Shown here: positions 1-64,000 of the stretch, one piece after another | Numbering within the stretch: the stretch's first letter is position 1 | Layout of the letters: each line of letters opens with the position of its first letter | Source: an uncultured bacterium | GTDB lineage: Bacteria > Omnitrophota > Omnitrophia > Omnitrophales > Aquincolibacteriaceae | DNA: 64,000 nucleotides | Direction of reading: 5' to 3' | Assembly (NCBI GenBank): GCA_964508905.1 | Contig: CAZDVO010000002.1 | Span: 46,330-110,329, forward strand | The notes under the pieces: generated by a model | What the model saw: only the letters and a program-made list of their open reading frames with translations | Database searches by the model: none | Told to the model about the DNA's origin: nothing | Translations under genes and position numbers: made by a program

Positions 1-3000
1 TTGGTAAACTCAGGCACCGGCGAAGTAATGACAGGCGTTGTCGGAATCACATCGTAGACGATGGTATCCGAGAACGTCGCGATATTCATCGCCTTGTCAC
101 GAATCCGATACTGCACCGTCTTCGTTCCGTAGCCGGACGTCAGGGTCAGTGACTTCGTCGTTGCGAATGACTCCCACGAGGACCAGTTCACGCCACCGTC
201 CACAGAAAAAGACATCGCATCCAAACCAGCAGTCGCATCCGAACCCGTCAAAGCAAGATTCACCGACAGCGAGCCGGTGAAAGCATCGCCGTTATTGATC
301 GACACCGATCCCGCCGGCGCCACAGTGTCACGAACGGGGCTCACGGAAACAGAGCCGCTCTCGACCGAGCTGGAGTTCCGGCTCTTAATCGAAAACGTAT
401 TCGTCCCCTCAGACAAACTCACGGTCACGGACCATGTCGTCGAACTATTCAGCGCTACTTTCTCGACCCCATTGATCAGAATCGAGGTGTTAGCCTCTTT
501 GGTTCCCGAAATCACCACGGTGGTCGCGTTCGTATAGACTGGCACCGTCGACGTCACCACGGGCGTTGTCGGGATCACATCGTAGGTGATCGTATCCGAA
601 TAAGTCGCAACGTTCGCGGCCTTATCCTTGAGCTGGTACTGCACCGTCTTCGTGCCATACCCCGCCGTCAGCGTCACCGTCTCGGTCGGGGCAAAAGCTT
701 CCCACGACGTCCACGTCGCCCCACCATCCACCGAAAAGCGCATCGTATCCACTCCCGAGGTCGCATCCGACCCCGTCAACGCGAGCGTCACCGTCGTCGA
801 ACCCGTCGTCGCATCCCCGTTATTGATCGACACCGATCCCGCCGGCGCCACGGTGTCGCGCTTGATAGAAAGAGGCAGTGTCGCGCTTGATTTTCCCAGT
901 GCGTTCAGGCTTGTCACATTCAAAGTATTATCGCCTTCCGCCCCAAGGGTTACCGTTGCCGTCCAGGTAGTTTCATTATCAAGAGACACCACAAGTTTTC
1001 CATTGATTAGGATGGACGTTCCGGCGTCTTTGGTCCCGGAAAGCACAAATGTCGTCTGATTCGTAAACTGTGGAACCGGCGAAGTCACCACGGGCGTTGA
1101 CGGAAAGACCGCTTCCCGAAGCCCGGCATTAATATCGAGCACGAGGCTCGGCTGAAGCGTGATCGAAACGGGCACTTGCTGGGCGGACACCCCCTCCGCC
1201 AATTTTCCCTGTCCCTTGATCGCGGCCATGGCCCAACCACCCTGATAGACCACATTATTGATCTCCGTGCTTCCCCACGCGGCACTGCTCAAGAGGGCTT
1301 TGGTTTGAAGGGCCGCGCCCGAGTTTCGAAGCCCTCCTTCGTCCTCGACTGAAAAAAGCACGAGAGTCCCGTTGGCGAGATTATTGAGATAATCAATGAG
1401 CCGCGTATGCCACACATCCCCCGCGTACGTATCAAAACTCCGGTAATCCGAAATCCGGATACCCGTTGAAGTATCGAACACGAACACATTGATCCCGCGA
1501 GCTCCCGCCCCCCCGCCGCCGCGATTGAACATGACCTTGCCGTCGATCTCAACGGAGCTATCCCCTTGAGAAGTGACCGTAATAACGGGATGGGCATTCA
1601 TCTGCACACCGTTGACCGGGTCCTTAAACCGGGACTGGAGCGCCGTGTAGGCCAGGCTCGGGTTCCGATCGATATCCACAAGCCCAACGCCCGCTCCGCC
1701 CGTATTGTTATTCCAGGCATACGCAAAAGCGCCAACAAGCGTTCCGTTCGTGCGTTCCGCGGAAAGTTCAAAATAGACCTCGTCCCACATCTCACCATTC
1801 ACCTGACTTTTGTTGGCTTCATCCACATAAGCCAACTCCGTGGTCCCCACACCAAATTGCGCGATATACGCGGGCTTGTCCGTGATCGACTGCCATTGAT
1901 CCAATGCATCCTGAAATGTATTGCCCCGACTGGGCGTGATCCCCCACACATCGATGCTCGAAACCAGGGTATTCACCATATCCTCGGTCGAAACCGAAGT
2001 GCAATACCAATTGTTAGTACAGTAAGGTTTCATAAGATAGGGAAACGCCTCAGCGCTCAAAACATGGGATCCAAGCGTGTGAGGATCACCAATCTCGGTG
2101 GTCACAGGATGGAAACTATCCAGCGACTTGATCAATTGAGCCGCTTGCTCCGTAAAAGCAGCCGCGTCTTCGATCGTTGAAAACTTATTTCCATAACGGT
2201 TAAGATCCCAGAGGCTCCCCACAGACCACATCAAAACAGCCGGATGATGCTTATAGGCATTCACCACGGCTGAAACATTGGAAAGATCCGCCTGGGTTCC
2301 ACCCACGGGGAAATCCACGCGCACGACCACCTTGATCCCCTGGCGCCACAGTTCATCCAGGATCTTGATCGCGTCCGCCCCCGTCCCAAAATCCTGGTTC
2401 ACACGGATCGTATTGATCCCCATCTGAGCCATGAGCGCGAAATCCGTCTTGTACCACTTCACATATTCGGCGAGCTGATCCAGCGGAGATTGCGAGGCCG
2501 GGGCCCAGTTGACACCTTGGGAAATGTAGGCCCCTTCCGTCCCCAGCGATCCATCTTCCAGCCGCTCCTGGACAAAGAGACGACGATCCCCATCCAGCAC
2601 GCGGACGATGGACGCCTCGGCCGGCACGGGATTATTGAGCACGATCGTATCGATATAGGTTGCAATATTCCCTGCTTTGTCAGAAACCTGATAACGGACT
2701 TCCTGCTCACCATCGGCTCCCGGCAAGGTGATCGAACGGGTGGCCGAAAAAACCTCCCAATCGGTCCAGGTTTCCCCAAGATCAACAGAAAACCGGACTT
2801 TATCGACACCCGAAAGAGCATCAGAGGCGGTAAGATTCAAGGTCACAACACGGGCGTCCGCCATAGCGGCCCCGTTGTTGATCTTGATCGAGCCCGTCGG
2901 CAGAACGGTATCCCGGATGGTCTGAACGGTCGCGGCCGGACTCTCTTTTCCCGTCGCCATCTTGGCCGTGATCGAAAAGGTTTTCGATCCATCACTCGGC

Positions 3001-6000
3001 AAGGAGACAACGGCCGTCCATGTGGTGGCATAAAAATCCGCCACGTATTGGGTTCCGTTGATGTAAAGATTGGTTTCGGCATCCTTGGTCCCAGAAAGCA
3101 CAAGCTGCGTCGAGTTGATGAAAGCAGGCACAGGCGAAATGATCACGGGCGCTGCCGGCGTAAATTCATAAACGATCGTGTCGCTGAAGGTCGCGATATT
3201 TCCGGCCTTATCGCGAACCTGATATTGAACTTCTTTCGTGGCATACCCCGCCGTCAGCGTGATCGCGCGGGTCGCCGCAAAAGCCTCCCAATCCGTCCAG
3301 GTCGATCCACCGTCCACCGTAAAACGGACCCCATCCACCCCACTCAACGCGTCCGCCGCCGTCAGATTCAGCGTTACGTCCCTCGTACCGGTTGAAGCCG
3401 CGCCATTGTTGATCTTTACTGAGCCTGTCGGCACCGCCCGATCACGGATGGTGGCCACAATGGCCGCCGCGCTCGTTTTCCCTGCGCTCGTTTTCACGGT
3501 CACCGAGAATGTTTTTGATCCATCGGCTGACAGAGAAACGGTCGCCGTCCATGAAGTCGCGTTAAAATCCGCCGTGGTTTTAGTCCCATTGATATAGAGA
3601 TAGGTCTGAGCTTCCTTGGTTCCCGAGAGAACCAGCTGGGTCGCATTCGTATAAGCCGGAACGGTCGATGTCACGACCGGCGTCGCGGGAAGAAATTCAT
3701 AAACGATCGTATCTTTCAATGTGACGAAATTGCCCACCCGGTCGCGGATCTGAAACTGAACCTCTTTCGTCCCATACCCGGCCGCCAACGTGATCGCGCG
3801 GGTTGGGGCAAAAGCTTCCCAATTCGTCCACGTCTTCCCCCCATCCACCGAAAAACGCATGGCATCCACACCCGAGGTCGTATCGGCGGCCGTCAAATTC
3901 AGCGTCACAGCCGCCGTCCCGGTGGATGAGGCTCCGTTATTGATCTTGATCGAACCGGTCGGAGCCGTGGTGTCACGACGAAGAACAAGGTTCTGGGTCG
4001 CGCAGGCAACGCCAAGAATGCTCTTGGCCAGCAACGTAACCGTATTATTCCCTTCCGAAGAGAGTGTCACTGTCGCCGTCCAGGTCAACGAGGTATCCGC
4101 CGGAGCCACAAGCTGGCCATTCACGTAAACCGAACTATACGCGGCTTTGGTCCCAGAAATCGTCACGGTCTTCTGGCCAAACACCGTCGGCGTCGAAGGA
4201 TCCAGCACCGGGGCAGCCGGCGCCGTGGCCCCGGTAAGCGCCCGGGTAGCCCCTGAACGATAAACTTCGAAAGCGCTGCTCTGGAGGCGGGTCAGCGCCG
4301 GGACATCATCCAGGGTGATCGCGACCGAAGGAAGACTGATCCAAATGTCCGGGGCCCCACTCCACGTAAAATAAACACGCGTCCGCAAAGGTACGGACAT
4401 GATTTGCTCCTGAGCCAGGACCTTCGCTACGGCCGAACGCTGCGCCAATTCGTTGTACCGAGCATCCATCACCGCCATCATCCAACTTTGAGAGGCCCAG
4501 GTCGTCGAGGGGTTAGAATCCTTAAAATGAGGCACCGCCAGGAGGGCCGCGAAGGCCAGAACGCTCTGGGGGTCCATTCCCTCCAGGATCGTAACGTTGT
4601 TCTTGAAGTCCGTGCTCGTAAATCCCGTCACCGGCGGCGCTTTTTTCGCGTACGTAGTCAACTGGGAATCCGAGATCGTGGGTGCGATCACCTGCGTCGT
4701 CGCAAAAAGCATCTTGGCCAGGGCCTGATCACGCGCGCTCAGCCCCGCCAGCAACGCGGTCCTTTGCGATGAAGTATAAGTAGAAATTTTCCATTGAAAA
4801 TTTTCGCGCGCCTGGAACACGGCATCGTCATAGCGCGTGGACAAGGCGGGATTCGCCAGTAAAGCCGCAAGCTCCGCGGAAAATTCGGCGCAGAGCGCGG
4901 ACATGTCATTACTCACGATCGTGTCTTTATAAGTGCCCGTATTCCCAAGGCGGTCGCGGACCTGACAGACGACCTCATTGGTTCCGATCTTCAAAGGAAG
5001 GGTCAACGGTTTTGTCGCGGCGAAAGCTTCCCACTCCGTCCATGTATTTCCCCCATCCATCGAAAAGCGCATGGAATCAACACCCGCCCCCGCGTCGGTG
5101 ACGGCCACATTCAGGATCACGTTCGCCGAACTCGTCGATGAAGCACCATTATTGATCTTAACCGATCCGGTGGGCGCTTTGGTGTCGCGGATGACCCGGA
5201 TCGTTTGGGTAGCCGTTGAAACCCCCAGAGCGCTTTTGGCGAGAAGCGCAATGGAGTTAGAGCCTTCGGAACTCAGGGAAACATTCGCCGTCCAGGTCGT
5301 CGAGGCATCCGCGGCGGCAACCAGTTTTCCCTTCACATAAACCGCGCTGTAGGCTTCTTTAGTTCCGCTCAAGGTGATCGTTGATTGGTTGGTCACAAGC
5401 AAAACGGAAGGGTCTAGTTGCGGAAGCGCGGGGGCAGCCGCATCCGTCCCATTCAGGCGAAGATAGAAAGTCCCGCTGGCATAACTGGCTGTGGTATTTC
5501 CCGGCTCTACATAAAAATCAATCGCACGGATCCTGGAAAGATCCACGCTCGACTGGATCTGACTGAGATTCATCACCCAATAACGCTGCGTGGAACTCGC
5601 CACTTGAGTTAACTGAAAACCGGCGGTATTGCCCTCGACATCTTCAAAGCGGACGTTCACCGTATGGGCACCCCCGGTAAGTCCGACCGTTAGGTTGCCA
5701 AGCCCCGAGAGGTTGCCGGTCTCCTGACCCGCCGTGGAGTAATCATTAAAATCCATGGTGATCCCCGACTTCGTCCCCGCCGTTTTGACATTGTATTTGA
5801 CCGCGAACTTTCCGGACGAAAAGCTGATCGCCGTGGTACTGCTGGAACCATCCATCACATGCGGAAGAGGTGTCCCCGGCAAGGTTGAAACATTCGATGT
5901 CGTAAGGCCAGACGTGTAAGAGATCGCGACAAGAGGCGCCGCCACAGCCGCCGCAACGTAAGCTTTTTCGGGAAGCCTGGGATCCGTTGCCGCCGGGGAA

Positions 6001-6080
6001 TAAGCGACCTCCGCGCGAACGACCGGAACCGGCATCAAACAAAGCGATAAAGCTACGACCACGGAAACGGCTGATTTCAT
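1..6080 (-). CDS. Secreted giant surface protein, 3' end beyond window (>2026 aa): signal peptide, clan GH-A TIM-barrel glycosidase-like domain, beta-sandwich, then tandem Ig/Fn3-like repeats
   Basis: Start and signal peptide: ATG is the reverse complement of cat at 6078-6080, preceded by RBS GGAGG (rc of cctcc 6088-6092), translating MKSAVSVVVALSLCLMPVPVVRAEVAYSPAATDPRLPEK. Reading frame: I translated the minus strand by hand through 5400 and spot-checked at 2160-2460 and 1-120, all in frame with 6080 and with no stop codons. Absence from the ORF track: consistent with a missing stop codon beyond position 1. Domain evidence: the region around 2160-2460 gives KWYKTDFALMAQMGINTIRV ... GIKVVVRVDFPVGG ... 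NAYKHHPAVLMWSVGSLWDLNRYG, the clan GH-A beta-3/beta-4 pattern (compare LacZ RDRNHPSVIIWSLGNE). Repeat evidence: the plus-strand mini-ORFs containing PLLIDTDPAGATVSR-like strings (38-1059, 2728-5340) are antisense shadows of ~95-aa repeats, e.g. DTIVYDVIPTTPVITSPVP. Confidence 0.75.
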   Translation of the reverse strand, partial: MKSAVSVVVALSLCLMPVPVVRAEVAYSPAATDPRLPEKAYVAAAVAAPLVAISYTSGLTTSNVSTLPGTPLPHVMDGSSSTTAISFSSGKFAVKYNVKTAGTKSGITMDFNDYSTAGQETGNLSGLGNLTVGLTGGAHTVNVRFEDVEGNTAGFQLTQVASSTQRYWVMNLSQIQSSVDLSRIRAIDFYVEPGNTTASYASGTFYLRLNGTDAAAPALPQLDPSVLLVTNQSTITLSGTKEAYSAVYVKGKLVAAADASTTWTANVSLSSEGSNSIALLAKSALGVSTATQTIRVIRDTKAPTGSVKINNGASSTSSANVILNVAVTDAGAGVDSMRFSMDGGNTWTEWEAFAATKPLTLPLKIGTNEVVCQVRDRLGNTGTYKDTIVSNDMSALCAEFSAELAALLANPALSTRYDDAVFQARENFQWKISTYTSSQRTALLAGLSARDQALAKMLFATTQVIAPTISDSQLTTYAKKAPPVTGFTSTDFKNNVTILEGMDPQSVLAFAALLAVPHFKDSNPSTTWASQSWMMAVMDARYNELAQRSAVAKVLAQEQIMSVPLRTRVYFTWSGAPDIWISLPSVAITLDDVPALTRLQSSAFEVYRSGATRALTGATAPAAPVLDPSTPTVFGQKTVTISGTKAAYSSVYVNGQLVAPADTSLTWTATVTLSSEGNNTVTLLAKSILGVACATQNLVLRRDTTAPTGSIKINNGASSTGTAAVTLNLTAADTTSGVDAMRFSVDGGKTWTNWEAFAPTRAITLAAGYGTKEVQFQIRDRVGNFVTLKDTIVYEFLPATPVVTSTVPAYTNATQLVLSGTKEAQTYLYINGTKTTADFNATSWTATVSLSADGSKTFSVTVKTSAGKTSAAAIVATIRDRAVPTGSVKINNGAASTGTRDVTLNLTAADALSGVDGVRFTVDGGSTWTDWEAFAATRAITLTAGYATKEVQYQVRDKAGNIATFSDTIVYEFTPAAPVIISPVPAFINSTQLVLSGTKDAETNLYINGTQYVADFYATTWTAVVSLPSDGSKTFSITAKMATGKESPAATVQTIRDTVLPTGSIKINNGAAMADARVVTLNLTASDALSGVDKVRFSVDLGETWTDWEVFSATRSITLPGADGEQEVRYQVSDKAGNIATYIDTIVLNNPVPAEASIVRVLDGDRRLFVQERLEDGSLGTEGAYISQGVNWAPASQSPLDQLAEYVKWYKTDFALMAQMGINTIRVNQDFGTGADAIKILDELWRQGIKVVVRVDFPVGGTQADLSNVSAVVNAYKHHPAVLMWSVGSLWDLNRYGNKFSTIEDAAAFTEQAAQLIKSLDSFHPVTTEIGDPHTLGSHVLSAEAFPYLMKPYCTNNWYCTSVSTEDMVNTLVSSIDVWGITPSRGNTFQDALDQWQSITDKPAYIAQFGVGTTELAYVDEANKSQVNGEMWDEVYFELSAERTNGTLVGAFAYAWNNNTGGAGVGLVDIDRNPSLAYTALQSRFKDPVNGVQMNAHPVITVTSQGDSSVEIDGKVMFNRGGGGAGARGINVFVFDTSTGIRISDYRSFDTYAGDVWHTRLIDYLNNLANGTLVLFSVEDEGGLRNSGAALQTKALLSSAAWGSTEINNVVYQGGWAMAAIKGQGKLAEGVSAQQVPVSITLQPSLVLDINAGLREAVFPSTPVVTSPVPQFTNQTTFVLSGTKDAGTSILINGKLVVSLDNETTWTATVTLGAEGDNTLNVTSLNALGKSSATLPLSIKRDTVAPAGSVSINNGDATTGSTTVTLALTGSDATSGVDTMRFSVDGGATWTSWEAFAPTETVTLTAGYGTKTVQYQLKDKAANVATYSDTITYDVIPTTPVVTSTVPVYTNATTVVISGTKEANTSILINGVEKVALNSSTTWSVTVSLSEGTNTFSIKSRNSSSVESGSVSVSPVRDTVAPAGSVSINNGDAFTGSLSVNLALTGSDATAGLDAMSFSVDGGVNWSSWESFATTKSLTLTSGYGTKTVQYRIRDKAMNIATFSDTIVYDVIPTTPVITSPVPEFT
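1500..2600 (-). other. Clan GH-A (GH2/GH5/GH42-like) TIM-barrel domain inside the secreted protein; acid/base Glu apparently replaced (VGNE -> VGSL)
   Basis: Hand translation gives MAQMGINTIRV (beta-1 region), AAFTEQAAQLIKSLDSFHPVTTEIGDP, and HHPAVLMWSVGSLWDLN where GH-A enzymes carry NE(P). Family assignment is from motif memory only. Confidence 0.45.
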
Positions 6081-6202
6081 GTAAACCTCCCGATTAATTT
6101 TTTGTATTAAAAAAGTTTTAATGTCGAAAAGATAACAGCTTGTTGTGTTTTCGGCAAGGGGTAAGCGGACATTTTTAAAGCTGGGGAATACAGAACGTAA
6201 CC
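6081..6202 (-). promoter_or_regulatory. Intergenic leader/promoter region of the secreted-protein gene (downstream of nadE stop)
   Basis: AT-rich 120-bp spacer between the nadE stop (6203) and the ATG at 6080, with an RBS adjacent to the start. No specific promoter hexamers claimed. Confidence 0.3.
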
Positions 6203-7888
6203 CTATATATTATAACGATTTGTGATTGGCATGCGGCGGCCGAACCAGGCCTTTTCAGTGACACGAAGAATGGGCGGCGTCTGGCGGCGCTTGTATTCAT
6301 TATGGTCGACTTTCCGCATAACATCCTCCACTAATGGGGTCAGACACAATTTCCCTAAAATTGTGTCTGACCCCTTTTTGAGACGGCGGAAGATCTCATC
6401 ACACCCCAGATTCTTTTCGATATACAAACGAAGGATCGCATCCAGGATCTCGTACGGCGGGAGCGAATCCTGATCTTTCTGATTCGGACGAAGTTCCGCC
6501 GAAGGCGCTTTGATCAACGTGGCTTCCGGGATCACCACGCCGAGCGAATTCCGATAACGCGCGAGGCGGTAAACATCCGTCTTGTAAACATCGCCGATCA
6601 CGGCAAGGCCACCCGCCATATCCCCATAGAGCGTGCAATACCCCATCGCAAGCTCGGATTTATTCCCGGTCGTCAGCACCAGCCGGCCCTCGTCATTAGA
6701 GAGATACATCAGTTCGAGACCGCGCAATCTCGCCTGAAGATTTTCCATCGCCAAACTCGGCCCACGATCCACGGGCCATGCCCCGCGCAGCTCGCTGTTC
6801 AAGAATGTTCCGTACATCTTCGTGATAGGATGCACTTCAAATTCGATTCCAAGATGCTTCGCCAAAAGCTCCGCATCCTTCCAACTCCCCTCCGAAGAAT
6901 ACGGCCCGGGCATCGTAACGCCCTTCACCGCATCCTTCCCCAATGCATCGCCGGCAATCGTGGCCACCAAGGCGGAATCAATGCCCCCGCTCAATCCGAT
7001 CAGGGCTTTCTTGAACCCGTTCTTCCCGAAATAATCCCGGACGCCGAGGACAAGCGCACGATAAATTTCTTCAACCGTTTTCAACCGCGCAGGTTGAAAG
7101 GGTTTTCCACCGACAAGAAAGAGGCCTTCTTCGAACGCGGGAGCCTGGAAGGTCACACGGCCTTTCTCGTTCATCAGAAGACTTCGCCCGTCGAAGATCA
7201 GATCATCCTGCCCGCCCACTTGATTCACATACAGGATCGGAAAACCGTAGCGGCGGGTATGCCCGGCGAGAAGTTTTTCCCGAGCGGCCGCCACCCCGGC
7301 ATAATAAGGCGATGCGGAAAGATTGAGGACCAGGTCCGCTTTTTTCCGGGCGATCGCCGCGAGAGGCTTCACTTCGTATCGGTCATCCCAAATATCTTCG
7401 CAGATGGTCAGACCGATCTTGATCCCTCTGAAAGGAACGACCAGCGTCTCGGCGCCGGGCTCAAAAAAGATCTCTTCCAGGAAAACGTCGTAGGTGGGAA
7501 GCAACTGCTTGTGATAGACCGCGCGCACCTTACCGTTTTCAATCCACGCCGCGGCGTTATAGGAGCATGATGCCGGGTCCAGCTTTCGAGAAGAGGGCCC
7601 TGTCCCCTTGTCAATAAAACCCAGAACCGCGGCGATCTTTTTGCCACGCGTCGCCGCCGCGATACGTTTGAGCTGACGCAGGCCGTCGGCCACGAACTGT
7701 TTTTTATTCGCGAGATCCCACACAGGATAACCGCAAAGCGCCGCTTCGGGGAAAACGATCAGGTCCGCGCCCTGGGCTTCCGCGTCGGCGATCCAGCGGA
7801 GGATCTTCGTGGCGTTCGCCGCATAGTCCCCGACCGTCGGGTTCATCTGCGCGAGGGCGATCTTCAGAGGTGTCTTCAGGGGCTTCAT
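6203..7888 (-). CDS. nadE: Glutamine-dependent NAD(+) synthetase (C-N hydrolase domain plus NAD synthetase domain)
   Basis: 561 aa. N-terminal nitrilase-type motif LIVFPEAALCGYP. C-terminal PP-loop SGGIDSALVATIAGDALG. Length and architecture match bacterial NadE. Stop is TAG at 6203-6205. Confidence 0.9.
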   Translation of the reverse strand: MKPLKTPLKIALAQMNPTVGDYAANATKILRWIADAEAQGADLIVFPEAALCGYPVWDLANKKQFVADGLRQLKRIAAATRGKKIAAVLGFIDKGTGPSSRKLDPASCSYNAAAWIENGKVRAVYHKQLLPTYDVFLEEIFFEPGAETLVVPFRGIKIGLTICEDIWDDRYEVKPLAAIARKKADLVLNLSASPYYAGVAAAREKLLAGHTRRYGFPILYVNQVGGQDDLIFDGRSLLMNEKGRVTFQAPAFEEGLFLVGGKPFQPARLKTVEEIYRALVLGVRDYFGKNGFKKALIGLSGGIDSALVATIAGDALGKDAVKGVTMPGPYSSEGSWKDAELLAKHLGIEFEVHPITKMYGTFLNSELRGAWPVDRGPSLAMENLQARLRGLELMYLSNDEGRLVLTTGNKSELAMGYCTLYGDMAGGLAVIGDVYKTDVYRLARYRNSLGVVIPEATLIKAPSAELRPNQKDQDSLPPYEILDAILRLYIEKNLGCDEIFRRLKKGSDTILGKLCLTPLVEDVMRKVDHNEYKRRQTPPILRVTEKAWFGRRMPITNRYNI

Positions 7889-8023
7889 ATGAGGCGAAAG
7901 TATATCAAATACACGGGAAACGGGGAACGGGAAAGACCTCGCATCGCACGTTTTTGCGTTAAATCACGAGCGATCGCATCAATCCCCATGAAGCCTACGG
8001 CCTCATGAAAATCGCCAGATCCG

Positions 8024-11000
8024 CTATGCGGAAGCGGCGACACGAGACTGGGTGGCCACAAAATTCGCGAGCTCGGCCATGAGAGACTCCAACCCGCCCA
8101 GCTTTTCCACGGACACGAAGTGATACCCCATCGACCAGATCGCGTCGTTGAGCAATTTATCAGCCGCCAACAGCGTGGACGCTGTTTGCTTGAGCGGATT
8201 CCGGGCCCCCACCACGCTCAAGAGATGCCGACGAGAACCGATCTTCCGAGTCACGACAGAGTCTTCACGATCCGTGATAAGAGCCACGGATTGCCCCAGC
8301 GGCGCCGCACTGTTATAGAAACTCGCAAAGGCTCCGACAAACTCGTTCTCATTGGCAAATGCACGAACTGCGAAATTCTGCGGCAAAGCACCCATCTGGC
8401 TAAGAGCCGCAAGTTCTTTCTCGAACGTAGCGACCTCAGAAGCTTCCGCGATCAATGCGAGCACCACCGCGGCCTTCGGGTTATATCGCGCAAAGGTTAC
8501 CAAAGGCAGCACGCTCGCCGCATCCGGAATCCCCTGCCGCTGGTCAACCACCATCCGTTCCGTTGAAGCTGTCGCGGATGAGCTCATGATCTTGTTAAAC
8601 ACCGGCCACTTCTGCGCAAAAGCGGAAGGAACCGTCGAAACCTGCTGAAAGTGACGGGTACCTGCAAAAAGCTCCGGGGCAATCTCGGAAGCATATGCCG
8701 GAGTGCTCGACAGGAGCGGCGAAACCGTATTCGCCGCCACCCGGATCGCCGTCCCGATCTTTGCCCCTAAGCTGCTCGCATCCACCGCAAGGGCCAACGG
8801 AGTATCAGTCATCTCATAAGTTCGCGCTTCGGAGCGAGATAGAACCTCATGGGCCCGCGCATCAGATTTCAAGGGAGTAACAACCGCTTCAGGCGCTATA
8901 GACTGAACAACACCCGTTGACGTGACGGCTTTCAGTCTGGCAATGGCCACGACAAGCGCTTCATGGGCAGGATTGGGGCGACGTTCCACGCCTGTATTTG
9001 CAGACCCCACAGAATAAAGCCTTCCCGTATCTCCAGGCCCACCCGTTTCAAATTGCTCTTCGGAAACACCGTAGACAAGCTCGGCAGGCATGGTCTTCAG
9101 GATTTCTCCCAAGGAAGCGACCATCGTGGGGTTATTGACCGATTGAAACATATCAACTAAGGCGAGAATAGCACCTTGTGCAGGATCTATAACTTCATAA
9201 GGTCTTGTATCCCCCGTGCGATACTTCAGCTCTTCAACGAGAACGGGAATGCCGCTAAGATCCTGTAGCTTAAAACGCGCCTGCGCAGCAGCAATGCGCA
9301 CATCCAGATATTTATGTTTCAATTCCTTGCCGAGTTCTCGCAAAGCGGCGAGGTCATTCAGCCGAGTAATAGCCGCCCAACGAATATGAGGATTTTCGTC
9401 GCCCAAGATATCGATCAATATTGGAATAGCCCGCGGATCGTTGAGCACCCCAAGCGTATTGATAGCCTCCACCCGGCGGTTATTCTTGCGTTCCTCAAAA
9501 ATCCCCCAAAGCCAAATACGGAAACTCAGAATCCCCCCAAGAACCGTTCCCAGGACAAACCCCGCGACCACGGATGTCATCGATCCCATTAAATATCCCA
9601 CCAGGCCACCCATAACGATACTCCCGAGAAATGAGATCATTGAACCGTGGTCACACCACTTGGGCTGAAGATCCGATATGGCTTTCTGGAATTGTTTTTC
9701 TTGCTCGGGCGTCAGGCGGGCTTGCCCTGAGTTTGCCGAACGGGATTCTGAGCGGGACTTTACCTGGGGTTCAAGAATGCTTAACGCTTTCAGAACAGCA
9801 TCCCGAACCAAGAGATCAGGATCCCCGGCAACCGCTTTTAACGCAGGGATCGCCTGAGATTCTTTGATCCCACCAAGAATCTTAGCCGCAGCCATTCGAC
9901 GATCGGCGACCTTCCCCGGAAGCAAAACCCCACCCTTTCGAGGTTGGAGATCCATGATCAAATGCTGAATCAACGCTTGTCTCAAAACACGCACCTCTTC
10001 CAGGGCTCTAGATCCGAGGATTGGTTCAACATCTTTATCCAACCTGCCGGACTGCCAAAGGATCTCTTGCAAGCCCCGCGCGGGATCTACGGGAATTGGC
10101 GCCGCATAATCATAAACGGTCGTTGCGATACCAGCCTGAGACAACGCCCCCCGAAACGCCAACGAGCCGCGAATCTGGAGCAATGGCGCATGCATAAAAA
10201 TGGCCGAACGACCTTGATATCCCGAAGCCAGTTCTCTTTTAAGAATATCGACAGAAAAAACGCCGTTGTCCGTCATTCCTTGGGACGCCTTCTCCACCCA
10301 TATCGCTTCAGCGGGTACTCCGGCTCGAACCAGAGCATCTTTCATCACTAAAGCCTCCGCACGAACGGATTCCCCCGTCTGTCCATTCGTCCCACGATCG
10401 GGATCTTCAGGAAGCGGTTTGATATGTTTGCCAAAGCGCCCGGATACGATAACCCTGGACATTTTGTGAGCAAAAAAGATCTTAGCCGCCTCCTGAGCCA
10501 CGGCTTCACTGTCGGGACTTCCGAAAATCACCAAAAGATCAGCTTCTCGAGGCAGTGCATCCCGCTTAGCCATCAAAGCGACGATCTGCTGCGCTTCTTT
10601 TTCTCGAATGGATTGAAGAATCGCGCCGGCGGATTCTTCAGCAGAACGGTTCGTGTTATCGATCTCAACGGCATCCGCGGCTTTCCTGAAAGGAGCCACG
10701 GGGCGGATACTATCGATACGGTCACGTTCCAAAAGATCCCGCTTCACCTGCTCGAGCGTGATCTGTTTTCCGCCCCCCTCAAAATCACGCATTCTCCGCT
10801 TCGCACGAACATCGGGATCCGCCGTCAGAAAAAACTTATACGGTGTATCAGGAAAAACATCCGCCCCCACATTCCGGCCTTCAATCACCATATTGTCGGC
10901 TTCCCCAAGCTCACGTCCGGTTTGAAAAACCCAACGGAGCACGGCAGAATGGCGTGAAACAAGTGCAACGGCATTACCCACCTCGGGACTCCGGATACTT

Positions 11001-14000
11001 TCCGTCAAAGGGACCCCATCACGAAAGACCACTGTTTTCCCTTCGGCATATTTCACATCGATCCGTGTGCGAGCCAGCATGCTCTCGATCCCCGCAGCAT
11101 CATCCAGATCCAGCTTTTCATTCAAGGCCTTCTCAGCCACAGCTCGATTCAAAACACCAAGCTCAATGTGCTTATAGCCAAGCGCTTGGGCAAGCTTACG
11201 CGCCACAGTTCCCTTCCCCGTCGCCGAAGCCCCATCCATGGCAATCACCGTGGTTTTAAGCGGGTTCAGCTTAAGATCCAACTCCCGCGACTCAGAGCGA
11301 CCGACCATTTGACTGGCCGCCCTGACCTGGAGTTCGATCTCATTCCCCTGCCTCATGACAGGAATGCCGAAGAAATCCTTCTCCACACCGTCGGGCAAAC
11401 CGTCCAGTTCCCTTTTCACATCAGCTGTGCGCATGTCGTTCCGCCATCCCTCATTCATCATAGCCCGCAGCACCAAGGCACCGGCATCACGAATGGCTGC
11501 TTTTCTTAGTTCAGGCGCCTCTGATCTTACAAGGTCCGTTCGGATAGCAATGTCTCCGCTCCCAGAAATTTGAGATAACTGGGCAAGAAACTTCATAAAC
11601 TTCACGTACTGACGATAACCCCTTCCATGTTCGATCAAATAATTACAAATCCAGACGGTCCCGAGAATGATATCCAGATCATCTCGAAGGCTTTTGCGTA
11701 ACTGAGCCTCCTCGGCTCCGAACAATTGGCTAATAGTAGCTTTCAAAACCTTTATTTGAGTATGGTCTAAAAGAGGCGCTTGAAGATGCGGACGGGCCGC
11801 CATTTCAAGCCGGTATTCGTCATAGCGCTCCGTCAGCCCCTTCAACCCTTTTGGAGCCAGCCATGTCGTCATGGTTTCCAATTGATGAAGAGGCAACTTG
11901 TTATAACGATCATCGAGCGATGCCGCATCGGCCACAACATGCAGGACCAAGTACGGCATGAGCGTTCCGGAAGAAAGGTACCCTTTGTATCCCTTCGGAA
12001 CCTCGAGAAATTTTTTGGCGCGCAATTCTCCAAGATAAGTAGGGCCGGCCTCCATATGTTTCAATACGATCGCGGCTATCATTTCCTTTTCCTCTGCGGC
12101 CATCGGCAGAGGTGCTAGAAATTTACGAGCAATATCAGAACCTCTTTTTTCATGCCCCGTTCCATTCAGATCCTCAGAATATCCCGTATCATGGAATCGA
12201 ATCGCCAAACGAAGCGCCTGCTGTTCCTCAAGCGATAATTTGTCAAAGAAATCCTTCAACGCTTTTAAGCTCTTCCGATACCGCGCTTTGGTTGCATCCT
12301 TTGTTCCTTCAGGCATCCGTCCAAGGAAATAAGCGAAGTCCCCACGGGTAAGCGCTCTAAAATAGTTCTCCACCTGCACCATGTGTTGGGCGCGCCCCTC
12401 ATCGTCCTTGAGAATTTTCTGGTAGGCCGGGATGTCTTCGATGGCAATGATCTGCGATCCCGGATCCGCCTGCGCGGGCATCAGGCGCGATTGAGCTGAG
12501 TTTGTCGAGCGAGATTCGGAGCGACCACGCCCATTCGGTTTCGACATATGCTGAAGACTGATAAGAGCCAAAAGAACTCCGACCCCAACGCAAGCGTATG
12601 TCGCTGTGGGATTAGCATCAAAAAAAGCATGCAGGTCTCTGATCCAACCAATCTCATTTGCACTCACATGAGCAAGCAATGGGAGGGGCATAAAAGAGGG
12701 ATATCTCTCATTCCAATCTGCTTCGTCGTAAGCATGGTCCCTATCGCCACCTCTATACGCCGGTCCAGATGACCTACCCACCTCTCGCTCCAAGCGATCC
12801 GCTTCTTCCCGCTCAGCGCGTTCCATCTCTTCCCTCGCTATTCTTTTTTCATATTCCGCAAAGTCCTTCAGCGCCACTTCCGAACGAGGATCGCCCATTT
12901 TTCTTAATGCTTCCGCCGCAGCTCTTCCGGCATACTTGTACAACTCGTCCATCAGAGCCGACACCGCCCGAAGGTCCCCGATCACTCCCAACTGAGCAGC
13001 AACAGCCTTATTAAAATTGCTACCAAACCTCCGAATTCCAAGAGCTTCAATCAGCATGGGAACGGCCACAGCTCCTCGGACTCCCATCGCTTTCACTAAA
13101 TCTATAGCCAACGCATCGTTACGAGTAGTCTTTATAGCTTCAAGCAAGGCCTCCAAACTCGCCTCATCTGTCATCTGACTAAGCAAATGAACGGCGAGAG
13201 AGCGATTGCCGAGTCCGCCATGCAAAACCTCAGACAGCACGGGAATTGCTCTGGGGTCCTTCAGCTCACCCAAAGCAATCGCCACGAAATAACGAAAATC
13301 CCATCGTTGATCTTTTAACGTAGCATCAAGCGCAGAGGCAAAATGTTCTTTGAGTTCCCTCAGAGATTTTTTTGCTAAAGATTTGCGATCGCGTCCATAA
13401 TTATTAAACCTACCATCCCACCACTTGGGCTGGAGATCACTCAACACCTTCCGGAATTGTTTTTCCTGCTCGAGCGTCAGGCGGGCTTGCCCTGAGTCTG
13501 TCGAACGGGACTCAGAACGCAAACTCTTCCTCGACTTGATTGCTTCCAAAGATTCAGCCGCTTGTTTCGAGATCTCCTGGCTTCGATAAGTCACAGCATC
13601 ATTCAACAATTGTTCCACCGCGGGGGAATCGAATTCGGCTAAAGCGCTAACAATCAAAGCCTTTGTTCCCGCGGAGATCGGTTCGCGAGCAAGACCCGTT
13701 TTGTAAGCGTCATCGTAAAAGGCTCCAATCAAGGCTCTGAATGATTTCAAACTGCCGGCTTTAGCATACGCGGCCAGTTGTTCCACCGCCCGAGCACAAA
13801 CAGAAGGATCTTCGTCCCTCATAAGAGCCCGCAAACTCCGCAGAGCCTCAGCACCCACTTCAAAACGAGTCGGCTGGGGTCGCCTTAAAGAATTTACGGC
13901 ATAAAGAAAACACGTGATCATGCCGGCGAGGGCAAAGATCAACACAGCTGTTTGATGATCCTTTATGAAGAGAGAGAGAGGCTCGTTCCCGGCAACAGCA

Positions 14001-16518
14001 AGAAGCGAAAGAGGAATGAAGGAATTATGGCTCTCCCATTCGGCTCTATCGTAAGCATAGTCCCTGTCGCCGCCTCGATACGCCCCGGGGAAGGACCTGA
14101 GCCCCCTCGCCGATTGACGACGAGCGCCGAGAACCACAGGAAGAACGAAAATACCCACAAACGCGCTAATACCTAGCACGCGACCACCATATACGGCGAA
14201 AAAATAGTGCATCTTACTGATTCTATACAATGCCTTTGCCGCAGCCTCGGAATCATAGCCGAAACCACGCCGAAATATTGCTCTAAGCCTGGGGATCGCG
14301 GATGAATCATTAATTTCACTACTTTCGCCACGATCCACAAGACATTCGAAAGCTCTGTAAAACATTGGCCACTCTTGGCTATAAAATGCTGATTTTAAAG
14401 CGATAGTTACGGAGCGATCAGGGATCTCACGAAGTGCCTCCTGAGCATAAAAAAAAGATTTCGACCCCGACAAGGCGTTAATCAATTCAGGCACAGCCGC
14501 AGGGTCCCTTACTGCCCCCAGGGCATTTTGGGCAGAATACCTTACCGAAACAGGCTCGCTCTCATCATTACAAATTCTCACCAACGCGGGAATCCGCGAA
14601 ATTTCATCTATTGCTTTTCCACGCAACGGGATCATCCCCATCACCGCCGCGAGCATTAACTTTGCCGCGATAACACTACGCCTTCTAGGATTGATTTCTT
14701 CCTTATCCGTTCGCCGCGCTTCAGCACGAGCCACAGAGGACGTCGATGCAGGCGTCGGCGAACCAAAAGTAGAGGTAGTTACAGACTTAGAAAGGGACGG
14801 ACGGAGTGAGGCCTTTTCAGAATGGATCAGGCCGGAGATAAGGCCGCGAATCTCGGAACGCCAGGCTCGGGTTTGATCCTGGCCCGTGACGACAATACGA
14901 TCGCTAATCGGATTCATACCCAGGAGCGGAACGGCCTGGGAGGTCGCAAAGTCCCGCGACCCCATCATGGCCTTGAGATAAATATCATGGTCGCGTTTCG
15001 AAACTTCATTGATGCGCGGGGTGATCTGGAGATAGGAACAATGCTTGGACACCGCAAGCTTCTTGAGGCCGTCGGTGTGGAAACCGCCTGTCACGATCAC
15101 GGCGCGATCCTTCTTTTCCAGGTTCATGCGTTTGAGAGCATTCGCAAACATCTTGTTTTCACGAGCTACAGCCACAGCATAAAATTGTATTGCCTGCTCG
15201 TAAATCGGCTTAACCTTCTCAACTTCCGAGGAGAGACTGCGTCCCACCGGGGAAGTTCCTGAGGCGCATAGCTCTTCGTACTCAGCGCGAGTTAATTCGA
15301 GTGAAAATAATCGGCGTAGCAGATAAAGCTCCCGCGACTTCGAAAGATATTCTTTTTCATCCGCGGTCCTAGCCAAAACCGTCAGGAGCTTCTCTTTCAA
15401 ACGAACCGTCTCCTCCTGCAGGCCCTTCCCCTCCATCTCCTGCATCAAAATGATGTATTGAGCATACCGCATCCAATTTGGCCACGGGGCCATGGAAAAG
15501 TCTTTGGAGAGTTTATTGAAAACAAGATCAAAGGCGCGGCGCATCATGGAATAACCATCCGTCGTCCGGCTGACAGTCTTCAGCAGGTCTGTTTCGGGGG
15601 CTTGCAGGAGGGTTTTGAAGGCATCGAGAATCTCTTTGGAAACCTTGCGCCGGCCAAGCTCTGATAAAAACGCATCGGCTTCGCGGCGGGCTTTTTCACG
15701 GTCGATCTTGGAGCCGATGGCCTGTAAACGGAAATAGCGTATCAGGAAAGGATATGAGTCCTGATAAAAGGCGTCTGAAAGGTCGGTCTTAAGATGCTTG
15801 CGGCTTCCTTCACCCAAAGCCTTGATCCAGCTTTCAAAGGAAACGGTCCCCACCCCCAACGCTTCCTCTTGTCGAACGAGATTCAGGAGGTCTTTATTCA
15901 GCTTCGATGAAAAACGCCGGTCGAGCGCGGCCCTCAACGAACCCAGGAATTTCTCCGCGGTCTTTTCTTTTTTCACAACGCTGATAAACGCATCACGATC
16001 CTTCTTATAGGCATCAAGGTCTTCAATCCCCCACCCTTCGGTTTTGTCCGTCGACTCGATCAAAAAGGACTCAGGCCCGGTAAGATAGCCTTCTTGCATA
16101 AGCTTGTCCGTGACCTTCTTATTGAAATCGGGGTGTTTCGGGAAAAGGCGAAAGAGCTCGGGCTGAAGCTTATTCCCCGCGCCTTCAAGGAGGAGCAACT
16201 TCACGGACGAGTTTTTTTCGATATAGCCAAGAAGCTTTTCGATATTCTTCTCGGCCTGATAATTCCCGTGCGCGGACTGGATATGAATGAATGTGGGGGC
16301 CAGAGGATCCCCCATCATGGTATCGGTCACCTGCCCGAGCTCCGTCGGGATTGCAAGGGAGGCGGCGTTGAGCGCGGACACCTCGGCACGTCCGGCCAAG
16401 GATTGCGGCTGGAGCGTGGACACACTGATCCCTTGGGCAGGAGCGCCCCAGCTGATCTGCGTCGAGACGAAACAAAAAATTGTCACAAGGCTGATCGCTT
16501 TAAGCGTTTTGCTGAAGG
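8024..16518 (-). CDS. Giant multidomain membrane protein (~2,830 aa): N-terminal module paralogous to the 10,119-aa neighbour, HEAT repeats, TM helices, HD-domain-like, cytidylate-kinase-like and DUF218/YdcF-like domains
   Basis: The ORF track gives 8024..16588 with a non-ATG start. The likely true start is the ATG at 16518, with RBS AAAGGAG 10 nt upstream (rc of 16519-16540), giving MRSFSKTLKAISLVTIFCFVSTQISWGAPAQG, a signal/anchor sequence. Domain motifs seen: VIAMDGASATGKGTVARKLAQALGYKHIELGVLNRAV (Cmk P-loop); LAIRFHDTGY...GHEKRGSDIARKFL...LKHMEAG...HVVADAASLDD (HD-like); LLVIFGSPDSEAV...SGRFG...GESVRAEALVMKDALVRAGVPAEAIWVEKASQGMTDNG (DUF218); multiple PRAIPxL HEAT-like units; hydrophobic helices. 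Confidence 0.85.
9650..9760 (-). repeat. Intragenic ~105-bp DNA repeat, copy A (encodes ...QARLTPEQEKQFQKAISDLQPKWCDH...)
   Basis: ccacttgggctgaagatccgatatggctttctggaattgtttttcttgctcgggcgtcaggcgggcttgccctgagtttgccgaacgggattctgagcgggact is ~85% identical to 13430-13535. A weaker third copy lies at 12481-12545. Confidence 0.7.
10050..10560 (-). other. DUF218 (YdcF/ElyC/SanA-like) domain
   Basis: LLVIFGSPDSEAVAQEAAKIFFAHKMSRVIVSGRFG...GESVRAEALVMKDALVRAGVPAEAIWVEKASQGMTDNGVFSVDILKR fits the DUF218 pattern (vvLGg..., iivSGG..., sEAevM..yL...GVP...I..E..S.nT.eNa). Confidence 0.5.
10640..11270 (-). other. Cytidylate kinase (Cmk)-like P-loop NMP kinase domain embedded in giant protein
   Basis: TTVIAMDGASATGKGTVARKLAQALGYKHIELGVLNRAVA...RIDVKYAEGKTVVFRDG...ALVSRHSAVLRWV...NMVIEGRNVGADVFPDTPYKFFLTADPDVRAKRR matches the Cmk consensus (IAIDGPAGSGKGTVAK...YLDSGAMYRA...). 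P-loop DNA at ~11190-11250. Confidence 0.6.
11800..12300 (-). other. HD-domain-like (metal-dependent phosphohydrolase) segment
   Basis: H...HD...H...D spacing: RFHDTGY, GHEKRGSDIARKF, LKHMEAG, HVVADAASLDD. The DNA for FHDTG is at ~12185-12200. Confidence 0.4.
13420..13535 (-). repeat. Intragenic ~105-bp DNA repeat, copy B (encodes SRSESRSTDSGQARLTLEQEKQFRKVLSDLQPKWWDG)
   Basis: Direct DNA-level similarity to 9650-9760, read off the sequence. A second repeat family lies at 12690-12790 and 14025-14110 (tcgtaagcatRgtccctRtcgccRcctcKatacgcc), encoding AYRGGDRD(H/Y)AYD.A.W followed by a TM helix. Confidence 0.7.
14900..16518 (-). other. Conserved N-terminal ~540-aa module shared with the 10,119-aa protein (possible TraB/GumN-like fold)
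   Basis: TFIHIQSAHGNYQAEKNIEKLLGYI...VKLLLLEGAGNKLQPELF...KVTDKLMQEGYLTGPESFLI and DRAVIVTGGFHTDGLKKLAVSKHCSYLQITPRI align with IILHVQDAHINEEAQRNIANILRYF...LGLVSLEGASGELNTDLF...VADYFLREGRLTGPEYLAV and LSAIVTGGFHTPGIEKYLQEKGLSYIVVAPRI of the larger protein. Confidence 0.6.
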
Positions 16519-16588
16519 ATCTCATATCCGTTTTTCTCCTTTGATCGTCCATGTTTTTAAAACTAAAACACCGGGATTGCCGTCCCAA

Positions 16589-16870
16589 AACGTCTTTTTA
16601 AAAAAGCTCTAAAACCGCCCGAAAGTTAACTGCTGTATGGGAATAAATCAAGGGGAGGAATGAAATAAATCCTTTGTAAATCTTTTGAAGGGCGAGGGAT
16701 ATCTCACCTCAGGCGATGCGGATAGAACTGGGCCCGGGTGTACGATTTTCATCATTAAGCAATTTATAGCAACATCACAATCCGTAAGACGAAAAGATAT
16801 ACGGCATTCGGCACAAGCAAACCGGCCGGCTCAGCGCAAAATATGCCAGCTGAGCAAGAAACAAAGGTCG
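16589..16870 (-). promoter_or_regulatory. Intergenic region between the two giant genes (leader/promoter of the 2,830-aa gene)
   Basis: ~350 bp of non-coding sequence between TAA (16871-16873) of the upstream giant ORF and the ATG at 16518. Contains the RBS and the AT-rich segment 16560-16700. Confidence 0.35.
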
Positions 16871-19800
16871 TTATGCCGCGATGGCGATGGAACGGGCAGC
16901 CTCGATAGCGGCCTCCACGACTTGGAGCGCCGTTAACGTCCGGGCAATACCCGCGATCTCACGATCCGTGACCACCACGATCTCCAGACCCAAGGAACCA
17001 GCCAGCAATTCGCCATAAGTCTTGGCATCCAGTTGCGAGGCGCCACTGATCCTCGTCGCAGTCGCGCGCGAGAGGTTACGGCCAGCCTGCTTCAAGCCGG
17101 CATCAAAGGCTTCTTCGATCGACGCGATAACGACCGCGCACTTGGTCATATCAAAGCCATATTGCGTCAAGAACGCCTTGGCGGAGGCCTCGTCAGCTTC
17201 ATTCTTCACCGCGATCGAGAGGTAGATATTGTCAGTCGATTTAAGCGATTTCGCGAAGGACTCAAGGCCCGCCTGATTGAATCCGTCCTGGAAGACATAT
17301 TTCGGAGCCTCAGCGCCCACGATCACGTCGGCATCAAGGCCCAAAGCCGCTTGCATCTTGGGTTCCGCCGCAAAATTCGAGATCACCTGCGTGAATTCGT
17401 TCTCGATCCCAAGAGCCTTCACGTGCTCCACCGTACGAGCGAGATCAAAACGCATCGCCTGCGAGGACGCAATACCCGCAACCATTCTCTGCGCCACAGG
17501 GCTCAACGCCGGCTTTTGCTGCCCAGCCATCTCCGGTGCGGGAGTTCCGAGCTTCTTTAATTCGTCCTCAATAGCCGCTTGGCGCGCCGCTTCAGCAGTC
17601 ACTGCAGGCCGCAACTCCGAGCGTTTCGTCTCAGTCTTCGCGGGAGCTTCAGTCTCGGTAGCAACCGGCAAAGGCGTGTAATCCGAGAGACGCTCCAACT
17701 CCGCCAAAAGCGCGGAAGCCTTGGGATGAATGACAAGCATCTTCGCGTTGGCCTCACGGATAGCTTTGGTCAGAGTTTCCCCTTCCGCCGGGACTTGCGC
17801 CAATTCACGGCCGGCCGACGCGGGATTCTTAACCGCACGAGCAAGCATGTCTCCAAGCCCCTTGATCTCATTGCCACGGTTCACATGAGGGTAGCCGGAA
17901 ATATCTTCAGGCAACCCCGCGAGATAGATCGCGTCAAGCATCAACTGCTCATCCGCCATTTTTTCAACATTCGGTTCATAAACCCTCAGCGCGGCGACCT
18001 GGAAATTTTCCGTTGAAGAACCCGTCTGCCACCAGAACGCCTGCGCCGTCGCCTTCACACGGGCGGTCAGCATGGGGCTTGTGACCATATAGATCCTCGG
18101 ATTTTCAACCGACGCGGGGATCTTCTCTCGGAGGATCTCCGCGGAATTCCGAAGATTGGCCTCCGTGTTCCGCGCGCGAGCTTCTTTCGTGATCATGCCG
18201 GCTGGAACACCTTCCGCCGTTAAAATATAAGCCATAATGTCCGCCTCGGTCTGCCACAGGGCGACCACATCCGAGGTTTCATTAAGCCCGTAATGCTCCA
18301 TAGCCGCCTTCCTAAGCGGAAGATAACCACGCCCTCGGCCACCCGTCACCACGATCGGCAACTGGGTCTTAAGAGCTTTCCACGTCGCGGCAAATCCTGT
18401 AAAAGTCCGCAGATCGGGGTTACCAAGGACTAAAAATCCATCGGCGGGCTTCGTTTGGAGATCATCCCCCTTCGAAAGATCATCCACCAGCTGCTGCATC
18501 TTCGGCACCATCACAGAACGAACGGCCGCGATCTCACGCGACTCAGAACGCCGCGTTCCGATCGCGGAAAGAATCGTTTGGGGAGCATTATCCTGCAATT
18601 CCGACCAACCGAGCGGAAACGTCTGGATCAGAGAAAGGGTTTCTTCTCCGGGCTTTTGCGTCGGTTTGAGATCGGCTCGCATGAGCTCCACCGAATTCAC
18701 AGCAACGGTACCGAATTCCGTATCCCGATTGGCGCGAACCTCGTCCATGAGCACCTTAAATTTTTCGCCGGTCACCGAATGCTGGAGCCGAAACAGTTTC
18801 GCATGGATAATGTGGCCGGATGATTTATCTTCGGCGTGGGGATTATCCGTAAAAGCTTGGTGCAACCCGGAACGAAGGCCGCCAAGATTTGACGGTTCAT
18901 CGACATAGCCTTGCGCGGTCACCGTACCATCTTTGGCGATCGTCAACCCTTTGTAGGTAACGCGGAACGGCATTATCCTGCCCGTTACCCCGCGGATCAC
19001 ATCCTGAATTTCGGCAGATTGATACGGCGCCATATCGATCACGCCGTTATACGTTGTGACAAAGGCAAAGATCGTGCTGTGAAGCTCACCCGTCCGGACG
19101 ACATCGGCATCAGTCAACTGAGCCGTTTGAATGATTCGTTCTGTCATCTTCCACAGATTATTCTGAACCGCGCCCTGCGGCACACGCATCAAGACAGGAA
19201 CTGTCGTCCCGTATCGCTGAGCGCCCTTTTCATCAAAATAATTTTTATGCGCCATGATCGCCGCCTCACTGATCGAACCCTGTGCTTCCGTTTCGGTAAA
19301 CATCCGGTCGTAATACCCCCTCAGCACCTTGGGATCCAACTCTGCCACCGTTTCCGCCAACCGCATCTCCGAGCGGGCGTTAAGCTGCACGTCTTTCCCC
19401 GGCGTCCTTGATTCAGAACGAGGTTGAACCATTTTGGGTTCACTAGTCTCGCTTTTTTTCACGTTCCCCTCGCCTGTCGAACCAATTCCATGCAGAGGCA
19501 CCGATGATTCCTTACCCGGCGCAACTGATTCTGGCACAACACGCGCTATCAGCATCAAAATGCCCGCGACTCCCGAAGCAATCGCGAAACCGATCCAGCC
19601 TCCAATCGAAAACCCGATCCCGCCAATCGCGGCGATTCTCGTAATCATCCTGATATATTTAGCCGATTGTTTTGAGCCAATAACAAGCCCCGCGACGATC
19701 ACAAAACCCACAATCGCCGCCACAACACTCCATCCAAGCACATGCCCCACAGCAGTAACAGGCACGAGAACCAAGACAGGCAAAGCAATCGAACCCAGAA

Positions 19801-22800
19801 GGTTTTTCAAAATCTTCTCCCTCTTTGCGGCTTCGATCTTTTGGAACACAACCATAAAACCAATGCCCCACGCCGGAAGATTTATCCCCGCCCATTTTCG
19901 TTTAATTTTTTCCTGATCAGCTTTCTTTTTCTCAGTCCGGACGGAAGCCACAAACGTTTTGATGTTCACCCCAAAAGCTTTCACAGCCGTGATCCTATCT
20001 TTTATCCATCCACGCAGTGTTACTTTTTCCTTTTTAGCAGCCAAAGCATTTTCGGGTTTGGCGACTTTTTGAGCCTCAGCCTTCAGCTTCGCTGCCGGCG
20101 CATAGAAAGTAAACCACCAAACCGCAAAGATCAGACTTAAAATAATCGCCAGAACCGTCCCGCCAAGCAGGAATGTCTGAACAAACATCAGCAGGGGCGC
20201 GTTCCCCTGTGCGAGCGGGCTCAACGGCCCCCGCATACCTTCCACAAGATTTCCTGAAGCCGCGACAAAAAAGCTATTCGCCATCACCTTCTCGAAGAAC
20301 ACCGAGAGCGCCATCTGCATCGCTACAGAATTAAAGAGAAAGATAGTGAAAACAATAGCCGCAACACCGAACAACCCAAGCGCGATCTTTACCGCACGAC
20401 GAGCACTTCCGACATCCCCCTCTTTTTGTTCAATCACCAGCCCAGTCGCCCAATTCACGAGCGGGGCGGCGACAAAGAAGAGCGCCATCACCGAAAACAG
20501 CATCAGCCAGAAAAGCGGAACGAACTGCACCAAAAACGGAAGGAACGCGCAAACCGCTATCAGCGCCACTGAATTCAGGATCAAATGGTTCATGTAGCTC
20601 CTGTACCATTCCAGTTCAAAAAGCGGCTTAGGATTATTCTTTTGGAATAGATTCCGATTCTTAAAAAAACTAAAATCTTTGACTAAACGCAAAGATGCAG
20701 GCGCAGTTTTTACGACGGCATATCCGTAGAACCTGAGCATCAGTCCAAATTTCTTCATAAGCCCAAGATCTTTACTCTTATATAATTCATTCGCGCCGAA
20801 CACTTCGAAGAACTTGAGTTTGGCATCCTGCATATTAGGAGCCTTGGAGCCGGCAATAGACTTCAGCAATTTCCCATCGACGATGTCCGCCTTGACACCG
20901 GGAATAATGAACACAAACAAAGCAACCAGAAACCCAACAGCTGCCCCCACCAATCCAACACCCCAGACGGAAATCACCGCAACCAATGAAAGCAACCCGA
21001 CCTTGAACATGATCCCAAACAGAACAGCCAAGAATGAAAAACCCACCATCAATCCACGTCGGACATAGGGATCCTGGAGGTTCTTTGAAAAATTCGGGGC
21101 CTTACTGAGGTCAATACCAGCCGGTGCGGGATCCGCCGTACCCACTTCGCCATACTTGATAAAATCGTGCCTGCGGACTTTCCGCTTGTACCAGTCAAAG
21201 ACATTCAACACACGATTCACGTAATTCGCGCCACTGATCACCTTTTCAGCCGCAATGATCGCCATATCGTAAAAAGCCTGCTCCAGGAACCGTCCTTTGA
21301 CTCGGAACCAGTTCCAGACAGTCAACGGTCTGAGGAAGTCAACTTTAAAACCAACAGGAGCCACAAGTCCGTTGAACAAAACACCCAGGAACGGCATACC
21401 GATCAAAAGCGAAAGAACGACCAAGGTCTGCACCATAGCCGCATACACGCCGACAACCCCGATGAACCCCGGAACAAACGCCGCGAGAGCCATGATAGCC
21501 AGCGTCGCGAACCACTTATGCCCGATATTCAGGCCGTCCCTCGGGAAAGAGTCAAAAAAGTCAGTCTGAGGTGTCAGGGCAAAAACGCCGCGCTCATACA
21601 GTTCATCGGTCGGCTCGTCATTGATGATCTGCCACTTGTCGGACTGCGGATTCTGCGCCGGCATGCTCGGCAACTTATCGTCGATGATACCTTCGCGACC
21701 GGCAACGAGCGCCAGCGCCGTCTTGACCCCGGGAAGCGGCGCTCCTGTCTCAGCCACATCATCCCAGATCTCTTTAGGCAATACCCGGATCGCGTCAGCA
21801 TCGAAGGGCCGCCCCTTGACTTCGCGATGAGCCGCGCGAGGATTATTCGCATGCTTCCGCTCGAGTTCCTCTTTTTGATCCTTCAGCTCTTCTTTATGCT
21901 CGGCCGCGTATTCAGCCTGCACATACGTGTCCGTAGGCGTATACGTCACCATCTCGTCTTCACCGTTATACTTCGAAGGCAATCCGCTGAACGCATGCAT
22001 CGCGTCTTCCAGATCTTCCTGCGTAAATATGCTGATCGTGGCGACCTTTGCATCGTCTTTTTTAGCACCGCACAACACACCAAGCAGCTTGCGATTAAGA
22101 AGCACCATCTCAAAGTCTTCGATCTTGAGATTTCCCGCTTTGAAGCCCTCAACTTTTCCCTTTTCTTCCGCAATCTTTTTCCTCAACTCTGTTTTATTCG
22201 TAACGCCGGCCCTACTCAGAAGTTTCATAAGCGTTTTGGGATCTTTTTCCTTCAGGATATTTTCAAGTTCCGTCACCGTCTTCGCCATCGCAGGTTCAAG
22301 AAGACGATCCAGGCTGCTCGTTTGACGCTTTTCGATGTACCCGTCGTACAATGCGGCCATGAGAGATCTGTTCAGAGCCTCCCACTCGGAATCGTTCAGA
22401 GCAGGGGTCGCCTTGTCAACTTTCGTGAGCTCGGCCTTCACGCCCTGCAGATCCGTATAACCCGCGGCAGCCATATCCTCCGCCTGCTTGATGGCATTCT
22501 CTTCCGCAACAATATCCCGCAGACCAACTACGGCATCCTGCGCCTTCGCCCGCTCCAGGAGACCTTTGACTTCCGGAGCGAGTCTGTCCGCGATCGCCGA
22601 ATCCTGAGCGAGGAACTTAACATAAAAAACCTTGAACTGATCCTTATCGTTCAGGATCTTAGTCACCGCATCCGCAAGTTTCTTACGGTCTACCCCGCTA
22701 AAATCCACCGCCCCCGCCGCGGTTCGCTTTATCCCAAGCGATGCCAGGATCGCGTTATTGACCTCTCCATTCGCCTGAAGGACGGCAAAAAGGGCAGGAA

Positions 22801-25800
22801 CATTCGACGCCCCCAAGGCAAAGTCCTCTTCGACAAAACCCGCCCGGTCCCTCAACATCCGTTTATGAGTCGCTTTAAACTTGGCGTCTTTTAGAAGATT
22901 AGGATCCTGCCGCGCCGCCTCGGAAAAGAGGTCCTTATTGTCCTTGGAAGCCACCGCACGCAGAGCCTCCGTGATGGCCATAAGCATGTCCCTTTGAGAA
23001 ACTCGCTTGGAAGCAGCCTCAATCAGATGGGGAACATCCAATGTGGCGCCACCTTCAGCGGGAAGGAGTAGCTTCTTATTCAACTCGAGCCATTCTTCAG
23101 GCTTCAGATTTTCATTTTCGGCTTTGAGCCTCTCAGCTTCCTTTTTGACCGCATCGATGTCTGCAAAACCCGCCTGAACAATAAAGGCTGCCTGACGAAC
23201 GGCATTATTGTCATCAACAATGCTCTGGAGGTATCCCGCCCGTTCCAGCAGCATATCCCGCGCAACCGGGGAAACTCTAGCGCGGGCCAAAAGCGCCGCC
23301 TCGGGGTCCCCGGGAAGAATCTTCGCGAGGATGGCCTGATCCGTTGCCACAAGCCCCTTGAACAGGGCCCGGCTCTTCAGCACCTCAAGAGCAAGGAGAC
23401 CATTGAGGGGCCCCTTGGCCTGGAGGCGCGCAAGGAGCTTCGGATCGCCGTTCGCTTCAAGACTGAGGCGGATCGAGCTTTCTTCCAGCAACCGGTTGAG
23501 CTGCCGGAACAAAAAGCCGGAAAACACAAGAACCCTCGTGAAATAGGCACCAAACGGAAGTCCCGGTCGTGGCCGAACCATTTCCGCCGCGACCATGGTC
23601 AAAATAGTGTACTTTCCGAACATACGAACAAGTCCAGCAACCATTGAATTAAAAATAATCGTCCAGAATCCCGCCGCGTGGATCTTCGCTCCCATTTCCC
23701 AGAAAGCGGTCGAATGGTCCGTTTCATACCCGGTATTGAGCTGGGCCATCCCGACATCGGGCCGCCTGCTAAGCATGCGGATCAGGAACAGCATGATCCC
23801 GGCCGAAACATAGTTGCCGCCATCCAGCGTCGTCGTATGAAGCACCTGCGGCTCAAAAATATCCTTGCCGGTGACTTCATCCGTTTTGACCGCGGGCAGA
23901 TACTGGCCGAGCATCTGCGGGTCATCACGCAGCGACTGGCTATAAGGGACAAACGCGTTCCCCTCTCCAGGCTTGGCCATGCCGTTAAAGAACGGGATGT
24001 TATCAAACGGAAGATGCAGTTTAAGGACATTCGCCGGAAGCGGATTCCCGTGTTTGTCAGTCCCTCTCGTTTCGACCTGCTCCAGAACATAACTGGATCC
24101 AAGCAGGATCGTCCTTCCGAAGATGGTGACCTGATAATGCAGTTTGTTGATATCAACCCCGCGATTCGAGATCTGCCCGAGTTTCCGGCCCGCCAAACCG
24201 TCCTCACCATATCCCGTAAAGGCCCCCATCAAAAGGACGTTAGCGACCGGCTTGCGACCCGCACCGCGGTATATGACTTGCAACCGCTCGTATCCCGGAT
24301 GCACGCTCTTGTCAGCCTTATCCGTATATTCCAGCAACTCCCAATAAAGCTCCATACGGGCCTGCATTTTCTGGAAGAACTGTTCCATCGTCCCTCCGCC
24401 GGGCTCCTTGGCACCTTTGGTCTCAGCATAACTCCCCTTAACCTCGGGCCCGTTAGCCAACAGGATCGAGCGCTGGCTCTTGAAATTATTCCCGATCAGC
24501 TGGCGAACCATGGCTTCGACCGTCTCATTGATCTCGCGGCTGTCAAGACGCCACGCCTCAAACATAATATGTTTTTTGCCCTTGGGCATGTGCCCCGACA
24601 TATAGCCATTGATATCTTTGTATTGGAGAGTAGGATCGGCTTTAAGATCGACAATGGTCTCCGCAACAGCCTTTACCTCCTTGGCTTTTTTGGCTTTCTC
24701 CGCAGCTGTCAGATCGCCGTACATCCCGGTCTCAACTCGTCCATTTAATATCGCCGCCTCTATACTCTCTACCTGCTTAAGCACTTTCCCCGCGCCTTCC
24801 GAATCACCCGCCAAGTCCAGCCATTTCGCGTTTTCCTGAAGTTTAATAATCCGGTTCTTTTCTTTTCTGTAGTCCGCATATCCCGGCATGTCAAAGATCA
24901 GCCTGGCTCGGTTCATAACCTCATTAACCTTCTTATCCGAAAAATCTTTCTCTTCTTTTTCCGTTGGCGTGTCATACATAACACCACCGGATTTGTCTAT
25001 GTGAGAGAGAGTGATCATCGCTATCCAAACCACCATCGCAACGATGAACGCGGGCTGTGCGACAAGAAAACCGCCAATAGCGGTCAGAATCGCCGGTTTT
25101 GCCACCGCTGCAACAAAGCCCGCCATTGCCAAAAGAAATGTCAGGGGTTTCCACCCGGCCGTCAAATAAGCGATTGGATTATAAGCCCACTGCTTGAAGA
25201 GCGGGACATGCCAAACAACATACAAAGCTACAAATATGGGCACAGCCGCGACAGCATAGGGAGAGAGAGCCGCTAAGGACCAACCGATCATCAGAAAGGC
25301 CAGAAAATCGCGGAGAAACTCGTACGTCGCAAGACGCATCAGCGACAGTTTGGAACCTTTTTCGATCGTCCGGAGCGTCTGCGGTGAATGAGCAACGTCG
25401 TACCGAGCCGTGGTAACAGGAGTGGCGGAGCCCACCCCGGGGACCGCTTTTGCCGCCGTCATCGCCTGCTTTACCGACGCAAGATCCTGCTCCAAAGCCT
25501 TGAACTGATGCTCAACAGTCACGAGTTCGGCGGCAATTTCCGCGTCAGTCATTTTACTGAGTTCTGACCGTGCTTCCGAACGGCTAACAGCATTACGGCG
25601 TTTCTGCTGTTCCTTGATAAGTTCTTCGCGTTTGCTAAGAAGAGCGTCTTGGCGCTCAACGATTTCCGTTTTTTTTCGTTTAAGCCCGTTTTGTCTTCCA
25701 TAAACCGGCGACTGGAACCTGCGCTTGAGATAATTCTTCATGGCGAAGAAAGCCGCCAGAACAAAGGCAATCCAGGAGATGTTCCAGAGAGGCGCCTTCG

Positions 25801-28800
25801 AATCCTTGATACCCAAAGCTTTCGAAACGGGAGATTCCTGGCCGTCAAAATTGAACAAATGTGAGAGCATAACGCCGGAAACCCCGTAACCAGGAAAACG
25901 ATAGTCATGCACCTGAAAAGCCGGTATCCGCAAGCCGGAGATTAAATGCGTCATCGCGGAATCAGGCACAGGAGCATACTTATCGATAAGCAATTCATCG
26001 CTGCGGCGGCTAGCGCCGGCGTAGTGGCCATTCACCTGAGCATCAGCACGAAGAAGGTCTTTGCCTTCCTCCTTCACTTTGGGGAAGAGCAACTCAAAGA
26101 GGCCGATCCTCTTGACGGGATCGGGATTTTCCATATCCAGAACCAGAAGGATCGTCAGCGGTGAAACTTCGTGAGGCTTCGGAAGATCCTTGCTCTGGAG
26201 CCCGTCTTTTTTGGCTTTGGCATTCACATCGACAAGTGATTGATAACGCTGAAGGGCAAGACCGTTGAGCTCCTTGAGATCAAGCGGCGTCAGGGCTCCC
26301 GATTTAAGCATCTCCTCAATACGCCGTTCAATTTTTTCCCTGGCATCGTCAAATGCCGCGGCATCAAGCGCCTTGAGCATTTTTTCGCGCGTCGGTTCAG
26401 ATTCAAGCGTGGCACGATTACTTCCGGCCGGCGTGGCCGCATCACGTTTACTTCCGGTCGGCGTGGCCGCATAAGGTCCGCTATCCGTTCCACGATCAAA
26501 GATCCAGCCTATGGTGCCATTGATCACAGCGAGAGCATCCATCGATGACTTGTCCTGAACGCGCTGGGGACTCGCAGCCAGCCCAAGGTTCCACAAGCTG
26601 TCAGCCTCATAGAGGATCTTTTCCATATCGGGGTCTTTGGCACCCGAAACCAAGACGGCTGTCTTGAGATTCGAAGCCGCTGCAAACCAGGCACTCAGGG
26701 ATCCCGTCGAGACATCCCGGTCCAGGACGCTTTCAGCGATACGCTTGATCTCCCGTTCTCTCTTCAACACGTCATCGGAATAAACATTTAGTTCGGAAAA
26801 CTTTTCCCGGATCACATTTTCGTTCGTCTGAACGCCTTCGAAATCTTTCAGCTGATATTTAACAGTTCCGGCAAGGGCCTCGGTATCAAGAGTCTCCAGC
26901 GTTGTTTTCACTCCCCCGGCATTTCTGTTCACCGCAAAAAGAAGTCCGGCTTCCGCACGTTCGAGGATCTCCCGAGAGCGATAGCGAAGCTTGGCCTTAA
27001 GGTCCTTGGCCTTCAGGTTCTTATCCTTCAGGTCCGAATCCTTCAGGCGATCGATGTCCTTGCCTTCCAGCCCATGGCCCTTTAGAAGCTCGGGCAAAAT
27101 GTAATGGTCCATCAGCAATATCTCTCGAGCCGTATAGCCGTTTCGGATCATCTGGCTGGCCACAACGGCTTTCTCCGTAGAGCGGAACGGGGTCAGACCT
27201 TTAACCTTTGAGGAGATTTCTGCCCAGGATGTTTCGACTTCTTTCATGGCATCTTTGTGAACCGGTTCGTAGTTCTTCCCGGCATATTTTTTGGCATACT
27301 CGGCAACCCGGGTCTTTCGTTCCGACTGGATATTCTTACGAGACATTTCCAAGTCTTCCCGTGATGCTGCGTTTTCCTTCACGGAAAGCGTCTGAAGTTC
27401 CGCTTTCATGCGAATAAACTCCTCGGCCCAAGCGTTCATATAAACCTTGAACTGAGCCTGCACCTCCGTCTTATCGAGCAAGGCGGCATCCTTTGAGGCT
27501 CCGTAAACAGCTCGTCGAAAAGCATTCCGGGCCTTTTCGGATCCGATCATAAATTCATCCCGAATCGCGGATATCGCTTCTCCGCTCACCGCAACATTCT
27601 TTCCGTCAAACGTAATATTCTTCAGCTGATGGTCGAGCCGGGCGATCTTTTCCACAAACCAGAGTGTGCGCAAAACCTCTTTGGCGGCGGGAATCCCAAG
27701 GTCGTCGTCCCCGATATCCGTACGGTACACCGTCCTGTAAGCGCTACGGACCCAGCGGACATCATTCAGATCCACGGGAACCCGCGAAGTGTCGGAAAGT
27801 TCAACCGTCAGAGGCCTGCCGTCGGCGCCAGTAACCTCGCCGAGCACACGCAGATCGGCGTCCCAAAACTGCTGTGAGCCATACTTCTGCAGCAAATAAT
27901 TATTGCGGCCTTTCTCCAAACGGGACCATTGCGGCAGATTCTGGATAAGGCTGGTTTCCGTCTTGTAGACGGGGATGACATCACTGCCATCCCGCTCGCT
28001 CTGGATCAACGCATCAAGAACTTCATTAGGCGGGAAACGCCCCTGAGACTGATAGATCACGGCATCCATCACCGCGGCGTCTTTGATCCACTTATAAAGA
28101 TAATCCGGCGTGCTTTCGGGCGTCATTTCAAAATGGGGCGCGCCAAGCTCCTGAGCCTCCAAAATACGCGATATCTTTCCAAAGATCTTCTCGGTAGCCC
28201 AGCCTTTGTGGTTGGCCTTAACCCATTCCTCATCGACCGGCTTCCAGGCATCTCCGTTCAACATGCGTCCGTATTTATTCATCTGATCTTTGACCAGAGT
28301 AATGCGATCGTTGGCCCCCTCATACGGATTCCCGTTGATCGTCTTGCCGTTCAGAGCCGCTTCCGCCAAACCGTAGAGCTTCAGGAGATGACCGGTGCGC
28401 AACATAGGCTTAAGCTTTTCTTCTTCCTGGGTTTTCCGCACAGCTTCGCTCACGGGCTGTTCCGTCGCCGCATTTCGCTCATTTTGCTCACGAAGGATCT
28501 TCTGCTCCTCCAGCATCACCACGCGTGAGAAAGCCGCAAGTTCCCCGGGATTCAGCGCCTGTGTCCGGTAGAGCATATTCGCCGCTTGAAGGAACATTTC
28601 GATCTCCACGCGACGCGAAACCTCCTTGATAACAGGCTGGGTATTCTTCAGATCGATCCCGCCAGGAGTCAGGAGAAAACCAGCAACCCATGTCTTTGCA
28701 TCATTCAAAGCATACGGAATCTCCGATATTTCAGCGATCTTATCCATGAGCTGCCGCTTCTCAGACGGCAACATCCAGAAAGCTACGGGAAAACGCCCCT

Positions 28801-31800
28801 TTAAAGATTGCCCAGCCACTTTCCTTGAATCCAAAACCTTGCTGACAAGGCTGTAATAGATCTCAGGGGTCAAAGCCTCTCCCAATCCCGACTTGGCCTT
28901 CAAGTCCTCAAGGGCTTCATCCTCCGCCCCCAGATCATCCGACTTAACACTAATCTCCGGGGACATCCCGTCGGCTCTGCTTACTTTGTAAATTTTTTCC
29001 CGCCGGCTAAGGATCAAATCCGCTTCTTTCAAATTTTCGGCGATGGTTTTAGATCGATCGATTCTTCCCGAATCGCCCAAAAACACAGCCAATTCTTTAG
29101 CGAGCGAAGTGCGATCCCCTATTTTAGAAACGAGACTTTTGGCGAGGTATTCATCCCTATTCGTTTCAGTCAAATAGTTGTCCAACATCGTCTTCGCCTG
29201 AGGGGTCCGCATGACGGCAAAAAGCATCCATACCTTGTCCGAATCCTTGAGGTTCCCTTTTTCGTCGAACATTTCACCCAGCAGAACGTCCCCGGAAATC
29301 AAGGCTTGCGATACAGACAACAAAAATCCGATATCTTCACCCTTCCGGAGCATTTCAGCAGAACGCTCCCCTTTTAAATCAAAAACCACACCCAGATTCT
29401 TCAAAGCATCATTCATTCGGCTTGCAACTTCGAGTCGACCCATTAATAGCTCCTGGCGTTTCTCGGGGGTCTTTTTTTCTGTTTCTGCCCAATCATCCTC
29501 ATTGTCGAAGCCGCCTGCCGCATGCATGTACTGAGATTGTATATCTCCCTGAATAAAGGTAGCCATGCTACGAAGCATCCCCATATCGGAGGGACTCCCG
29601 TCGTTAAGCGGACCGACGAGCTGTTCCACTGCGAAGCGAATATCCTTCATGATCACCGCCAACCCAACGATCCGGGCAATACGTCCTTCCGCGATCTGGC
29701 CGTTGACGCTCATATAACGCTTGTCGCCAGTCTTCCCCAGAAAAAGATCCTGGTCGGCTTTGATCTTGTTCCGGATCTGCTGCAGGTTGGCCAGCTCGGC
29801 TCTTTTCTCACGCAACTGGGCCGAAGGCACACGACTCTCACCTTTCAAGCCTCTTGTCTCACCGGATTGCGGCAAATTCGGCTTATTGGAAACGGCAGCC
29901 TCAACAGCCTTCGCCGAAGCGCCCACCAGTCCTTGCGTGGCCAAGGCCGGGACCGTATCCCCGTAAGCGTTCAGACCGAACACCAGATTCCCAGCAAACG
30001 AGGAGGCCACGGCGAGGATGTCCGTGAACTTATCCCATGCCGAGGTTTTCACGGGTTCAGACTTAAGCGGAACAACAGGCTCCGAAACTTTCGCGGGCTC
30101 TTCCTGCACAGAAGTTTCCGGAACAGCTCTTTCAGCTTCCGCTTCTAAGGCCTTGATATCCTTTTGAAGAGCCTCAATCGCCTTGTCAATTTTCTCTGCA
30201 GGATCGATCTCGCCAAGATACTCCATGGCGCTCGACATCAGGCTCCCGACGCCCAAACCGCGTTCGGGTACCGCCGTATATTTGGAATCCTTGAGTTTTA
30301 TCGTGATCCCTTTTTCCGCAAACCGGTCTTTCAGCACTTTCATAATATGGAGGCGTTTTTGCATGCGCTCAAGCCGCTCTTTCTTCGGGGTATCCTGCCA
30401 CTTCTGCCAATGTTCCGCATCCTCAAATCCACCGGCCCCCGGCTGATACTTCGGCTGAATATCGCCCTGAACCGAAGCGGCCCAGAGCCTCAGCATACTG
30501 ACATCATTCGGGTTATCGTTGCTCAGGGTCCCAAGGAGCGCCGTCGCGGACGGGCGAAGGTCCGACATGATCTGCCATAATTCCACCAAATGCTGGATCT
30601 TTTTATCTTCCGGTAAGGAATTGAAAAGCTTGTAATCGGCAACCCGCTTCGCGTTAGCATCTTCGTAACGCTGAAGCTCGGCCTTCTTCGCATCCAGACG
30701 CCCCTGAATCTCCGGCTTTTTCTCGTCAGAAACACGCGTCAGCTCTTCGCCAAGGAGATCTATCTCTTTTTGGATAGCTCCCATATATTGCTTGATCGCG
30801 GGATCAATCTCATCGCCGGTCTCTCCAAGGATTTCCATGGCAAGCCCTGAAACAATTCCGCGGATATTACGGTCATCGTTGTATTTCTCCCGGGGCGTTG
30901 CTTTATAGCCCTCGGGCTTGTGCGCAAGTTCAGAGATCGACTTCACCAGTTCGGGTTTTCCCCTTAACTCGTTCTCGAGCCTGAGGCGATCCTCTGTCAA
31001 GCTAAGACGGCCTTTAATAACCTCACCGGTTTTGGGATCAATCGTATCTTCGATCGACTTGGCGAGCCATTTGTCGCGATTCTCACCAGCATCATGCCCC
31101 GCGCCATAAAGGACGTCATTAACGTAGGAAACCGCCATGGAATTAAAAAGACCTTCCATCACCGCTTCTCGAACCGCCTTCATGCGGATTTGGATACTTT
31201 CAAGAGTGGCCACCCCTCCTGTCACAGGATCTTTGATCCCACCCGACCGCGTGCTCTTCAATATCTCAGGCAGAGCTTTCATCAAGCGGCTGTGTTCCGC
31301 GACAGACATCTCCTGCGGCGGGTTCGATAGCCAGGAGCGAACATCCTTAATCAACACGAGGCGCTTGGTATCTGGATCGACGCCATAATCCTCCTGCTTC
31401 TGGCCCGCGAGGGCTTTTAATCGAAGATAAACGGTATCCTTGATATCTTCTTCCTTCGGGCGCAAATGTTCCGACTGACTGATCTTAAAAGCAAACCGGG
31501 CCGTCAAATAAGCGCTTTGTTCCATCAACTTGTCATGATCCGACACCTTCGCCTTGGCTGCGTTATAAGCCTCTCGTTCCTGAGGGGTGGCGTTCGCCGA
31601 AAGTTCTGCGGGCAATACGGGCCGAGGATGAGCAAGGATATTCGCAATATTCTGCGCCATGATATAGGCCATATACTGAGGATCGTCGACCGGGATCTCC
31701 CGCGGGATCACCTCACCCGTTCCCTTATCATAGCGACCCAGCGAAATAGACAAGTATTTGGCGGCATCCTGCCACCCTGTGACCCAAGTATCTTTATTGA

Positions 31801-34800
31801 TCTCGTGCCCCACCACCCCCGAAAAAACGTTATTCAGATTGAATTCAGGAGCCACGCGAACAAACGCTCGGCGGTGTTCCGCATCATTCAAGATCTGATC
31901 AAATCCCAACGGGTTCCCATTTTTATCCTTGACCGACTCGCCTCCAAATGCCCGATAGAGAACGAGCGTCAGTGCTTCAGCCCCTTCCACAGGACTGCGC
32001 AAAGAATAAGAGTCTTGAGGACGATGCCGGTAACGTTCAAGTGCTTTCATGGCATCCGGAAGATCTCGAGCGATCGATTCCGTGATCCGAGCGCGATCCC
32101 CCGGTTCACCGCGCGTCATCGAAATGTGACCGAGATCATTGACAAAAAGCGCAAAAGCCAGCTTGTTAAAGTCAACCCCACTGTCTTGCAAAAGCTTGGA
32201 GCCCTCGGGGCCGATCATAAAACACTGTCCAAAAAGATTGCCCCATGTTTCCTCTCCAAGACCGACTTCCATAAAACCTGTCCGGTCAAAGGCTTTATTA
32301 TCTTCAAGATCCTTGTAGGCGGCGGCGATCTCTTCGATCCAGGCCGGGACATCCTTGCGTCCGTAACGGCCCGCAACCCGTTCAAAGATGCGGGTCAGAA
32401 GCTTTCGAGCGTTTGCCTGTTCAAGTTCCAGCCCAGCCTTCTCTTCGGGACTCAGGAGACCCGTCACAGGCACTTTGCTTCCAAGAGCCGCGATCAGCTT
32501 ATCCAAAGCCTGATTCGTTCTCGCATTCTTCGTCGGGGTTTCTTTTTCCAATCCCTCATCAATCGCAAAGGTCGCGGAGCGGGTCCCAGTCCCTTTGATC
32601 ACCGGCAACACAGGTTTTTCACTCGCCAGATATTTGGCCTCGATGTCGTCCCCTTCGGTTTCATCTTCGAGCCAACTCGGGATCGCGTCAGCGAGAAGCT
32701 CCACCATATCTTTTTTACCAGCGGTATAGTCGAGCTTGATCCCATTCGCTGCGGCCGATTCGATCAGCTTCCGGCTGGCATTCCAGTACGCGTAGACCGC
32801 CGATTCATACGCATCAAGTTCATTCATATAACGAAACGCGAGATCGATCTCGGCATCGACGTACCCAAATTGACGGCTTCTCTGCAACGCGAGGTGATAG
32901 GACTCCGCCGCGGACTCCAGACTTTCTCTCCGCTTCGCGACTTCCTTTTCAAGGTCTTCCCGATCAGCCAGAAAATCCTCAAGCTCATTCCGAAGGTCCT
33001 GATTCGCCTGTTTTGCGAAAAGCTTTTCGATGCCCTCCCGGTTCGACCAGAACTTCTTGATCGCGCTTAGATGAGAATCATAAAGCGTGTAGGTTGCGCC
33101 GACTCCCAAATACGGCTCTCCCTCCGAAAGATCCGACTGATACGGTGCGTGGCTGAATCCAAATTTCACAAAGCTTCCCAGTCGATCCTGCCCCAGCATC
33201 TTGACGAATTCCTTATTGAGAAGGGTCCTCAAATTCGCGCGAGTAGCCTCATCCGATTGGAGAGCCTCCAGGTTCCCAGCCTTCGAGAGATCCACACCCT
33301 CGACCACTTCAAAAGAGATGTCAGCCTCTCCCGCCGTTTTTTTCAAAGCTTTCAGATCGTCCTTGATGCTGGCGTTCTCGATCCTCAACAACTGGTCGAT
33401 CCCCTCGATCATCTTCTGACGTTTTTCTTCATCGCTGGAAAGACCTTTGACCTCACTCCAGAGTTTTCCGATCGCCTCGATAGCGGCATTGCCGGTTTCC
33501 ATAGACTCGATCCGGCTCAACCGGCTCAGACTCTCCCCCTTCACACCATGTTCGACGCGAGCCGTTCCGAGGATATCCTCAAGGCCTTGAGGGGCCAGCG
33601 TCTTTGCCGCAAGGATCTTTTTGAACCGGTTCATCACACGCATATGGCTGATGGCCGCGACAACACCCCGAGTCTGTTCCGAAACCGCAAGTTCAGACCC
33701 CTTTTTGTCTGTCCCGGCTTCACTCTCCTTGTACTGCATCATAAGCATAAAGGTCTTTTTAGGGGTCCCGAGAATTGACGAGGTGGTAAAGTTCACGACA
33801 GCAAAGCGATTCCCGTCGGAACCCGGAAGCCCGCTCGGAGCGTTCAGAAATTGATTAACGACCCCGAAATCCCGGTAGAACGGAGACTGGGCCAGAGAGG
33901 CGGCAGACGTGTACGGGGAGGTCCCGAAGGTCGATTGTTTCAGCATCGTCCCCACCAAGGTGTTCAAGCTGGCGATCTGAGCGCTGTAGCTCTCCCGGCC
34001 GATCTCGCTTAGCTGATCCCGAATAAGCGCCGCTGATTCATTTTGTTTGTTCGCCGAAGCGGTATAAAAGGCCCCGGAACGCATTTGACGAGGAGAAAAA
34101 CCACGGCTCAAAAGGGACGCTTCGAGTTCCCTTATCGAATTCGCATCCGCGCGAATACGCGCGTCAAGCTGTTCAACGTTCAACGCATAGATCTCATCAG
34201 TGGTCCTGTCATTTCCAAGCACCGAACGAAGGCGGGACACGATACTCCGTAAGGCTCCGGGGGTGGGTTCATAGCGGTCCCGCCACTCCACGAACTGCTG
34301 CTTGATATCTTCATACAGCTTGATCCGAGAATCCAAAACCCCTAATTTCCCTCGGAGCGCCAAGGTATCCTGGTTTTCTTTAACCTGGGCCTTTGCGCGA
34401 TCCATGATCCCGCGGGAACCTTCAGCAAGAAGAAAAGCAGCATTGCGCCGCGCGTCGTCACTCGGCCCCGCAAAAAGACGCTTCAGATGGCTAAAAATCC
34501 CTCCAAAACCGAGCGTCGTGCTCTTCCCGGAAGAAGTCCCTCCGGATTTCTGATAGGAAAATCCCCCCCGAATATTGAGAGGTTCTTTATTCAGGCTCCA
34601 AGCTTTTTCAACGTTCAAAAACGCCGAGTGGATCGCGGTGATCCTGCCCGTATAGCCCAAAACCGATGTTCCTTCCGGCCCGATCAGATCCAGAAGCTGT
34701 CGGATACCCTCGTACCAGCTATCGCGGGATTCGTAGGACCAAAGGTTGAACATCTTCTCAAGGAGATATTCGGACGTCAGATAGCCCTCAGTGGCCCCCA

Positions 34801-37800
34801 CAAGATCTTCAAGCAAGTCCCGCATGGCATCGCGCTGATCCGTCTTCGCCATTTTCCCTTCAGCGTTGAGCGCCGCTACTTTGGAAAGATACATCGCCTT
34901 ATACCGGGCATTCGAAAAACGCTCGCGCGTTCCTTTAAGCTGCTTGACGGCTTGTTCACGCTTCGCAACGGCCTGGGCCTTCTCGGCAAGATCAGCCGCC
35001 CGATCGGCCCATTTTTTCTCTTCCTGCTTGTTCTTGAAAACCGACGGCTTCTTGGCGTTAAACGCCGCCTGTTCCCTATCAAAATCAGACTTTTCCTTAG
35101 CGAACGCCTTTTCTTTGTCGGCAAGAACCTCATCCATCCCGGGAAGAAAGTTCTCAATGATCTTCGTCATGGATTCAAGGTCGGCCTCCGCGGTATCAAG
35201 AAAAACCCCGTTCGCATCCAGATAACGGAAATAGGGATTGGTAAGTTTCTTCAGCTCCGCCTGGTAATCCGGCTCGTTTAAGTGAGTTTCCACCTCCGCG
35301 CGAGCGATATCGATCGCAACAGGATGAAGATCGCTGCTTGAAAGTTTATTGAGTAACAGCTGAGCCTTGGCCCGGTTATCCTTCGTCGCAGACAACGCGA
35401 TCTTTTGCTCCAAAAGCTTGCCCGCGGTTCCGGCTAATTCAACCCATAGTTTTTCTTCGATCAGCGGCGCCAAACGCGGCTGCAACGCCGCCACACTATC
35501 CACATTCCCCTTTTGAACTTCGGCAAGGAGACGCACCGTTTCAGAGTCCACACCCAGTTTTGTCAGTTCCCCCACATTCCCCTGTTGAATTTCAGCAAGA
35601 ATACGATGCGCGCTGGCATCCACACGATGATCCCGCTCCGCCAGACGGATCGCGACTTTATGAGCGACCTCTTCGAGCATTTTTTGGGAAGTCTGAACAT
35701 TTCGTTGAAGACCCGCGATCTGTCCTTCAAGAAACCCAAGTTGTTCAATGATCTGCTGAAGCTGTTGCTGCGCACGATTCGTAACATCCCGGAGATAGCT
35801 TGCCGAGCGACCCTCAGCCGCAGCCTTGGAATATTCCGCCGCACTCTGCGTAAAGCTCAAGACGAGAACATCGAGACCGATCCCGCCGTTGACAACAAAC
35901 GAGGTGGCCCCGGGATTTTTCGCCGAAAAACCGAAACCCGCATTCAAATAAGCGGAAAGCCGGACCCATTCCTGATACACCTGGTCCAGTTTATCCGCCA
36001 AGGCTTTATAGCGAGACGCAACCAACAGGCCACTGTTCTTCAGCATTTCATGGGCAAAGGCGGCCTTTCGAAGCGATTGACCTTCCTCGTCCTTCGCGAC
36101 GGCAGCCTCGCCAATATAACTTTGATACACCGCATCCGCTTGATCGTTAAGTTCGGTCGTCCACTGAGAATGCCCCCTAGCGATCGCCTCGCGGAACTGC
36201 CGTCCGGTCACGTCAAAACCGACTTCACCGGCGAGCTTTTGATCGTTTTCCGCGAGCGCCGTCATTTGTCCCTGGATCGCATCGAGCGTCGTCAAGAGAT
36301 CCTTCTCGGCATCCTGCAATTTCTGCAGCTCACCTTTGGCAGACTCGATCTGATCGGTAAGCAGAAGATATTTATCCGCCGCGGAAATGGGATCCATATC
36401 ACGCTGGGATTCCCTGCTCCGGCTGTTCAAAAGCGCATCGGCCACTAGCACATCCACCTGCGCTTGCGCCTCGAGATTCTTGACATGCTGTTGCAAGGAG
36501 CGGAGTTCATAAAGCTTCGAGATCCCGTCATGCATCATATCTGCCAAACGATGCATCACATTCGTCTTAGCCGCTATCACATCCGCCTGATTTTTCTTAT
36601 CCAACTGATAGTCTCTCGAGGACCAGGCAGTTTCCAGCGCAAAGATATTCAGTTGCGCCGTCAAGCCACTCTCGGTCCCTAACGCCAGATTGACTTCAGG
36701 GATCGTAAGACTCCACCGCGCGCCCGGGACCGTGTCTAATTCAGCCTCGCGGCGTTGAATGTAGTATTTCATTTGTTCGAGCAGGGCCTTTGCGCCGGCA
36801 TCCGCCCTCTCGGCATAAAGTCCCAGTGAACGGATCTTTTCAAAATCCATCGTCTTGACAAATGTCTGATAATCAGAATTCGCCATCCATTTGGAAACAT
36901 CTTTGCCCATCAAGCCAACAAGGTGACGGGCATGATAATTACGCGCTTTAATGAGGGCGTCCTCTTCAATCTCTATATTCTTCAAGGAATCATCGAGTTG
37001 GCGTTTTAACACCGGGACAGAAGCGTGGTAGGCACCTAGAGCCTGCTGACGTTTTTGGAGAATACCGTGATAGCGAGCCTTGGTCTGACTGATCTTCGCA
37101 AGCCGCGCGTTGATCGAAGCGATCTCTTCGAGGCTAAAAACTTTTTGTTTGATCAGCTGGACAAAAGCAATCCGGCTATCTCGACGTTTTTGTCCTTCTT
37201 CCGCGGCCAACCGCTGATCCTGCTTGAGAATATCACTCCCCGTTCGCAGTCCGGCGCTCACACTACCCTCAAGAGCATTGTAACGATTCGAAGACGAAAC
37301 GGTCGTTGTCGTACTCGTTTCCGTGTAGGTGTAATCCTCTAATTGAGTAAGGCCTGAACCATCGCCAATATCAACCTCTCTCTCCCCCGTTTTTTCTTCC
37401 GTTGAGGTCGAAGTCGTTTTTGTCTGATTTTTGTGCGAAGTCAAAACAGCATTGAATCCAGCCCCGACAAAGGCATTGAACTTTTTATAGTCAGACGAAT
37501 ATTGCGCGGCAAGATCGGCATCGCGATCCAGGGCCAGCACGGACGGACGCTGATAGGTCTCATCAAAAAGCGCCATTCCGACATTAAAACCCGAGGGAAC
37601 TTCCGGCGTCACCTTCCCTTCGATCACCGCATCTTCAGTTTTCGTCGAGGCGCCCTTGCTCATCAAGGTCTCAAAATTTTCAGCCGCTTGATCCGCCGCT
37701 TCTTTAGCCGTCGTCTCACCGAGCCCGACGGTTCCCGAAGTAGATATATCAGCAAGAAGGGGCTCCATCGGCGCTATCGCGGCTTCTCCCGCAGGTTTGA

Positions 37801-40800
37801 AAGCATTCGACACGACTGCGGCGCCGGCAACCACGGCTGGACTTGTCGCGATAGCTACGGGCAAAGGTTTCGCCGCATCGTACAAACCCGTAAGCGAGAG
37901 GGTCGCGTCGGCATGCGGAGAGGCTATCGTTTGAGTTTTGGGGGCCAAATCAACAAGAAGGGGTTCAACATCGGCAAACTCAGCGGGAACATCCACCCCC
38001 ACCATTTTCCGGGCCATCACGTCAAGATCGTCCTCGACCATCTGCCGGTCTTTGTCATTCCGGATCGATTGACGGAGCCGAGTCGCGCGAGCGTGGAACT
38101 GAGCCCTGTCGTTATCGCTGCGAATAATGCCTTCCGTACGAACAACAAATTCATCAAAACCATCTAGAGCCGCGTCGCGTTCCTCTCCTACAGTCTCTGC
38201 CGCAACCTTCGAACGGATCTCTCCGACCAACCCCGCGGGCCCGGCAACGGAAGCTTTCACAGCATCCAAAGAACGAGACGCAATAGCCGGTTCAGGCTTT
38301 TCGGGTATGGCGATCTTGCCCTGAACGGGGGCGGTCTGGCCCGCCATCGCGGCGCTCAGGTCTTCAACCGGCGGAGGCGGAGCTCCCACGCCCGTTCCGG
38401 GAGCTGACAAAGCGGTTGCCACAACACCGACCAACTCATCTTCCTTGACTTCAGTCTTCTTTACTTCCTGAGGTTTCTCGACTTTCGAGGCCGCAACAAC
38501 GGCAGGAGTTTCCACGACTTGAGTTTGAATCTCCAGAACACCGCGCTCGCCACGGTCTAAAGCCGTGGGAAACGAGGTCGCTTCTTCGGGAACGGTCGCA
38601 ACAACAGGAGCCGTTACTACGGGCTCAGTCGCCGTTGGCACCGCTGCCACCGGAGATTTTGACGCCAACTTCAACGGCTTCACTGGCGCGGGCAACGCCG
38701 CTTTCACTTCCCGGTGGAAATAAGGACTTACCTCCCCCCGCTCCCGGATCAACTCAAATTTCGAGGGCGTTCTTCCCGTTTCCCGGTCCCAAGACGAATT
38801 CCATCCCTTCACAAAATACGCCTTCAAATGAGGGATTAAGGCTTCCGGAACCTCGATCTCATAGAGATGCGTCGTTCGGCCGGGAACCCACGTGAAATCC
38901 CCCGCCCGGTACTGCACAAAGATCCTGTAGGCCCCGTCCACCTTACGCCCCACATATGCCCCGGCATCGTACTGATCCGTAAAATTGATATCTTTCATGG
39001 CTTCGAGCAATCCTTCGCGATGCGCGCTCGAAAGCCCAAGCGACTCGACCCATTCTGTCACGGACTTCCATGCCTGCTTCTGTTCCGGGGTTTCCTCAAC
39101 CGCCTTGGAGGTTTCAGGTTTGGTCGCGATCGCGTGGATCAATTCCCGGGTCGCGACAGGCCCCGAACACACCCAGTTAAAAAGACCTTTCGCATTCCGG
39201 GAAACAAAACTCCCGAGGTCATGCGCGCTTTCTGCGACAAAACCCCGACGCAGTTCCGCCGGCACAGCCTGATGATCCTGATAAGCGCGATAATAGACTC
39301 CGATCGCATTCTCCAGACCATCGAGGTTCCGCGACAACCGCCGAAGATCTCCAAAAAGGGTATCGCGGAACCAGGAGTTGTGAGTATCCCGGATCACATT
39401 CTCCAGAGACATCCCCTGAGCAACAGCGTCCCGAATACCATCCAACACCAGGCCCTGGTCCCCAAGCGCCCGTTCATGGATCGAATTCCGGACAGCCACG
39501 CGCAATCCAGTTTCCGCAGCATCCAACGCCGCGATCTTCGCCTGAGCCGCCTCCGCCGCCGAAACGGGCTTCTCCGCAGCGGGAGTAGCTGTTTCAGAAG
39601 CCTTCGCCAGCGCCGCGAGGGCTGCCTCGTTTTCATTTTTTTCGATCAGCGCGATCTGTTCCGGAGTCCTGGCCTGCAGGACCGGCCCCATTTTTTGTTC
39701 AGCAGCTTCAAGACGTGCCTGGGTCTGGGCATTCATCGTTTGAACCATTTCAGACCCTGAGCTGACGCTTGCAGCAGCAACTCCAGCAAACATGCTGGCA
39801 GCGCTAAAAGCACCAAAGACCTTCGAGGTATCTTCACCCGGCTTATACGTATAAACAGCGGCTGTTTTACCAGTCAGTTTGGCATAGAGCGCATTCAACG
39901 CAAAGTAGGCCACAACGCACGCGGCCAAGATCAGCAAGATCGGCCAGGTGGCTGCGATCGCCGACACAAAGCTGAGTGAGCCAAAGGCCCATGTCCCGCC
40001 CACGATCCCGGCATAGATCACCGTGATCAAAGGCGCAACGATCATAGAAAGGATCATCGGCTCAAAAGAGGTCTGTTCCGTGCGATTGGTCAGCTTGCGG
40101 ATCGCCGACAGGAGCTTGGTGTCCTTCGCGTAAAGGTAGGTTTCTTTTTCCGCGTTTTTATCCGCAGCTTTTCCCTGCGCCCCATTCTGAAGCAGTGTAT
40201 TTCCAAAATAGAAGACGCTAAGCAACGCAGCAAGAGTCCCTAGCACAGCCCCCGCTGGCACACCGAGCGCGATGACCAAACCCGTCACAGCAACGATCCC
40301 GGCACCGATATAAGTACCCCTCTTGCCCGGTGTCCCGCCATAAAGTGTCTGGGCTTCCTGAAAGCTCGCCATATTTTGAGGAGAGGTGAACAGCTTTTTC
40401 TGAAGAACATTGCCGCCATACCAAACGCCGGCGAGAAGCGCCACGCCCAACACGCCAAAAACAAGAAGCGAGCCGGAAAGGATCGAGAAAAGAGCGACCG
40501 CCGCCCCCACAGCGATACCATTCTTAATGATCGCCGTTTTTTCAATGTTGATCTGTACGGGCTTAAAATGAACGGGCCGGCCGAGGATCGTGCCGAAAAA
40601 TTCCGGGAATGAGATCGACCACCAATCCGGCTGGATCGTCATCGTTTTTACTTCAACGGGGCGTCCCATCTTGGCGTAGTGGGCTTTCAGCGCCCGATGG
40701 AAGAAAAAGAGCCCTGCCGCAAAAACAACGGCGAGAACACCCATCACAAGAGCAAAAGCGGCGACCGACCCCAAAGCGACAACCGTTCCACCTGCCACGC

Positions 40801-43800
40801 CGACAAGGGCCAAGGCCCCCGGGATAGCAATGATCGCAAGCGAGGCCCCCAAAGCAACGGTCGTTACGTTAAAAAGAAGATTCAGCCCTGAAAAAATGAG
40901 ATGGCTGACAAGATCCACCGTATACTGTTCCAGCGGAGTTTCCCGGGCCGTATTCCACAACCCCTCATAGCTTTCTTTTAATTTCATCTTCGTAATATTG
41001 TCCGCCTGGATCCGCTTCAGCACGAACCTCTTGAAAAGCAGGATCCCGATAAAAATCGCGAACGCAGCCACAACGATCAGTCCAACTGTCGCCAGAGCTG
41101 CGACAGAAGCCGTCGTCACAGAACCCGTCCCGGCGAGCGCGACGATCTTCGTCAGAAAAGCCGGTACCCAAGCCTGGATCCCTGCCGCGATGCTACCGAC
41201 CGAAAGGGATTTGGTTAAAATGCCCGTAAAGATCCCGATCCAAACGGAAGAAATAGCCGTAAAACCGATCGCAATACGGGCGATCCTTCCAGGACGTAGC
41301 GGCGCACGAGGCGTAGGCATCTCTATTTTGGGGGCTTCCGAATCGACAAGGGCCTTTCTCGCGGCATTCGCGGCGGACGCCCTCACCTGACTTAAGGACA
41401 AGGCAAGCTCACGGGATACCCGGCTCCGGAAACCGCCTAATTTGGTCTGGTCGGACTTGGCAACAAGCCCGGATCCTAGAAAATATTCTTTCTGGATCTG
41501 ATCGGCCGTTGCGTTATAGTTGCTGCGCGCCACATCGACAGCATCCGGAAGCATCTTCCGCACGGCCGCCTCAGCCTGCGCCAAAAGAATGGCCTGAATG
41601 CGGGCATTCACAAATGCCTCGCCGGCAGCGTTCTTGGAACGGCTCAGACAAAGTTGCACGAAATCTTTCCTCACAGAATCACTCATCCCGGCAAGCAGTC
41701 CCTCTGGAAAAACAAGATCCAGGATGACAGCCGCAAGGGTCTCGTCATTCTTTGTTTCGATCGCTTCCTGCAAACGGGCAAGAGCTTCGCCCTCGTTTTT
41801 GATCTTGGAGGTTTTCCGTTCCTGGATATTCTTCAGGATCTGCTTTGCTTTCAGCCCTTTTGCTCCGGGAAGCAGATCCGTCCGCACAACGTGGAGCCAC
41901 GTCCTAAAGTTGGCGCTTTCGGTCAGCTCCCTTGCAGCGTTGACCGCTGCCGCCACCACCGCGTCATGGTCATCCCCTTCTTCGTCCATCGCATCAAAAG
42001 CTCCGATGCTCGCATAGGCCGCGTCATCCGTTTCTTCCTGCTGGGCGTCCGCCTGCATCTTTTCTGCCAGCATCGTCCTTTGTAATGCAAGAAGAGCACT
42101 TTCGATCCCGGTCAATCCGATCCCACGTTCAAAATTGCGCAGACGGCGAGGAGACCCGTCCTGGTTCGTCCGTCCTTCCCACCAGCGCTCCCACCAACCT
42201 TCCCCCTTCATACCCATTGCAAGTTCCGCCTCCCGGGCCAACTGCTCCGCGCTCGGATCCCAATCCTTGACCGAACCATCCGCATTCCTCGGAGCAGAGC
42301 GCAATCTGGCGATCAAGTCGAGCAGAGGCTTCCTGTTTTCTTCGGAAAGTTCACGGCCAAATTCTTCGAGGCTCGAAATGGCCAGATAAGTAAACACATG
42401 GCCAAAAGTCCCGCCGCGGCCGACACGGCCGATCAGCTGATCCATGATGATCTTCAGGGTATGGGGACGGGTCAGGTGCAGCGTCAAGCCTTTGATCAAA
42501 TTGCCATCGGCATCAATGATCTTTTCAAAGATCTCAACATTGATACCACGTGTCAGCGTCGCGTCGATCAAAAGAATATGCCCCTTACGACCCGCCCGCT
42601 CCAGCATCGCCTTGCGCACGCTGGGAGCATCCGAATCGCGGTAGATCTCAACGGTGACTTTCAACCCTTGCTCGCTGGCCGCTTTTTCAATAGCGTCCTT
42701 GATCCCGGCTTGATCTTTTGCGTCTGCGTCAACAAGATGGAAGCCTTCGACCTGGGAAGCGCTCAAAGCATTAGCCACAAGAGCCTTGTTCCTCTGCGCG
42801 ATCTCGCTTGCGTTCCTTTCCTCAACAGTCGCAAGGCCTTCTTCCCCGCCAAAAACTTTCGGCGGCGCGATCTCCTTCGTATAGTGGAAGAGGCCATCAA
42901 CGTTGTGCGTTTTCATTTTTCTTCCGCGCGCGGTCAGCTTGGCGTCCAACTCATCGCCTCCGGTCGCGGTCATCAGCACATTCCCGGCAAAACACGACAA
43001 CCCCATCATCTGAAGCATGCTAAGCCGGCTCGTCGTCCGCGATCCCTGAAGACGCGTAAGCCCCGCTTTAGCGCGCAACGCATTCTGTAAATCTCCCAAA
43101 TGCGTCCCTGCCATAGCATGCTCGTTACTGTCAAACGGGATCACATCCTCTTTCCCGTGAACCTGGCCCTTGATATAGAAACGGAAAACCCTTCTTCCCT
43201 GATACTCCGCGCCCGTTTCCGGATTATTTTTATCCGTGTAACATTCATGCGCGATCAGTTCCGCCTGGATCATCGCGATCCAGCGGTCGCGGCTGACAAA
43301 ACGAGGATCGATCGTCCCCGCTTTTACAAGTTCGTCATACCGCTTATTGGCCAGCGCTAACCCCGTGAAGAAGTTCAATTCGACTTTCGCATGCTGGTCA
43401 TTGATCACGTAGTTTTTGGTATTCACGTCCACCGACGGTTTGGAAGAATTCGCACGCAAGCCACGGGCCAGATCAGAAGCGTGACTTTCAGCCAGCAAGA
43501 TCGCATTCGCCTGAGCAATGACTCCGGCGGAAACAATCGCTTTGCTCGGATCCGTCACAATGTACTGGTCCGCTTCATCCAGGACGCTTGCAACCGTTCC
43601 CCGATTGGCCGCAGCATTGGCAAAACGGCGGCCGGCCCTGCCCTGGAAATAGAATTGATAGCCGTCGTAGCGAGAATAAACGACTTTAGCGTTCTTGATG
43701 ACGTAATCGATGGGATCTTCGTACGAATTATCGAATTTTCCAGTATGAGACGAAGCGACTTCCACAAGTTTCTCCTCATCTCCGGATTTGACCGCCTTCC

Positions 43801-46800
43801 ACGCGTGAGCAACGCCTTTCACATCAACCGTAAGCGTCACGAACATCCCGAGCTTGGCATCCCAGATCCAAGCGAATTTGTTTCCCGATTCGTCCGTAGT
43901 CAGATACCCCACGGTATGGGCCCCGGGAGCTTTCGAAAAAGCCGCCTGACATTCAATGGCGCCGGCAACAGCGTTCACATCACTATTCGTCTCAACAAAA
44001 GCCTTCCGGTCCGGTTCCGATGCAACCCAGGCATAAACCGTCGCGATGCCGATGATCGTTTTACCGGCGCCGGTTGCGGCATAGTTCAGGATATCTTCGA
44101 TCGCCGCCTTCTCGCCTTTTGGCGCACTCTTGATCTTGTCGCTATTGCCTTTCAATATTTCGATATTTGCCAAAACAGCTTCAACCTGTCCGAGGGTCGG
44201 ATTCTTGGATTTAGCTTCCAGCTTCGCAAGGCGTTCCGCTTCAGCCTGGCTCTTGCCTTCCGTCAGATATTTTTTAACCAATTGAGCCTGCTCATATTCC
44301 AAAGTCGCCGTTTGAATTCCAACGTAGATCTGTTCAACCAGCTTATTCCCTTTAACAAGAGGATGATTTTGATCGATCACCTGGTTCAGATCCCTGACAT
44401 CGCGGGCAACGGGTTTTGCGGATTCTTCGGTGGTGGGCGCAACTGCGGCGGGAGCTGTGACGGTCTGGCGAGCGGCATCGCGCTCCTGGATATTGCGGGC
44501 GACGATCTCAAGCCCTTCCTTTTTAAGCGCCATCGTATAGGTATTGACAGGGATATTGACACCCTGTTGTCGATATCCATCGATCAAAGCCAACTGAGCC
44601 GTGATCTTCGCTGAACTAAAACGAACCAGAATGTCCCGGCGAAGTTTCGCCTGATCTTCCCCCTCGAGGACCGTACCCAAAGCCTGAACTCTCGCATCGA
44701 GCGTCGCAAACGTTCCAGTTGCAGCATCAAATCCAAATCTCAAGAAACGGATATCCCCGGCAAAACCGCGTTTTTCTAACGCGTCGATCTTCGCCGCTAA
44801 ATCAGAACTTTTAAGAACTCGTTTATAAAATCCCTCGGCAACGGAAAGCTTCTCCGCAGGGGTCGAGAGGATCCGCGGAAGGTTCGCCGTAATTTCGGCA
44901 GGAATTCCATACTTCGTCGTCAAAAGTTGGGCGTTCTCCGTAGCCCGCTTCGCTTCAAGCTCCCTTTGAAATGCGTCGGCGGCAATGGGCCCCGCCTCAA
45001 CCGCCACACCGCCAGGCAGCTGCAGGGCAGAAGTCCCCTCCACCGGAGCTACCACGCGCGATTCAGAGCGGGCAGCCTTCTTGACCGAATCGGGAACCTG
45101 GTCGGCATCCATCATATAGAAGGAAAGGACCTGATCCGTGGCCGGCATTGAGATCGACTTCAACGTGCTACGCAACGACGCCGCGACTTCCGATGTCTTG
45201 ACCCCATTCCCCTTGGCATCCAGCGAGAAGGCCAGATACGGGGCATCCCTCTTCGAGCCATCCTCCATCGGGATCATGAGAACCGTGTGTCCCCCAACCT
45301 TCACGACCCGGGAAGGTTTGAACTTTTTGACAAAAACATCAAATTGAGCGCGGTAATCCGCGGGCAGCGTAGCCACCGCGGCCTGCAGCTCCTGATAAGC
45401 CTTCCCTTTATCCGCAGCTGACAGGATCGAGATCGCCGCGACGAGCGGGAAATAAAGCATGTCGTCGCCTTTAAAGGCCGAGAAGTCTACCTTCCGGCCG
45501 AGCATACGCCACGCCGCCAACTGGAACCGCGGATCGTTCAGCGTCACAGCCTTGGGCTGCAGGAACGCCTCGGAAAGAACTTTCTCGATCGGAAGCGGCG
45601 TTTCGCGCAGCGAGGCGTCATAAAGCGCGTTTTCCCTCTTTTTATCGATCGCCTTGGTGATGCGAGGGGCGACTACTATATAAGAAAGCCCCTTCTCCTG
45701 AAGATACTTCTCAATCCCAGGCGTATGGAAACCGCCTGTGACGATGGCGGATAACTTCTGCCCGGTGGCAAGGGTTTTCTCGACCGCTCGCTCGATCAGC
45801 ACCCGGTCGCGTTCGAGAGCGGCTTTATAAAAGCGCTCCACACGCGGCAGGTCCTGATCGAGGGTCTTCACTTGGGACGGCAATCCGTAGGTGAAGTGGT
45901 ATTGCTTCATGAGCGGTGCGAGAAAACTTACGAACGTTTCGGACTTGAACTCGTCCTGGTAGGTGTAATAGAACTCGGCGTCCTGCTTGGTCAGGCTGAA
46001 ATCGAACATCTTGCAATAGATGTCATGGATACGAAGGATATGGTCCAGCCGGATCTGCTCCTGCGTCATGAAAAGCTTGGCCTTGACGGTCTTTTCGAGA
46101 AATTCGATCTCGTCAAAGATCGAGACGTCGATCGCATCATAAAGCTTCATGTACTGGATATACGCCATGACGTTCGCATGCTTGACCGCGAGGTCTTCCC
46201 CTCCTGACTGGGCCACGCTGATGCCGCGGATCTCCTGCTCCAGATAACCGTAATAAGCAGCTCGCTTCATTTTCTTCATACGGAAGTGGACGGTATTCGT
46301 CAAGAACCGCGCCAGCTTCTCGCGCGGAAGGAAGCGCTTCAGATCATTGACAAGGGCCTCGGTGTCCTGATCGGCTTTATCAAAATCGACTTTCCTCTCA
46401 AGATCAACCAACTCGAGAAGCGAGTGCATGCCCGGATATTCATCCAAGGCGATCTGCTGTTTGCGGCCAAGGTCGACGAGATAACGGACATAGGCGACCA
46501 TTTCCGGGCCACCCTCCTGGAATGAAGCCCGGCGGCGGATCAGATCCCGCATTTCTTCAGAGAACACGAACCGTCCGACATCCTCCATGGCTTTTTTGAG
46601 TTCGACGAGAACCGCTTCGTCGCGATCCTTGAACTCAAGAGCTTCCACATACGCAGTACGGTTCTCTTCGTAGAGGTCCCGGTCTTCAACGCCATAAAGC
46701 ATCATAACCGGCTTATCCACAACCGCCAGATATTCCGGCCCCGTCAAACGGCCTTCACGGAGGAAGTAATCGGCCACGTTGCGGCGGGCTTCTTTGTTCG

Positions 46801-47230
46801 GGAAAAAAGAGAAAAGATCCGTGTTCAGTTCACCGGAAGCGCCCTCAAGGCTCACGAGCCCCAGCTGATGTTTTTCCGAAAAGTAGCGGAGGATATTGGC
46901 GATATTGCGTTGGGCTTCCTCGTTGATATGCGCATCCTGGACATGCAGAATGATCTGGTCCCCCGTTCCCTTGAATGTGGTCTTGACCGTACCGTAGCTG
47001 TCGGGAAGATCAGGGCGATCGATCAGCGCAAGAGGCGCCTGAGGGGCAACTGTTTCAAATGAGGAAAGGGCCTCCGGCTTGGGCGCTGCGGCATAGGCTT
47101 TATTAATACCGCCATCCCAGACGATCGAGGTAAAGGTGAACACACAGACCGTGAGAAATGCTACGGTCCTAAGCCATGGTTTGAAGCTGTGTGTTTGCCA
47201 ACTGATCATCGGATTGCCGTCCTCTCTCAC
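16871..47230 (-). CDS. Giant multidomain membrane protein, 10,119 aa (30.4 kb): N-terminal anchor plus conserved module, SecA-like DEAD ATPase, three TM blocks, coiled-coil/low-complexity regions, DUF218 domain, C-terminal unclassified domain
   Basis: A single uninterrupted ORF in the supplied track. The track start is GTG at 47230; an ATG with GAGAGGA RBS 10 nt upstream lies at 47209 (MISWQTHSFKPWLRTVAFLTVCVFTFTSIVW, a TM anchor). Stop is TAA at 16871. Domain motifs are detailed in the sub-features. Such size plus a SecA-like domain plus many TM segments corresponds to the reported features of Omnitrophota giant genes. Confidence 0.9.
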   Translation of the reverse strand: MREDGNPMISWQTHSFKPWLRTVAFLTVCVFTFTSIVWDGGINKAYAAAPKPEALSSFETVAPQAPLALIDRPDLPDSYGTVKTTFKGTGDQIILHVQDAHINEEAQRNIANILRYFSEKHQLGLVSLEGASGELNTDLFSFFPNKEARRNVADYFLREGRLTGPEYLAVVDKPVMMLYGVEDRDLYEENRTAYVEALEFKDRDEAVLVELKKAMEDVGRFVFSEEMRDLIRRRASFQEGGPEMVAYVRYLVDLGRKQQIALDEYPGMHSLLELVDLERKVDFDKADQDTEALVNDLKRFLPREKLARFLTNTVHFRMKKMKRAAYYGYLEQEIRGISVAQSGGEDLAVKHANVMAYIQYMKLYDAIDVSIFDEIEFLEKTVKAKLFMTQEQIRLDHILRIHDIYCKMFDFSLTKQDAEFYYTYQDEFKSETFVSFLAPLMKQYHFTYGLPSQVKTLDQDLPRVERFYKAALERDRVLIERAVEKTLATGQKLSAIVTGGFHTPGIEKYLQEKGLSYIVVAPRITKAIDKKRENALYDASLRETPLPIEKVLSEAFLQPKAVTLNDPRFQLAAWRMLGRKVDFSAFKGDDMLYFPLVAAISILSAADKGKAYQELQAAVATLPADYRAQFDVFVKKFKPSRVVKVGGHTVLMIPMEDGSKRDAPYLAFSLDAKGNGVKTSEVAASLRSTLKSISMPATDQVLSFYMMDADQVPDSVKKAARSESRVVAPVEGTSALQLPGGVAVEAGPIAADAFQRELEAKRATENAQLLTTKYGIPAEITANLPRILSTPAEKLSVAEGFYKRVLKSSDLAAKIDALEKRGFAGDIRFLRFGFDAATGTFATLDARVQALGTVLEGEDQAKLRRDILVRFSSAKITAQLALIDGYRQQGVNIPVNTYTMALKKEGLEIVARNIQERDAARQTVTAPAAVAPTTEESAKPVARDVRDLNQVIDQNHPLVKGNKLVEQIYVGIQTATLEYEQAQLVKKYLTEGKSQAEAERLAKLEAKSKNPTLGQVEAVLANIEILKGNSDKIKSAPKGEKAAIEDILNYAATGAGKTIIGIATVYAWVASEPDRKAFVETNSDVNAVAGAIECQAAFSKAPGAHTVGYLTTDESGNKFAWIWDAKLGMFVTLTVDVKGVAHAWKAVKSGDEEKLVEVASSHTGKFDNSYEDPIDYVIKNAKVVYSRYDGYQFYFQGRAGRRFANAAANRGTVASVLDEADQYIVTDPSKAIVSAGVIAQANAILLAESHASDLARGLRANSSKPSVDVNTKNYVINDQHAKVELNFFTGLALANKRYDELVKAGTIDPRFVSRDRWIAMIQAELIAHECYTDKNNPETGAEYQGRRVFRFYIKGQVHGKEDVIPFDSNEHAMAGTHLGDLQNALRAKAGLTRLQGSRTTSRLSMLQMMGLSCFAGNVLMTATGGDELDAKLTARGRKMKTHNVDGLFHYTKEIAPPKVFGGEEGLATVEERNASEIAQRNKALVANALSASQVEGFHLVDADAKDQAGIKDAIEKAASEQGLKVTVEIYRDSDAPSVRKAMLERAGRKGHILLIDATLTRGINVEIFEKIIDADGNLIKGLTLHLTRPHTLKIIMDQLIGRVGRGGTFGHVFTYLAISSLEEFGRELSEENRKPLLDLIARLRSAPRNADGSVKDWDPSAEQLAREAELAMGMKGEGWWERWWEGRTNQDGSPRRLRNFERGIGLTGIESALLALQRTMLAEKMQADAQQEETDDAAYASIGAFDAMDEEGDDHDAVVAAAVNAARELTESANFRTWLHVVRTDLLPGAKGLKAKQILKNIQERKTSKIKNEGEALARLQEAIETKNDETLAAVILDLVFPEGLLAGMSDSVRKDFVQLCLSRSKNAAGEAFVNARIQAILLAQAEAAVRKMLPDAVDVARSNYNATADQIQKEYFLGSGLVAKSDQTKLGGFRSRVSRELALSLSQVRASAANAARKALVDSEAPKIEMPTPRAPLRPGRIARIAIGFTAISSVWIGIFTGILTKSLSVGSIAAGIQAWVPAFLTKIVALAGTGSVTTASVAALATVGLIVVAAFAIFIGILLFKRFVLKRIQADNITKMKLKESYEGLWNTARETPLEQYTVDLVSHLIFSGLNLLFNVTTVALGASLAIIAIPGALALVGVAGGTVVALGSVAAFALVMGVLAVVFAAGLFFFHRALKAHYAKMGRPVEVKTMTIQPDWWSISFPEFFGTILGRPVHFKPVQINIEKTAIIKNGIAVGAAVALFSILSGSLLVFGVLGVALLAGVWYGGNVLQKKLFTSPQNMASFQEAQTLYGGTPGKRGTYIGAGIVAVTGLVIALGVPAGAVLGTLAALLSVFYFGNTLLQNGAQGKAADKNAEKETYLYAKDTKLLSAIRKLTNRTEQTSFEPMILSMIVAPLITVIYAGIVGGTWAFGSLSFVSAIAATWPILLILAACVVAYFALNALYAKLTGKTAAVYTYKPGEDTSKVFGAFSAASMFAGVAAASVSSGSEMVQTMNAQTQARLEAAEQKMGPVLQARTPEQIALIEKNENEAALAALAKASETATPAAEKPVSAAEAAQAKIAALDAAETGLRVAVRNSIHERALGDQGLVLDGIRDAVAQGMSLENVIRDTHNSWFRDTLFGDLRRLSRNLDGLENAIGVYYRAYQDHQAVPAELRRGFVAESAHDLGSFVSRNAKGLFNWVCSGPVATRELIHAIATKPETSKAVEETPEQKQAWKSVTEWVESLGLSSAHREGLLEAMKDINFTDQYDAGAYVGRKVDGAYRIFVQYRAGDFTWVPGRTTHLYEIEVPEALIPHLKAYFVKGWNSSWDRETGRTPSKFELIRERGEVSPYFHREVKAALPAPVKPLKLASKSPVAAVPTATEPVVTAPVVATVPEEATSFPTALDRGERGVLEIQTQVVETPAVVAASKVEKPQEVKKTEVKEDELVGVVATALSAPGTGVGAPPPPVEDLSAAMAGQTAPVQGKIAIPEKPEPAIASRSLDAVKASVAGPAGLVGEIRSKVAAETVGEERDAALDGFDEFVVRTEGIIRSDNDRAQFHARATRLRQSIRNDKDRQMVEDDLDVMARKMVGVDVPAEFADVEPLLVDLAPKTQTIASPHADATLSLTGLYDAAKPLPVAIATSPAVVAGAAVVSNAFKPAGEAAIAPMEPLLADISTSGTVGLGETTAKEAADQAAENFETLMSKGASTKTEDAVIEGKVTPEVPSGFNVGMALFDETYQRPSVLALDRDADLAAQYSSDYKKFNAFVGAGFNAVLTSHKNQTKTTSTSTEEKTGEREVDIGDGSGLTQLEDYTYTETSTTTTVSSSNRYNALEGSVSAGLRTGSDILKQDQRLAAEEGQKRRDSRIAFVQLIKQKVFSLEEIASINARLAKISQTKARYHGILQKRQQALGAYHASVPVLKRQLDDSLKNIEIEEDALIKARNYHARHLVGLMGKDVSKWMANSDYQTFVKTMDFEKIRSLGLYAERADAGAKALLEQMKYYIQRREAELDTVPGARWSLTIPEVNLALGTESGLTAQLNIFALETAWSSRDYQLDKKNQADVIAAKTNVMHRLADMMHDGISKLYELRSLQQHVKNLEAQAQVDVLVADALLNSRSRESQRDMDPISAADKYLLLTDQIESAKGELQKLQDAEKDLLTTLDAIQGQMTALAENDQKLAGEVGFDVTGRQFREAIARGHSQWTTELNDQADAVYQSYIGEAAVAKDEEGQSLRKAAFAHEMLKNSGLLVASRYKALADKLDQVYQEWVRLSAYLNAGFGFSAKNPGATSFVVNGGIGLDVLVLSFTQSAAEYSKAAAEGRSASYLRDVTNRAQQQLQQIIEQLGFLEGQIAGLQRNVQTSQKMLEEVAHKVAIRLAERDHRVDASAHRILAEIQQGNVGELTKLGVDSETVRLLAEVQKGNVDSVAALQPRLAPLIEEKLWVELAGTAGKLLEQKIALSATKDNRAKAQLLLNKLSSSDLHPVAIDIARAEVETHLNEPDYQAELKKLTNPYFRYLDANGVFLDTAEADLESMTKIIENFLPGMDEVLADKEKAFAKEKSDFDREQAAFNAKKPSVFKNKQEEKKWADRAADLAEKAQAVAKREQAVKQLKGTRERFSNARYKAMYLSKVAALNAEGKMAKTDQRDAMRDLLEDLVGATEGYLTSEYLLEKMFNLWSYESRDSWYEGIRQLLDLIGPEGTSVLGYTGRITAIHSAFLNVEKAWSLNKEPLNIRGGFSYQKSGGTSSGKSTTLGFGGIFSHLKRLFAGPSDDARRNAAFLLAEGSRGIMDRAKAQVKENQDTLALRGKLGVLDSRIKLYEDIKQQFVEWRDRYEPTPGALRSIVSRLRSVLGNDRTTDEIYALNVEQLDARIRADANSIRELEASLLSRGFSPRQMRSGAFYTASANKQNESAALIRDQLSEIGRESYSAQIASLNTLVGTMLKQSTFGTSPYTSAASLAQSPFYRDFGVVNQFLNAPSGLPGSDGNRFAVVNFTTSSILGTPKKTFMLMMQYKESEAGTDKKGSELAVSEQTRGVVAAISHMRVMNRFKKILAAKTLAPQGLEDILGTARVEHGVKGESLSRLSRIESMETGNAAIEAIGKLWSEVKGLSSDEEKRQKMIEGIDQLLRIENASIKDDLKALKKTAGEADISFEVVEGVDLSKAGNLEALQSDEATRANLRTLLNKEFVKMLGQDRLGSFVKFGFSHAPYQSDLSEGEPYLGVGATYTLYDSHLSAIKKFWSNREGIEKLFAKQANQDLRNELEDFLADREDLEKEVAKRRESLESAAESYHLALQRSRQFGYVDAEIDLAFRYMNELDAYESAVYAYWNASRKLIESAAANGIKLDYTAGKKDMVELLADAIPSWLEDETEGDDIEAKYLASEKPVLPVIKGTGTRSATFAIDEGLEKETPTKNARTNQALDKLIAALGSKVPVTGLLSPEEKAGLELEQANARKLLTRIFERVAGRYGRKDVPAWIEEIAAAYKDLEDNKAFDRTGFMEVGLGEETWGNLFGQCFMIGPEGSKLLQDSGVDFNKLAFALFVNDLGHISMTRGEPGDRARITESIARDLPDAMKALERYRHRPQDSYSLRSPVEGAEALTLVLYRAFGGESVKDKNGNPLGFDQILNDAEHRRAFVRVAPEFNLNNVFSGVVGHEINKDTWVTGWQDAAKYLSISLGRYDKGTGEVIPREIPVDDPQYMAYIMAQNIANILAHPRPVLPAELSANATPQEREAYNAAKAKVSDHDKLMEQSAYLTARFAFKISQSEHLRPKEEDIKDTVYLRLKALAGQKQEDYGVDPDTKRLVLIKDVRSWLSNPPQEMSVAEHSRLMKALPEILKSTRSGGIKDPVTGGVATLESIQIRMKAVREAVMEGLFNSMAVSYVNDVLYGAGHDAGENRDKWLAKSIEDTIDPKTGEVIKGRLSLTEDRLRLENELRGKPELVKSISELAHKPEGYKATPREKYNDDRNIRGIVSGLAMEILGETGDEIDPAIKQYMGAIQKEIDLLGEELTRVSDEKKPEIQGRLDAKKAELQRYEDANAKRVADYKLFNSLPEDKKIQHLVELWQIMSDLRPSATALLGTLSNDNPNDVSMLRLWAASVQGDIQPKYQPGAGGFEDAEHWQKWQDTPKKERLERMQKRLHIMKVLKDRFAEKGITIKLKDSKYTAVPERGLGVGSLMSSAMEYLGEIDPAEKIDKAIEALQKDIKALEAEAERAVPETSVQEEPAKVSEPVVPLKSEPVKTSAWDKFTDILAVASSFAGNLVFGLNAYGDTVPALATQGLVGASAKAVEAAVSNKPNLPQSGETRGLKGESRVPSAQLREKRAELANLQQIRNKIKADQDLFLGKTGDKRYMSVNGQIAEGRIARIVGLAVIMKDIRFAVEQLVGPLNDGSPSDMGMLRSMATFIQGDIQSQYMHAAGGFDNEDDWAETEKKTPEKRQELLMGRLEVASRMNDALKNLGVVFDLKGERSAEMLRKGEDIGFLLSVSQALISGDVLLGEMFDEKGNLKDSDKVWMLFAVMRTPQAKTMLDNYLTETNRDEYLAKSLVSKIGDRTSLAKELAVFLGDSGRIDRSKTIAENLKEADLILSRREKIYKVSRADGMSPEISVKSDDLGAEDEALEDLKAKSGLGEALTPEIYYSLVSKVLDSRKVAGQSLKGRFPVAFWMLPSEKRQLMDKIAEISEIPYALNDAKTWVAGFLLTPGGIDLKNTQPVIKEVSRRVEIEMFLQAANMLYRTQALNPGELAAFSRVVMLEEQKILREQNERNAATEQPVSEAVRKTQEEEKLKPMLRTGHLLKLYGLAEAALNGKTINGNPYEGANDRITLVKDQMNKYGRMLNGDAWKPVDEEWVKANHKGWATEKIFGKISRILEAQELGAPHFEMTPESTPDYLYKWIKDAAVMDAVIYQSQGRFPPNEVLDALIQSERDGSDVIPVYKTETSLIQNLPQWSRLEKGRNNYLLQKYGSQQFWDADLRVLGEVTGADGRPLTVELSDTSRVPVDLNDVRWVRSAYRTVYRTDIGDDDLGIPAAKEVLRTLWFVEKIARLDHQLKNITFDGKNVAVSGEAISAIRDEFMIGSEKARNAFRRAVYGASKDAALLDKTEVQAQFKVYMNAWAEEFIRMKAELQTLSVKENAASREDLEMSRKNIQSERKTRVAEYAKKYAGKNYEPVHKDAMKEVETSWAEISSKVKGLTPFRSTEKAVVASQMIRNGYTAREILLMDHYILPELLKGHGLEGKDIDRLKDSDLKDKNLKAKDLKAKLRYRSREILERAEAGLLFAVNRNAGGVKTTLETLDTEALAGTVKYQLKDFEGVQTNENVIREKFSELNVYSDDVLKREREIKRIAESVLDRDVSTGSLSAWFAAASNLKTAVLVSGAKDPDMEKILYEADSLWNLGLAASPQRVQDKSSMDALAVINGTIGWIFDRGTDSGPYAATPTGSKRDAATPAGSNRATLESEPTREKMLKALDAAAFDDAREKIERRIEEMLKSGALTPLDLKELNGLALQRYQSLVDVNAKAKKDGLQSKDLPKPHEVSPLTILLVLDMENPDPVKRIGLFELLFPKVKEEGKDLLRADAQVNGHYAGASRRSDELLIDKYAPVPDSAMTHLISGLRIPAFQVHDYRFPGYGVSGVMLSHLFNFDGQESPVSKALGIKDSKAPLWNISWIAFVLAAFFAMKNYLKRRFQSPVYGRQNGLKRKKTEIVERQDALLSKREELIKEQQKRRNAVSRSEARSELSKMTDAEIAAELVTVEHQFKALEQDLASVKQAMTAAKAVPGVGSATPVTTARYDVAHSPQTLRTIEKGSKLSLMRLATYEFLRDFLAFLMIGWSLAALSPYAVAAVPIFVALYVVWHVPLFKQWAYNPIAYLTAGWKPLTFLLAMAGFVAAVAKPAILTAIGGFLVAQPAFIVAMVVWIAMITLSHIDKSGGVMYDTPTEKEEKDFSDKKVNEVMNRARLIFDMPGYADYRKEKNRIIKLQENAKWLDLAGDSEGAGKVLKQVESIEAAILNGRVETGMYGDLTAAEKAKKAKEVKAVAETIVDLKADPTLQYKDINGYMSGHMPKGKKHIMFEAWRLDSREINETVEAMVRQLIGNNFKSQRSILLANGPEVKGSYAETKGAKEPGGGTMEQFFQKMQARMELYWELLEYTDKADKSVHPGYERLQVIYRGAGRKPVANVLLMGAFTGYGEDGLAGRKLGQISNRGVDINKLHYQVTIFGRTILLGSSYVLEQVETRGTDKHGNPLPANVLKLHLPFDNIPFFNGMAKPGEGNAFVPYSQSLRDDPQMLGQYLPAVKTDEVTGKDIFEPQVLHTTTLDGGNYVSAGIMLFLIRMLSRRPDVGMAQLNTGYETDHSTAFWEMGAKIHAAGFWTIIFNSMVAGLVRMFGKYTILTMVAAEMVRPRPGLPFGAYFTRVLVFSGFLFRQLNRLLEESSIRLSLEANGDPKLLARLQAKGPLNGLLALEVLKSRALFKGLVATDQAILAKILPGDPEAALLARARVSPVARDMLLERAGYLQSIVDDNNAVRQAAFIVQAGFADIDAVKKEAERLKAENENLKPEEWLELNKKLLLPAEGGATLDVPHLIEAASKRVSQRDMLMAITEALRAVASKDNKDLFSEAARQDPNLLKDAKFKATHKRMLRDRAGFVEEDFALGASNVPALFAVLQANGEVNNAILASLGIKRTAAGAVDFSGVDRKKLADAVTKILNDKDQFKVFYVKFLAQDSAIADRLAPEVKGLLERAKAQDAVVGLRDIVAEENAIKQAEDMAAAGYTDLQGVKAELTKVDKATPALNDSEWEALNRSLMAALYDGYIEKRQTSSLDRLLEPAMAKTVTELENILKEKDPKTLMKLLSRAGVTNKTELRKKIAEEKGKVEGFKAGNLKIEDFEMVLLNRKLLGVLCGAKKDDAKVATISIFTQEDLEDAMHAFSGLPSKYNGEDEMVTYTPTDTYVQAEYAAEHKEELKDQKEELERKHANNPRAAHREVKGRPFDADAIRVLPKEIWDDVAETGAPLPGVKTALALVAGREGIIDDKLPSMPAQNPQSDKWQIINDEPTDELYERGVFALTPQTDFFDSFPRDGLNIGHKWFATLAIMALAAFVPGFIGVVGVYAAMVQTLVVLSLLIGMPFLGVLFNGLVAPVGFKVDFLRPLTVWNWFRVKGRFLEQAFYDMAIIAAEKVISGANYVNRVLNVFDWYKRKVRRHDFIKYGEVGTADPAPAGIDLSKAPNFSKNLQDPYVRRGLMVGFSFLAVLFGIMFKVGLLSLVAVISVWGVGLVGAAVGFLVALFVFIIPGVKADIVDGKLLKSIAGSKAPNMQDAKLKFFEVFGANELYKSKDLGLMKKFGLMLRFYGYAVVKTAPASLRLVKDFSFFKNRNLFQKNNPKPLFELEWYRSYMNHLILNSVALIAVCAFLPFLVQFVPLFWLMLFSVMALFFVAAPLVNWATGLVIEQKEGDVGSARRAVKIALGLFGVAAIVFTIFLFNSVAMQMALSVFFEKVMANSFFVAASGNLVEGMRGPLSPLAQGNAPLLMFVQTFLLGGTVLAIILSLIFAVWWFTFYAPAAKLKAEAQKVAKPENALAAKKEKVTLRGWIKDRITAVKAFGVNIKTFVASVRTEKKKADQEKIKRKWAGINLPAWGIGFMVVFQKIEAAKREKILKNLLGSIALPVLVLVPVTAVGHVLGWSVVAAIVGFVIVAGLVIGSKQSAKYIRMITRIAAIGGIGFSIGGWIGFAIASGVAGILMLIARVVPESVAPGKESSVPLHGIGSTGEGNVKKSETSEPKMVQPRSESRTPGKDVQLNARSEMRLAETVAELDPKVLRGYYDRMFTETEAQGSISEAAIMAHKNYFDEKGAQRYGTTVPVLMRVPQGAVQNNLWKMTERIIQTAQLTDADVVRTGELHSTIFAFVTTYNGVIDMAPYQSAEIQDVIRGVTGRIMPFRVTYKGLTIAKDGTVTAQGYVDEPSNLGGLRSGLHQAFTDNPHAEDKSSGHIIHAKLFRLQHSVTGEKFKVLMDEVRANRDTEFGTVAVNSVELMRADLKPTQKPGEETLSLIQTFPLGWSELQDNAPQTILSAIGTRRSESREIAAVRSVMVPKMQQLVDDLSKGDDLQTKPADGFLVLGNPDLRTFTGFAATWKALKTQLPIVVTGGRGRGYLPLRKAAMEHYGLNETSDVVALWQTEADIMAYILTAEGVPAGMITKEARARNTEANLRNSAEILREKIPASVENPRIYMVTSPMLTARVKATAQAFWWQTGSSTENFQVAALRVYEPNVEKMADEQLMLDAIYLAGLPEDISGYPHVNRGNEIKGLGDMLARAVKNPASAGRELAQVPAEGETLTKAIREANAKMLVIHPKASALLAELERLSDYTPLPVATETEAPAKTETKRSELRPAVTAEAARQAAIEDELKKLGTPAPEMAGQQKPALSPVAQRMVAGIASSQAMRFDLARTVEHVKALGIENEFTQVISNFAAEPKMQAALGLDADVIVGAEAPKYVFQDGFNQAGLESFAKSLKSTDNIYLSIAVKNEADEASAKAFLTQYGFDMTKCAVVIASIEEAFDAGLKQAGRNLSRATATRISGASQLDAKTYGELLAGSLGLEIVVVTDREIAGIARTLTALQVVEAAIEAARSIAIAA
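17980..18440 (-). other. DUF218 (YdcF/ElyC/SanA-like) domain near C-terminus of the 10,119-aa protein
   Basis: GFLVLGNPDLRTFTGFAATWKALKTQLPIVVTGGRGRG...ETSDVVALWQTEADIMAYILTAEGVPAGMITKEARARNTEANLRNSAEILREKIP...RIYMVTSPMLTARVKATAQAF. The same family is present in the 2,830-aa paralogue. Confidence 0.5.
19550..21560 (-). other. Transmembrane block 3 (C-terminal multi-helix region)
   Basis: WFATLAIMALAAFVPGFIGVVGVYAAMVQTLVVLSLLIGMPFLGVLFNGLV...MVGFSFLAVLFGIMFKVGLLSLVAVISVWGVGLVGAAVGFLVALFVFIIPGV...ALPVLVLVPVTAVGHVLGWSVVAAIVGFVIVAGLVIG...IGGIGFSIGGWIGFAIASGVAGILMLIARV. Confidence 0.6.
24990..25800 (-). other. Transmembrane block 2
   Basis: LWNISWIAFVLAAFFAMKNYL, then after a ~110-aa charged spacer FLAFLMIGWSLAALSPYAVAAVPIFVALYVVWHVPLF...LTFLLAMAGFVAAVAKPAILTAIGGFLVAQPAFIVAMVVWIAMITL. 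Confidence 0.55.
26415..26474 (-). repeat. In-frame 30-nt tandem duplication inside giant ORF
   Basis: acttccggccggcgtggccgcatcacgttt followed by acttccggtcggcgtggccgcataaggtcc. Encodes AATPTGSKRD / AATPAGSNRA in ...PYAATPTGSKRDAATPAGSNRATLE. Confidence 0.7.
39780..41300 (-). other. Transmembrane block 1 (about 12-14 predicted hydrophobic helices)
   Basis: IARIAIGFTAISSVWIGIFTGIL...LIVVAAFAIFIGILLF...LAIIAIPGALALVGVAGGTVVALGSVAAFALVMGVLAVVFAAGLFFF...ILLILAACVVAYFALNAL: long runs of hydrophobic residues spaced by short loops. Confidence 0.6.
42300..44200 (-). other. SecA-like DEAD-box motor ATPase domain (NBD1/NBD2-like) embedded in giant protein
   Basis: Walker A: NYAATGAGKTIIGIATVYAWVA (SecA: [20 protein letters not shown]), DNA ~44041-44080. 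DEAD: ASVLDEADQYIVTDPSKAIVSAG (SecA: [20 protein letters not shown]). MTGT region: LMTATGGDELD. NBD2: ILLIDATLTRGINVEI (SecA: VTIATNMAGRGTDI). GLTLHLTRPHTLKIIMDQLIGRVGRGGTFGHVFTYL (SecA: [36 protein letters not shown]), DNA ~42410-42490. Confidence 0.75.
45550..47230 (-). other. N-terminal conserved module (paralogous to 14900-16518)
   Basis: See alignment in the 14900-16518 feature. The GTxH-like (ILHVQDAH) and GGFHTPG motifs are faintly reminiscent of the TraB/GumN/ChaN family. Confidence 0.55.
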
Positions 47231-47620
47231 AGTCGATAAAGTTATTCCAAGTACTACAAATTCGCCTATCTGATCGGGTATAAAACTTAGTTTAAAGCCT
47301 TATAAACCTCAATAGAAATATACCCGATTACCCCATGAAGGTCAAGAAAACCTAAAAAATTTTTAATGACGTAACTTATTGTCATACTACAACTTGTATC
47401 GCGACAACAAAATTATTTGAATTTAAGCAAACTCATTAGAACAATTCATAGCAATAAAATCAAAAAAAATTACGTCTGTATTTGCATATAAAATTTTATC
47501 TGGTTAAGAAGTTTTGATGCGTTAATAAAAAGTTTTTTAAAATAAATGCCTTTTAACTATTGTTTTGATGCCCCTACATAGAGGTGACGATGAGAAGAAA
47601 TGAGATCAAAAAAAAAGAGC
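47231..47620. promoter_or_regulatory. Strongly AT-rich island immediately upstream of the giant gene (putative promoter / nucleoid-protein binding region)
   Basis: Composition drops from ~60% GC to roughly 25-30% GC over ~390 bp (e.g. aaaattatttgaatttaagcaaactcattagaacaattcatagcaataaaatcaaaaaaaattacg), with A- and T-tracts including a 9-A run at 47616-47624. No convincing ORF. Confidence 0.45.
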
Positions 47621-47867
47621 ACTCCCCTATTCGGAGAATCAACACCACGGGAGAAATATTTCATGACAGAAGGACAGGTGATGCCCATGAATATCTCGAG
47701 GATAAAAAAAAGAGAGCGGACGAATGATAAAGCCGGCGCCACACGAAACATCAAAATCCCGACGGAACGGATCAGACACCTACATCGAAAAGAGATATCA
47801 CGACCGCTAAAACCGCCGGGATATTTTGGACCTACCCTGACTTTTATTTATTTCTAAATGGTCGTCA

Positions 47868-47918
47868 GGACTGTCCCAATACATATCAATTTCCACGAAG
47901 TTGAAATTAGGGCTGTCC
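47868..47918. repeat. REP-like palindromic element (family GGACNRGYCCAAT - ~22-25 nt - ATTGGRCNRGYCC), copy 1
   Basis: ggactgtcccaatacatatcaatttccacgaagttgaaattagggctgtcc. It is homologous along its length to 58888-58956 (gtcccaattcttatcaatttcagagaatctgaaattggggcc) and has internal inverted repeats (caatttc / gaaatt). Confidence 0.55.
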
Positions 47919-48053
47919 AAACTACCGTTATGGAACAGAAATGAAAAGTTTGGACTGGCCCATTTAACCTTAGATTTTTCGAAAGAGAAATGGACCCGCA
48001 CTTGCCTCCGATTCATTTTCAGAACGGCGACAAGTGCTGGCCCAGTTTCCAAT

Positions 48054-48091
48054 AAAAAAAGCCCTTCGGAATTACCCGAAGGGCTTTTTTA
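48054..48091. terminator. Bidirectional rho-independent terminator hairpin
   Basis: aaaaaaa-gcccttcgg-aattac-ccgaagggc-tttttt: 9-bp GC-rich stem, 6-nt loop, with an A-run 5' and a T-run 3', so functional in either orientation. Located downstream of the tRNA/hydrolase transcription unit and upstream of the giant-gene AT-rich island. Confidence 0.7.
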
Positions 48092-48099
48092 ATGATAAC

Positions 48100-48117
48100 T
48101 GGACCTGAGGAGAGTCG
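48100..48117 (-). repeat. 18-bp perfect direct repeat of the tRNA-Ala 3' end (tggacctgaggagagtcg), possible att-site remnant
   Basis: Identical 18-mer at 48100-48117 and at 48258-48275 (the 3' acceptor/T-arm of the tRNA), same orientation, 140 bp apart. Confidence 0.6.
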
Positions 48118-48257
48118 GCGCCCTCCATTCGCTTCGCTCATTACGGGTCGGCCACCCGCCCTTAAAACATGACCTTCGTCATATTTTAAAGCAGGGCTCC
48201 CTTCGACTCTCCCCCAATCAAAAAAATATCCCGGAGGCAAAAGCTCCCGGGATATTT

Positions 48258-48330
48258 TGGACCTGAGGAGAGTCGAACTCCTGACCTCTGCAATGCGAAT
48301 GCAGCGCTCTACCAGCTGAGCTACAGGCCC
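48258..48330 (-). tRNA. tRNA-Ala (anticodon CGC)
   Basis: rc = GGGCCTGTAGCTCAGCTGGTAGAGCGCTGCATTCGCATTGCAGAGGTCAGGAGTTCGACTCTCCTCAGGTCCA, 73 nt. Cloverleaf folds by hand: 7-bp acceptor with G3:U70 (Ala identity), D-arm GCTC/GAGC, anticodon stem CTGCA/TGCAG with loop TTCGCAT (anticodon CGC), T-arm AGGAG-TTCGACT-CTCCT, discriminator A. CCA not encoded. Confidence 0.9.
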
Positions 48331-48359
48331 TTGTCCATTATTTCTTTTCTTAACGCCTG

Positions 48360-48565
48360 ACAAGGCCAGTCCTTTAGGACAGGCCCATGTCTTTATTTCA
48401 TTTTTGGACGGCAACATGGACCAGTCCAATTACCCGTCTACTTCTCAATTGAGAATTGGACAGGCCCTTGATTCTTATTTCATTGCTTCAAAGTTTTCAA
48501 GGACCAGCCCAATCAACCTTTAATCCTCAGAAGAGGATTGGACAGGCCCCCATCAAGAATGGCGG
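48360..48565. repeat. BIME-like cluster of REP-like elements in alternating orientation (motif ATTGGACAGGCCC / GGACCAGYCCAAT every ~40 bp)
   Basis: ggacaggccc at 48377, ggaccagtccaat at 48419, attggacaggccc at 48458, ggaccagcccaat at 48501, attggacaggccc at 48550. Pairs form 13-bp inverted arms around 23-24-nt loops (e.g. ggaccagtccaatt-acccgtctacttctcaattgag-aattggacaggccc). Related copies at 47868-47918, 47950 and 58888-59017. Confidence 0.55.
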
Positions 48566-48589
48566 GAAAAGCTGAAAAACAGGTCGGTA

Positions 48590-49423
48590 TTATACACAAT
48601 CTTCGATAATTGTCTTCAAAACATTGAAAGCTTTTTGCTGCTCCTGTTCATTGAAGATCTCATGGAAAAATCCATCGAAGGATGTTTTCTCTTTCCGAGG
48701 CGTCACAAGCCTGTCAAAAAAGAGGGCCGAAGCCTTAGGGTCCACCACATATTCCTTCCCCGGGACAAGCATATGGACCGGGAACGGAACCGAAAGGATC
48801 GCCTGCCCCTGAAGCCGGGCCATGGTCCTGAGGATCTCAGCCAGCAGCCGCGCGGACATGAATCTGAGAATCAACGGATCCCTTTTGTGATTGGCCACCT
48901 CCGACGGATCGTGGCTCAGAGTCCTCGACCGAACAGGGTTCTTGTAAACAAACCGCGGCATCACACATCGCAAAAGCTGATTCGCGGGCGCGATCCATCC
49001 GGACAGCCTGAGCCCCAAAAAAGGCGCCGAGAGAATGAGCAGCTTGACGCCCTCCGGAACTTTCATCGCCCAGCGAATAGCAATAAGCCCGCCCAGGCTG
49101 TGTCCCAAGAAGATGCATTGCTTCGGGATCGCGTGCTTCTGCCGGAGATGCGCGATAAACGCATTCATATCCTTAAGATAATCGTCAAATTCCGCGATAT
49201 CGCCGCGGATCCCTTCGGACCGCCCCATGCCTCGGAGATCCATGATCGCGAATTGCGCTGAAAGGCCGCGCATTTTTTCCGGGAATTTTACATAGCGTCC
49301 CGAGTGCTCCCCGTAGCCATGGATCATGATCACGGTATGACGCGCTCCGGGCACTGCAAAGAAGCGGTAAAAGAGTTTTGCTCCGTCCCCGCCGCAGAAG
49401 AAGTCTTCGCTCCACGCGCCCAT
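48590..49423 (-). CDS. Alpha/beta-hydrolase (lysophospholipase / monoacylglycerol lipase family)
   Basis: 277 aa. VIMIHGYGEHSGRY (Hydrolase_4-type HG..EHS..Y), nucleophile elbow GHSLGG, C-terminal Asp/His region. ATG at 49421-49423 abuts the fadD stop. Confidence 0.8.
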   Translation of the reverse strand: MGAWSEDFFCGGDGAKLFYRFFAVPGARHTVIMIHGYGEHSGRYVKFPEKMRGLSAQFAIMDLRGMGRSEGIRGDIAEFDDYLKDMNAFIAHLRQKHAIPKQCIFLGHSLGGLIAIRWAMKVPEGVKLLILSAPFLGLRLSGWIAPANQLLRCVMPRFVYKNPVRSRTLSHDPSEVANHKRDPLILRFMSARLLAEILRTMARLQGQAILSVPFPVHMLVPGKEYVVDPKASALFFDRLVTPRKEKTSFDGFFHEIFNEQEQQKAFNVLKTIIEDCV

Positions 49424-49424
49424 G

Positions 49425-51296
49425 TCAGGACCGGTCCCCGTTCAAGGGCCGGCGCATCGCCCAATCCTCATCATGCTTCCGGTAAAGCTCATCGATAGCC
49501 GCCTGATACTCCTTCATCACAACACGACGTTTGATCTTCAATGTGGGCGTCATCTCCCCGGCTCCCAGTGTAAATTCCTGAGGCAGAAGCATAAAGGCCT
49601 TCACCGTCTCGAAGTTTGCAAGCCCCTCCATACAAAGATCCAACCGCGCACGGACCCAGGCACGAATCTCAGCGTGGGACAGAAGTTTCTCATACGGGAT
49701 CTCCGCAAGGCCTTTTTCCTGAGCATAGCGCAACACAGCCTGTTTTTCCGGGATCAGCAGCGCGCAGAGGTAGGGACGCTTATCACCCAGAACGATCGCC
49801 TGTAGAAAAAGAGTATCTGCCAGGATGCGGCCCTCGATATTCAACGGAGAAACATTCTTCCCCCCCGCCGTAACGATAATATCCTTCTTGCGATCGGTAA
49901 TATGGAGGAACCCTTCGTCATCGAAGTGACCGATATCCCCGGTATGGAACCAGCCGTCCTTGATACAAGCTTCGGTTGCATGGGGATTCTTGTAATACCC
50001 TTTCATCACGCAAGACCCGGAGGTCAAGATCTCACCGTCTTCGGCGATCTTCACACGGACCCCTGCGATGGGCTTCCCTACGGTCCCGAATTTAAAATCA
50101 TCAAGCGCGTTCACCGCGATCACCGGAGAGGTCTCCGTCAGGCCATAGCCTTCGAGAATCATGATATCGGCCGCGTAGAAAAAACGCGCCAGATCCTTGG
50201 AAAGCGGCGCGCCCCCGGAGATGAAGAAGCGTATCCGTCCCCCCATCGCTTTTTTCAATTTGCTAAAAACGATCCCTTTGGCCAGAACGTTGTAGCAACG
50301 GAACAAGAACGAAACGGGACGGCGGCGGATCCTTTGCTGAGCCACGCGGGTGCCGATACGGACCGCCCAGTCAAAAAGCCGTTGTTTCCATCGGGGCGCT
50401 TTTTGAACGGCCTCAATTATCCGCGCGTAAGTCTTTTCATAAAAACGAGGGACCGCAATCACAATGGTCGGACGAACTTTGCGGATATCTTCCGCCACGG
50501 TTTGCAAGCTCTCGGCATAGGCGATCGTGACACCGTAAGCCGCCTGGTAGTAGTAACCGGCAAGACGTTCAAATATATGGCTCAAAGGAAGGAAAGACAG
50601 GACAGAGTCACGCTCATCGATCTGAATGCGCTGGAATGCCCCCTGGTAATTTGCGATCAGGTTCCGGTGCGTGAGCATCACTCCTTTTGGAGCCCCCGTG
50701 GTTCCGGAAGTATAGATCACAGTCGCAAGATCATCCGGGCCCACTTGCTGAACACATTGGTCATAAAGATCGGGATGGATCGCCCCATAGCGTCGGCCCG
50801 TCTCCCGAAAAGCGTCCGCATCCATCAATTCATCCACGTTCCCCCGGGAGAAAAGCACGACCCCCGACGGAAGAAAACGGTTTTTAAATCCCTCGATCTT
50901 CCGGCACTGCGCCTCCGAAGAAACGAACAGGGCCTTGATCCCGGCATGCTCAATAATATGGCTCATATCTTCGATCGATGCCGTCGGATAGATCGGCACC
51001 GTCACGGCGCCAAGGCTTAAGATGCCGAGATCAGCAAAGGTCCATTCCGGGCCATTTTCAGCAAGGATCCCGACGAGATCCCCCTTCCGGATCCCCAACG
51101 CGTGAAGCGCGAGAGCCGTCTCGCGAACGAAGCGCACCCAGTCCCGCCAACTGCAGGCACCCGAAAACGCCCCGTTCACCTTGTAGCGTAACGCACACCT
51201 TGAGCCGTAGATTTCGGCGCGATTCAGAAAGACTTGGGGGATATTACCGTTCTCCTCAACACAATCCGGAGGAAAATCAGGACACTTGCAGGCCAT
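49425..51296 (-). CDS. fadD: Long-chain fatty-acid--CoA ligase (AMP-dependent synthetase)
   Basis: 623 aa. NIPQVFLNRAEIYGSRCALRYK N-terminus typical of FadD, AMP-binding motif YTSGTTGAPKGVMLTHRNL, C-terminal PTLKIKRR. Confidence 0.85.
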   Translation of the reverse strand: MACKCPDFPPDCVEENGNIPQVFLNRAEIYGSRCALRYKVNGAFSGACSWRDWVRFVRETALALHALGIRKGDLVGILAENGPEWTFADLGILSLGAVTVPIYPTASIEDMSHIIEHAGIKALFVSSEAQCRKIEGFKNRFLPSGVVLFSRGNVDELMDADAFRETGRRYGAIHPDLYDQCVQQVGPDDLATVIYTSGTTGAPKGVMLTHRNLIANYQGAFQRIQIDERDSVLSFLPLSHIFERLAGYYYQAAYGVTIAYAESLQTVAEDIRKVRPTIVIAVPRFYEKTYARIIEAVQKAPRWKQRLFDWAVRIGTRVAQQRIRRRPVSFLFRCYNVLAKGIVFSKLKKAMGGRIRFFISGGAPLSKDLARFFYAADIMILEGYGLTETSPVIAVNALDDFKFGTVGKPIAGVRVKIAEDGEILTSGSCVMKGYYKNPHATEACIKDGWFHTGDIGHFDDEGFLHITDRKKDIIVTAGGKNVSPLNIEGRILADTLFLQAIVLGDKRPYLCALLIPEKQAVLRYAQEKGLAEIPYEKLLSHAEIRAWVRARLDLCMEGLANFETVKAFMLLPQEFTLGAGEMTPTLKIKRRVVMKEYQAAIDELYRKHDEDWAMRRPLNGDRS

Positions 51297-51306
51297 GGGC
51301 TGGCCC

Positions 51307-52038
51307 TCAGGAAACTGCTGTCTTTACCTTTTCGACAGCCGGAGACCCCGAAGCCGTATTGGCTGGAGTTTGAGTCATAACTGCGGTAGGCGTAATATTT
51401 CGTTTGTTATTTTCGTGACCCACACGGAGTTTTTCCTGTCCGAGGATCGCGCTCTTGCTAGGAACTTTCTGAACTCCCCCCGGCTTTTGAAACCGCTCAA
51501 GGTCCGTGAGGATCTTTTGATGCACCCTAGATTGATCCCGAACTTGCTGGATCTGCTTGACCCTCGTTCCCTGAACGCTTCGAATCCGTTTATTGAGATC
51601 AAGAATCCTTTGGATCTCCTGGCGGATCTTTGGCACCGCAGGGGGGATCGCGGGAGGCGCCGGAACGTAATTAGGGGCTCCCGAACGGCCGCCAGTCACG
51701 GAGGTCTCCGCCACCGACGAATCTGTAGCATCTTCGAAACGCTCAGGCGCTGACTTCCCCTTCGAGGACGCTTTCGATGAACTTGCTTTTTCTTCTTTTT
51801 TTGAGGCATTCCCGGTCTTCTCAGCCATGAGTTCTTTACCGGTCTTTTTCCCGAGATATTTGACGATCTCGGTCCCGACCGACTGGGGCGTCGTCATGGA
51901 TGAAAAAGCCGAGGTTCCCTGGGAAGATTGGGAAGATCTTGAAGCGGAAGTTCGCGGTTTGGAAGCGGTACTCTCAGGGGCCGTGGCCCCGATCTGAAAT
52001 AAGAACAAAAACGCGATCCCAAAACTCAGCTTCCGCAT
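51307..52038 (-). CDS. Secreted low-complexity Ser/Lys/Pro-rich protein (hypothetical)
   Basis: 243 aa. Signal peptide MRKLSFGIAFLFLFQIGATAP, S/T/K-rich middle, proline-rich PAPPAIPPAVP. No recognisable catalytic motif. Confidence 0.5.
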   Translation of the reverse strand: MRKLSFGIAFLFLFQIGATAPESTASKPRTSASRSSQSSQGTSAFSSMTTPQSVGTEIVKYLGKKTGKELMAEKTGNASKKEEKASSSKASSKGKSAPERFEDATDSSVAETSVTGGRSGAPNYVPAPPAIPPAVPKIRQEIQRILDLNKRIRSVQGTRVKQIQQVRDQSRVHQKILTDLERFQKPGGVQKVPSKSAILGQEKLRVGHENNKRNITPTAVMTQTPANTASGSPAVEKVKTAVS

Positions 52039-52137
52039 GCCAAACTCCTTTATAGTAGGGGCTTCTACTGTTGCGATAAAAACAACGGCACATTATAACT
52101 TAATTCATCGCGAAAAAAATCAGTTTTTCATTCCACG

Positions 52138-53325
52138 TCAGGTCCGTTCAAGAATGAGCGCTCCGCCCTGCCCACCCCCAACACAAAGCGTCGCCAGCCC
52201 CGTGCGGATATTACGTTTTTTCATCTCCTGCAAAAGAGTCACGGTCATTCTCACTCCCGTCGCGCCGACCGGATGCCCTAAAGCGATCGCGCCTCCGTTG
52301 ACATTCACGATCGCCGGATCGATCCCCAGCGAACGTTCGACCGCAAGACACTGCGCGGCAAAGGCTTCATTGATCTCTGCCAGTTGAATATCCTCCAGGG
52401 ACAGGCGCGCCTTTTGAAGCGCGCGTTTCGTCGCGCTCACCGGACCGATCCCCATACGCCGCGGATCCACACCCGTAAAGGCCCAACTTCGAAGCATACC
52501 GAGGATCGGTAGTCCCAAAGCCGCGGCCTTTTCGCGTCGGGTTACGATCACCGCCGCGGCGCCATCGGAAATAGGACAGGAATTTCCCGCAGTCACGGTC
52601 CCGCCGTCTTTAAAAATGGCGGGATAATCTCCAAGTCCTTCAACCGTCAACCCCGCATCCGGACTTTCATCTTGATCCAACACGACCGGGCCTCGTTCTC
52701 TTCGGGAACGAGGCGGAAACGTCAGAGGGAGGATCTCATCCTTGAACTTTCCGTCGGCCACAGCCCGAACCGCCTTTTGATGAGAACACGCAGCGAAGGC
52801 ATCCTGCTCCGCCCTGGAAATAGAAAATTCCTCAGCCAACAGTTCCGCGGTCTCCCCCATCATCATCCCCGTGACCGGATCCCGCAATCCTTCCCAGAGG
52901 GTGTCGACCATTTTTGAATCCCGAAGTTTTTTCCCAAATCGAAGGTCGCGGTTCACAAAAGGTGACGAGGACATGACTTCGACGCCCCCCGCGATCACCA
53001 CCTCGGCATCTCCCGTCAGGATCGCCTGGGCAGCGCTCGCGATCGCTTGAAGCCCTGAGGCGCAATTACGATTCACGGTCCACGCGGGGACGGACTCGGG
53101 AAGACCGGACATCAGCGCGATCACGCGGGCAACATTCTGGGCATCCGATTGCTGTCCGACGCAGCCAAAGATCACCTCATCGACCTTCTCCGGCGCAAGG
53201 CACGACCGTTCGAGCAACCCGCGAAGAACGACCTCACCGAGCTTCTGGTTCGTAAGATCTTTGAGCGCGCCGCCCATTTTGGCTTGAGGGGTCCGCACAG
53301 CGCCGGCAATCACAATATCAGTCAT
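52138..53325 (-). CDS. Acetyl-CoA C-acetyltransferase (thiolase II)
   Basis: Track start is a TTG at 53340; the likely ATG is at 53325 with a GGAG RBS (MTDIVIAGAVRTP). Active-site Cys region VNRNCASGLQAI. C-terminal CVGGGQGGALILE thiolase signature. Confidence 0.85.
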   Translation of the reverse strand: MTDIVIAGAVRTPQAKMGGALKDLTNQKLGEVVLRGLLERSCLAPEKVDEVIFGCVGQQSDAQNVARVIALMSGLPESVPAWTVNRNCASGLQAIASAAQAILTGDAEVVIAGGVEVMSSSPFVNRDLRFGKKLRDSKMVDTLWEGLRDPVTGMMMGETAELLAEEFSISRAEQDAFAACSHQKAVRAVADGKFKDEILPLTFPPRSRRERGPVVLDQDESPDAGLTVEGLGDYPAIFKDGGTVTAGNSCPISDGAAAVIVTRREKAAALGLPILGMLRSWAFTGVDPRRMGIGPVSATKRALQKARLSLEDIQLAEINEAFAAQCLAVERSLGIDPAIVNVNGGAIALGHPVGATGVRMTVTLLQEMKKRNIRTGLATLCVGGGQGGALILERT

Positions 53326-53361
53326 GGGATATTTCTCCAAGGAGGTTAAGCAAAGATGGAG

Positions 53362-55395
53362 TTATTCTAGCAGAAGCTGGCGTATATCCGCCAGCCGTTC
53401 CCGGGTTTTTCGCATACCTTCTTCGATGAACTTATCCGCGGAAAAAAACTCGATCCAGTGAGCGTTCGGCGCGGAGGCATGGATGAAGATATCGGCCTCC
53501 CCCCCCTCCATCCGCGCGATCTCGAACTCGGTGAACATGATCGAATTCATCAGAACGTTAAAGATATTGGCGGTATAACGGCGCTGGATACGGTCCCGGG
53601 TCTTCATCGCGATCCGCTGCCAATAGCCCCGCTGCTGAAAGCCTTCATGGAACGCTCTCCTCCGGCATTCATTGCGCTCGATCAGGTCCTTCGGGGCGGG
53701 CAGCACATTGACCGCCATGATCTTACGGACCCCCATATTCGAAAGGATCTTCACCGGGAGAGGATCAACGATCCCCCCGTCGATCAGGTAGCTCCCCTTA
53801 TGCGGAAAAGGCCTAAAAAAACCAGGGATCGAGATGGAAGCGCGGATCGCATTCAGCACGCTCCCAGATTCGAGCACCACTTCCTCCGAGGTTAAAAGAT
53901 CGGTCGCCACCACCTTCACGGGGATCCGAAGGTCCTGAAAGCTCATGTCATGCAAATAGGCAGAGAGAAAACGAATGATCTGGTCCCCTTTAAAAAAACC
54001 CCGATGGATAGCCGAGAGATCCTGGAACCCGAGCAGCTTAAAAAAAGCGTTTTTCTTATCAAGCGACTTGGCGATCTTTTCGATCTCATAGGAGTTATAT
54101 CCCGCCGCCCACAAAACTCCCAAAAGGGCCCCAATGCTCGAACCGGCCAGAACATCCACCGGGATCTTCTCCTCTTCAAGAACGCGCAACACCCCGATAT
54201 GCGAAAGCCCATACGCGGCCCCGCTTCCCAACACGAGCCCGACCAACCGTTCGGACCATTCTTTTGCCAGAAAGGTCAGCGTCTTCTCATACTGATAGCG
54301 CTGATACTGCAGCGAAGGTAATGTAGAAAAAAGTTGCATCTCGGGGGCGGCGGACGAACCCTTTCGAGCGATCGCACTCGCTTCCTGGGACGGCATCATG
54401 ATCTTGATCTCATTGCGGCTAAACCCAAAATCCTGACAAAGCTCGGTGACTTTCTTTGAAGCAAAGGTGAAGACATCAGCTCGCTTCTCAGCCCAAAGAT
54501 AGACCCGGTCTGAATAATTCAGAGCCTTGACCGCGACCGGAGTATTCCGGTCCGGAAGGCACACCACCAGATAATCATAACGATAAGTTAAGTAGGTCAG
54601 AAGGGTGCTGAATTTTTTCTCTTCTTCGTCCAACGCCGCGTTCACTTGAAAGGACAGAAGATCAAAGCCCCCCTCGCAGTGCCCGATCCCCGCCTGGATC
54701 GAAGATTCATGAGAGGGATCCAGCATCTTCATGTCCAGACCCGAAGCCATCCCTTTTTGAAAAACCGGCGGCAGGGCCCCCTTCAATTTCCCTGAGAGAT
54801 CAAGGAGCAGGACCCTCCCCTGGGTTTCGCCCCGAAGGGTCTTCATGAAATCAACGAGGAAAGTGGCCATGCCCTCGGTCGAAGCCGCAAAATAGAATGC
54901 CGCGATCCGAACTTCGCGCCGATGGTGACTGTAACCCAGTTCTTCCCGGGTCAAATGCCTGCCGAGAGAGCGGCTCAGGTGGAGAGAAAGTGAGGGGATC
55001 TCAACCAGCAACTTCTGAAAACTTTCGGCGCTGATCTTAAGCGCCACAGCATCGGTCTTCGCCTCCACCGAGGCACTGTGAGGGCTTCCGGTCAATAGCG
55101 AGGTTTCTCCAAAGTGCTCCCCCCGGTAGAAATAAAGCAGCGTTGTTTCCTTGTCCGCTCCCCGAGCCCGCGTAAAAAGACGGAAACGTCCGGAAATGAT
55201 GACATAGAAAGCGTCGGGAGCCGTCCCTTCTTCATAGATGATATCGCCTCGTTTGAACCCGACGAGACGGGAATGTTGTTCAATCAGCGCTTGTTCGGAA
55301 GAGGAAAGACTGGAGAAAAGCGGGATAGGATCGAGCAGATATCCCTCGCGGGTTTCAGGCTTTGCCTTTTTCCCAAAGGAGAAGAAATTCATCAT
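53362..55395 (-). CDS. Patatin-like phospholipase with N-terminal cyclic-nucleotide-binding domain
   Basis: 677 aa. cNMP-binding motif FGETSLLTGSPHSASVEA. Patatin oxyanion hole GSGAAYGLSHIGVLRVLEE. Serine lipase motif AGSSIGA. Asp-Gly region LIDGGIVDPLP. Confidence 0.8.
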   Translation of the reverse strand: MMNFFSFGKKAKPETREGYLLDPIPLFSSLSSSEQALIEQHSRLVGFKRGDIIYEEGTAPDAFYVIISGRFRLFTRARGADKETTLLYFYRGEHFGETSLLTGSPHSASVEAKTDAVALKISAESFQKLLVEIPSLSLHLSRSLGRHLTREELGYSHHRREVRIAAFYFAASTEGMATFLVDFMKTLRGETQGRVLLLDLSGKLKGALPPVFQKGMASGLDMKMLDPSHESSIQAGIGHCEGGFDLLSFQVNAALDEEEKKFSTLLTYLTYRYDYLVVCLPDRNTPVAVKALNYSDRVYLWAEKRADVFTFASKKVTELCQDFGFSRNEIKIMMPSQEASAIARKGSSAAPEMQLFSTLPSLQYQRYQYEKTLTFLAKEWSERLVGLVLGSGAAYGLSHIGVLRVLEEEKIPVDVLAGSSIGALLGVLWAAGYNSYEIEKIAKSLDKKNAFFKLLGFQDLSAIHRGFFKGDQIIRFLSAYLHDMSFQDLRIPVKVVATDLLTSEEVVLESGSVLNAIRASISIPGFFRPFPHKGSYLIDGGIVDPLPVKILSNMGVRKIMAVNVLPAPKDLIERNECRRRAFHEGFQQRGYWQRIAMKTRDRIQRRYTANIFNVLMNSIMFTEFEIARMEGGEADIFIHASAPNAHWIEFFSADKFIEEGMRKTRERLADIRQLLLE

Positions 55396-55498
55396 GCAGG
55401 GATTATCGACAGGAAAGACGAATCACCTTACCGGAAAGGGGCACCCAAACCACGAGGTAAAAGGACCATCCGGGGAGAAACACTCCCCGGTCAGATCG

Positions 55499-55888
55499 TT
55501 ACCACTCCTGAACGCTTTCAGGGTCCGCGTAGTCATTGACCTTGGTTTCGAGCCAATGATTATACGCATAATCGAGCACGCGGAATTTATCGACCGGGTC
55601 CATGTTCATCAGCTTGACACCCTGGTCGAATCCCTGGTCCATACCCTCGGAAGGACGGGACCACATGACCACCCCGGAACTGAAGATCGGTTTCGGATCA
55701 TCCGGGATCGCGATCTCAAGATCCAGCTGAGTGCCTTCATGGATGGACTGATCGGAATTGATCTTCAAACCTTCGCGGCAAAGATCGCGGCTCAACCCGA
55801 CACCTTTGATCGATGTTGCCTCGGTCCCTGTGAACTTTACGCTCATGTAAGCGTCAAAGCGCTTGAACCTGCGCTTGTCTCGTTCCAT
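55499..55888 (-). CDS. PilZ domain protein (c-di-GMP binding)
   Basis: 129 aa. RRFKRF (RxxxR) near the N-terminus and ...GVGLSRDLCREG resembling the D/NxSxGG element. Confidence 0.55.
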   Translation of the reverse strand: MERDKRRFKRFDAYMSVKFTGTEATSIKGVGLSRDLCREGLKINSDQSIHEGTQLDLEIAIPDDPKPIFSSGVVMWSRPSEGMDQGFDQGVKLMNMDPVDKFRVLDYAYNHWLETKVNDYADPESVQEW

Positions 55889-56140
55889 CGCTTCCTCCTT
55901 TGAATTTTTTTTGGCCCCGACGTCTTGGGAAAAGGCCTTGCTTCCGACCTTTGTTTATCGACTTTTTCATATGATTAGTTAACGAGAAACAATCATCTAC
56001 GTCGAAAAAGTAACACATGGTTTCATAATTTGCAAGGCAGCGGAAAGATTTATTTACGGAGGAACTCGGGCAAAAACGTCCTTCTATTCGGGAGAAACAA
56101 GGTCCGCCAGGATTGCTACAACTCTAATAACAGAAACAAC

Positions 56141-56644
56141 TTAGCGGAAATTCACGAACTGGACGGGAACCGTCAGAGGGGCCGTTCGAAGATGCTGGAT
56201 CACAGCTTGAAGGTCATCCTTGCTCTTTGAAGTAACGCGGATCTCATCCCCCTGAATCGCGGCCTGAACTTTCACGGGAAGCTCTTTGATGATCCTGACG
56301 ATCTCTTTGGCCTTATCCTGAGGGATGCCCTGCGCGAGGGAAACGTCCTGCCTGAGACAGCCATCAAAAGCCTTTTCAGGGGTCTTAAAATCCAGCGCTT
56401 TTTGGGAAATCTTGCGACTTGCCATTCTCGATTTGAGGATGTCCTGGAGATTGCGGAGCTTCATATCGTCATCCGCCAAAAGCCGGATCTTCTTTTCCTT
56501 TTCATCCTTCAGAAATTCAATCGTGCTTTTGCTCCCTTTGAAATCAAAACGGGTCAGAAGTTCCTTCTTGGCTTGATTGACCGCATTATCAACTTCTTGA
56601 AGGTCGAGCTGGGAAACGATATCAAAGGAAGGCTGTTGCGCCAT
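56141..56644 (-). CDS. yajQ: YajQ family nucleotide-binding protein (UPF0234; c-di-GMP/nucleotide binding)
   Basis: 167 aa. [37 protein letters not shown]...[28 protein letters not shown]...VQFVNFR aligns along its length with E. coli YajQ (MPSFDIVSEVDLQEARNAV...RFDFRN...[28 protein letters not shown]...FQFKNFRD). Confidence 0.9.
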   Translation of the reverse strand: [167 protein letters not shown]

Positions 56645-56656
56645 CGGAGGGACCCG

Positions 56657-57022
56657 CTATTTAGTAGAGGGGGGTGTCAAAAAAGACTGCAGACGCTTAC
56701 GAGAGAACTCATCCATGTCGAGAAATTCAAGGCCGGTATCAAAATGCTTTTTGGTGGATTTCCTGTCTTGACTCGGGATGACCCACACGCTTCGCCCCGT
56801 ACATTGAACGGGAGACTCCCCGTCCTTCAGCTCAAGACTGATCTTACAGCGTTCAAACCTTTCGAGGGCTTCCGGAAGAAGGACCGACACGCCGCCCAGC
56901 CCCACATCCTCGGTCGTTGCCGTGAAGGACTTCGACTTCCCGACTGGCTGGATCGCAACCTCACAGGTCAGGTGCAACCGCGGAAACTTACGCTTGTTGA
57001 AACCATCCCAGAGAGAGTTCAT
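56657..57022 (-). CDS. PilZ domain protein (c-di-GMP binding)
   Basis: 121 aa. RKFPRL (RxxxR) and EDVGLGGVSV (DxSxGG). Confidence 0.65.
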   Translation of the reverse strand: MNSLWDGFNKRKFPRLHLTCEVAIQPVGKSKSFTATTEDVGLGGVSVLLPEALERFERCKISLELKDGESPVQCTGRSVWVIPSQDRKSTKKHFDTGLEFLDMDEFSRKRLQSFLTPPSTK

Positions 57023-58023
57023 GCTCGGCTCGATTTGATAAAAGCATCTTGAAAAGGCCGTGCCACTTCTTGAGCGCGAAATTTCGTAAGCTGTGACTGT
57101 GCTTCAGCCTCGCTCTTAAAGCCCCCCAGGAGCACGAGATAGAAAACGCGACCACTCGGCCGGACATTCTCTTTCACAAAGGCGCGGAGCCCCTCGTTAC
57201 GGAACGTATTCATCACCCTGTCGGCATCCTGTTTGTTCGGATACGTCACAACCTGGATCACATAATATCCCGCCGGTTTAGAAACCGCCGTGGCCGCTGT
57301 ACCCTTCGCCTTGGAAACAGGCGGCGTGATCACAACTGGACGCTCACTCGTCTGGGAAGAAGCACCAGGGACAAAGGCGCCTCGCTCAACCTTGGGAGGC
57401 TCGGTTTGAGCTTCAGTGGCGACGACCTTCGGCGTATAGCGAACGCTCATCGCAGCCTCACGCTGAGCATTGAGCCGGTTCACACCCCAGAATAAAAAGA
57501 AGACAGCCAACACCGCGGCGCCCCAATAAACAACACGGCGAAGCGCCACCTGTTTCGGATCCATAAAAATACGCGTCAGCTCGGAGACCTTGCTCCGCAC
57601 GCCCCGAGCCCACTTCCCGGCTCCCGCAAATCCGGCGACCTGAGGGCGATTATATTTAAAACGCTTATAGGGATCAGCCAAGGTCGATATCGGCGTTGTT
57701 TTTTTCTCAAAATCGCGAAGAGGCACATGCCGAGAGACTGTTTCAGCCGGCTTAGGCTCGAGAGGAACCGAACGAGGCGGAAGGTCCGGCTCGATCAGGG
57801 GCTCTTTCGGAAGGCTGAAGAGATCCGTGGCCGGGTTCTTTTCAGCAAGCGGCTCGCGCACTTGAACCGAAGCAACCGTATTTTCTTTAAAAGCCACGCG
57901 ATCCCCGGATTCAACGTACGGAACGCCGACATTGAATTCCCCGTAAAGTTTTTTCTGGATCTCGGACTCAGAAAGAGCCGAAGGCGCCCCGCCAAAACCC
58001 TTCTTCTTATTGAACAACCCCAT
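57019..58023 (-). CDS. SPOR domain-containing membrane protein (septal peptidoglycan binding)
   Basis: 334 aa. Single TM (VVYWGAAVLAVFFLFWGV). C-terminal SPOR fold motif YYVIQVVTYPNKQDADRVMNTFRNEGLRAFV...FYLVLLGGFKSEAEAQ. 4-nt overlap with upstream PilZ. Confidence 0.75.
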   Translation of the reverse strand: MGLFNKKKGFGGAPSALSESEIQKKLYGEFNVGVPYVESGDRVAFKENTVASVQVREPLAEKNPATDLFSLPKEPLIEPDLPPRSVPLEPKPAETVSRHVPLRDFEKKTTPISTLADPYKRFKYNRPQVAGFAGAGKWARGVRSKVSELTRIFMDPKQVALRRVVYWGAAVLAVFFLFWGVNRLNAQREAAMSVRYTPKVVATEAQTEPPKVERGAFVPGASSQTSERPVVITPPVSKAKGTAATAVSKPAGYYVIQVVTYPNKQDADRVMNTFRNEGLRAFVKENVRPSGRVFYLVLLGGFKSEAEAQSQLTKFRAQEVARPFQDAFIKSSRA

Positions 58024-58024
58024 A

Positions 58025-58510
58025 CTAGACTCGTCCTTTCACAACATGAAGGCCCAAGGCCAGCTTGATCAACTCGATCGGTCCCAGGACAATATGAGCA
58101 CGCTGAGTGAATCCATTCTTACGGCACAGGTCGATCGCCCCCGACATTTTGGAGGTCGTCTTAAAAACAACCTCCTCATAGCCCACCTCGCGACAAAACT
58201 CCAGCGCGCGATCGATCAAGCGCTTACCGATCTTCTGATTGCGATGGGTGGATGCGACAAAGAGGCGCCTGAGAAGCGCCACACGGCCGTCTTCCTTCTT
58301 GATCGCGACCGTACCGACGACTTTGTGGGTTTTGTTATCGACCGCAACAAAAAAAGCCTCACCGATCCCACCGTAAGCTTTTTCGATGCACTCAACATCT
58401 TCGATCGGGTAGGCGTGCTTGGCATCATGGAATTCCTGGTCCATGATCCCGGTAATAAGATCGACCACCGCCGACTCATCCTCCTTAGTCCACCGTCTGA
58501 TCGTGATCAT
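58025..58510 (-). CDS. GNAT family N-acetyltransferase
   Basis: 161 aa. RRLFVASTHRNQKIGKRLIDRALEF (Q/RxxGxG/A acetyl-CoA motif) within the expected ~160-aa fold length. Confidence 0.7.
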   Translation of the reverse strand: MITIRRWTKEDESAVVDLITGIMDQEFHDAKHAYPIEDVECIEKAYGGIGEAFFVAVDNKTHKVVGTVAIKKEDGRVALLRRLFVASTHRNQKIGKRLIDRALEFCREVGYEEVVFKTTSKMSGAIDLCRKNGFTQRAHIVLGPIELIKLALGLHVVKGRV

Positions 58511-58528
58511 TGGATCGAAGTCCCCTTT

Positions 58529-58799
58529 TTAGGCCTTTTTACCAGCAGGAGCTTTCGCTGCGGCGGCAGGAGCGGCACCGGCTGCGGGCGTTGCGGCACC
58601 TTCAGCAGCACCTTCTTTGGCTTCCTTAACCTTCTTCATCTTGACCTTCATCGACTTCACTTTCGGAAGGTTATAAACGGTGGAGCGATCGCTCCACTTC
58701 CCCATATCCTGAAGCTTTTTCACGCGTTCAAGACGCTTAAACACATTACGGTGCTTTGCACCGACGCTGTCGGAACGCAAACTATTATGCTGGGACATA
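58529..58799 (-). CDS. Small basic protein with Lys/Ala/Pro-rich (histone-H1-like) tail, hypothetical
   Basis: The likely start is the ATG at 58799 with an AAAGGAG RBS (MSQHNSLRSDSVGAKHRNVFKRLERVKKLQDMGKW...KVKEAKEGAAEGAATPAAGAAPAAAAKAPAGKKA); the track start at 58834 lacks an RBS. Confidence 0.45.
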
Positions 58800-58887
58800 A
58801 GACAATGAACTCCTTTGTTTGTGAATTGGATCAACCCGAACAGCCTTGCTGTTGGAGGAGCGTATTATACTGACGCACGATTAAAAT

Positions 58888-59017
58888 GGCTAGTCCCAAT
58901 TCTTATCAATATCAATTCTTATCAATTTCAGAGAATCTGAAATTGGGGCCATCCGGTCACCCTCAGGATAAGAATCGAAGACAAGGATAGTCCCAGTTCT
59001 TATCGATTTCAGAAAGG
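58888..59017. repeat. REP-like elements (same family as 47868-47918) plus GATAAGAA/TTCTTATC repeats in promoter region
   Basis: tagtcccaattcttatcaatatcaattcttatcaatttcagagaatctgaaattggggcc (58889-58950) and the partial copy tagtcccagttcttatcgatttcagaaagg (58988-59017). TTCTTATC occurs three times directly and once inverted (ggataagaatc, 58966-58976). Confidence 0.55.
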
Positions 59018-59033
59018 ATCCTTCGGAAGAGAA

Positions 59034-59651
59034 TTATCCCGCAGTAGAACCGCGGATCATCGGACGGACGTAGGCGTCGCCGGACGCGAGTTGTTGCGAC
59101 CGCAACTTCTTCAGAAGGCTCGCCGCGTCTTGCCGGGACTGAAATGCCGCGATGCAAACCTGGAAGTGTTTGCCGCTCGGGATAATGAAAGAACTATACC
59201 CCCGCTGGGCAAGCTTCTGGATCTCACGATCGGCCGCGGATTGTGTCACATAGGTCACATGCTGGATCGTGTACTTTCCATCGGGCCGTGTCACTTTCGC
59301 AACCGGCTTCGGCAATTCGGCTACCGTCAAAGGAACCACGCGCGGCACGGCCTCCTCGGCAGGAGCCGCCACGGCGGCCTTCACATCCGGAGTTACGGCA
59401 GCGGCCATCGAAGGCGCGGGTTGATCGACGACCGTCGTGCGTATGACCTGGCTTGGATAAGCAGAGCGCTTGCCTTTTTCAACACCCCAGGAAAATGCGA
59501 GCACATAGAAAACAAGCAACACCAGCGCCAATCCGATCATCTGATCGAGACGCAGTGTAATAAATTTTTTTTCGAGAAAAGAAGCTTTCGGCGTAGCCGG
59601 TTCTTCGGTAAGAGTTCGGGGTGTTGGCAGATCAAATAATTCCGTTTGCAT
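59034..59651 (-). CDS. SPOR domain-containing membrane protein
   Basis: Likely ATG at 59651 with a GGAGGA RBS (MQTELFDLPTPRT...). The track's longer 59034..59864 version would overlap lepB. TM LDQMIGLALVLLVFYVLAFSW. C-terminal SPOR motif KYTIQHVTYVTQSAADREIQKLAQRGYSSFIIPSGKHFQVCIAAFQSRQDAASLLKKL. Confidence 0.7.
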   Translation of the reverse strand: MQTELFDLPTPRTLTEEPATPKASFLEKKFITLRLDQMIGLALVLLVFYVLAFSWGVEKGKRSAYPSQVIRTTVVDQPAPSMAAAVTPDVKAAVAAPAEEAVPRVVPLTVAELPKPVAKVTRPDGKYTIQHVTYVTQSAADREIQKLAQRGYSSFIIPSGKHFQVCIAAFQSRQDAASLLKKLRSQQLASGDAYVRPMIRGSTAG

Positions 59652-59779
59652 TTGGGTGTCCTCCGCACATGTATTTACGGCAAATGATGCGGAAGATTTA
59701 ATAAAAAACGGAAAATTTTTTAAAAAATCGAATCTTTTCGGAATGCGAATGGAAGAGAGGCCCTTGAAAAAGGGACAAA

Positions 59780-60445
59780 CTACTTTGCGAACCGGACCCG
59801 TTTCGGGGGCCACCAGATCATAAAGGCTTTCCCGACCAGATCCTTCTTCGGCACAAATCCCCACTGGCGGCTGTCGGCGGAATGGGCCGAATTATCCCCC
59901 AGCGCAAAGTAGTGGCCTTCCGGGACCTGAATGACCTGTCCGGATTTCCCGTACTGCCAATCCTCAACGTTGTAGTAGGTGTTGCGTGAAAAAGGCGGAT
60001 CGGTCATCGGCTTTCCGTTCACCAGAAGAACCCCTTTGCGAATTTCGATCGATTCGCCCGGAAGCCCCGCAAGCCGTTTCACAAAATCCTTTTTCCGGTC
60101 CAGAGGATATTTAAAAACAATGATATCGCCGCGCTCCGGCGCATGGAACCGGTAGCCCAACTTATCCACAAAGATCTTGTCCTGTTCCATGAAGGTCGGC
60201 TTCATCGAGCCCGTAGGGATCTTGTAGGGGCCAAAAATGAAGGTCCGGATCACGATCGCGAGGATCGCCGCGATCACAAGTGGCTCACCCCAATTCTTCC
60301 ACTTTTCAAAAAGCCACCGGCGGGGATCGGAAAAGGCGAAACGCCATTCGTGCGCCAATTTCGCGCGATACATGAACGCGAGAAGCAAAAGCACCGGCAA
60401 CAACCAAAGATACCTGTGGAAAAGCTGCGAAAAGTTCATTTCCAT
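59780..60445 (-). CDS. lepB: Signal peptidase I
   Basis: 221 aa. N-terminal TM. Catalytic Ser box GSMKPTF (E. coli SMMPTL). GDNSAHSADSRQWGFVP (E. coli GDNRDNSADSRYWGFVP). Immediately downstream of lepA, as in the conserved lepA-lepB operon. Confidence 0.9.
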   Translation of the reverse strand: MEMNFSQLFHRYLWLLPVLLLLAFMYRAKLAHEWRFAFSDPRRWLFEKWKNWGEPLVIAAILAIVIRTFIFGPYKIPTGSMKPTFMEQDKIFVDKLGYRFHAPERGDIIVFKYPLDRKKDFVKRLAGLPGESIEIRKGVLLVNGKPMTDPPFSRNTYYNVEDWQYGKSGQVIQVPEGHYFALGDNSAHSADSRQWGFVPKKDLVGKAFMIWWPPKRVRFAK

Positions 60446-60446
60446 A

Positions 60447-62228
<1,782 letters not shown>

Positions 62229-62334
62229 CCTTTTAGAGCCTCGGATAACTTTCTAATTTCACAATGGTCCATCCTGCTGTTTTTGCGATCAGTTATGATT
62301 TCGCCTGGAGTGTTTAAGCCTCTAACGGGATGAA

Positions 62335-62979
62335 TTAGCAGGCCGCTTTCAGGATATCACGAATGGCTTGAGCCCGGTCCGGCTTGCCGAAGACGGCGCT
62401 TCCCGCAACGAGGACATCCGCGCCCGCGGCAACAGCCTGAGGCGCCGTCACAGGGTCGATCCCGCCATCCACTGAAATAAGTCCTTTAAAGTGTTTACGC
62501 AACAACGAGATCTTCTCCATTTGTTCGAACATGAATGCCTGTCCCCCAAAACCCGGTTCGACCGACATCACAAGGATCAGATCAAGCATCTCCAGATAGG
62601 GTTTCACAGCATCCACCGGGGTCTTCGGCTTCAGGGAGATCCCCGCCTTCGCGCCAAGAGCCCGGATCTTTTGAAGGGTTCCGCGAACGTCCTTCTCCGC
62701 CTCAACATGGATCGTGATCCAATCCGCGCCGGCCTTCCGGAATTCGGCGATATACCGGAAGGGTTCCGAGATCATCAGATGGACATCCAGCGGCAGCCGG
62801 GTCACTTTACGGAGCGCGGCGACGACAAGCGGTCCGATGGTAAGGTTCGGCACAAAGTGCCCATCCATCACGTCCACGTGAAGCGCGTCGCATCCGGCCC
62901 GTTCCACATCCCGGACCTCTTCCGCCAAACGCCCGAAATCCGCCGAAAGCAAACTCGGCGCGATCATGATCTTCTTCAA
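62335..62979 (-). CDS. rpe: Ribulose-phosphate 3-epimerase
   Basis: 214 aa. APSLLSADF, HVDVMDGHFVPNLT, MSVEPGFGGQ, SVDGGI motifs of Rpe. Confidence 0.9.
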   Translation of the reverse strand: MKKIMIAPSLLSADFGRLAEEVRDVERAGCDALHVDVMDGHFVPNLTIGPLVVAALRKVTRLPLDVHLMISEPFRYIAEFRKAGADWITIHVEAEKDVRGTLQKIRALGAKAGISLKPKTPVDAVKPYLEMLDLILVMSVEPGFGGQAFMFEQMEKISLLRKHFKGLISVDGGIDPVTAPQAVAAGADVLVAGSAVFGKPDRAQAIRDILKAAC

Positions 62980-62994
62980 AAGAACCTCCGCATC

Positions 62995-64000
62995 TTAAGC
63001 CCCTTCAATGAACAACTCTTGGGTGATCTGCCGCTGCATCTTCTCCGGCACAGGCCCGATCAGAGAAAGGTTCAGATTCCCCGTCCGGAAGATCCCCTGC
63101 GCGACCGCCTGCAATTCCTCAAGCGTCACCGATTCGATCTTGCGGCAGATCTCCGCGCGATCCGGGACTTCGTCGGAGCACAGGATCCGTTCACCCGCCC
63201 AAAGAAGATGGTCCAGCGTATCTTCCACACCCAGCGAAACCTGGCTCATAAAATAATCTTTCGCGCGGCGCAACTCGCCAGGTTTCACCAAACTTTTTCG
63301 GACCTTGCCCAGCTCTCTCAGGATCACGTCGATCGCCTTGACGGCTTTCTTCGTCTCAACACCCGCCGACACGGTAAAGGCTCCCGTATCCTGAAATCCC
63401 GAAACCCCCGATTTGATCTCGTAGGCAAGCCCGCGCTTCTCGCGCACCTCTTCAAATAAACGGCTCGACATGTTCGCGCCCAGGATCACATGCAGCAATC
63501 CGAGCTTGTACCGGTCGGGGTGCATCCGCGGCAACGCGTGCAACCCGATCACCAGATGCGTTTGCTCGGTCTTCTTCTCATAATAGTGCGTGCGGGGTTT
63601 CATCTGCTCGCTTTGGGCAGGAACAAAGACCGACGGTTTTAGCGGCTGGCGCGCTTTGTAAATAGACGCCACGCTCTTGAGAACGTCGTCGTGCTCCACG
63701 TCCCCCGACACCGCGACCAGCATATTCGAGCCATGATAATAATCCTTCTTGTACTTGAGGATCTCAGCGCGCGTCATCCGCGACACCGTTTCCGGCGTTC
63801 CGGCAAGGGACCGCCCCAAGGGCTGATCCGGCCACAGCAGCTCCCCCATCAGATCATGCACATGATGGGACGGAACATCCTGATACATCTTGATCTCTTC
63901 CAGGATCACCGTCCGTTCTTTGACGAGCTCGTCGGCCGGGACCGTGGAATGAAGGACCATATCCGAGAGCACCGTCAACGCGCGAGGGTAATGCCTCTTG
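62995..64000 (-). CDS. M16 (pitrilysin/insulinase) family zinc peptidase, 5' end beyond window
   Basis: The visible 327+ aa begin mid-domain (ERTVILEEIKMYQDVPSHHVHDLMGELLWPDQPLG = the E..E region after the HxxEH motif of the M16 N-terminal lobe), followed by the M16 C-terminal lobe. The zinc-binding HxxEH segment must lie upstream of 64000. Confidence 0.75.
   Translation of the reverse strand, partial: KRHYPRALTVLSDMVLHSTVPADELVKERTVILEEIKMYQDVPSHHVHDLMGELLWPDQPLGRSLAGTPETVSRMTRAEILKYKKDYYHGSNMLVAVSGDVEHDDVLKSVASIYKARQPLKPSVFVPAQSEQMKPRTHYYEKKTEQTHLVIGLHALPRMHPDRYKLGLLHVILGANMSSRLFEEVREKRGLAYEIKSGVSGFQDTGAFTVSAGVETKKAVKAIDVILRELGKVRKSLVKPGELRRAKDYFMSQVSLGVEDTLDHLLWAGERILCSDEVPDRAEICRKIESVTLEELQAVAQGIFRTGNLNLSLIGPVPEKMQRQITQELFIEGA

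Follow-up and report, generated by a model that had tools for sequence, protein, structure and literature searches.

A giant Omnitrophota gene predicted to encode a mosaic membrane protein with a TIKI/erythromycin-esterase-like head and a divergent SecA-like ATPase

The closest described systems are the giant proteins of Omnitrophota. For this phylum a catalogue lists 5,761 proteins that reach 10 kAA or more, and 46% of the catalogued long proteins are predicted to be TM-only, the 'TM-only' class of Nielsen & Lui (Nielsen & Lui 2026, bioRxiv 10.64898/2026.06.07.730766). A divergent SecA without scaffold/wing is known from Omnitrophota giants, and SecA-like domains were proposed to export the giant protein itself (West-Roberts et al. 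2023, bioRxiv 10.1101/2023.11.21.568195). The heads of giant proteins reported in these two studies are C39 or S8 peptidases; TIKI, TraB and ChaN are unmentioned.

Here we describe a giant ORF (16871..47230, minus strand) found in a 64-kb window, by which we mean the whole stretch of DNA that was analysed. Its product, 10,119 aa counted from GTG, is one more member of this known giant-protein class. It shares with the published giant and very long proteins the phylum, the single ORF of at least 10 kAA, the divergent SecA_DEAD and PP_bind domains without scaffold/wing, and a mostly unannotatable, near-unique sequence. About 25-30 helices, formed by an N-terminal helix and three blocks, are observed in the Kyte-Doolittle plot, versus a published mean of 22 at 10 kAA and above. 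The helix blocks and the SecA profile matches agree with the initial annotation, which had recognised the architecture reported for Omnitrophota giant genes, with many TM segments and a divergent SecA DEAD domain. The protein would fit a published 20-protein cluster with SecA_DEAD architecture (Nielsen & Lui 2026), and it is far below the 'giant' threshold of >30,000 aa of West-Roberts et al. 2023. Since giant genes are documented in thousands in Omnitrophota, a 10-kAA example is unsurprising; the earlier statement that genes of this size are very rare in bacteria is not true of this phylum. Neither the Archaeovorin set (GT/GH/methyltransferase/peptidase/NUDIX) nor the Dockerin set (Dockerin and TSP3 repeats) is found, and Pfam and NCBIfam searches over all tiles give only a DUF218 and a 2H-like match. 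Unlike the published giants, the protein carries a TIKI/Ere-like head in place of C39 or S8. This head, the constant pairing of motor and membrane block, and the mosaic build are new here, and the locus gives handles on an otherwise opaque class of giant proteins.

Reading frame and integrity of the gene

The ORF was defined by ORF listing, start comparison, stop-free extent and codon statistics; its strand had been left unstated in the initial annotation. The surrounding stop-free stretch covers 16874..47299, and the 64-kb window contains no N. For 10,119 random codons of the same composition the probability of meeting no stop is ~1e-203. A codon-usage model trained on housekeeping genes of the window gives log-likelihoods of +0.22 to +0.41 bits/codon for frame 0 in 20 of 20 500-aa tiles and negative values for the other two frames. 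A chance origin of the ORF is excluded, and the single uninterrupted 30-kb frame described initially stands, with host-like codon usage in all tiles. The low-complexity stretches described at the same time are not observed: residue entropy is 3.7-4.1 bits in each 250-aa tile, and no internal repeats appear in self-BLAST. By these two results we reject the idea that the ORF owes its length to low complexity or to repeat expansion.

The ATG at codon 8 (47209) is a likelier start than the GTG, because GAGAGAGGA precedes it and the orthologues P0037 and L087 start with MISWQTHSFKPW. The product would then have 10,112 aa. A candidate sigma-70-like promoter, TTGACC-17-TATATT (47317..47345, minus strand), is found ~90-110 nt upstream of the start; it is a consensus match only, with 10 of 12 positions, and sits in a ~1-kb AT-richer spacer after tRNA-Ala.

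Chimeric assembly had been raised as a concern. It is very unlikely, because independent assemblies carry collinear single ORFs that match aa 1-2525 and aa 3221-8754. L005 and L082 (JAKLIQ010000002.1) have collinear uninterrupted ORFs matching aa 1-2525, and in L025 and L040 the N-module is followed by the SecA-like module, the membrane block and then aa 3221-4600. L087 (Ga0182027_10000292) has one uninterrupted frame, at least 7,201 aa long, that matches aa 2-749 and aa 3221-8754. That a chimeric assembly or lost stops fused several genes, or that the gene is decaying, could find support in a close relative with an in-frame TAG after codon 973 (L002/L003), in L004, where several shorter ORFs are seen, and in the last 1,365 aa of the protein, which are without independent collinear support. 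Against such an artefact, which we regard as extremely improbable, stand the uniform host-like codon usage in a single frame over the entire 30 kb, the chance probability of 1e-203, and the collinear single ORFs of the independent assemblies (L005, L082, L025, L040, L071 and L087). Furthermore, of the 40 family loci that offer 3,000 codons or more, 31 have an ORF that runs on to the locus end without closing, beyond 3,900 aa. Collinear orthologues are cheap evidence that ORFs of this kind are real and not assembly artefacts. We are highly confident that this is a real single Omnitrophota gene, and that its product is a polytopic inner-membrane protein of ~10,100 aa with a mosaic make-up of modules.

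Head module and its family

The N-terminal anchor and conserved module named in the initial annotation are both recovered, as a hydrophobic helix and a head module. The helix (47120..47176, aa 19-37, minus strand) is signal- or anchor-like according to hydropathy, with K/R residues before it and AYA|AA after it; it is kept in the homologue consensus and is helical in the AF2 model. The head module (45491..47029, aa ~68-580, minus strand) has an alpha/beta core resembling TIKI, TraB, ChaN and erythromycin esterase, interrupted by a ~290-aa helical insert. A head extension (44951..45490, aa ~581-760, minus strand) also occurs in close relatives, among them L002 and L087. To fix the topology, we considered a hidden membrane helix behind the head, at aa 588-606, and rejected it, since homologues do not conserve it.

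The conserved residues of the head are D99-x-H101, E129, R474 and H502 in ORF numbering, or D92, H94, E122, R467 and H495 counted from the ATG. D92, H94, E122 and H495 (ATG numbering) show no or almost no variation among 13-32 homologues. The head shares with the TIKI/TraB/ChaN/Ere superfamily (RRSP of MARTX toxins, EreC, Bcr135, HopBA1) the acid-x-His, the Glu 28 residues on and the distal His, together with an RD motif and a GGFH motif. The His-to-Glu spacing is 28 residues in RRSP and Bcr135 too (PMC6254334). As in RRSP, the head is one module within a very large multi-domain protein. The AF2 model (pLDDT 82.9) contains a parallel beta-sheet core flanked by helices, as in the TIKI/Ere/TraB/ChaN fold. 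The residues conserved among homologues give a 2His/2Glu-type set with its His-Glu pair. Unlike other members of the superfamily, the head has its core split by the insert and Asp where they have the first Glu; Pfam gives no match for the window copy, and Foldseek of the model against the PDB gives no significant match, with EreC on top (E 0.37). No match is found with the head profile against PDB sequences, and PF04187 matches 2 of 28 head homologues, with a best E of 3.6e-6. We read the head as having a fold like those of TIKI, TraB and erythromycin esterase, with its D-x-H…E…H set intact; the domain is probably catalytic.

The head module is found at 454 loci in species-representative genomes, and nearly all of the best 80 of these are labelled Omnitrophota. 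Its relatives come almost all from MAGs labelled Omnitrophota/Omnitrophica, and in most loci examined the head starts a very long ORF. This N-terminal head, consisting of the helix plus the TIKI/Ere-fold domain, defines a large Omnitrophota family of which the giant protein is a member. The Omnitrophota origin proposed at first is supported by the labels of the head and SecA-tile relatives and by synteny of the locus with contigs of three independently assembled relatives. Exact 8-mer scans of genomes with aa 764-5762 and of metagenomes with aa 5120-10119 found no close relatives. As a recognisable, probably catalytic domain that marks hundreds of giant-gene loci, the head is expressible and assayable.

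The SecA-like ATPase and its membrane block

A divergent SecA-type ATPase (42251..44200, aa 1011-1660, minus strand) is identified by motifs, by profiles against the PDB and by the Pfam matches of relatives. As in SecA, NBD1 has Walker A and B motifs, here AATGAGKT at 1051 and VLDEAD at 1218, which are followed by a PPXD-like insert. Motif III (MTATG) is found at ~1419, and NBD2 carries TRGIN and QLIGRVGRGG, the latter corresponding to motif VI (QLxGRxGRxG) of SecA. SF2 motifs I, II, III, V and VI are all present and are kept in relatives, at identities as low as 16-27%. A profile of the four closest SecA-tile relatives matches only SecA structures in the PDB (E 3.7e-12), and a broader 11-sequence profile of the module reaches E 1.3e-71. 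The ~200-aa insert between motifs II and III aligns to the PPXD, the 4-sequence profile covering SecA residues 157-360; for the window copy this alignment is by profile only. Among 11 family members, Pfam detects SecA_DEAD in 7, SecA_PP_bind and P-loop_SecA in 6 each, and SecA_SW (scaffold/wing) in none. The sole trace of a scaffold/wing or C-terminal part is a weak second stretch of the family profile, aligned to residues 726-836 of 3din with E 0.2.

The SecA-like DEAD ATPase of the initial annotation is thereby confirmed as a very divergent one. The window's own SecA tile has no Pfam match, and a full HMMER search with it among 1.84 billion representative proteins returned three proteins, none a canonical SecA. 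Word-indexed homologue searches with the SecA tile and the cassette found one fragment only, P0001; the nearest relative of the tile is an Omnitrophota fragment. An AF2 model of the tile from four sequences was left out of the fold search because its pLDDT was 43.5.

Unlike SecA, the ATPase is embedded in a 10-kAA protein, has no detected SecA_SW or C-terminal tail, and is fused by a linker to a membrane block of its own. This block 1, with about 10 helices by hydropathy (39764..41275, aa ~1986-2489, minus strand), lies ~300 aa after the motor. A block of 8-11 helices follows the ATPase in 10 of 10 ATPase-bearing relatives. The SecA-plus-membrane-block cassette shared with relatives covers 39626..44419 (aa ~938-2535, minus strand) and is 41-47% identical to L005/P0037, L082 and L008. 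Because motor and membrane block are conserved at 16-27% identity, their conservation as a unit argues for a function. In the otherwise collinear L087, aa ~750-3220, cassette included, are missing. The gene is, on this comparison, a mosaic, in which the same head and body also occur without the SecA cassette.

Body, C-terminal domains and possible function

Beyond the cassette, the body of ~6,000 aa has no recognisable domains, yet it recurs in other giant genes, where it is collinear and conserved. A conserved 'dark' module (31040..37570, aa 3221-5397, minus strand) is 28-44% identical to collinear giant genes in L025, L040, L071 and L087, and has neither a Pfam match nor a PDB sequence match. 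A second conserved stretch (25646..29416, aa 5939-7195, minus strand) is 28% identical to L087. Lenient Pfam/NCBIfam searches on ten 1,000-aa tiles and phmmer of aa 2501-10119 against the PDB gave no credible match for the body, and about 60% of the giant protein has no assignable fold. A TolC/OEP outer-membrane duct was considered for aa 3221-5068 and rejected: the hhalign probability is 0.5% against E. coli TolC and 0.2% against an Omnitrophota TolC-like ORF, and Pfam OEP does not match.

Two more membrane blocks are found by hydropathy. Block 2, with 4-5 helices (25013..25795, aa ~7146-7406, minus strand), has a counterpart at the same position in L087, and block 3, with about 11 helices (19538..21502, aa ~8577-9231, minus strand), has its beginning conserved there. 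With block 1, they account for the three multi-helix TM blocks proposed initially. A 2H-phosphoesterase-like region follows (18671..19186, aa 9349-9520, minus strand), where Pfam AKAP7_NLS scores 23.8-25.4 bits, about its cut-off of 24.4; of its two HxT motifs, the first is seen as HSTI at 9384, and the second is degenerate (HAKL). The DUF218 domain (PF02698; 18020..18379, aa 9618-9737, minus strand) was correctly placed near the C-terminus in the initial annotation and is above the Pfam cut-off (E 1.4e-12; 48.1-50.3 bits versus 27.6). This match is shared with the DUF218 proteins YdcF, ElyC and SanA, of which the E. coli ElyC and SanA are linked to envelope biogenesis; unlike in these proteins, the domain is preceded here by an 11-helix block and a 2H-like domain. 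A stretch paralogous to it is found in the adjacent ORF of 2,854 aa (8024..16588, minus strand), a paralogue that has the same head module and also DUF218, a (d)CMP kinase domain and HEAT repeats.

The best explanation overall, which we slightly favour, is a mosaic envelope protein with a SecA-like motor exporting giant polypeptide and with the head as a processing hydrolase. Its mechanism of motor-driven export, processing by the head and an envelope scaffold is tentative and, taken by itself, doubtful. The motor, anchored at the membrane by the helix block that belongs to it, would use ATP and the PPXD clamp to drive long hydrophilic parts of giant polypeptides through the cytoplasmic membrane. 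Its substrate could be its own body or partner giants, for example the adjacent motor-less paralogue. The TIKI/Ere-type hydrolase at the N-terminus might be a peptidase or esterase with a processing role, comparable to the C39/S8 heads found on other giants, and the outcome would be a huge scaffold embedded in the envelope.

The topology bears on this explanation. A hydrophobic segment between the signal-like N-terminal helix and the ATPase is absent in every relative examined, and head and motor would share a side of the membrane. An N-terminal helix with an N-in look conflicts with a cytoplasmic ATPase, which counts against the best explanation. To be noted, L087 has head and body without the SecA-like cassette; therefore the motor would not be indispensable in cis for that body. 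The missing segment and the L087 gene would both suit a cytoplasmic-face scaffold, the bulk of which remains cytoplasmic with the helix blocks as tethers, as in the 'TM-only' class, and which carries the TIKI/Ere-like hydrolase, 2H-like and DUF218 enzymes, while the SecA-like module exports other proteins in trans (e.g. the neighbouring surface-protein-like ORF) and not its own body. The necessarily cytoplasmic ATPase, the cytoplasmic (d)CMP kinase embedded in the adjacent paralogue and the 46% share of predicted TM-only proteins also favour it. However, the N-terminal helix resembles a Sec signal or N-in anchor, about 10 + 5 + 11 helices exceed the needs of tethering, and nothing identifies a trans substrate. 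We consider this scaffold unlikely.

Returning to export by the motor, head, SecA-type motor and 8-11-helix block could together form a self-contained, undescribed machine for auto-export and processing, fused to interchangeable giant cargo bodies. This idea is speculative, and we regard it as quite unlikely. If true, it would be a new cis-acting secretion route for polypeptides of several thousand residues, with bodies swapped between lineages by recombination. The natural 'deletion' variants, in which one body occurs either with the SecA cassette or without it, have a direct bearing on self-export by the motor.

At 9 kb downstream of the giant gene there is a large ORF that resembles surface proteins and has domains of carbohydrate-binding type. 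Together with the phylum and the general architecture (many helices, a divergent SecA_DEAD domain), it would be in line with a surface-exposed machine for prey attachment and wall digestion, as has been proposed for Omnitrophota giants and was suggested for this gene at first. We strongly doubt this reading. It is left without support because no tile contains an adhesin, lectin, dockerin, TSP3, glycoside hydrolase or peptidoglycan hydrolase domain and the 64-kb window has no type II/IV secretion, pilus or GH genes, whereas type II/IV secretion or GH neighbours are found at 13 of 14 published Omnitrophota giant loci. The enzymes that are detected (2H-like, DUF218, TIKI/Ere-like) are not of wall-degrading types. 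What the window does hold around the giant gene is a set of housekeeping genes, genes of lipid metabolism, NadE and two further large ORFs.

Reading frame and layout of the giant protein

The giant gene lies on the minus strand at positions 16871..47230, in a stop-free stretch of 16874..47299, and the ORF listing of the window counts 10,119 codons from its GTG. The window contains no Ns, and at the base composition found here the chance of 10,119 codons without a stop is ~1e-203. We applied a codon model trained on the housekeeping genes of the window to twenty 500-aa tiles of the giant. In frame 0 all 20 score between +0.22 and +0.41 bits/codon, and the other frames are negative. The single uninterrupted frame proposed in the initial annotation is thus upheld. 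The product is likelier to be 10,112 aa long, starting at the ATG of codon 8 rather than at the GTG, because this ATG is preceded by a GAGAGAGGA stretch and falls at the same point as the N-termini of orthologues (MISWQTHSFKPW…). No internal repeats were found by self-BLAST and residue entropy is 3.7-4.1 bits in all 250-aa tiles, so neither repeats nor low complexity account for the length; the low-complexity stretches are the sole part of the original description of the protein to fail.

Hydropathy locates an N-terminal helix at aa 19-37 and membrane blocks 1, 2 and 3 at aa ~1986-2489, ~7146-7406 and ~8577-9231, the anchor and three multi-helix blocks already described. A Pfam scan of overlapping tiles gives two matches, both encoded on the minus strand, and nothing besides: the DUF218 domain expected near the C-terminus (aa 9618-9737, E 1.4e-12), and an AKAP7-type 2H-phosphoesterase match at aa 9349-9520 with a score about its cut-off. 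In the 2H region the first HxT motif is intact and the second is degenerate. An NCBIfam scan adds nothing beyond Pfam.

Genes of this size had been called very rare in bacteria, which does not hold within Omnitrophota. Proteins that reach 10 kAA or more are frequent there, with 5,761 catalogued (Nielsen & Lui 2026, bioRxiv 10.64898/2026.06.07.730766), and the giant is therefore not the first of its sort. In some samples 24-28% of Omnitrophota contigs carry such a protein, and the published mean at this length is ~22 membrane helices.

The SecA-like ATPase and the mosaic of relatives

Motifs AATGAGKT and VLDEAD are found at aa 1051 and 1218. Pfam gives no score for the giant's own SecA-like module, and phmmer with this sequence alone matches SecA in the PDB below threshold (E ~0.09), with motifs II, V and VI aligned. 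A full HMMER search over 1.84 billion representative proteins retrieved three proteins, none of them a canonical SecA: P0001, a fragment from Omnitrophota at 63% identity to the module and above the SecA_DEAD gathering score of Pfam; P0037 (2,691 aa), which matches the giant over aa 8-2535 with 47% identity; and P0038, at 27%. A four-sequence profile matched 20 PDB sequences, all SecA (best E 3.7e-12), its alignment covering motif I, motif II with PPXD, and NBD2. When the SecA-like modules that follow this head in eight further loci were included, SecA was matched at E 1.3e-71 and the next non-SecA protein, a DEAD-box helicase, at 3e-4. The proposed SecA-like DEAD ATPase is thus well founded. 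Among 11 SecA-like members, Pfam detects SecA_DEAD in seven, P-loop_SecA in six and SecA_PP_bind in six, and the scaffold/wing family in none. This agrees with the giant-gene SecA domains of West-Roberts et al. (bioRxiv 10.1101/2023.11.21.568195), which have the same Pfam pattern, including the missing scaffold/wing. An AF2 model of the SecA tile was of too poor quality and was set aside.

In all ten relatives with a SecA-like module, a block of 8-11 helices starts 200-350 aa past the ATPase, with no hydrophobic segment preceding it. That the order is kept while the relatives' ATPases fall to 16-27% identity speaks for a functional unit of motor and membrane block.

Upstream genes are shared with the window in loci L002/L003, L004 and L005. 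Homology to the giant ends at aa ~760 in L002 and ~690 in L004, and none is detectable past these points. In L005/P0037, L082 and L008 it reaches aa ~2387-2535 at 41-47% identity and thereby includes the head, the SecA-like module and membrane block 1. Stretches of the body are shared at 28-42% identity by L025 (aa 3221-4407), L040 (aa 3212-4600) and L071 (aa 3221-5068); SecA-like modules, though distant ones, and membrane blocks also occur in L025 and L040, arranged as in the giant. Locus L087 (JGI metagenome contig Ga0182027_10000292, 86.6 kb) contains a single ORF, 7,201 aa or longer, at 3869-25471. It is collinear with giant aa 2-749 at 66%, then at 28-36% with aa 3221-5397, 5939-7195, 7265-7405, 7563-7910 and 8402-8754. 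Membrane blocks matching the giant's are present in L087, and the SecA-like module and block 1 are missing. As judged from these comparisons, the SecA cassette (within aa ~750-3220) comes and goes independently of the body.

The expected similarity to other giant genes is borne out by the collinear ORFs of L005, L082, L025, L040, L071 and L087. Since the collinear assemblies are independent, both a chimera and a fusion of genes are very unlikely across aa 1-2525 and aa 3221-8754. For aa ~2535-3220 the bridge is module order alone, seen in L025 and L040; independent support is missing for the last 1,365 aa. In L002 (10778-10783) and L003 codon 973 is followed by an in-frame TAG, beyond which the frame opens again one codon on; this could be a gene boundary, an error or recoding. 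The head region of L002 (aa 2-762) is 66% identical to the giant, and this locus has a 10-N scaffold gap at 12476-12486. Neither Pfam nor the PDB sequences gave a match to the conserved body module aa 3221-5068, and a TolC-like assignment was dropped, as hhalign gave no support.

The N-terminal head and a possible mechanism

The head is conserved in 35 homologues, nearly all from Omnitrophota MAGs and mostly labelled partial. Its invariant residues (ATG numbering) are Q91, H94, E122, G123, E175, Y180, R467, GGFH(492-495), P515 and Y530. D92-x-H94 … E122 … H495 matches the acid-x-His / Glu / His set of RRSP, and an equivalent of the Bcr135 His-Glu pair is present; the His-to-Glu spacing is 28 residues, as in both proteins (PMC6254334). 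Pfam ChaN is matched by 2 of 28 homologues. Foldseek gives no significant match, probably because a ~290-aa helical insert divides the core, and for this reason we regard a TIKI/Ere-like fold as likely rather than certain. Such a head is not mentioned in the giant-gene papers of West-Roberts et al. 2023 or Nielsen & Lui 2026. A scan of GTDB species genomes found it encoded at 454 loci. The best 80 are nearly all Omnitrophota-labelled, and there are often several per genome, so the family is multi-copy within genomes; C24_metabat.bin.98 has three (L038, L054, L069) and nzgw332 two (L052, L076). Forty loci offered 3,000 codons or more; in 31 of them the ORF begun by the head has not closed where the fetched DNA ends, at ~3,900 aa. 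The head thus marks a large giant-gene family.

From this architecture we infer the function, following the SecA-type export reading of West-Roberts et al. (bioRxiv 10.1101/2023.11.21.568195). A SecA-type motor lacking its own scaffold/wing and joined to a dedicated helix block would move long hydrophilic stretches of giant polypeptide across the membrane. The N-terminal predicted hydrolase would process either the giant itself or a partner protein, as a parallel to the C39/S8 heads known from other giants and to RRSP in MARTX toxins. Translocation with N-terminal processing seems the most economical reading. It is weakened by L087, which has the same body without the motor, and by the placement of head and ATPase on the same membrane side, which is at odds with an N-terminal helix resembling an N-in signal anchor. 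The main rival, a cytoplasmic-face scaffold with the motor acting in trans, is less probable than the translocation reading. What is added here is incremental: the TIKI/Ere-like head family, the conserved motor-plus-membrane-block unit, and variants with and without the SecA cassette. L087 is a natural variant useful for asking what the motor does.

Gene neighbourhood

All genes of the window are on the minus strand. The 5'-most set before the giant comprises housekeeping and lipid-metabolism genes: M16 peptidase, Rpe, LepA, signal peptidase I, two SPOR proteins, GNAT, YajQ, cNMP-patatin, thiolase, an acyl-CoA-ligase-like protein and an alpha/beta hydrolase. They are followed by tRNA-Ala(CGC) (48258-48330) and an AT-richer spacer of ~1 kb (47231-48330, GC 0.47), which holds a terminator-like hairpin (47639-47621) and a sigma-70-like site (47345-47317), both on the minus strand. 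Genes for type II/IV secretion, pili or glycoside hydrolases, which published giant-gene loci do have, are absent from the 64-kb window. The suggested role in prey attachment and wall digestion finds neither domain nor neighbourhood support in the window.

Directly downstream of the giant is a 2,854-aa ORF (8024-16588, minus strand) with a paralogous TIKI/Ere-like head, HEAT repeats, a (d)CMP kinase domain and a DUF218 domain. Its N-terminus is 24% identical to giant aa 14-537. The kinase domain scores 171 bits (TIGR00017 equivalog cut-off 135.6), and the ORF appears to hold a housekeeping-type enzyme within a large membrane protein. Beyond NadE (minus strand), a left-edge ORF of at least 2,069 aa (3-6209, minus strand) continues past the window's left end. 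It has no TIKI-like head. Its signal peptide, four OmpL47-type beta-barrel domains and CHB_HEX_C, Glucodextran_B, ILEI and HYR matches give it the look of a surface protein or adhesin. For the window's LepA (60447-62228, minus strand), the only record of the exact protein is in a 5.5-kb Logan contig of sequencing run ERR4519282, a run that probably contains reads of this assembly. The cNMP-binding patatin-like phospholipase (53362-55395, minus strand), thiolase, AMP-binding ligase and S33 hydrolase form a conserved block. Several Omnitrophota genomes, including those of the syntenic loci L002 and L004, have it upstream of their giant gene despite differing gene bodies.

Follow-up and report, generated by a model that had tools for sequence, protein, structure and literature searches.

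A divergent SecA-like motor domain within a giant Omnitrophota membrane protein and its possible role in export in cis

What kind of motor is embedded in the giant protein encoded at this locus, and what might it do there? The window, a 64,000-nucleotide stretch of DNA from an Omnitrophota bacterium, encodes a giant multi-pass membrane protein (Table 1). Its true start is likely the ATG at 47209 (residue 8), because the Shine-Dalgarno-like GAGAGGA precedes this codon and orthologue P0002 begins at the equivalent Met. Pfam content of the giant is limited to DUF218 and a 2H-like domain. A neighbouring gene encodes a 2,854-aa protein. The initial annotation placed a SecA-like motor roughly 1,000 residues from the N-terminus of the giant, at 42300-44200; this region indeed corresponds to residues 1011-1644 of a single uninterrupted reading frame, and the four motif blocks on which that proposal was based all lie in this frame (Walker A at 1054, DEAD at 1218, MTATG at 1420 and motif VI at 1597).

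Table 1. Positions of the giant open reading frame and its features in the window
Feature	Coordinates	Strand	Residues (aa)	Remarks
Giant ORF	16871..47230	minus		10,119 aa counted from GTG
N-terminal domain	45371..47113	minus	40-620	Highly conserved; preceded by hydrophobic segment aa 20-38
SecA-like module	42356..44113	minus	~1040-1625	NBD1, PPXD-position insertion, NBD2; putative "N68-like" DEAD motor
Walker A, TGAGKT	44057..44074	minus	1053-1058	K1057 aligned to E. coli K108; invariant in 4/4 orthologues
KVVYSRYDGYQFYFQ	43643..43687	minus	1182-1196	SecA counterpart DITYGTNNEFGFDYL
Walker B and SecA-type extension, DEADQYIVTDPSKAIVSAG	43523..43579	minus	1218-1236	SecA match DEVDSILIDEARTPLIISG
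DEAD of Walker B	43568-43579	minus	1218-1221	Within VLDEADQYIV
PPXD-position insertion	43016..43546	minus	1229-1405	Between Walker B and motif III
Motif III, MTATG	42959..42973	minus	1420-1424	SecA match MTGTA; invariant
Motif V, IDATLTRGINV	42536..42568	minus	1555-1565	R1561 aligned to E. coli R509; invariant in 4/4 orthologues
Motif VI, HTLKIIMDQLIGRVGRGGT	42407..42463	minus	1590-1608	Contains IIMDQLIGRVGRGGTFG; SecA match HESRRIDNQLRGRSGRQGD
Linker	41276..42355	minus	1626-1985	Low-confidence helical prediction
Polytopic membrane domain	39761..41275	minus	1986-2490	About five helical hairpins (~10 helices) and final signal-peptide-like segment

Our comparisons indicate that residues ~1040-1625 are very probably a strongly diverged relative by descent of the SecA DEAD motor, consisting of NBD1, an insertion where SecA has its preprotein cross-linking domain (PPXD), and NBD2. 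A profile built from four orthologues aligned collinearly with residues 171-592 of E. coli SecA in hhalign (~380 columns, 96%, E 7e-10 to 9e-9), whereas the controls UvrB, RhlE, DinG and RapA reached at most 8%. SecA_DEAD was the best Pfam family in three of the four orthologues (26.9, 23.8 and 17.2 bits, the gathering score of 24.6 being exceeded by one), the best NBD2 match among the orthologues was P-loop_SecA, and phmmer against the PDB retrieved essentially SecA chains only. These results bear out the earlier SecA assignment and speak against a generic family of SF2 or SNF2 type. A Pfam search of the module of the 10,119-aa protein itself gave zero matches, so that the assignment rests on the orthologue profiles; over the aligned part, the module is ~20-22% identical to canonical SecA.

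It is very improbable that the module is instead a generic SF2 nucleic-acid helicase or SNF2-type remodeller that resembles SecA by chance. Sub-threshold Pfam matches to ResIII, DEAD and Helicase_C (E 0.008-0.17) are compatible with such an origin, but the SecA families scored above all three in every orthologue and the four SF2 ATPases used as hhalign controls stayed far below SecA. Moreover, SecA-specific blocks occur outside the common helicase motifs, namely TYGTNNEFGFDYL-like, DEVDSILIDEARTPLIISG-like and GLHQAVEAKEGV-like blocks and another. Two AlphaFold runs yielded models of low confidence (pLDDT 39.5 and 42.6); Foldseek with the latter placed its best local matches in DEAD-box RecA-like domains, which would also fit a helicase, but none of them reached E<=0.001.

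The Walker A/motif Ia block of the module aligned to SecA 102-139. Motifs Ia and Ib of its NBD1 are separated by an additional beta-rich insertion of ~50 aa. Y1185 and F1193 in the KVVYSRYDGYQFYFQ block aligned to SecA Y176 and F184, D1218 and E1219 of Walker B to D209 and E210, and Q1598, R1602 and R1605 of motif VI to Q570, R574 and R577. In Walker B, the D, E and D are invariant, the motif of orthologue P0001 reading DEVD. The PPXD-position insertion contains the blocks YVINDQHAKVELN and DLQNALRAKAGL, which match FSVDEKSRQVNLT and GLHQAVEAKEGV of SecA. This insertion was collinear with SecA in the full-length hhalign alignment; aligned alone it gave only a weak match to SecA 224-321 (E 0.0039), and Pfam SecA_PP_bind had no match in the module or its orthologues.

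Conservation of the catalytic residues among homologues, by which the initial annotation proposed to judge the motor, was evident in the four orthologues, which are 45-63% identical. Invariant positions made up 29/30 of the core motifs compared with 38.9% of all ungapped columns, and the Walker A Lys (K1057), the Walker B Asp/Glu (D1218 and E1219), the motif V Arg (R1561) and the motif VI Gln and two Args (Q1598, R1602 and R1605) were invariant in all orthologues covering them. Judged from these alignments, the ATP-binding and hydrolysis residues of the module are all intact, and the invariance of the Walker A Lys, the Walker B Asp-Glu and the motif V/VI Args would be a signature of selection on ATP hydrolysis. 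The positions aligned to SecA D217, D512 and R566 are substituted. D217 and R566 form the Gate1 pair that locks the ATPase of E. coli SecA (10.1101/2021.01.18.427065); the aligned T1226 and I1594 are invariant among the orthologues, which suggests a different regulation. These three substitutions, together with the extreme divergence, the lack of a Pfam match in the window copy and the absence of canonical SecA at E<=0.001 when 1.84 billion representative proteins were searched with a profile, could also be taken to mean that a decayed, catalytically dead SecA-like domain is kept as a mere structural spacer. However, such a relic is improbable given near-complete invariance of the core motifs in orthologues of so little overall identity.

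The module keeps the order of canonical SecA (E. coli b0098; PDB e.g. 2FSI, 1M6N and 3DIN), with NBD1 motifs, a post-Walker B insertion and motifs III, V and VI, as well as its catalytic residues. It differs from this soluble ~100-kDa protein in being embedded in a membrane protein, in its Gate1 positions and in the NBD1 insertion. Moreover, Pfam and hhalign gave no signal for the helical scaffold (HSD) with its two-helix finger, the wing (HWD) or the C-terminal zinc motif (SEC-C), and the C-terminal linker of SecA was likewise undetectable. The remark in the initial annotation that HSD and C-terminal elements are not obvious was thus correct, residues 1626-1900 matching SecA with an E-value of 0.6. 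The linker of the giant has no significant likeness to the SecA HSD or HWD; its conserved motifs are the Trp-rich MKGEGWWERWWEG (aa 1674-1686) and RNFERGIGL (aa 1698-1706).

With scaffold, wing and zinc motif undetected, the module resembles the SecA-N68 fragment (PDB 5K9T), which likewise comprises NBD1, PPXD and NBD2 without the C-domain, and it appears to be its natural counterpart, located inside a giant multi-pass membrane protein. N68 itself was engineered; the module occurs naturally and, unlike N68, is covalently joined to a 360-aa linker and a membrane domain. These two parts may take over the functions that are missing. E. coli SecA-N68 has a constitutive ATPase and can bind SecYEG as well as signal peptides, but it is unable to catalyse translocation (PMC5603524). 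The initial annotation had suggested that SecYEG-dependent function may be lost; given the behaviour of N68, loss of the C-domain alone does not imply loss of SecYEG binding. A canonical SecA push is nevertheless unlikely, because N68 cannot translocate and the two-helix finger and scaffold are missing, unless residues 1626-1985 are an unrecognisable substitute.

The conserved membrane domain accompanies the module in every orthologue where both are visible: both are present in the window, L003 and L004, and both are absent from four loci with the N-terminal domain only. Its last hydrophobic segment (aa 2465-2493) is signal-peptide-like and ends in orthologues with an AxA-type motif (AQSAQA|AP and AQSAWA|AQ). 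In a hairpin model of the membrane domain, the motor-side loops carry 37 Lys+Arg and the opposite side 4-5 in each of three orthologues. By the positive-inside rule, this excess, obtained from hydropathy and a charge heuristic rather than a trained predictor, would place the motor in the cytoplasm and let the chain exit after residue ~2490. Ahead of the N-terminal domain, the hydrophobic segment aa 20-38 resembles a signal peptide or an anchor; if N-in, it would place the motor outside the cytoplasm.

Motor and membrane domain might together form an autonomous, SecYEG-independent channel-plus-motor that exports the body of the giant or, for example, the neighbouring 2,854-aa protein. Their strict co-inheritance, their roughly equal conservation (39-57% identity per 100 aa for the membrane domain and 33-58% for the motor) and the conserved motifs in the cytoplasmic loops of the membrane domain would fit this arrangement, as would the missing HSD and two-helix finger, the normal SecY contacts, whose loss points to another partner. 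We regard it as quite unlikely, since the membrane domain had no similarity to E. coli SecY in hhalign (E 0.3) and no meaningful chain in the PDB, where only spurious matches to designed repeat proteins were found. In addition, the outer turns of its apparent helical hairpins are very short, which is as suitable for anchoring as for forming a pore, and SecYEG, which N68 still binds (PMC5603524), is the simplest partner.

Comparison of loci showed that residues 1-2583 form a conserved head, composed of the Tiki/ChaN-like N-terminal domain, the motor, the membrane domain and the signal-like segment, which is followed by unrelated bodies across genomes. The giant of the window resembles that of L003 only up to residue 2583, which lies just after the signal-like segment. 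The N-terminal domain also occurs elsewhere in Omnitrophota as standalone ~1,000-aa proteins. The body of L008 is 48% identical to that of L003, and the motor and membrane cassette is absent from L008; an L003-type body can thus exist without a cis motor, with the reservation that the L008 locus contains an in-frame stop and a 10-N gap.

The existence of this relative would agree with a cytoplasmic role of the module as an ATP-driven holdase, unfoldase or conformational regulator that acts on the giant itself or on partners without translocation. Intact catalytic residues combined with missing translocation parts, the inability of N68 to translocate and the altered Gate1 positions point the same way. 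This role is unlikely, however, because the module lies directly upstream of the membrane domain and the signal-like segment, and the head/body boundary immediately after that segment also favours a function in the membrane or in export; any cytoplasmic client would be hypothetical.

Taken together, we favour a SecA-like motor that assists export in cis, and give this explanation as a whole, motor identity and mechanism combined, a probability of about 0.5. The mechanism taken by itself is more tentative, and we hold it at somewhat less than even odds. We hypothesize that the module faces the cytoplasm and is tethered to the membrane by the downstream ~10-helix domain, which would replace SecA's own lipid- and SecY-binding elements. 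The module would hydrolyse ATP while clamping unfolded polypeptide, its likely substrate being its own downstream signal-like segment and the multi-thousand-residue body behind it. This body may be threaded or held for export through SecYEG or the adjacent membrane domain.

SecA paralogues with special substrates are known in Gram-positive bacteria and mycobacteria, which possess accessory SecA2 ATPases alongside their housekeeping SecA; these handle a particular group of large or unusual substrates. SecA2 is trimmed relative to SecA1, the mycobacterial form lacking the wing domain, but it retains the helical scaffold, is standalone and soluble and, to our knowledge, is readily recognised by all SecA Pfam models. 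The module has diverged much further than SecA2 and forms one polypeptide with its putative substrate.

Divergent SecA_DEAD domains without scaffold or wing were described in giant Omnitrophota proteins, for which self-export was proposed (West-Roberts et al. 2023, bioRxiv 10.1101/2023.11.21.568195), and a PF07517 architecture cluster of such giants appears in bioRxiv 10.64898/2026.06.07.730766. The West-Roberts class resembles the present giant, since both are giant Omnitrophota proteins with many transmembrane segments that contain a SecA DEAD motor and a domain at the preprotein-binding position; both also lack scaffold and wing, have very long branches and transmembrane regions next to the motor, and have self-export as their proposed role. 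They differ in size (10.1 kaa here, whereas that study focused on >30 kaa), in the position of the module, which here lies near the N-terminus after the Tiki/ChaN-like domain instead of near the C-terminus, and in Pfam content, which is unlike that of the Archaeovorin and Dockerin types. The subfamily has only ~4 public members, and our searches retrieved no other SecA-like domain of a giant protein at E<=0.001. Since a SecA-giant fusion has already been reported for Omnitrophota, the module represents an unusually divergent new example and not a new kind of system. In this giant, the head (aa 1-2583) may serve for export and anchoring, with cargo regions attached to it that are interchangeable.

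The module at aa ~1040-1625 of the giant protein is very probably a divergent SecA-family DEAD motor (we put the probability at about 0.9, judged from sequence comparisons). The initial annotation had proposed such a motor from motifs recognized by eye, and all of the strings it quoted occur in the giant ORF at the motif positions assigned to them. The module carries the Walker A, Walker B and SecA-type flanking blocks of NBD1. Canonical SecA NBD2 is recognized by motif V, with an Arg aligned to E. coli R509, together with the motif VI QLRGRxGRQG, and the module contains both motifs. NBD2 alone aligned with SecA at E 7.8e-5, and the Walker A/motif Ia block alone aligned with SecA 102-133 at E 7e-4. 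An extra beta-rich insertion of variable length lies between motifs Ia and Ib of NBD1. A search for a second SecA-like module found none, either elsewhere in the giant protein or in the 2,854-aa product of the gene directly downstream.

Features of the giant protein and of the adjacent gene (residues counted from the GTG at 47230; SecA, E. coli numbering)
Feature	Window position	Residues	SecA counterpart	Remark
Giant ORF	16871..47230 (-)	10,119 aa		single, uninterrupted; starts with GTG
ATG	47209	8		probable true start
Head shared with L003	39482-47230	1-2583		L003 7022-21922
Weak hydrophobic segment		20-38		N-terminal
N-domain	45371-47113	40-620		most conserved part
Initially annotated region	42300-44200	1011-1644		within giant ORF
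Walker A, TGAGKT		1053-1058	102-139 block	K1057 to K108
Walker B, DEAD within VLDEADQYIV, then QYIVTDPSKAIVSAG		1218-1221	171-227	D1218/E1219 to D209/E210
Gate1 positions		T1226, I1594	D217, R566	
Insertion after Walker B		1229-1410	224-321 when aligned alone	
Motif III, MTATG		1420-1424		
Motif V, IDATLTRGINV		1555-1565	501-513	R1561 to R509
Motif VI, IIMDQLIGRVGRGGTFG		within 1590-1608	568-579 (DQLIGRVGRGG)	Q1598 to Q570, R1602 to R574, R1605 to R577
SecA-specific block, VVYSRYDGYQFYF			ITYGTNNEFGFDYL	
SecA-specific block, DEADQYIVTDPSKAIVSAG			DEVDSILIDEARTPLIISG	
SecA-specific block, DLQNALRAKAGL			GLHQAVEAKEGV	
SecA-specific block, RAGRKGHILLIDATLTRGINV			21 residues	
SecA-specific block, HTLKIIMDQLIGRVGRGG			HESRRIDNQLRGRSGRQG	
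Trp-rich motif, MKGEGWWERWWEG	42173-42211	1674-1686		orthologues MKGEGWxEKWW
Weak charged candidate helix		1831-1849		contains Asp and Glu
Dense hydrophobic cluster		1986-2490		membrane domain
Signal-like segment	39752-39838	2465-2493		last segment of cluster
GGTSSGKS	34520-34543	4230-4237		P-loop-like
Further hydrophobic clusters		~7146-7413, ~8573-9234		
C-terminal Pfam region	18020-19186	9349-9737		
Downstream gene	8024-16588 (-)	2,854 aa		

Searches with the module recovered little. With a cut-off as loose as E<=10, neither Pfam nor NCBIfam has a relevant match, SecA_DEAD included, to the window segment. Among PDB sequences, 10 of the 11 reported chains were SecA (E 0.06-0.2, over motifs V-VI), the remaining one being the unrelated LsrB (E 0.14). 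Word-indexed searches, covering 5.8 billion proteins, returned one partial orthologue, P0001 (62% identity), and besides it one canonical SecA at E 9.2. When 1.84 billion cluster representatives were searched exhaustively with HMMER, the only proteins returned were P0001 and P0002, the latter an N-terminal fragment of 2,691 aa encoded by locus L003/L010; at E<=0.001 this search reached neither the SecA-like domains of the giant proteins of West-Roberts et al. nor the canonical SecA of the organism. GTDB genome and JGI metagenome scans added the orthologous loci L003/L010 and L004 and nothing else, and with so few relatives a deep alignment of the module could not be built. All homologues of the giant protein come from Candidatus Omnitrophota metagenome-assembled genomes.

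The orthologues distinguish SecA from generic SF2 families. SecA_DEAD is the best Pfam family in three of the four (P0001, 26.9 bits; L004, 23.8 bits; L003, 17.2 bits), with P0001 alone passing the gathering score of 24.6 bits. The best NBD2 match is P-loop_SecA, below threshold (13-15 bits versus 27), and ResIII, DEAD and Helicase_C score below SecA_DEAD and below threshold. A profile made from the four-sequence alignment of the orthologous modules was aligned by hhalign with E. coli SecA, with or without a second canonical SecA alongside it, at 96% probability (E 7e-10 to 9e-9) over ~380 columns in collinear order that span SecA residues 171-592, whereas E. coli UvrB, RhlE (DEAD-box), DinG (XPD-like) and RapA (SNF2) gave at most 8% over 11-91 columns. 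The aligned blocks are SecA-specific and extend beyond the motifs common to all helicases. AlphaFold2 models of the module reached a pLDDT of 39.5 (two sequences) or 42.6 (three sequences); the latter gave no Foldseek match at E<=0.001, and its best local matches, generic DEAD-box RecA domains, are uninformative given the poor model. The Pfam ranking, the hhalign controls and the SecA-specific blocks thus bear out the SecA-like assignment of the initial annotation, and a generic helicase of the DEAD-box, SNF2, UvrB or XPD-like type, which we rejected, is hardly credible.

The catalytic residues, whose conservation the initial annotation had named as a check, likewise proved to be conserved. 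K1057, D1218, E1219, R1561, Q1598, R1602 and R1605, mapped to E. coli SecA via hhalign, are invariant in all orthologues covering them. In the four-way alignment, 29 of the 30 core-motif positions are invariant versus 38.9% of all ungapped columns, and the sole varying position is DEAD versus DEVD. This constraint argues for the module being an active ATPase and makes a dead relic of a former motor very unlikely. In E. coli SecA, the Gate1 salt bridge D217/R566 must break before ATPase activation (10.1101/2021.01.18.427065). T1226 and I1594, at the Gate1 positions, are invariant in the family, and next to them D1227 and K1593 might pair as a displaced counterpart of Gate1.

Downstream of NBD2, the initial annotation had seen no obvious SecA scaffold or C-terminal elements, and none came to light. 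Residues 1626-1900 contain no recognisable helical scaffold (two-helix finger) or helical wing (E 0.6 versus SecA); an RNFE/RNFD match in a forced SecA alignment is the only trace and is insignificant. Pfam SecA_PP_bind, SecA_SW and SEC-C give no match in any family member, SEC-C none anywhere in the giant protein, and in the canonical SecA control P0003 they score 140, 229 and 41 bits. A canonical SecA identity was rejected on the scaffold, wing and C-terminal zinc elements. The ~175-aa insertion after Walker B sits at the position of SecA's preprotein cross-linking domain (PPXD) and is collinear with SecA 224-375 in the full-length hhalign alignment; aligned alone, it gave E 0.0039 and a probability of 8.6%. 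Collinearity is the main support for a putative PPXD identity; the insertion by itself is not significant. SecA-N68, an engineered fragment, has the same composition as the window module; it has a high affinity for SecYEG, also binds signal peptides and hydrolyses ATP constitutively, and it is unable to translocate (PMC5603524). In the linker after NBD2 lies a conserved Trp-rich motif, which might be a membrane-interface or docking element.

Hydropathy analysis predicted about 25-30 hydrophobic helices in the giant protein, in which no internal repeats were found. Between the weak segment at the N-terminus and residue 1986 there is a single weak, charged candidate helix; the dense cluster that follows begins 360 aa downstream of the module and is conserved in L003 and L004 (41-43% identity, loop motifs kept). 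When this membrane domain is read as five hairpins plus a last segment, the motor-side loops hold 37 Lys+Arg and the opposite side 4-5 in each of three orthologues. From this imbalance and the positive-inside rule, we infer that the motor is cytoplasmic and that the chain exits the cytoplasm after aa ~2490, the topology and the signal-peptide call being those of a hydropathy/charge heuristic and not of a trained predictor. If oriented N-in as a signal anchor, the N-terminal segment would contradict a cytoplasmic motor. The last segment of the cluster resembles a signal peptide: it has a short hydrophobic core and ends in AQSAQA/AP in L003, AQSAWA/AQ in L004 and AAASVSS/GS in the window, and it may hold a site at which signal peptidase would release the body. 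The membrane domain has no similarity to E. coli SecY (E 0.3) and no solved-structure likeness in the PDB, where only compositional matches to designed repeat proteins appeared; neither a canonical secA nor secY was found in the 64-kb window. An autonomous translocon that works independently of SecYEG is unlikely.

The motor and the membrane domain belong to a conserved head (aa 1-2583). The window and L003 proteins are 46% identical over the head, and beyond it no similarity is detectable up to L003 aa 4967, the end of the known L003 sequence, indicating that different bodies are attached to one conserved head. Similarity breaks off ~90 aa past the signal-like segment. The N-domain shares 73-87% identity with P0002 over aa 101-600, and the first 100 aa share 62%. 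A search with this domain found 41 homologues of at most 1,072 aa, mostly standalone Omnitrophota proteins, some of them syntenic, and none with the motor. Two distant members have borderline or weak matches to Pfam Cofac_haem_bdg (Tiki/ChaN superfamily; 27.6 bits versus a cut-off of 27.7). The N-domain motifs HVQDAH and VTGGFHTPG fit GxxH-type sites.

All motor loci that extend far enough (window, L003/L010 and L004) also encode the membrane domain, and in HMM searches neither was found in the four N-domain loci L007, L008, L013 and L014 (0/4). This joint presence and joint absence indicate that the motor and the membrane domain are inherited as one cassette. L008 (JGI Ga0496409_0003099, 7859-20780; grouped with L009) shares synteny with the window; it carries the N-domain and a body that matches L003 aa 2602-4967 at 48% identity, and lacks the cassette. 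The N-domain comes first, with a stop in frame after aa 973; next are an ORF of 623 aa bearing a single hydrophobic helix, a gap of 10 N and finally the body. Given the stop and the scaffold gap, L008 is of uncertain integrity, and it may represent a naturally cassette-free variant, a pseudogene or an artefact of assembly. L013 (JGI Ga0558116_01763) and L014 (Ga0247727_10000210), from more distant Omnitrophota, encode in place of the giant gene an N-domain protein of 691 or 972 aa, behind which lie uncharacterised ORFs (1,160 or 1,336 aa), with neighbours that overlap the giant-gene surroundings (lepA, lepB, rpe, M16, SPOR, YajQ, patatin). Their arrangement suggests that the giant gene grew out of a smaller ancestral locus.

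The genes around the giant ORF are ordinary chromosomal ones (lepA, lepB, rpe, M16 peptidase, thiolase, an acyl-CoA ligase-type enzyme and NAD synthase); the window LepA was matched on a 5.5-kb Logan contig only, and the organism is present in read set ERR4519282. The ATG is probably the true start of the giant gene, which would then encode 10,112 aa, since a Shine-Dalgarno-like GAGAGGA lies ~10 nt upstream and P0002 begins there (MISWQTHSF...). Pfam domains of the entire giant protein are confined to its C-terminal end: DUF218 (47.7 bits) and AKAP7_NLS (2H phosphoesterase-like; 23.2 bits, slightly below threshold). The 2,854-aa protein encoded downstream likewise has a DUF218 domain, together with HEAT repeats, a complete cytidylate kinase domain (170 bits), a hydrophobic segment at its N-terminus and several candidate transmembrane helices; a nucleotide kinase fused into a large membrane-associated protein is an odd combination. 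Deep in the body, the P-loop-like GGTSSGKS has no recognisable NTPase domain around it and may be a chance match.

How the motor works is a more tentative matter. We regard as established that the module is a DEAD motor of the SecA family, with an insertion at the PPXD position and constrained catalytic residues, that it lacks the C-domain and that it is strictly coupled to the membrane domain. Our tentative reading, which falls short of even odds, is that the motor aids the export in cis of its own downstream chain. Permanently tethered in the cytoplasm, it would bind unfolded polypeptide, most plausibly the signal-like segment and body downstream, and would use ATP to assist export via SecYEG or the adjacent membrane domain. 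Against this reading, N68 is incapable of translocation and the two-helix finger is not visible in the module; the L003 body type also occurs in L008 without the motor, and the topology is heuristic. A rival reading, a cytoplasmic holdase or regulator, is somewhat unlikely. A bolder version, in our view quite unlikely, holds that the head is an autonomous modular device: an NBD1-PPXD-NBD2 motor docked permanently on a dedicated ~10-helix membrane domain and followed by an internal signal-like segment would thread interchangeable multi-thousand-residue bodies through the inner membrane, dispensing with housekeeping SecA and possibly with SecYEG too. If true, this would be a new way to couple a Sec-type ATPase to its substrate.

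The initial annotation was right in its idea, and the class is already in print. West-Roberts et al. described SecA-like domains of giant Omnitrophota genes that lack scaffold and wing, form a long-branched clade separate from the canonical SecA of the same genomes and adjoin transmembrane regions, and proposed that they export their own giant protein (10.1101/2023.11.21.568195). A PF07517 architecture cluster of 20 proteins has been reported among long Omnitrophota proteins (2026 preprint, 10.64898/2026.06.07.730766). Like that class, the window protein is a giant, multi-transmembrane Omnitrophota protein, and its module resembles the class in SecA_DEAD and putative preprotein-binding content, absent scaffold and wing, and adjacent transmembrane regions; matched by this description of domain content, the module would fit the class. 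What appears specific to the window locus is the extreme divergence, with only ~4 public relatives; the module's N-terminal location, preceded by a Tiki/ChaN-like domain; its obligate association with a single conserved membrane domain and a signal-like segment; and the head/body mosaic.

Because Pfam can miss modules as divergent as this on a single sequence, PF07517-based surveys probably undercount them. SecA-like modules inside giant proteins are the sole obvious clue to how polypeptides of 10,000 to >100,000 residues are exported or inserted. This locus offers a compact, tractable example, in which a motor with an N68 core always occurs with one membrane domain and signal-like segment, and its differing cargo regions, together with the syntenic relatives that lack the motor, provide natural with/without comparisons for the self-export idea.

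Follow-up and report, generated by a model that had tools for sequence, protein, structure and literature searches.

The palindromic elements described here lie in a 64,000-nt stretch of an Omnitrophota contig (hereafter the window), where they flank a tRNA-Ala(CGC) gene on the minus strand (48258 to 48330) and stand 0.6 to 1.3 kb upstream of the start, at 47230, of a 10119-aa open reading frame. All copies in the window are intergenic. A preliminary description of this DNA had recorded at least eight copies of a 13-nt palindromic arm around the tRNA gene, and the cluster is real. The exact consensus is too strict to reproduce that count, since it recovers four arms only, two for the pattern GGACNRGYCCAAT (48418 and 48501, versus 0.01 expected) and two for its mirror ATTGGRCNRGYCC (48455 and 48537), whereas a relaxed arm, defined as GG[AG]C-N1-3-G[CT]CC-N0-1-AA[TA] (a core GGRC-NN-GYCC plus AAT), matches nine times within 47868 to 48549. 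A scan of the whole window with the relaxed arm adds a single weak stray match at 63296. Dinucleotide-model simulations give this arm a chance mean of 0.02 per 706-nt region and 1.8 per whole window, so the nine clustered arms are far above chance.

The strict alternation of arm orientation also holds, over 48364 to 48549, with arm spacings of 36 to 46 nt and hairpin units 49 to 50 nt in length. The copy near 58.9 kb (58888 to 58954) is a true homologue of the unit at 47868 to 47918; after it come a spacer and then a half unit (58985 to 59013). Two suggested roles did not survive. No specific tie to the giant gene was found, the units between it and tRNA-Ala differing among orthologous loci. 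No unit is followed by a T-run, and a scan finds no terminator at the units; because the units lack T-runs, we reject a terminator function and treat two terminator-like hairpins (48220 to 48257 and 48052 to 48093) as separate features (Table 1).

Units on the two sides of tRNA-Ala(CGC)

On the leader side of the tRNA gene, the U1 hairpin folds as DNA with -8.4 kcal/mol (z = -2.65) and is homologous to the distal unit of locus L016, and U2 folds with -8.9 kcal/mol (z = -3.78). The stretch from 48379 to 48467 shares 83 to 89% nucleotide identity with units in L022, L048, L005, L024, and L016, and in the alignment the proximal-type spacer is kept from species to species and is common to tRNA-Ala and tRNA-Lys loci. 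Every upstream unit opens with the same 8 nt as tRNA-Ala(CGC), GGGCCTGT, and by this identity the 5' end of the tRNA acts as a third arm, A3. The AAGACA-16-TATAAT site is near-invariant in the tRNA-Ala(CGC) loci that we read, the hydrolase protein itself being 56 to 67% identical, and this promoter-like site probably drives the leader together with the tRNA. Promoter-like sequences also occur within the spacers, namely, a sigma70-like TTGAAA-18-AAGAAT (9/12 match) in the distal spacer and TTGTCA-N17-TAATGG in the last spacer, which is homologous to other spacers (repeat family D3). We rejected an array of sigma-70 promoters in the spacers, for which the single 9/12 match in the distal spacer is not conserved, and an array of sigma-54 promoters, whose consensus is a poor fit by eye.

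On the 3' side, the last 18 nt of element X reproduce the tRNA 3' end exactly; the element was found at five loci, only downstream of tRNA-Ala or tRNA-Lys, and shows compensatory changes at 8 pairs. Farther along, the arms of hairpin U4 are common to U4' and U5, giving a chain of alternating arms, and the interior of U4 is a subtype-c spacer by homology with L026 and L029. The segment at 47789 to 47837 looks like the original tRNA trailer, displaced by approximately 420 nt of inserted material, and the trailer arrangement at the tRNA 3' end of L043 matches it. In searches of the window and 14 related loci against Rfam 15, only tRNA passed the gathering threshold, and permissive E-values also returned only tRNA. 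A CRISPR array was rejected because both linkers are conserved between copies and species; the best Rfam CRISPR-DR match reached 18 bits (gathering score, 50), and no cas domain turned up when window genes were scanned with Pfam.

Table 1. Features around tRNA-Ala(CGC) and near 58.9 kb, in window positions
Feature	Position	Strand	Basis
Promoter-like AAGACA-16-TATAAT, in 3' end of alpha/beta-hydrolase gene	48589..48616	-	10/12 match
Unit U1, subtype a, distal variant: GGGCCTGTCCAAT-loop-ATTGGGCTGGTCC	48501..48549	-	CM R1, 63.8 bits
Distal-type spacer between U1 and U2	48468..48500	-	Complementary ends CCTTGA...TCAAGG
Unit U2, subtype a, proximal type: GGGCCTGTCCAAT-loop-ATTGGACTGGTCC	48418..48467	-	CM R1, 64 bits
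Proximal-type spacer (CCATGTTGCCGTCCAAAAATGAAATAAAGACAT)	48387..48417	-	Alignment; flank covariation ATGTC/GACAT
Unit U3, short hairpin, two arms only (GGGCCTGTCC-TAAA-GGACTGGCC)	48364..48386	-	Fold -7.9 kcal/mol, z = -4.67
Last spacer, adjoining the tRNA 5' side	48331..48363	-	Read from sequence; repeat family D3
tRNA-Ala(CGC)	48258..48330	-	ARAGORN; Rfam, 68.7 bits
Terminator-like hairpin directly 3' of the tRNA	48220..48257	-	Inverted repeat I13, then T-run
Element X, structured, ~116 nt, not a palindromic unit	48100..48215	-	Direct repeat D9; fold z = -5.79
Second terminator hairpin, after element X	48052..48093	-	Inverted repeat I3, 18-nt arms, 94% complementary; T-runs
Lone degenerate arm GCTGGCCCAGTTTCCAAT, counted in the preliminary description	48036..48053	.	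Read from sequence; not detected by CM
Degenerate unit U4'	47952..48001	-	CM R1, 35.7 bits, E = 2.8e-8
Hairpin U4	47910..47961	.	Inverted repeat I5; fold z = -3.92
Unit U5, subtype c: GGACTGTCCCAAT-loop-ATTAGGGCTGTCC	47868..47918	+	Aligns with U6 and with L026 and L029 subtype-c units
Subtype-c spacer, inverted, other side of U5	47838..47867	-	Read from sequence; by-eye comparison with L026
GGGTAGGTCCA (copy of last 7 tRNA nt) and decayed tRNA-terminator copy	47789..47837	-	Direct repeat D4, 78% over 45 nt
Unit U6, subtype c, 5' half internally duplicated	58888..58954	+	Alignment; fold z = -2.0 to -2.5
Subtype-c spacer and half unit (GGATAGTCCCAGTtcttatcgatttcaga)	58955..59013	+	Comparison with subtype c

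A dispersed module and its presumed insertion sites

The repeat module spans approximately 82 to 86 nt and combines a 50-nt hairpin with a conserved 32-nt spacer. It begins with arm A1 (GGRC-NN-GYCC-AAT), followed by a loop of approximately 24 nt, arm A2 (ATT-GGRC-NN-GYCC), and 4 to 5 variable nt, and it closes with a conserved spacer interior of approximately 21 nt and then the complement of those 4 to 5 nt. Subtypes a, b, and c align over both hairpin and spacer and thus represent one module. Subtype a was found only upstream of tRNA genes starting GGGCCYGT (tRNA-Ala CGC, tRNA-Ala UGC, and tRNA-Lys UUU), and subtypes b and c are either intergenic or placed in frame within genes.

The preliminary description had allowed for a local duplication, but homologous units in many Omnitrophota MAGs and metagenome contigs establish a dispersed family. 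The module occurs in arrays of one to three or more units, both in named Omnitrophota MAGs (at least 12) and in additional metagenome contigs. The two-arm pattern was matched at 16 Omnitrophota loci among GTDB species representatives and at approximately 20 further metagenome loci, with four MAGs matched on two or three separate contigs each. CM R1 detected further copies 3 to 6 kb from the seeds, or, as a rough guide, approximately one additional site for every 40 kb of flanking DNA. Copy number differs among orthologous sites: the tRNA-Ala leader holds three units in the window versus one in L022, L043, and L048, the tRNA-Lys leader holds two in L016 versus one in L005 and L024, the number at the L018 locus ranges from one to three or more, and a unit at the tRNA 3' end is present in L043 and absent from L022. 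At L032, an N-gap falls within an array. A related 59-nt family in Planctomycetota has the same arms and likewise occurs in frame in genes. Literature searches returned no description of such elements in Omnitrophota or Planctomycetota, and the palindrome family in Omnitrophota has apparently been undescribed so far.

Occurrence inside coding regions had been counted in advance against such a family; coding copies were found, yet they are in-frame insertions in related genomes. The carriers, none of them in the window, are UvrA, UbiD, QueD, FtsK, a Ski2-like helicase, RbfA, and LspA. In UvrA, 56 aa are inserted exactly between adjacent residues 236 and 237 of PDB 9gxk; QueD has approximately 21 extra aa, the FtsK copy lies in a linker, and the RbfA and LspA copies lie at the C termini. 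Two of the six module frames are open, and every coding copy is in the hydrophilic frame (DKPNSPS.NSKVNWTSPGN..), as expected from selection on tolerated insertions. The inserted peptides match no Pfam family, and a profile search with the doubled-module peptide gave only five weak hits, including fragments with ACT and class IV aminotransferase domains. The in-frame copies offer many natural examples of tolerated peptide insertions, and they matter for the annotation of MAGs, where modules extend or fuse open reading frames (e.g., RbfA and LspA) and can break assemblies.

The first 5 to 10 nt of each array are repeated after its last spacer, and the repeat changes with the insertion site. It reads GGGCCTGT at tRNA-Ala and GGGCCCGT at tRNA-Lys (Fisher p = 7e-4), CAGGTCCA at the tRNA 3' end in L043, GGCAAG in UbiD, GATAAG in FtsK, GGACA in UvrA, CCAGGGCCTG in the helicase, and, within conserved codons, ACAAG in QueD. 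To judge from these sequences, the site-dependent repeat at the array end behaves as a target-site duplication would. Its length of 5 to 10 nt varies, unlike that of classical fixed-length target duplications, and the repeats could instead stem from gene conversion between neighboring arms or from template switching at microhomology. At one tRNA-Ala locus, L081, A1 contains GGGCCCGT versus GGGCCTGT in the tRNA.

We consider it reasonably probable that the clustered copies belong to a family of small, non-autonomous, target-specific palindromic insertion elements of Omnitrophota, and our best reading of this family is that its anatomy is BIME-like and its behavior resembles that of Rickettsia palindromic elements (RPEs). 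The module would insert immediately 5' of a sequence resembling its own core, for example, GGACAAG in genes or, at tRNA acceptor stems, GGGCCYGT at one end and CAGGTCCA at the other. Insertion would duplicate 5 to 10 nt of the target, so that each array ends in a partial third arm, A3, and arrays would lengthen and shorten through tandem duplication. In the window, both acceptor-stem ends of tRNA-Ala(CGC) would have attracted insertions, resulting in three units in the tRNA leader and, on the other side, in units and element X that part the tRNA from its original terminator. The upstream units would be transcribed within the pre-tRNA leader and removed at 5' processing, with a mostly neutral effect. 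Mobility would be provided in trans by a transposase or recombinase; among the window genes tested and the fetched loci, no candidate gene for either flanks a copy, and a scan of viral contigs found no phage with the motif. The site-specific direct repeats and the core-like target provide a concrete handle for finding the mobilizing enzyme. The same few sites recur across species with proteins only 56 to 76% identical, and subtype-a DNA is 83 to 89% identical next to leader sequence that is not alignable; the recurrent sites and the conservation of subtype a both agree better with purifying selection, or with insertions fixed long ago, than with continuing selfish spread.

Alternative readings of the units

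It is possible, although we think it unlikely, that the subtype-a units form a functional RNA module of the pre-tRNA leader, perhaps domesticated from a mobile family. A1 copies the first 8 nt of the tRNA, and the three arms together would switch 5' maturation or guide the folding for it: pairing of A1 with A2 would produce a 13-bp hairpin mimicking the tRNA-Ala acceptor stem, including G3.U70, and in the alternative state A2 would pair with the last 5 nt of the leader and tRNA positions 1 to 8, burying the RNase P site. The placement of the units agrees with such a role, in that 21 of the 21 a-type units read lie upstream of a GGGCCYGT-starting tRNA in the tRNA sense, the proximal one of each array ending 31 to 34 nt before the tRNA (Ala CGC, Ala UGC, or Lys UUU). 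Unit and spacer are 83 to 89% identical at the nucleotide level, versus 56 to 76% at the amino acid level for the flanking proteins, and the rest of the leader is also less conserved. The promoter-like site upstream of the a-type units is conserved, so these units should be transcribed together with the tRNA.

Both helices (A1-A2 and A2-leader/tRNA) are approximately 88% paired and are better on the tRNA-sense strand, with G.U in 17 of 17 sequences, and the second outscores every slid control and 500 of 500 shuffles. Compensatory substitutions are seen at pairs 14:25, 15:24, and 16:23 of the inner mini-helix and at pairs 51:85 (AU/UA) and 54:82 (UA/AU/CG) of the A2-flank/leader helix. The 13-bp outer stem is near-invariant, and covariation there is therefore uninformative. 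However, a T-to-C change at tRNA position 6 is copied in A1 and never compensated in A2, leaving a mismatch in both helices (17/17 sequences), a pattern that speaks for copying and against selection on pairing. Homologous b and c subtypes lie inside coding regions, where a leader role is impossible, b-type stems pair better on the opposite strand, and the copy number in the leader varies from one to three; furthermore, the related sequences behind these counts are not independent samples. Copies in tRNA leaders show unusual conservation and may be functional; together with their strict placement, this conservation makes them a case in which possible domestication as an RNA-processing element can be tested.

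We give little credence to a wider synthesis, in which Omnitrophota and Planctomycetota would share an as yet undescribed system of transposition or recombination that acts on GGRC-NN-GYCC cores, inserts palindromic modules of approximately 60 to 85 nt next to core-like targets, some of them inside essential genes, and includes a three-arm switch in the tRNA-Ala and tRNA-Lys leaders, with one domesticated, acceptor-stem-mimicking subfamily governing 5' maturation.

The chances are slimmer still that these are genuine REP/BIME elements (REPINs), whose arms would be single-stranded hairpins moved by a RAYT (IS200-like Y1 transposase) encoded elsewhere. The BIME organization proposed in the preliminary description is borne out in part: arms alternate in orientation with two alternating conserved linkers ("loop" and "spacer"), as in BIME-2, and arrays vary, but neither the REP tag nor a RAYT was found. 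The inverted, internally palindromic arm pairs form hairpins, like REPIN doublets, and insertion adjoins a specific short target. A mid-stem mismatch is invariant in the hairpin of the arms, and Y1 transposases recognize imperfect hairpins. REP families have been reported in the PVC superphylum, and a GTAG or CGTC tetranucleotide at the stem end defines two REP superfamilies (PMC3733652). That tag is absent here, however: the arms start GGRC, and the flanks are GACAT, TCAA, GCTA, or GCCA. Pfam scans of the window genes tested and a crude HUH/Y motif scan of approximately 0.5 Mb detected no RAYT or transposase, and the frequent in-frame intragenic copies and the 82-nt module with its long conserved spacer are atypical of REPs.

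It is quite improbable that the arms are operator sites, approximately 40 bp apart, for a dimeric DNA-binding protein regulating the tRNA and neighboring promoters. Each arm (core GGRC-NN-GYCC) is internally palindromic, the spacing is approximately four helical turns, and an arm at 58.9 kb shares bases with a -35-like hexamer that precedes a TATAAT by 17 nt (by eye); perfect TTGGACCGGTCCAA palindromes also stand, in an operator-like manner, on both sides of a stretch containing TTGACA in Nitratireductor (L010) and Bauldia (L051). Yet these alphaproteobacterial sites have the core alone in common with the Omnitrophota elements, and the same sequences stand in frame in UvrA, UbiD, QueD, FtsK, and others, where operators make no sense; moreover, loop and spacer are conserved alongside the arms, and the variable flanks covary as stems. 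We attach almost no weight to local debris only, i.e., tandem duplications and decayed tRNA-Ala pseudogenes of one locus. In its favor, the units begin as the tRNA does, the 3' end of the tRNA and its terminator are found again farther downstream (D4 and D9), and L048 has an interrupted tRNA-Ala pseudo-copy downstream of its own tRNA. The unit interiors, however, bear no resemblance to the tRNA, and as a complete explanation the debris reading is refuted by homologous units both at 58.9 kb and at numerous unrelated sites of other genomes, some of them in coding regions.

Comparison with known repeat and mobile elements

Like tRNA-targeting integrative elements, whose att core is the tRNA 3' end, the palindromic elements and element X considered here have tRNA-end direct repeats flanking inserted DNA, for example, the 18-nt copy ending element X and the AGGTCCA flanking the insert of approximately 420 nt. 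Unlike those elements, they have no integrase here, the inserts are 80 to 420 nt, the tRNA 5' end is also used, and the repeats are short (8 nt). Bacterial MITEs (e.g., Correia/NEMIS, ERIC, and Coxiella QMITE) are similarly non-autonomous, with terminal inverted repeats and flanking direct repeats, and are occasionally fused in frame with host open reading frames (PMC10969869). The terminal inverted repeats of the Omnitrophota modules are the 13-nt arms, which are 87 to 92% paired. In contrast to MITEs, the direct repeats are of variable length and similar to the core of the element itself, no parent insertion sequence with matching ends is known, and the tandem head-to-tail arrays with shared arms are atypical; no arm pair flanking an open reading frame was seen in the window or the fetched loci.

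With the BIMEs/REPINs of Escherichia coli, the Omnitrophota elements have in common alternating imperfect palindromes, two conserved linkers, variable clusters, hairpins of paired units, and, for the copies in the window, an intergenic location. They differ in having arms of only 13 nt, many in-frame copies, and a tight association with the ends of tRNA acceptor stems.

The in-frame intragenic insertions make RPEs the closest behavioral analogue. RPEs (Ogata et al. 2000, in the summaries given in PMC10969869 and PMC3733652) are also short palindromes that occur between genes, next to RNA genes, and in frame in functional genes. Both add a conserved, tolerated peptide, and a transposase is known for neither. 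RPEs belong to another phylum and are roughly 100 to 150 bp versus 82 to 86 nt for the Omnitrophota module, which unlike RPEs occurs in tandem arrays with site-specific direct repeats of 5 to 10 nt and a core-like target; the likeness is one of behavior, and no sequence relation is claimed or, with phylum and consensus both different, to be expected. Omnitrophota and Planctomycetota are largely free-living or predatory, mostly uncultured bacteria. In-frame colonization of essential genes by palindromic repeats has been known mainly from Rickettsia, and the cases in Omnitrophota and Planctomycetota suggest that it is more widely spread.

Palindromic units around tRNA-Ala

The window is bacterial, with 53% G+C, and its minus strand carries nearly all genes. 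A dense cluster of a short arm motif had been claimed at 47860-48565 in the preliminary description; the cluster stands, although the consensus given for it is exact just twice per orientation, GGACNRGYCCAAT occurring at 48418 and 48501 (expected, 0.01) and the mirrored form at 48455 and 48537. With the arm relaxed to GG[AG]C, 1-3 nt, G[CT]CC, 0-1 nt, AA[TA], nine matches fall in 47868-48549 and one weak stray match in the other 63 kb; dinucleotide-model simulations predict 0.02 matches in that region and 1.8 window-wide. The arms alternate in orientation, as had been proposed, and pair as 49-50-nt hairpin units with fold energies of -8 to -9 kcal/mol as single-stranded DNA; minus-strand folding z-scores are -2.6 to -4.7, and the plus strand is weaker. 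The copy noted near 58.9 kb is confirmed: 58888-58954 can be aligned with 47868-47918 through the arms, the loop that they enclose and the next spacer, with a half unit behind it at 58985-59013. A covariance model of 19 units detected one degenerate unit in the window and no copy inside any window gene.

The order acyl-CoA synthetase, alpha/beta-hydrolase, tRNA-Ala(CGC), and giant gene is common to Candidatus Omnitrophota MAG loci, where the synthetase is 70-75% and the N terminus of the giant protein 75-76% identical at the protein level, which identifies the window's source as an Omnitrophota bacterium. The promoter-like sequence upstream of the units, probably the tRNA-Ala promoter, is almost invariant as DNA among the tRNA-Ala(CGC) loci read, while the hydrolase protein is just 56-67% identical. 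The first 8 nt of tRNA-Ala, GGGCCTGT, are also the start of every upstream unit. Elsewhere in the window, the 2854-aa ORF is an odd fusion of HEAT repeats, a complete cytidylate kinase domain (aa 1782-1995), and DUF218, and neither strand of the first 6.2 kb (1-6200) has an ORF of more than 301 aa.

Positions of palindromic elements and associated features (window positions unless an L-numbered locus, matched in species-representative genomes or metagenome contigs, is given)
Feature	Position	Strand	Remark
2854-aa ORF	8024-16588	-	
10119-aa ORF	16871-47230		giant gene
AAGACA-16-TATAAT	48589-48616	-	promoter-like; within last codons of alpha/beta-hydrolase gene
Unit U1, then spacer	48549-48501	-	
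Unit U2, then spacer	48467-48418	-	
U3, then spacer	48386-48364	-	short two-arm hairpin
tRNA-Ala	48330-48258	-	
Terminator-like hairpin	between tRNA-Ala and element X	-	
Element X	48215-48100	-	exact 18-nt copy of tRNA 3' end at its end
Second terminator	after element X, before U4'-U5 chain	-	
Units U4', U4, U5, then spacer	48001-47868	-	four-arm chain, read on minus strand
GGGTAGGTCCA and decayed tRNA terminator copy	47837-47789	-	
Element X, other loci	L022 836-954; L005 7334-7450; L016 1971-2080; L043 7355-7469		
Planctomycetota element, examples	L013 4165-4223; L006 5263-5321; L019 6921-6979; L027 3265-3323; L042 6187-6245		
a-type units, tRNA-Ala(CGC)	window, L022, L043, L048, L064, L070, L075, L078, L080, L081, L083		
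a-type units, tRNA-Lys(UUU)	L005, L016, L024, L074, L077		
a-type units, tRNA-Ala(UGC)	L068		after tRNA-Ile

A family dispersed among Omnitrophota genomes

A strict two-arm pattern was run against 185,579 species-representative genomes and matched 60 loci; such a pattern favors well-conserved copies and recurring sites, and related sequences among the matches are not independent samples. Sixteen of the 60 belong to Omnitrophota or unclassified MAGs and have units of 49-52 nt, 34 belong to Planctomycetota and carry a different unit, mostly 59 nt, with identical arms, and the other 10 are probably unrelated. Metagenomes added 23 loci, about 20 of them with units of the Omnitrophota family. The three Omnitrophota subtypes (a, b, and c) can be aligned with one another in one orientation across hairpin and spacer, as a repeat module of about 82-86 nt. 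Because loci occur in many genomes, the covariance model finds extra copies 3-6 kb from the seeds in three of them (L026, L047, and L005), and each of four MAGs has units on two or three different contigs, the family is dispersed and not a local duplication, the distinction on which the preliminary description had rested its proposal; purely local tRNA debris is accordingly a scarcely credible explanation.

Arrays hold one to three or more modules and differ in size between orthologous sites; at one locus, the copy number is 1 in L018 and L073, 1.5 in L030, at least 2 in L062, and at least 3 in L032 and L063. An assembly gap (N run) lies within the tandem b-type array of L032, around 4593-4700, so such arrays can break or collapse MAG assemblies. 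No Rfam family covers the elements, no Pfam family covers the peptides they encode, and no description of them was found in the literature, Omnitrophota genome papers included.

Sites in tRNA leaders and protein genes

Each of the 21 a-type units read precedes a tRNA gene and is oriented in its sense, the proximal unit of each array ending 31-34 nt before the tRNA, and all tRNAs behind them start with GGGCCYGT. The variable tRNA position is copied in the unit, as C in 5/5 Lys and T in 12/13 Ala copies (Fisher p = 7e-4; samples not independent). Unit and spacer are 83-89% identical in DNA among species whose proteins are 56-76% identical and in which the remainder of the tRNA leader cannot be aligned. 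Downstream of tRNA-Ala in L048 (~5852-6060) is a second, interrupted tRNA-Ala-like sequence, with D-arm, anticodon-stem, and 3'-end segments split by GC-rich palindromic inserts and the terminus GACTCTCCTCAGGTCCA, which may be a tRNA pseudogene colonized by other palindromes.

In related genomes, several copies lie within long ORFs in the sense orientation. UvrA of L029 aligns with a solved UvrA through residues 28-243 (to 21-236) and 300-375 (to 237-308), which places a 56-aa insert between two neighboring residues; QueD (L050) has an insert of about 21 aa. Other copies lie between the N-terminal and Rift-related (UbiD) domains of UbiD, in the linker of FtsK, and immediately ahead of the DSHCT domain of a Ski2-like helicase, and those in RbfA and LspA form C-terminal extensions that recur in several species. 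The module is open in just two of its six frames, and every coding copy uses one hydrophilic frame (DKPNSPS.NSKVNWTSPGN..SEENRGQDK).

Each array ends with a spacer and then 5-10 nt that repeat the start of the first arm and vary by site: GGGCCTGT at tRNA-Ala, GGGCCCGT at tRNA-Lys, GGCAAG in UbiD, GATAAG in FtsK, ACAAG in QueD (where the downstream copy is conserved Q-H-K coding sequence), GGACA in UvrA, CCAGGGCCTG in the Ski2-like helicase, and CAGGTCCA at a tRNA 3' end in L043. In the window, AGGTCCA lies on both sides of roughly 420 nt between the tRNA and its old terminator. Such site-varying repeats would be expected from insertion beside a core-like target with target duplication. Gene conversion or template switching at microhomology could also produce them, and their variable length leaves room for either. 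On balance, we favor a non-autonomous palindromic insertion element that would target core-like sequences, both ends of tRNA acceptor stems among them, and would then expand into arrays through tandem duplication; its mobility is inferred. The motif was absent from the viral contigs scanned.

The copies in tRNA leaders could also be functional, for example as a three-arm switch around the RNase P site, a tentative reading that is compatible with an insertion element and is favored by their fixed position and high conservation. An alignment of 18 a-type sequences contains two helices that exclude each other, with pairing of about 88% in each. Helix 1 consists of arm A1 paired with A2 plus an inner mini-helix, three pairs of which show compensatory changes; helix 2 joins A2 and 5 flanking nt to the last 5 leader nt and tRNA positions 1-8, shows AU/UA and UA/AU/CG exchanges, and scores above every shuffle and every slid control. 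Little can be learned from the 13-bp outer stem, which is nearly invariant; every copy has a mismatch at one central position. Across subtypes, the spacer is flanked by 4-5 nt that vary yet are complementary (ATGTC/GACAT, TTGA/TCAA, TAGC/GCTA, TGGC/GCCA, and TTGT/ACAA). Because the Ala/Lys T/C difference is never compensated in A2 and b-type stems pair better on the opposite strand, these patterns are only suggestive of an RNA role.

Relative to the asymmetric arms and to the flanking spacer, the hairpin interior is found either way round (about 19 versus 10 in Planctomycetota copies), and compared with subtype-c units in L026 and L029 the loop of U5 (47868-47918) is flipped with respect to its minus-strand-side spacer, which suggests loop inversion between the inverted arms.

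Other palindromes and known systems

Element X is a conserved, strongly structured sequence of about 115-130 nt (z = -5.8; 8 pairs with compensatory changes) found solely downstream of tRNA-Ala or tRNA-Lys, past a terminator, and matching no Rfam family. At its 3' end it repeats the final 11-19 nt of the neighboring tRNA, and the 5' end, complementary to this repeat, varies with the tRNA (GGAGAGTCG for Ala and GGATTCGA for Lys). Candidate identities are a miniature tRNA-targeting integrative element and a small RNA.

The Planctomycetota element (34 loci within L002-L061), for which no description was found in the literature, has the arms gaaaaggGGACAGGTCCAAT...ATTGGACCAGTCCccttttc as in Omnitrophota units, is present in several copies per genome, and sits in frame within KdpD, a Ser/Thr kinase, DnaE, a metallopeptidase, and an AddB-like nuclease (Pfam), adding peptides such as EKGTGPICRNGPEGAAHKLDQSPF. 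Bacteroidales MAGs and metagenome contigs (L028, L035, L044, L069, and L084) carry a tandem, roughly 45-nt unit, GGACGGGTCCAATTCCCTTTACTAAATTGGACCGACACTATT, that has the GGAC..GTCCAAT core in common with the Omnitrophota units and is otherwise unrelated. In Nitratireductor (L010, 5439-5507) and Bauldia (L051, 6742-6807), two perfect TTGGACCGGTCCAA palindromes around a TTGACA stretch look like operators around a promoter and show that the core can serve as a protein-binding dyad too.

Operator arrays are an improbable account of the Omnitrophota family and a true REP/RAYT system an unlikely one; no RAYT-like gene was found among the Pfam-scanned window genes or by a crude motif scan of the window and fetched loci. 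Both, like local debris, rank below the insertion element and the functional leader. In anatomy, Escherichia coli BIMEs are closest, and the BIME-like organization proposed earlier is borne out in the alternating palindromic units with two alternating linkers, but not in the GTAG/CGTC tag, the defining REP feature (PMC3733652), which the elements here lack. MITEs share the terminal inverted repeats and flanking direct repeats, but no parent IS is known for the elements here. In behavior, the closest are Rickettsia palindromic elements, whose in-frame insertions into functional genes add a conserved peptide (PMC10969869).
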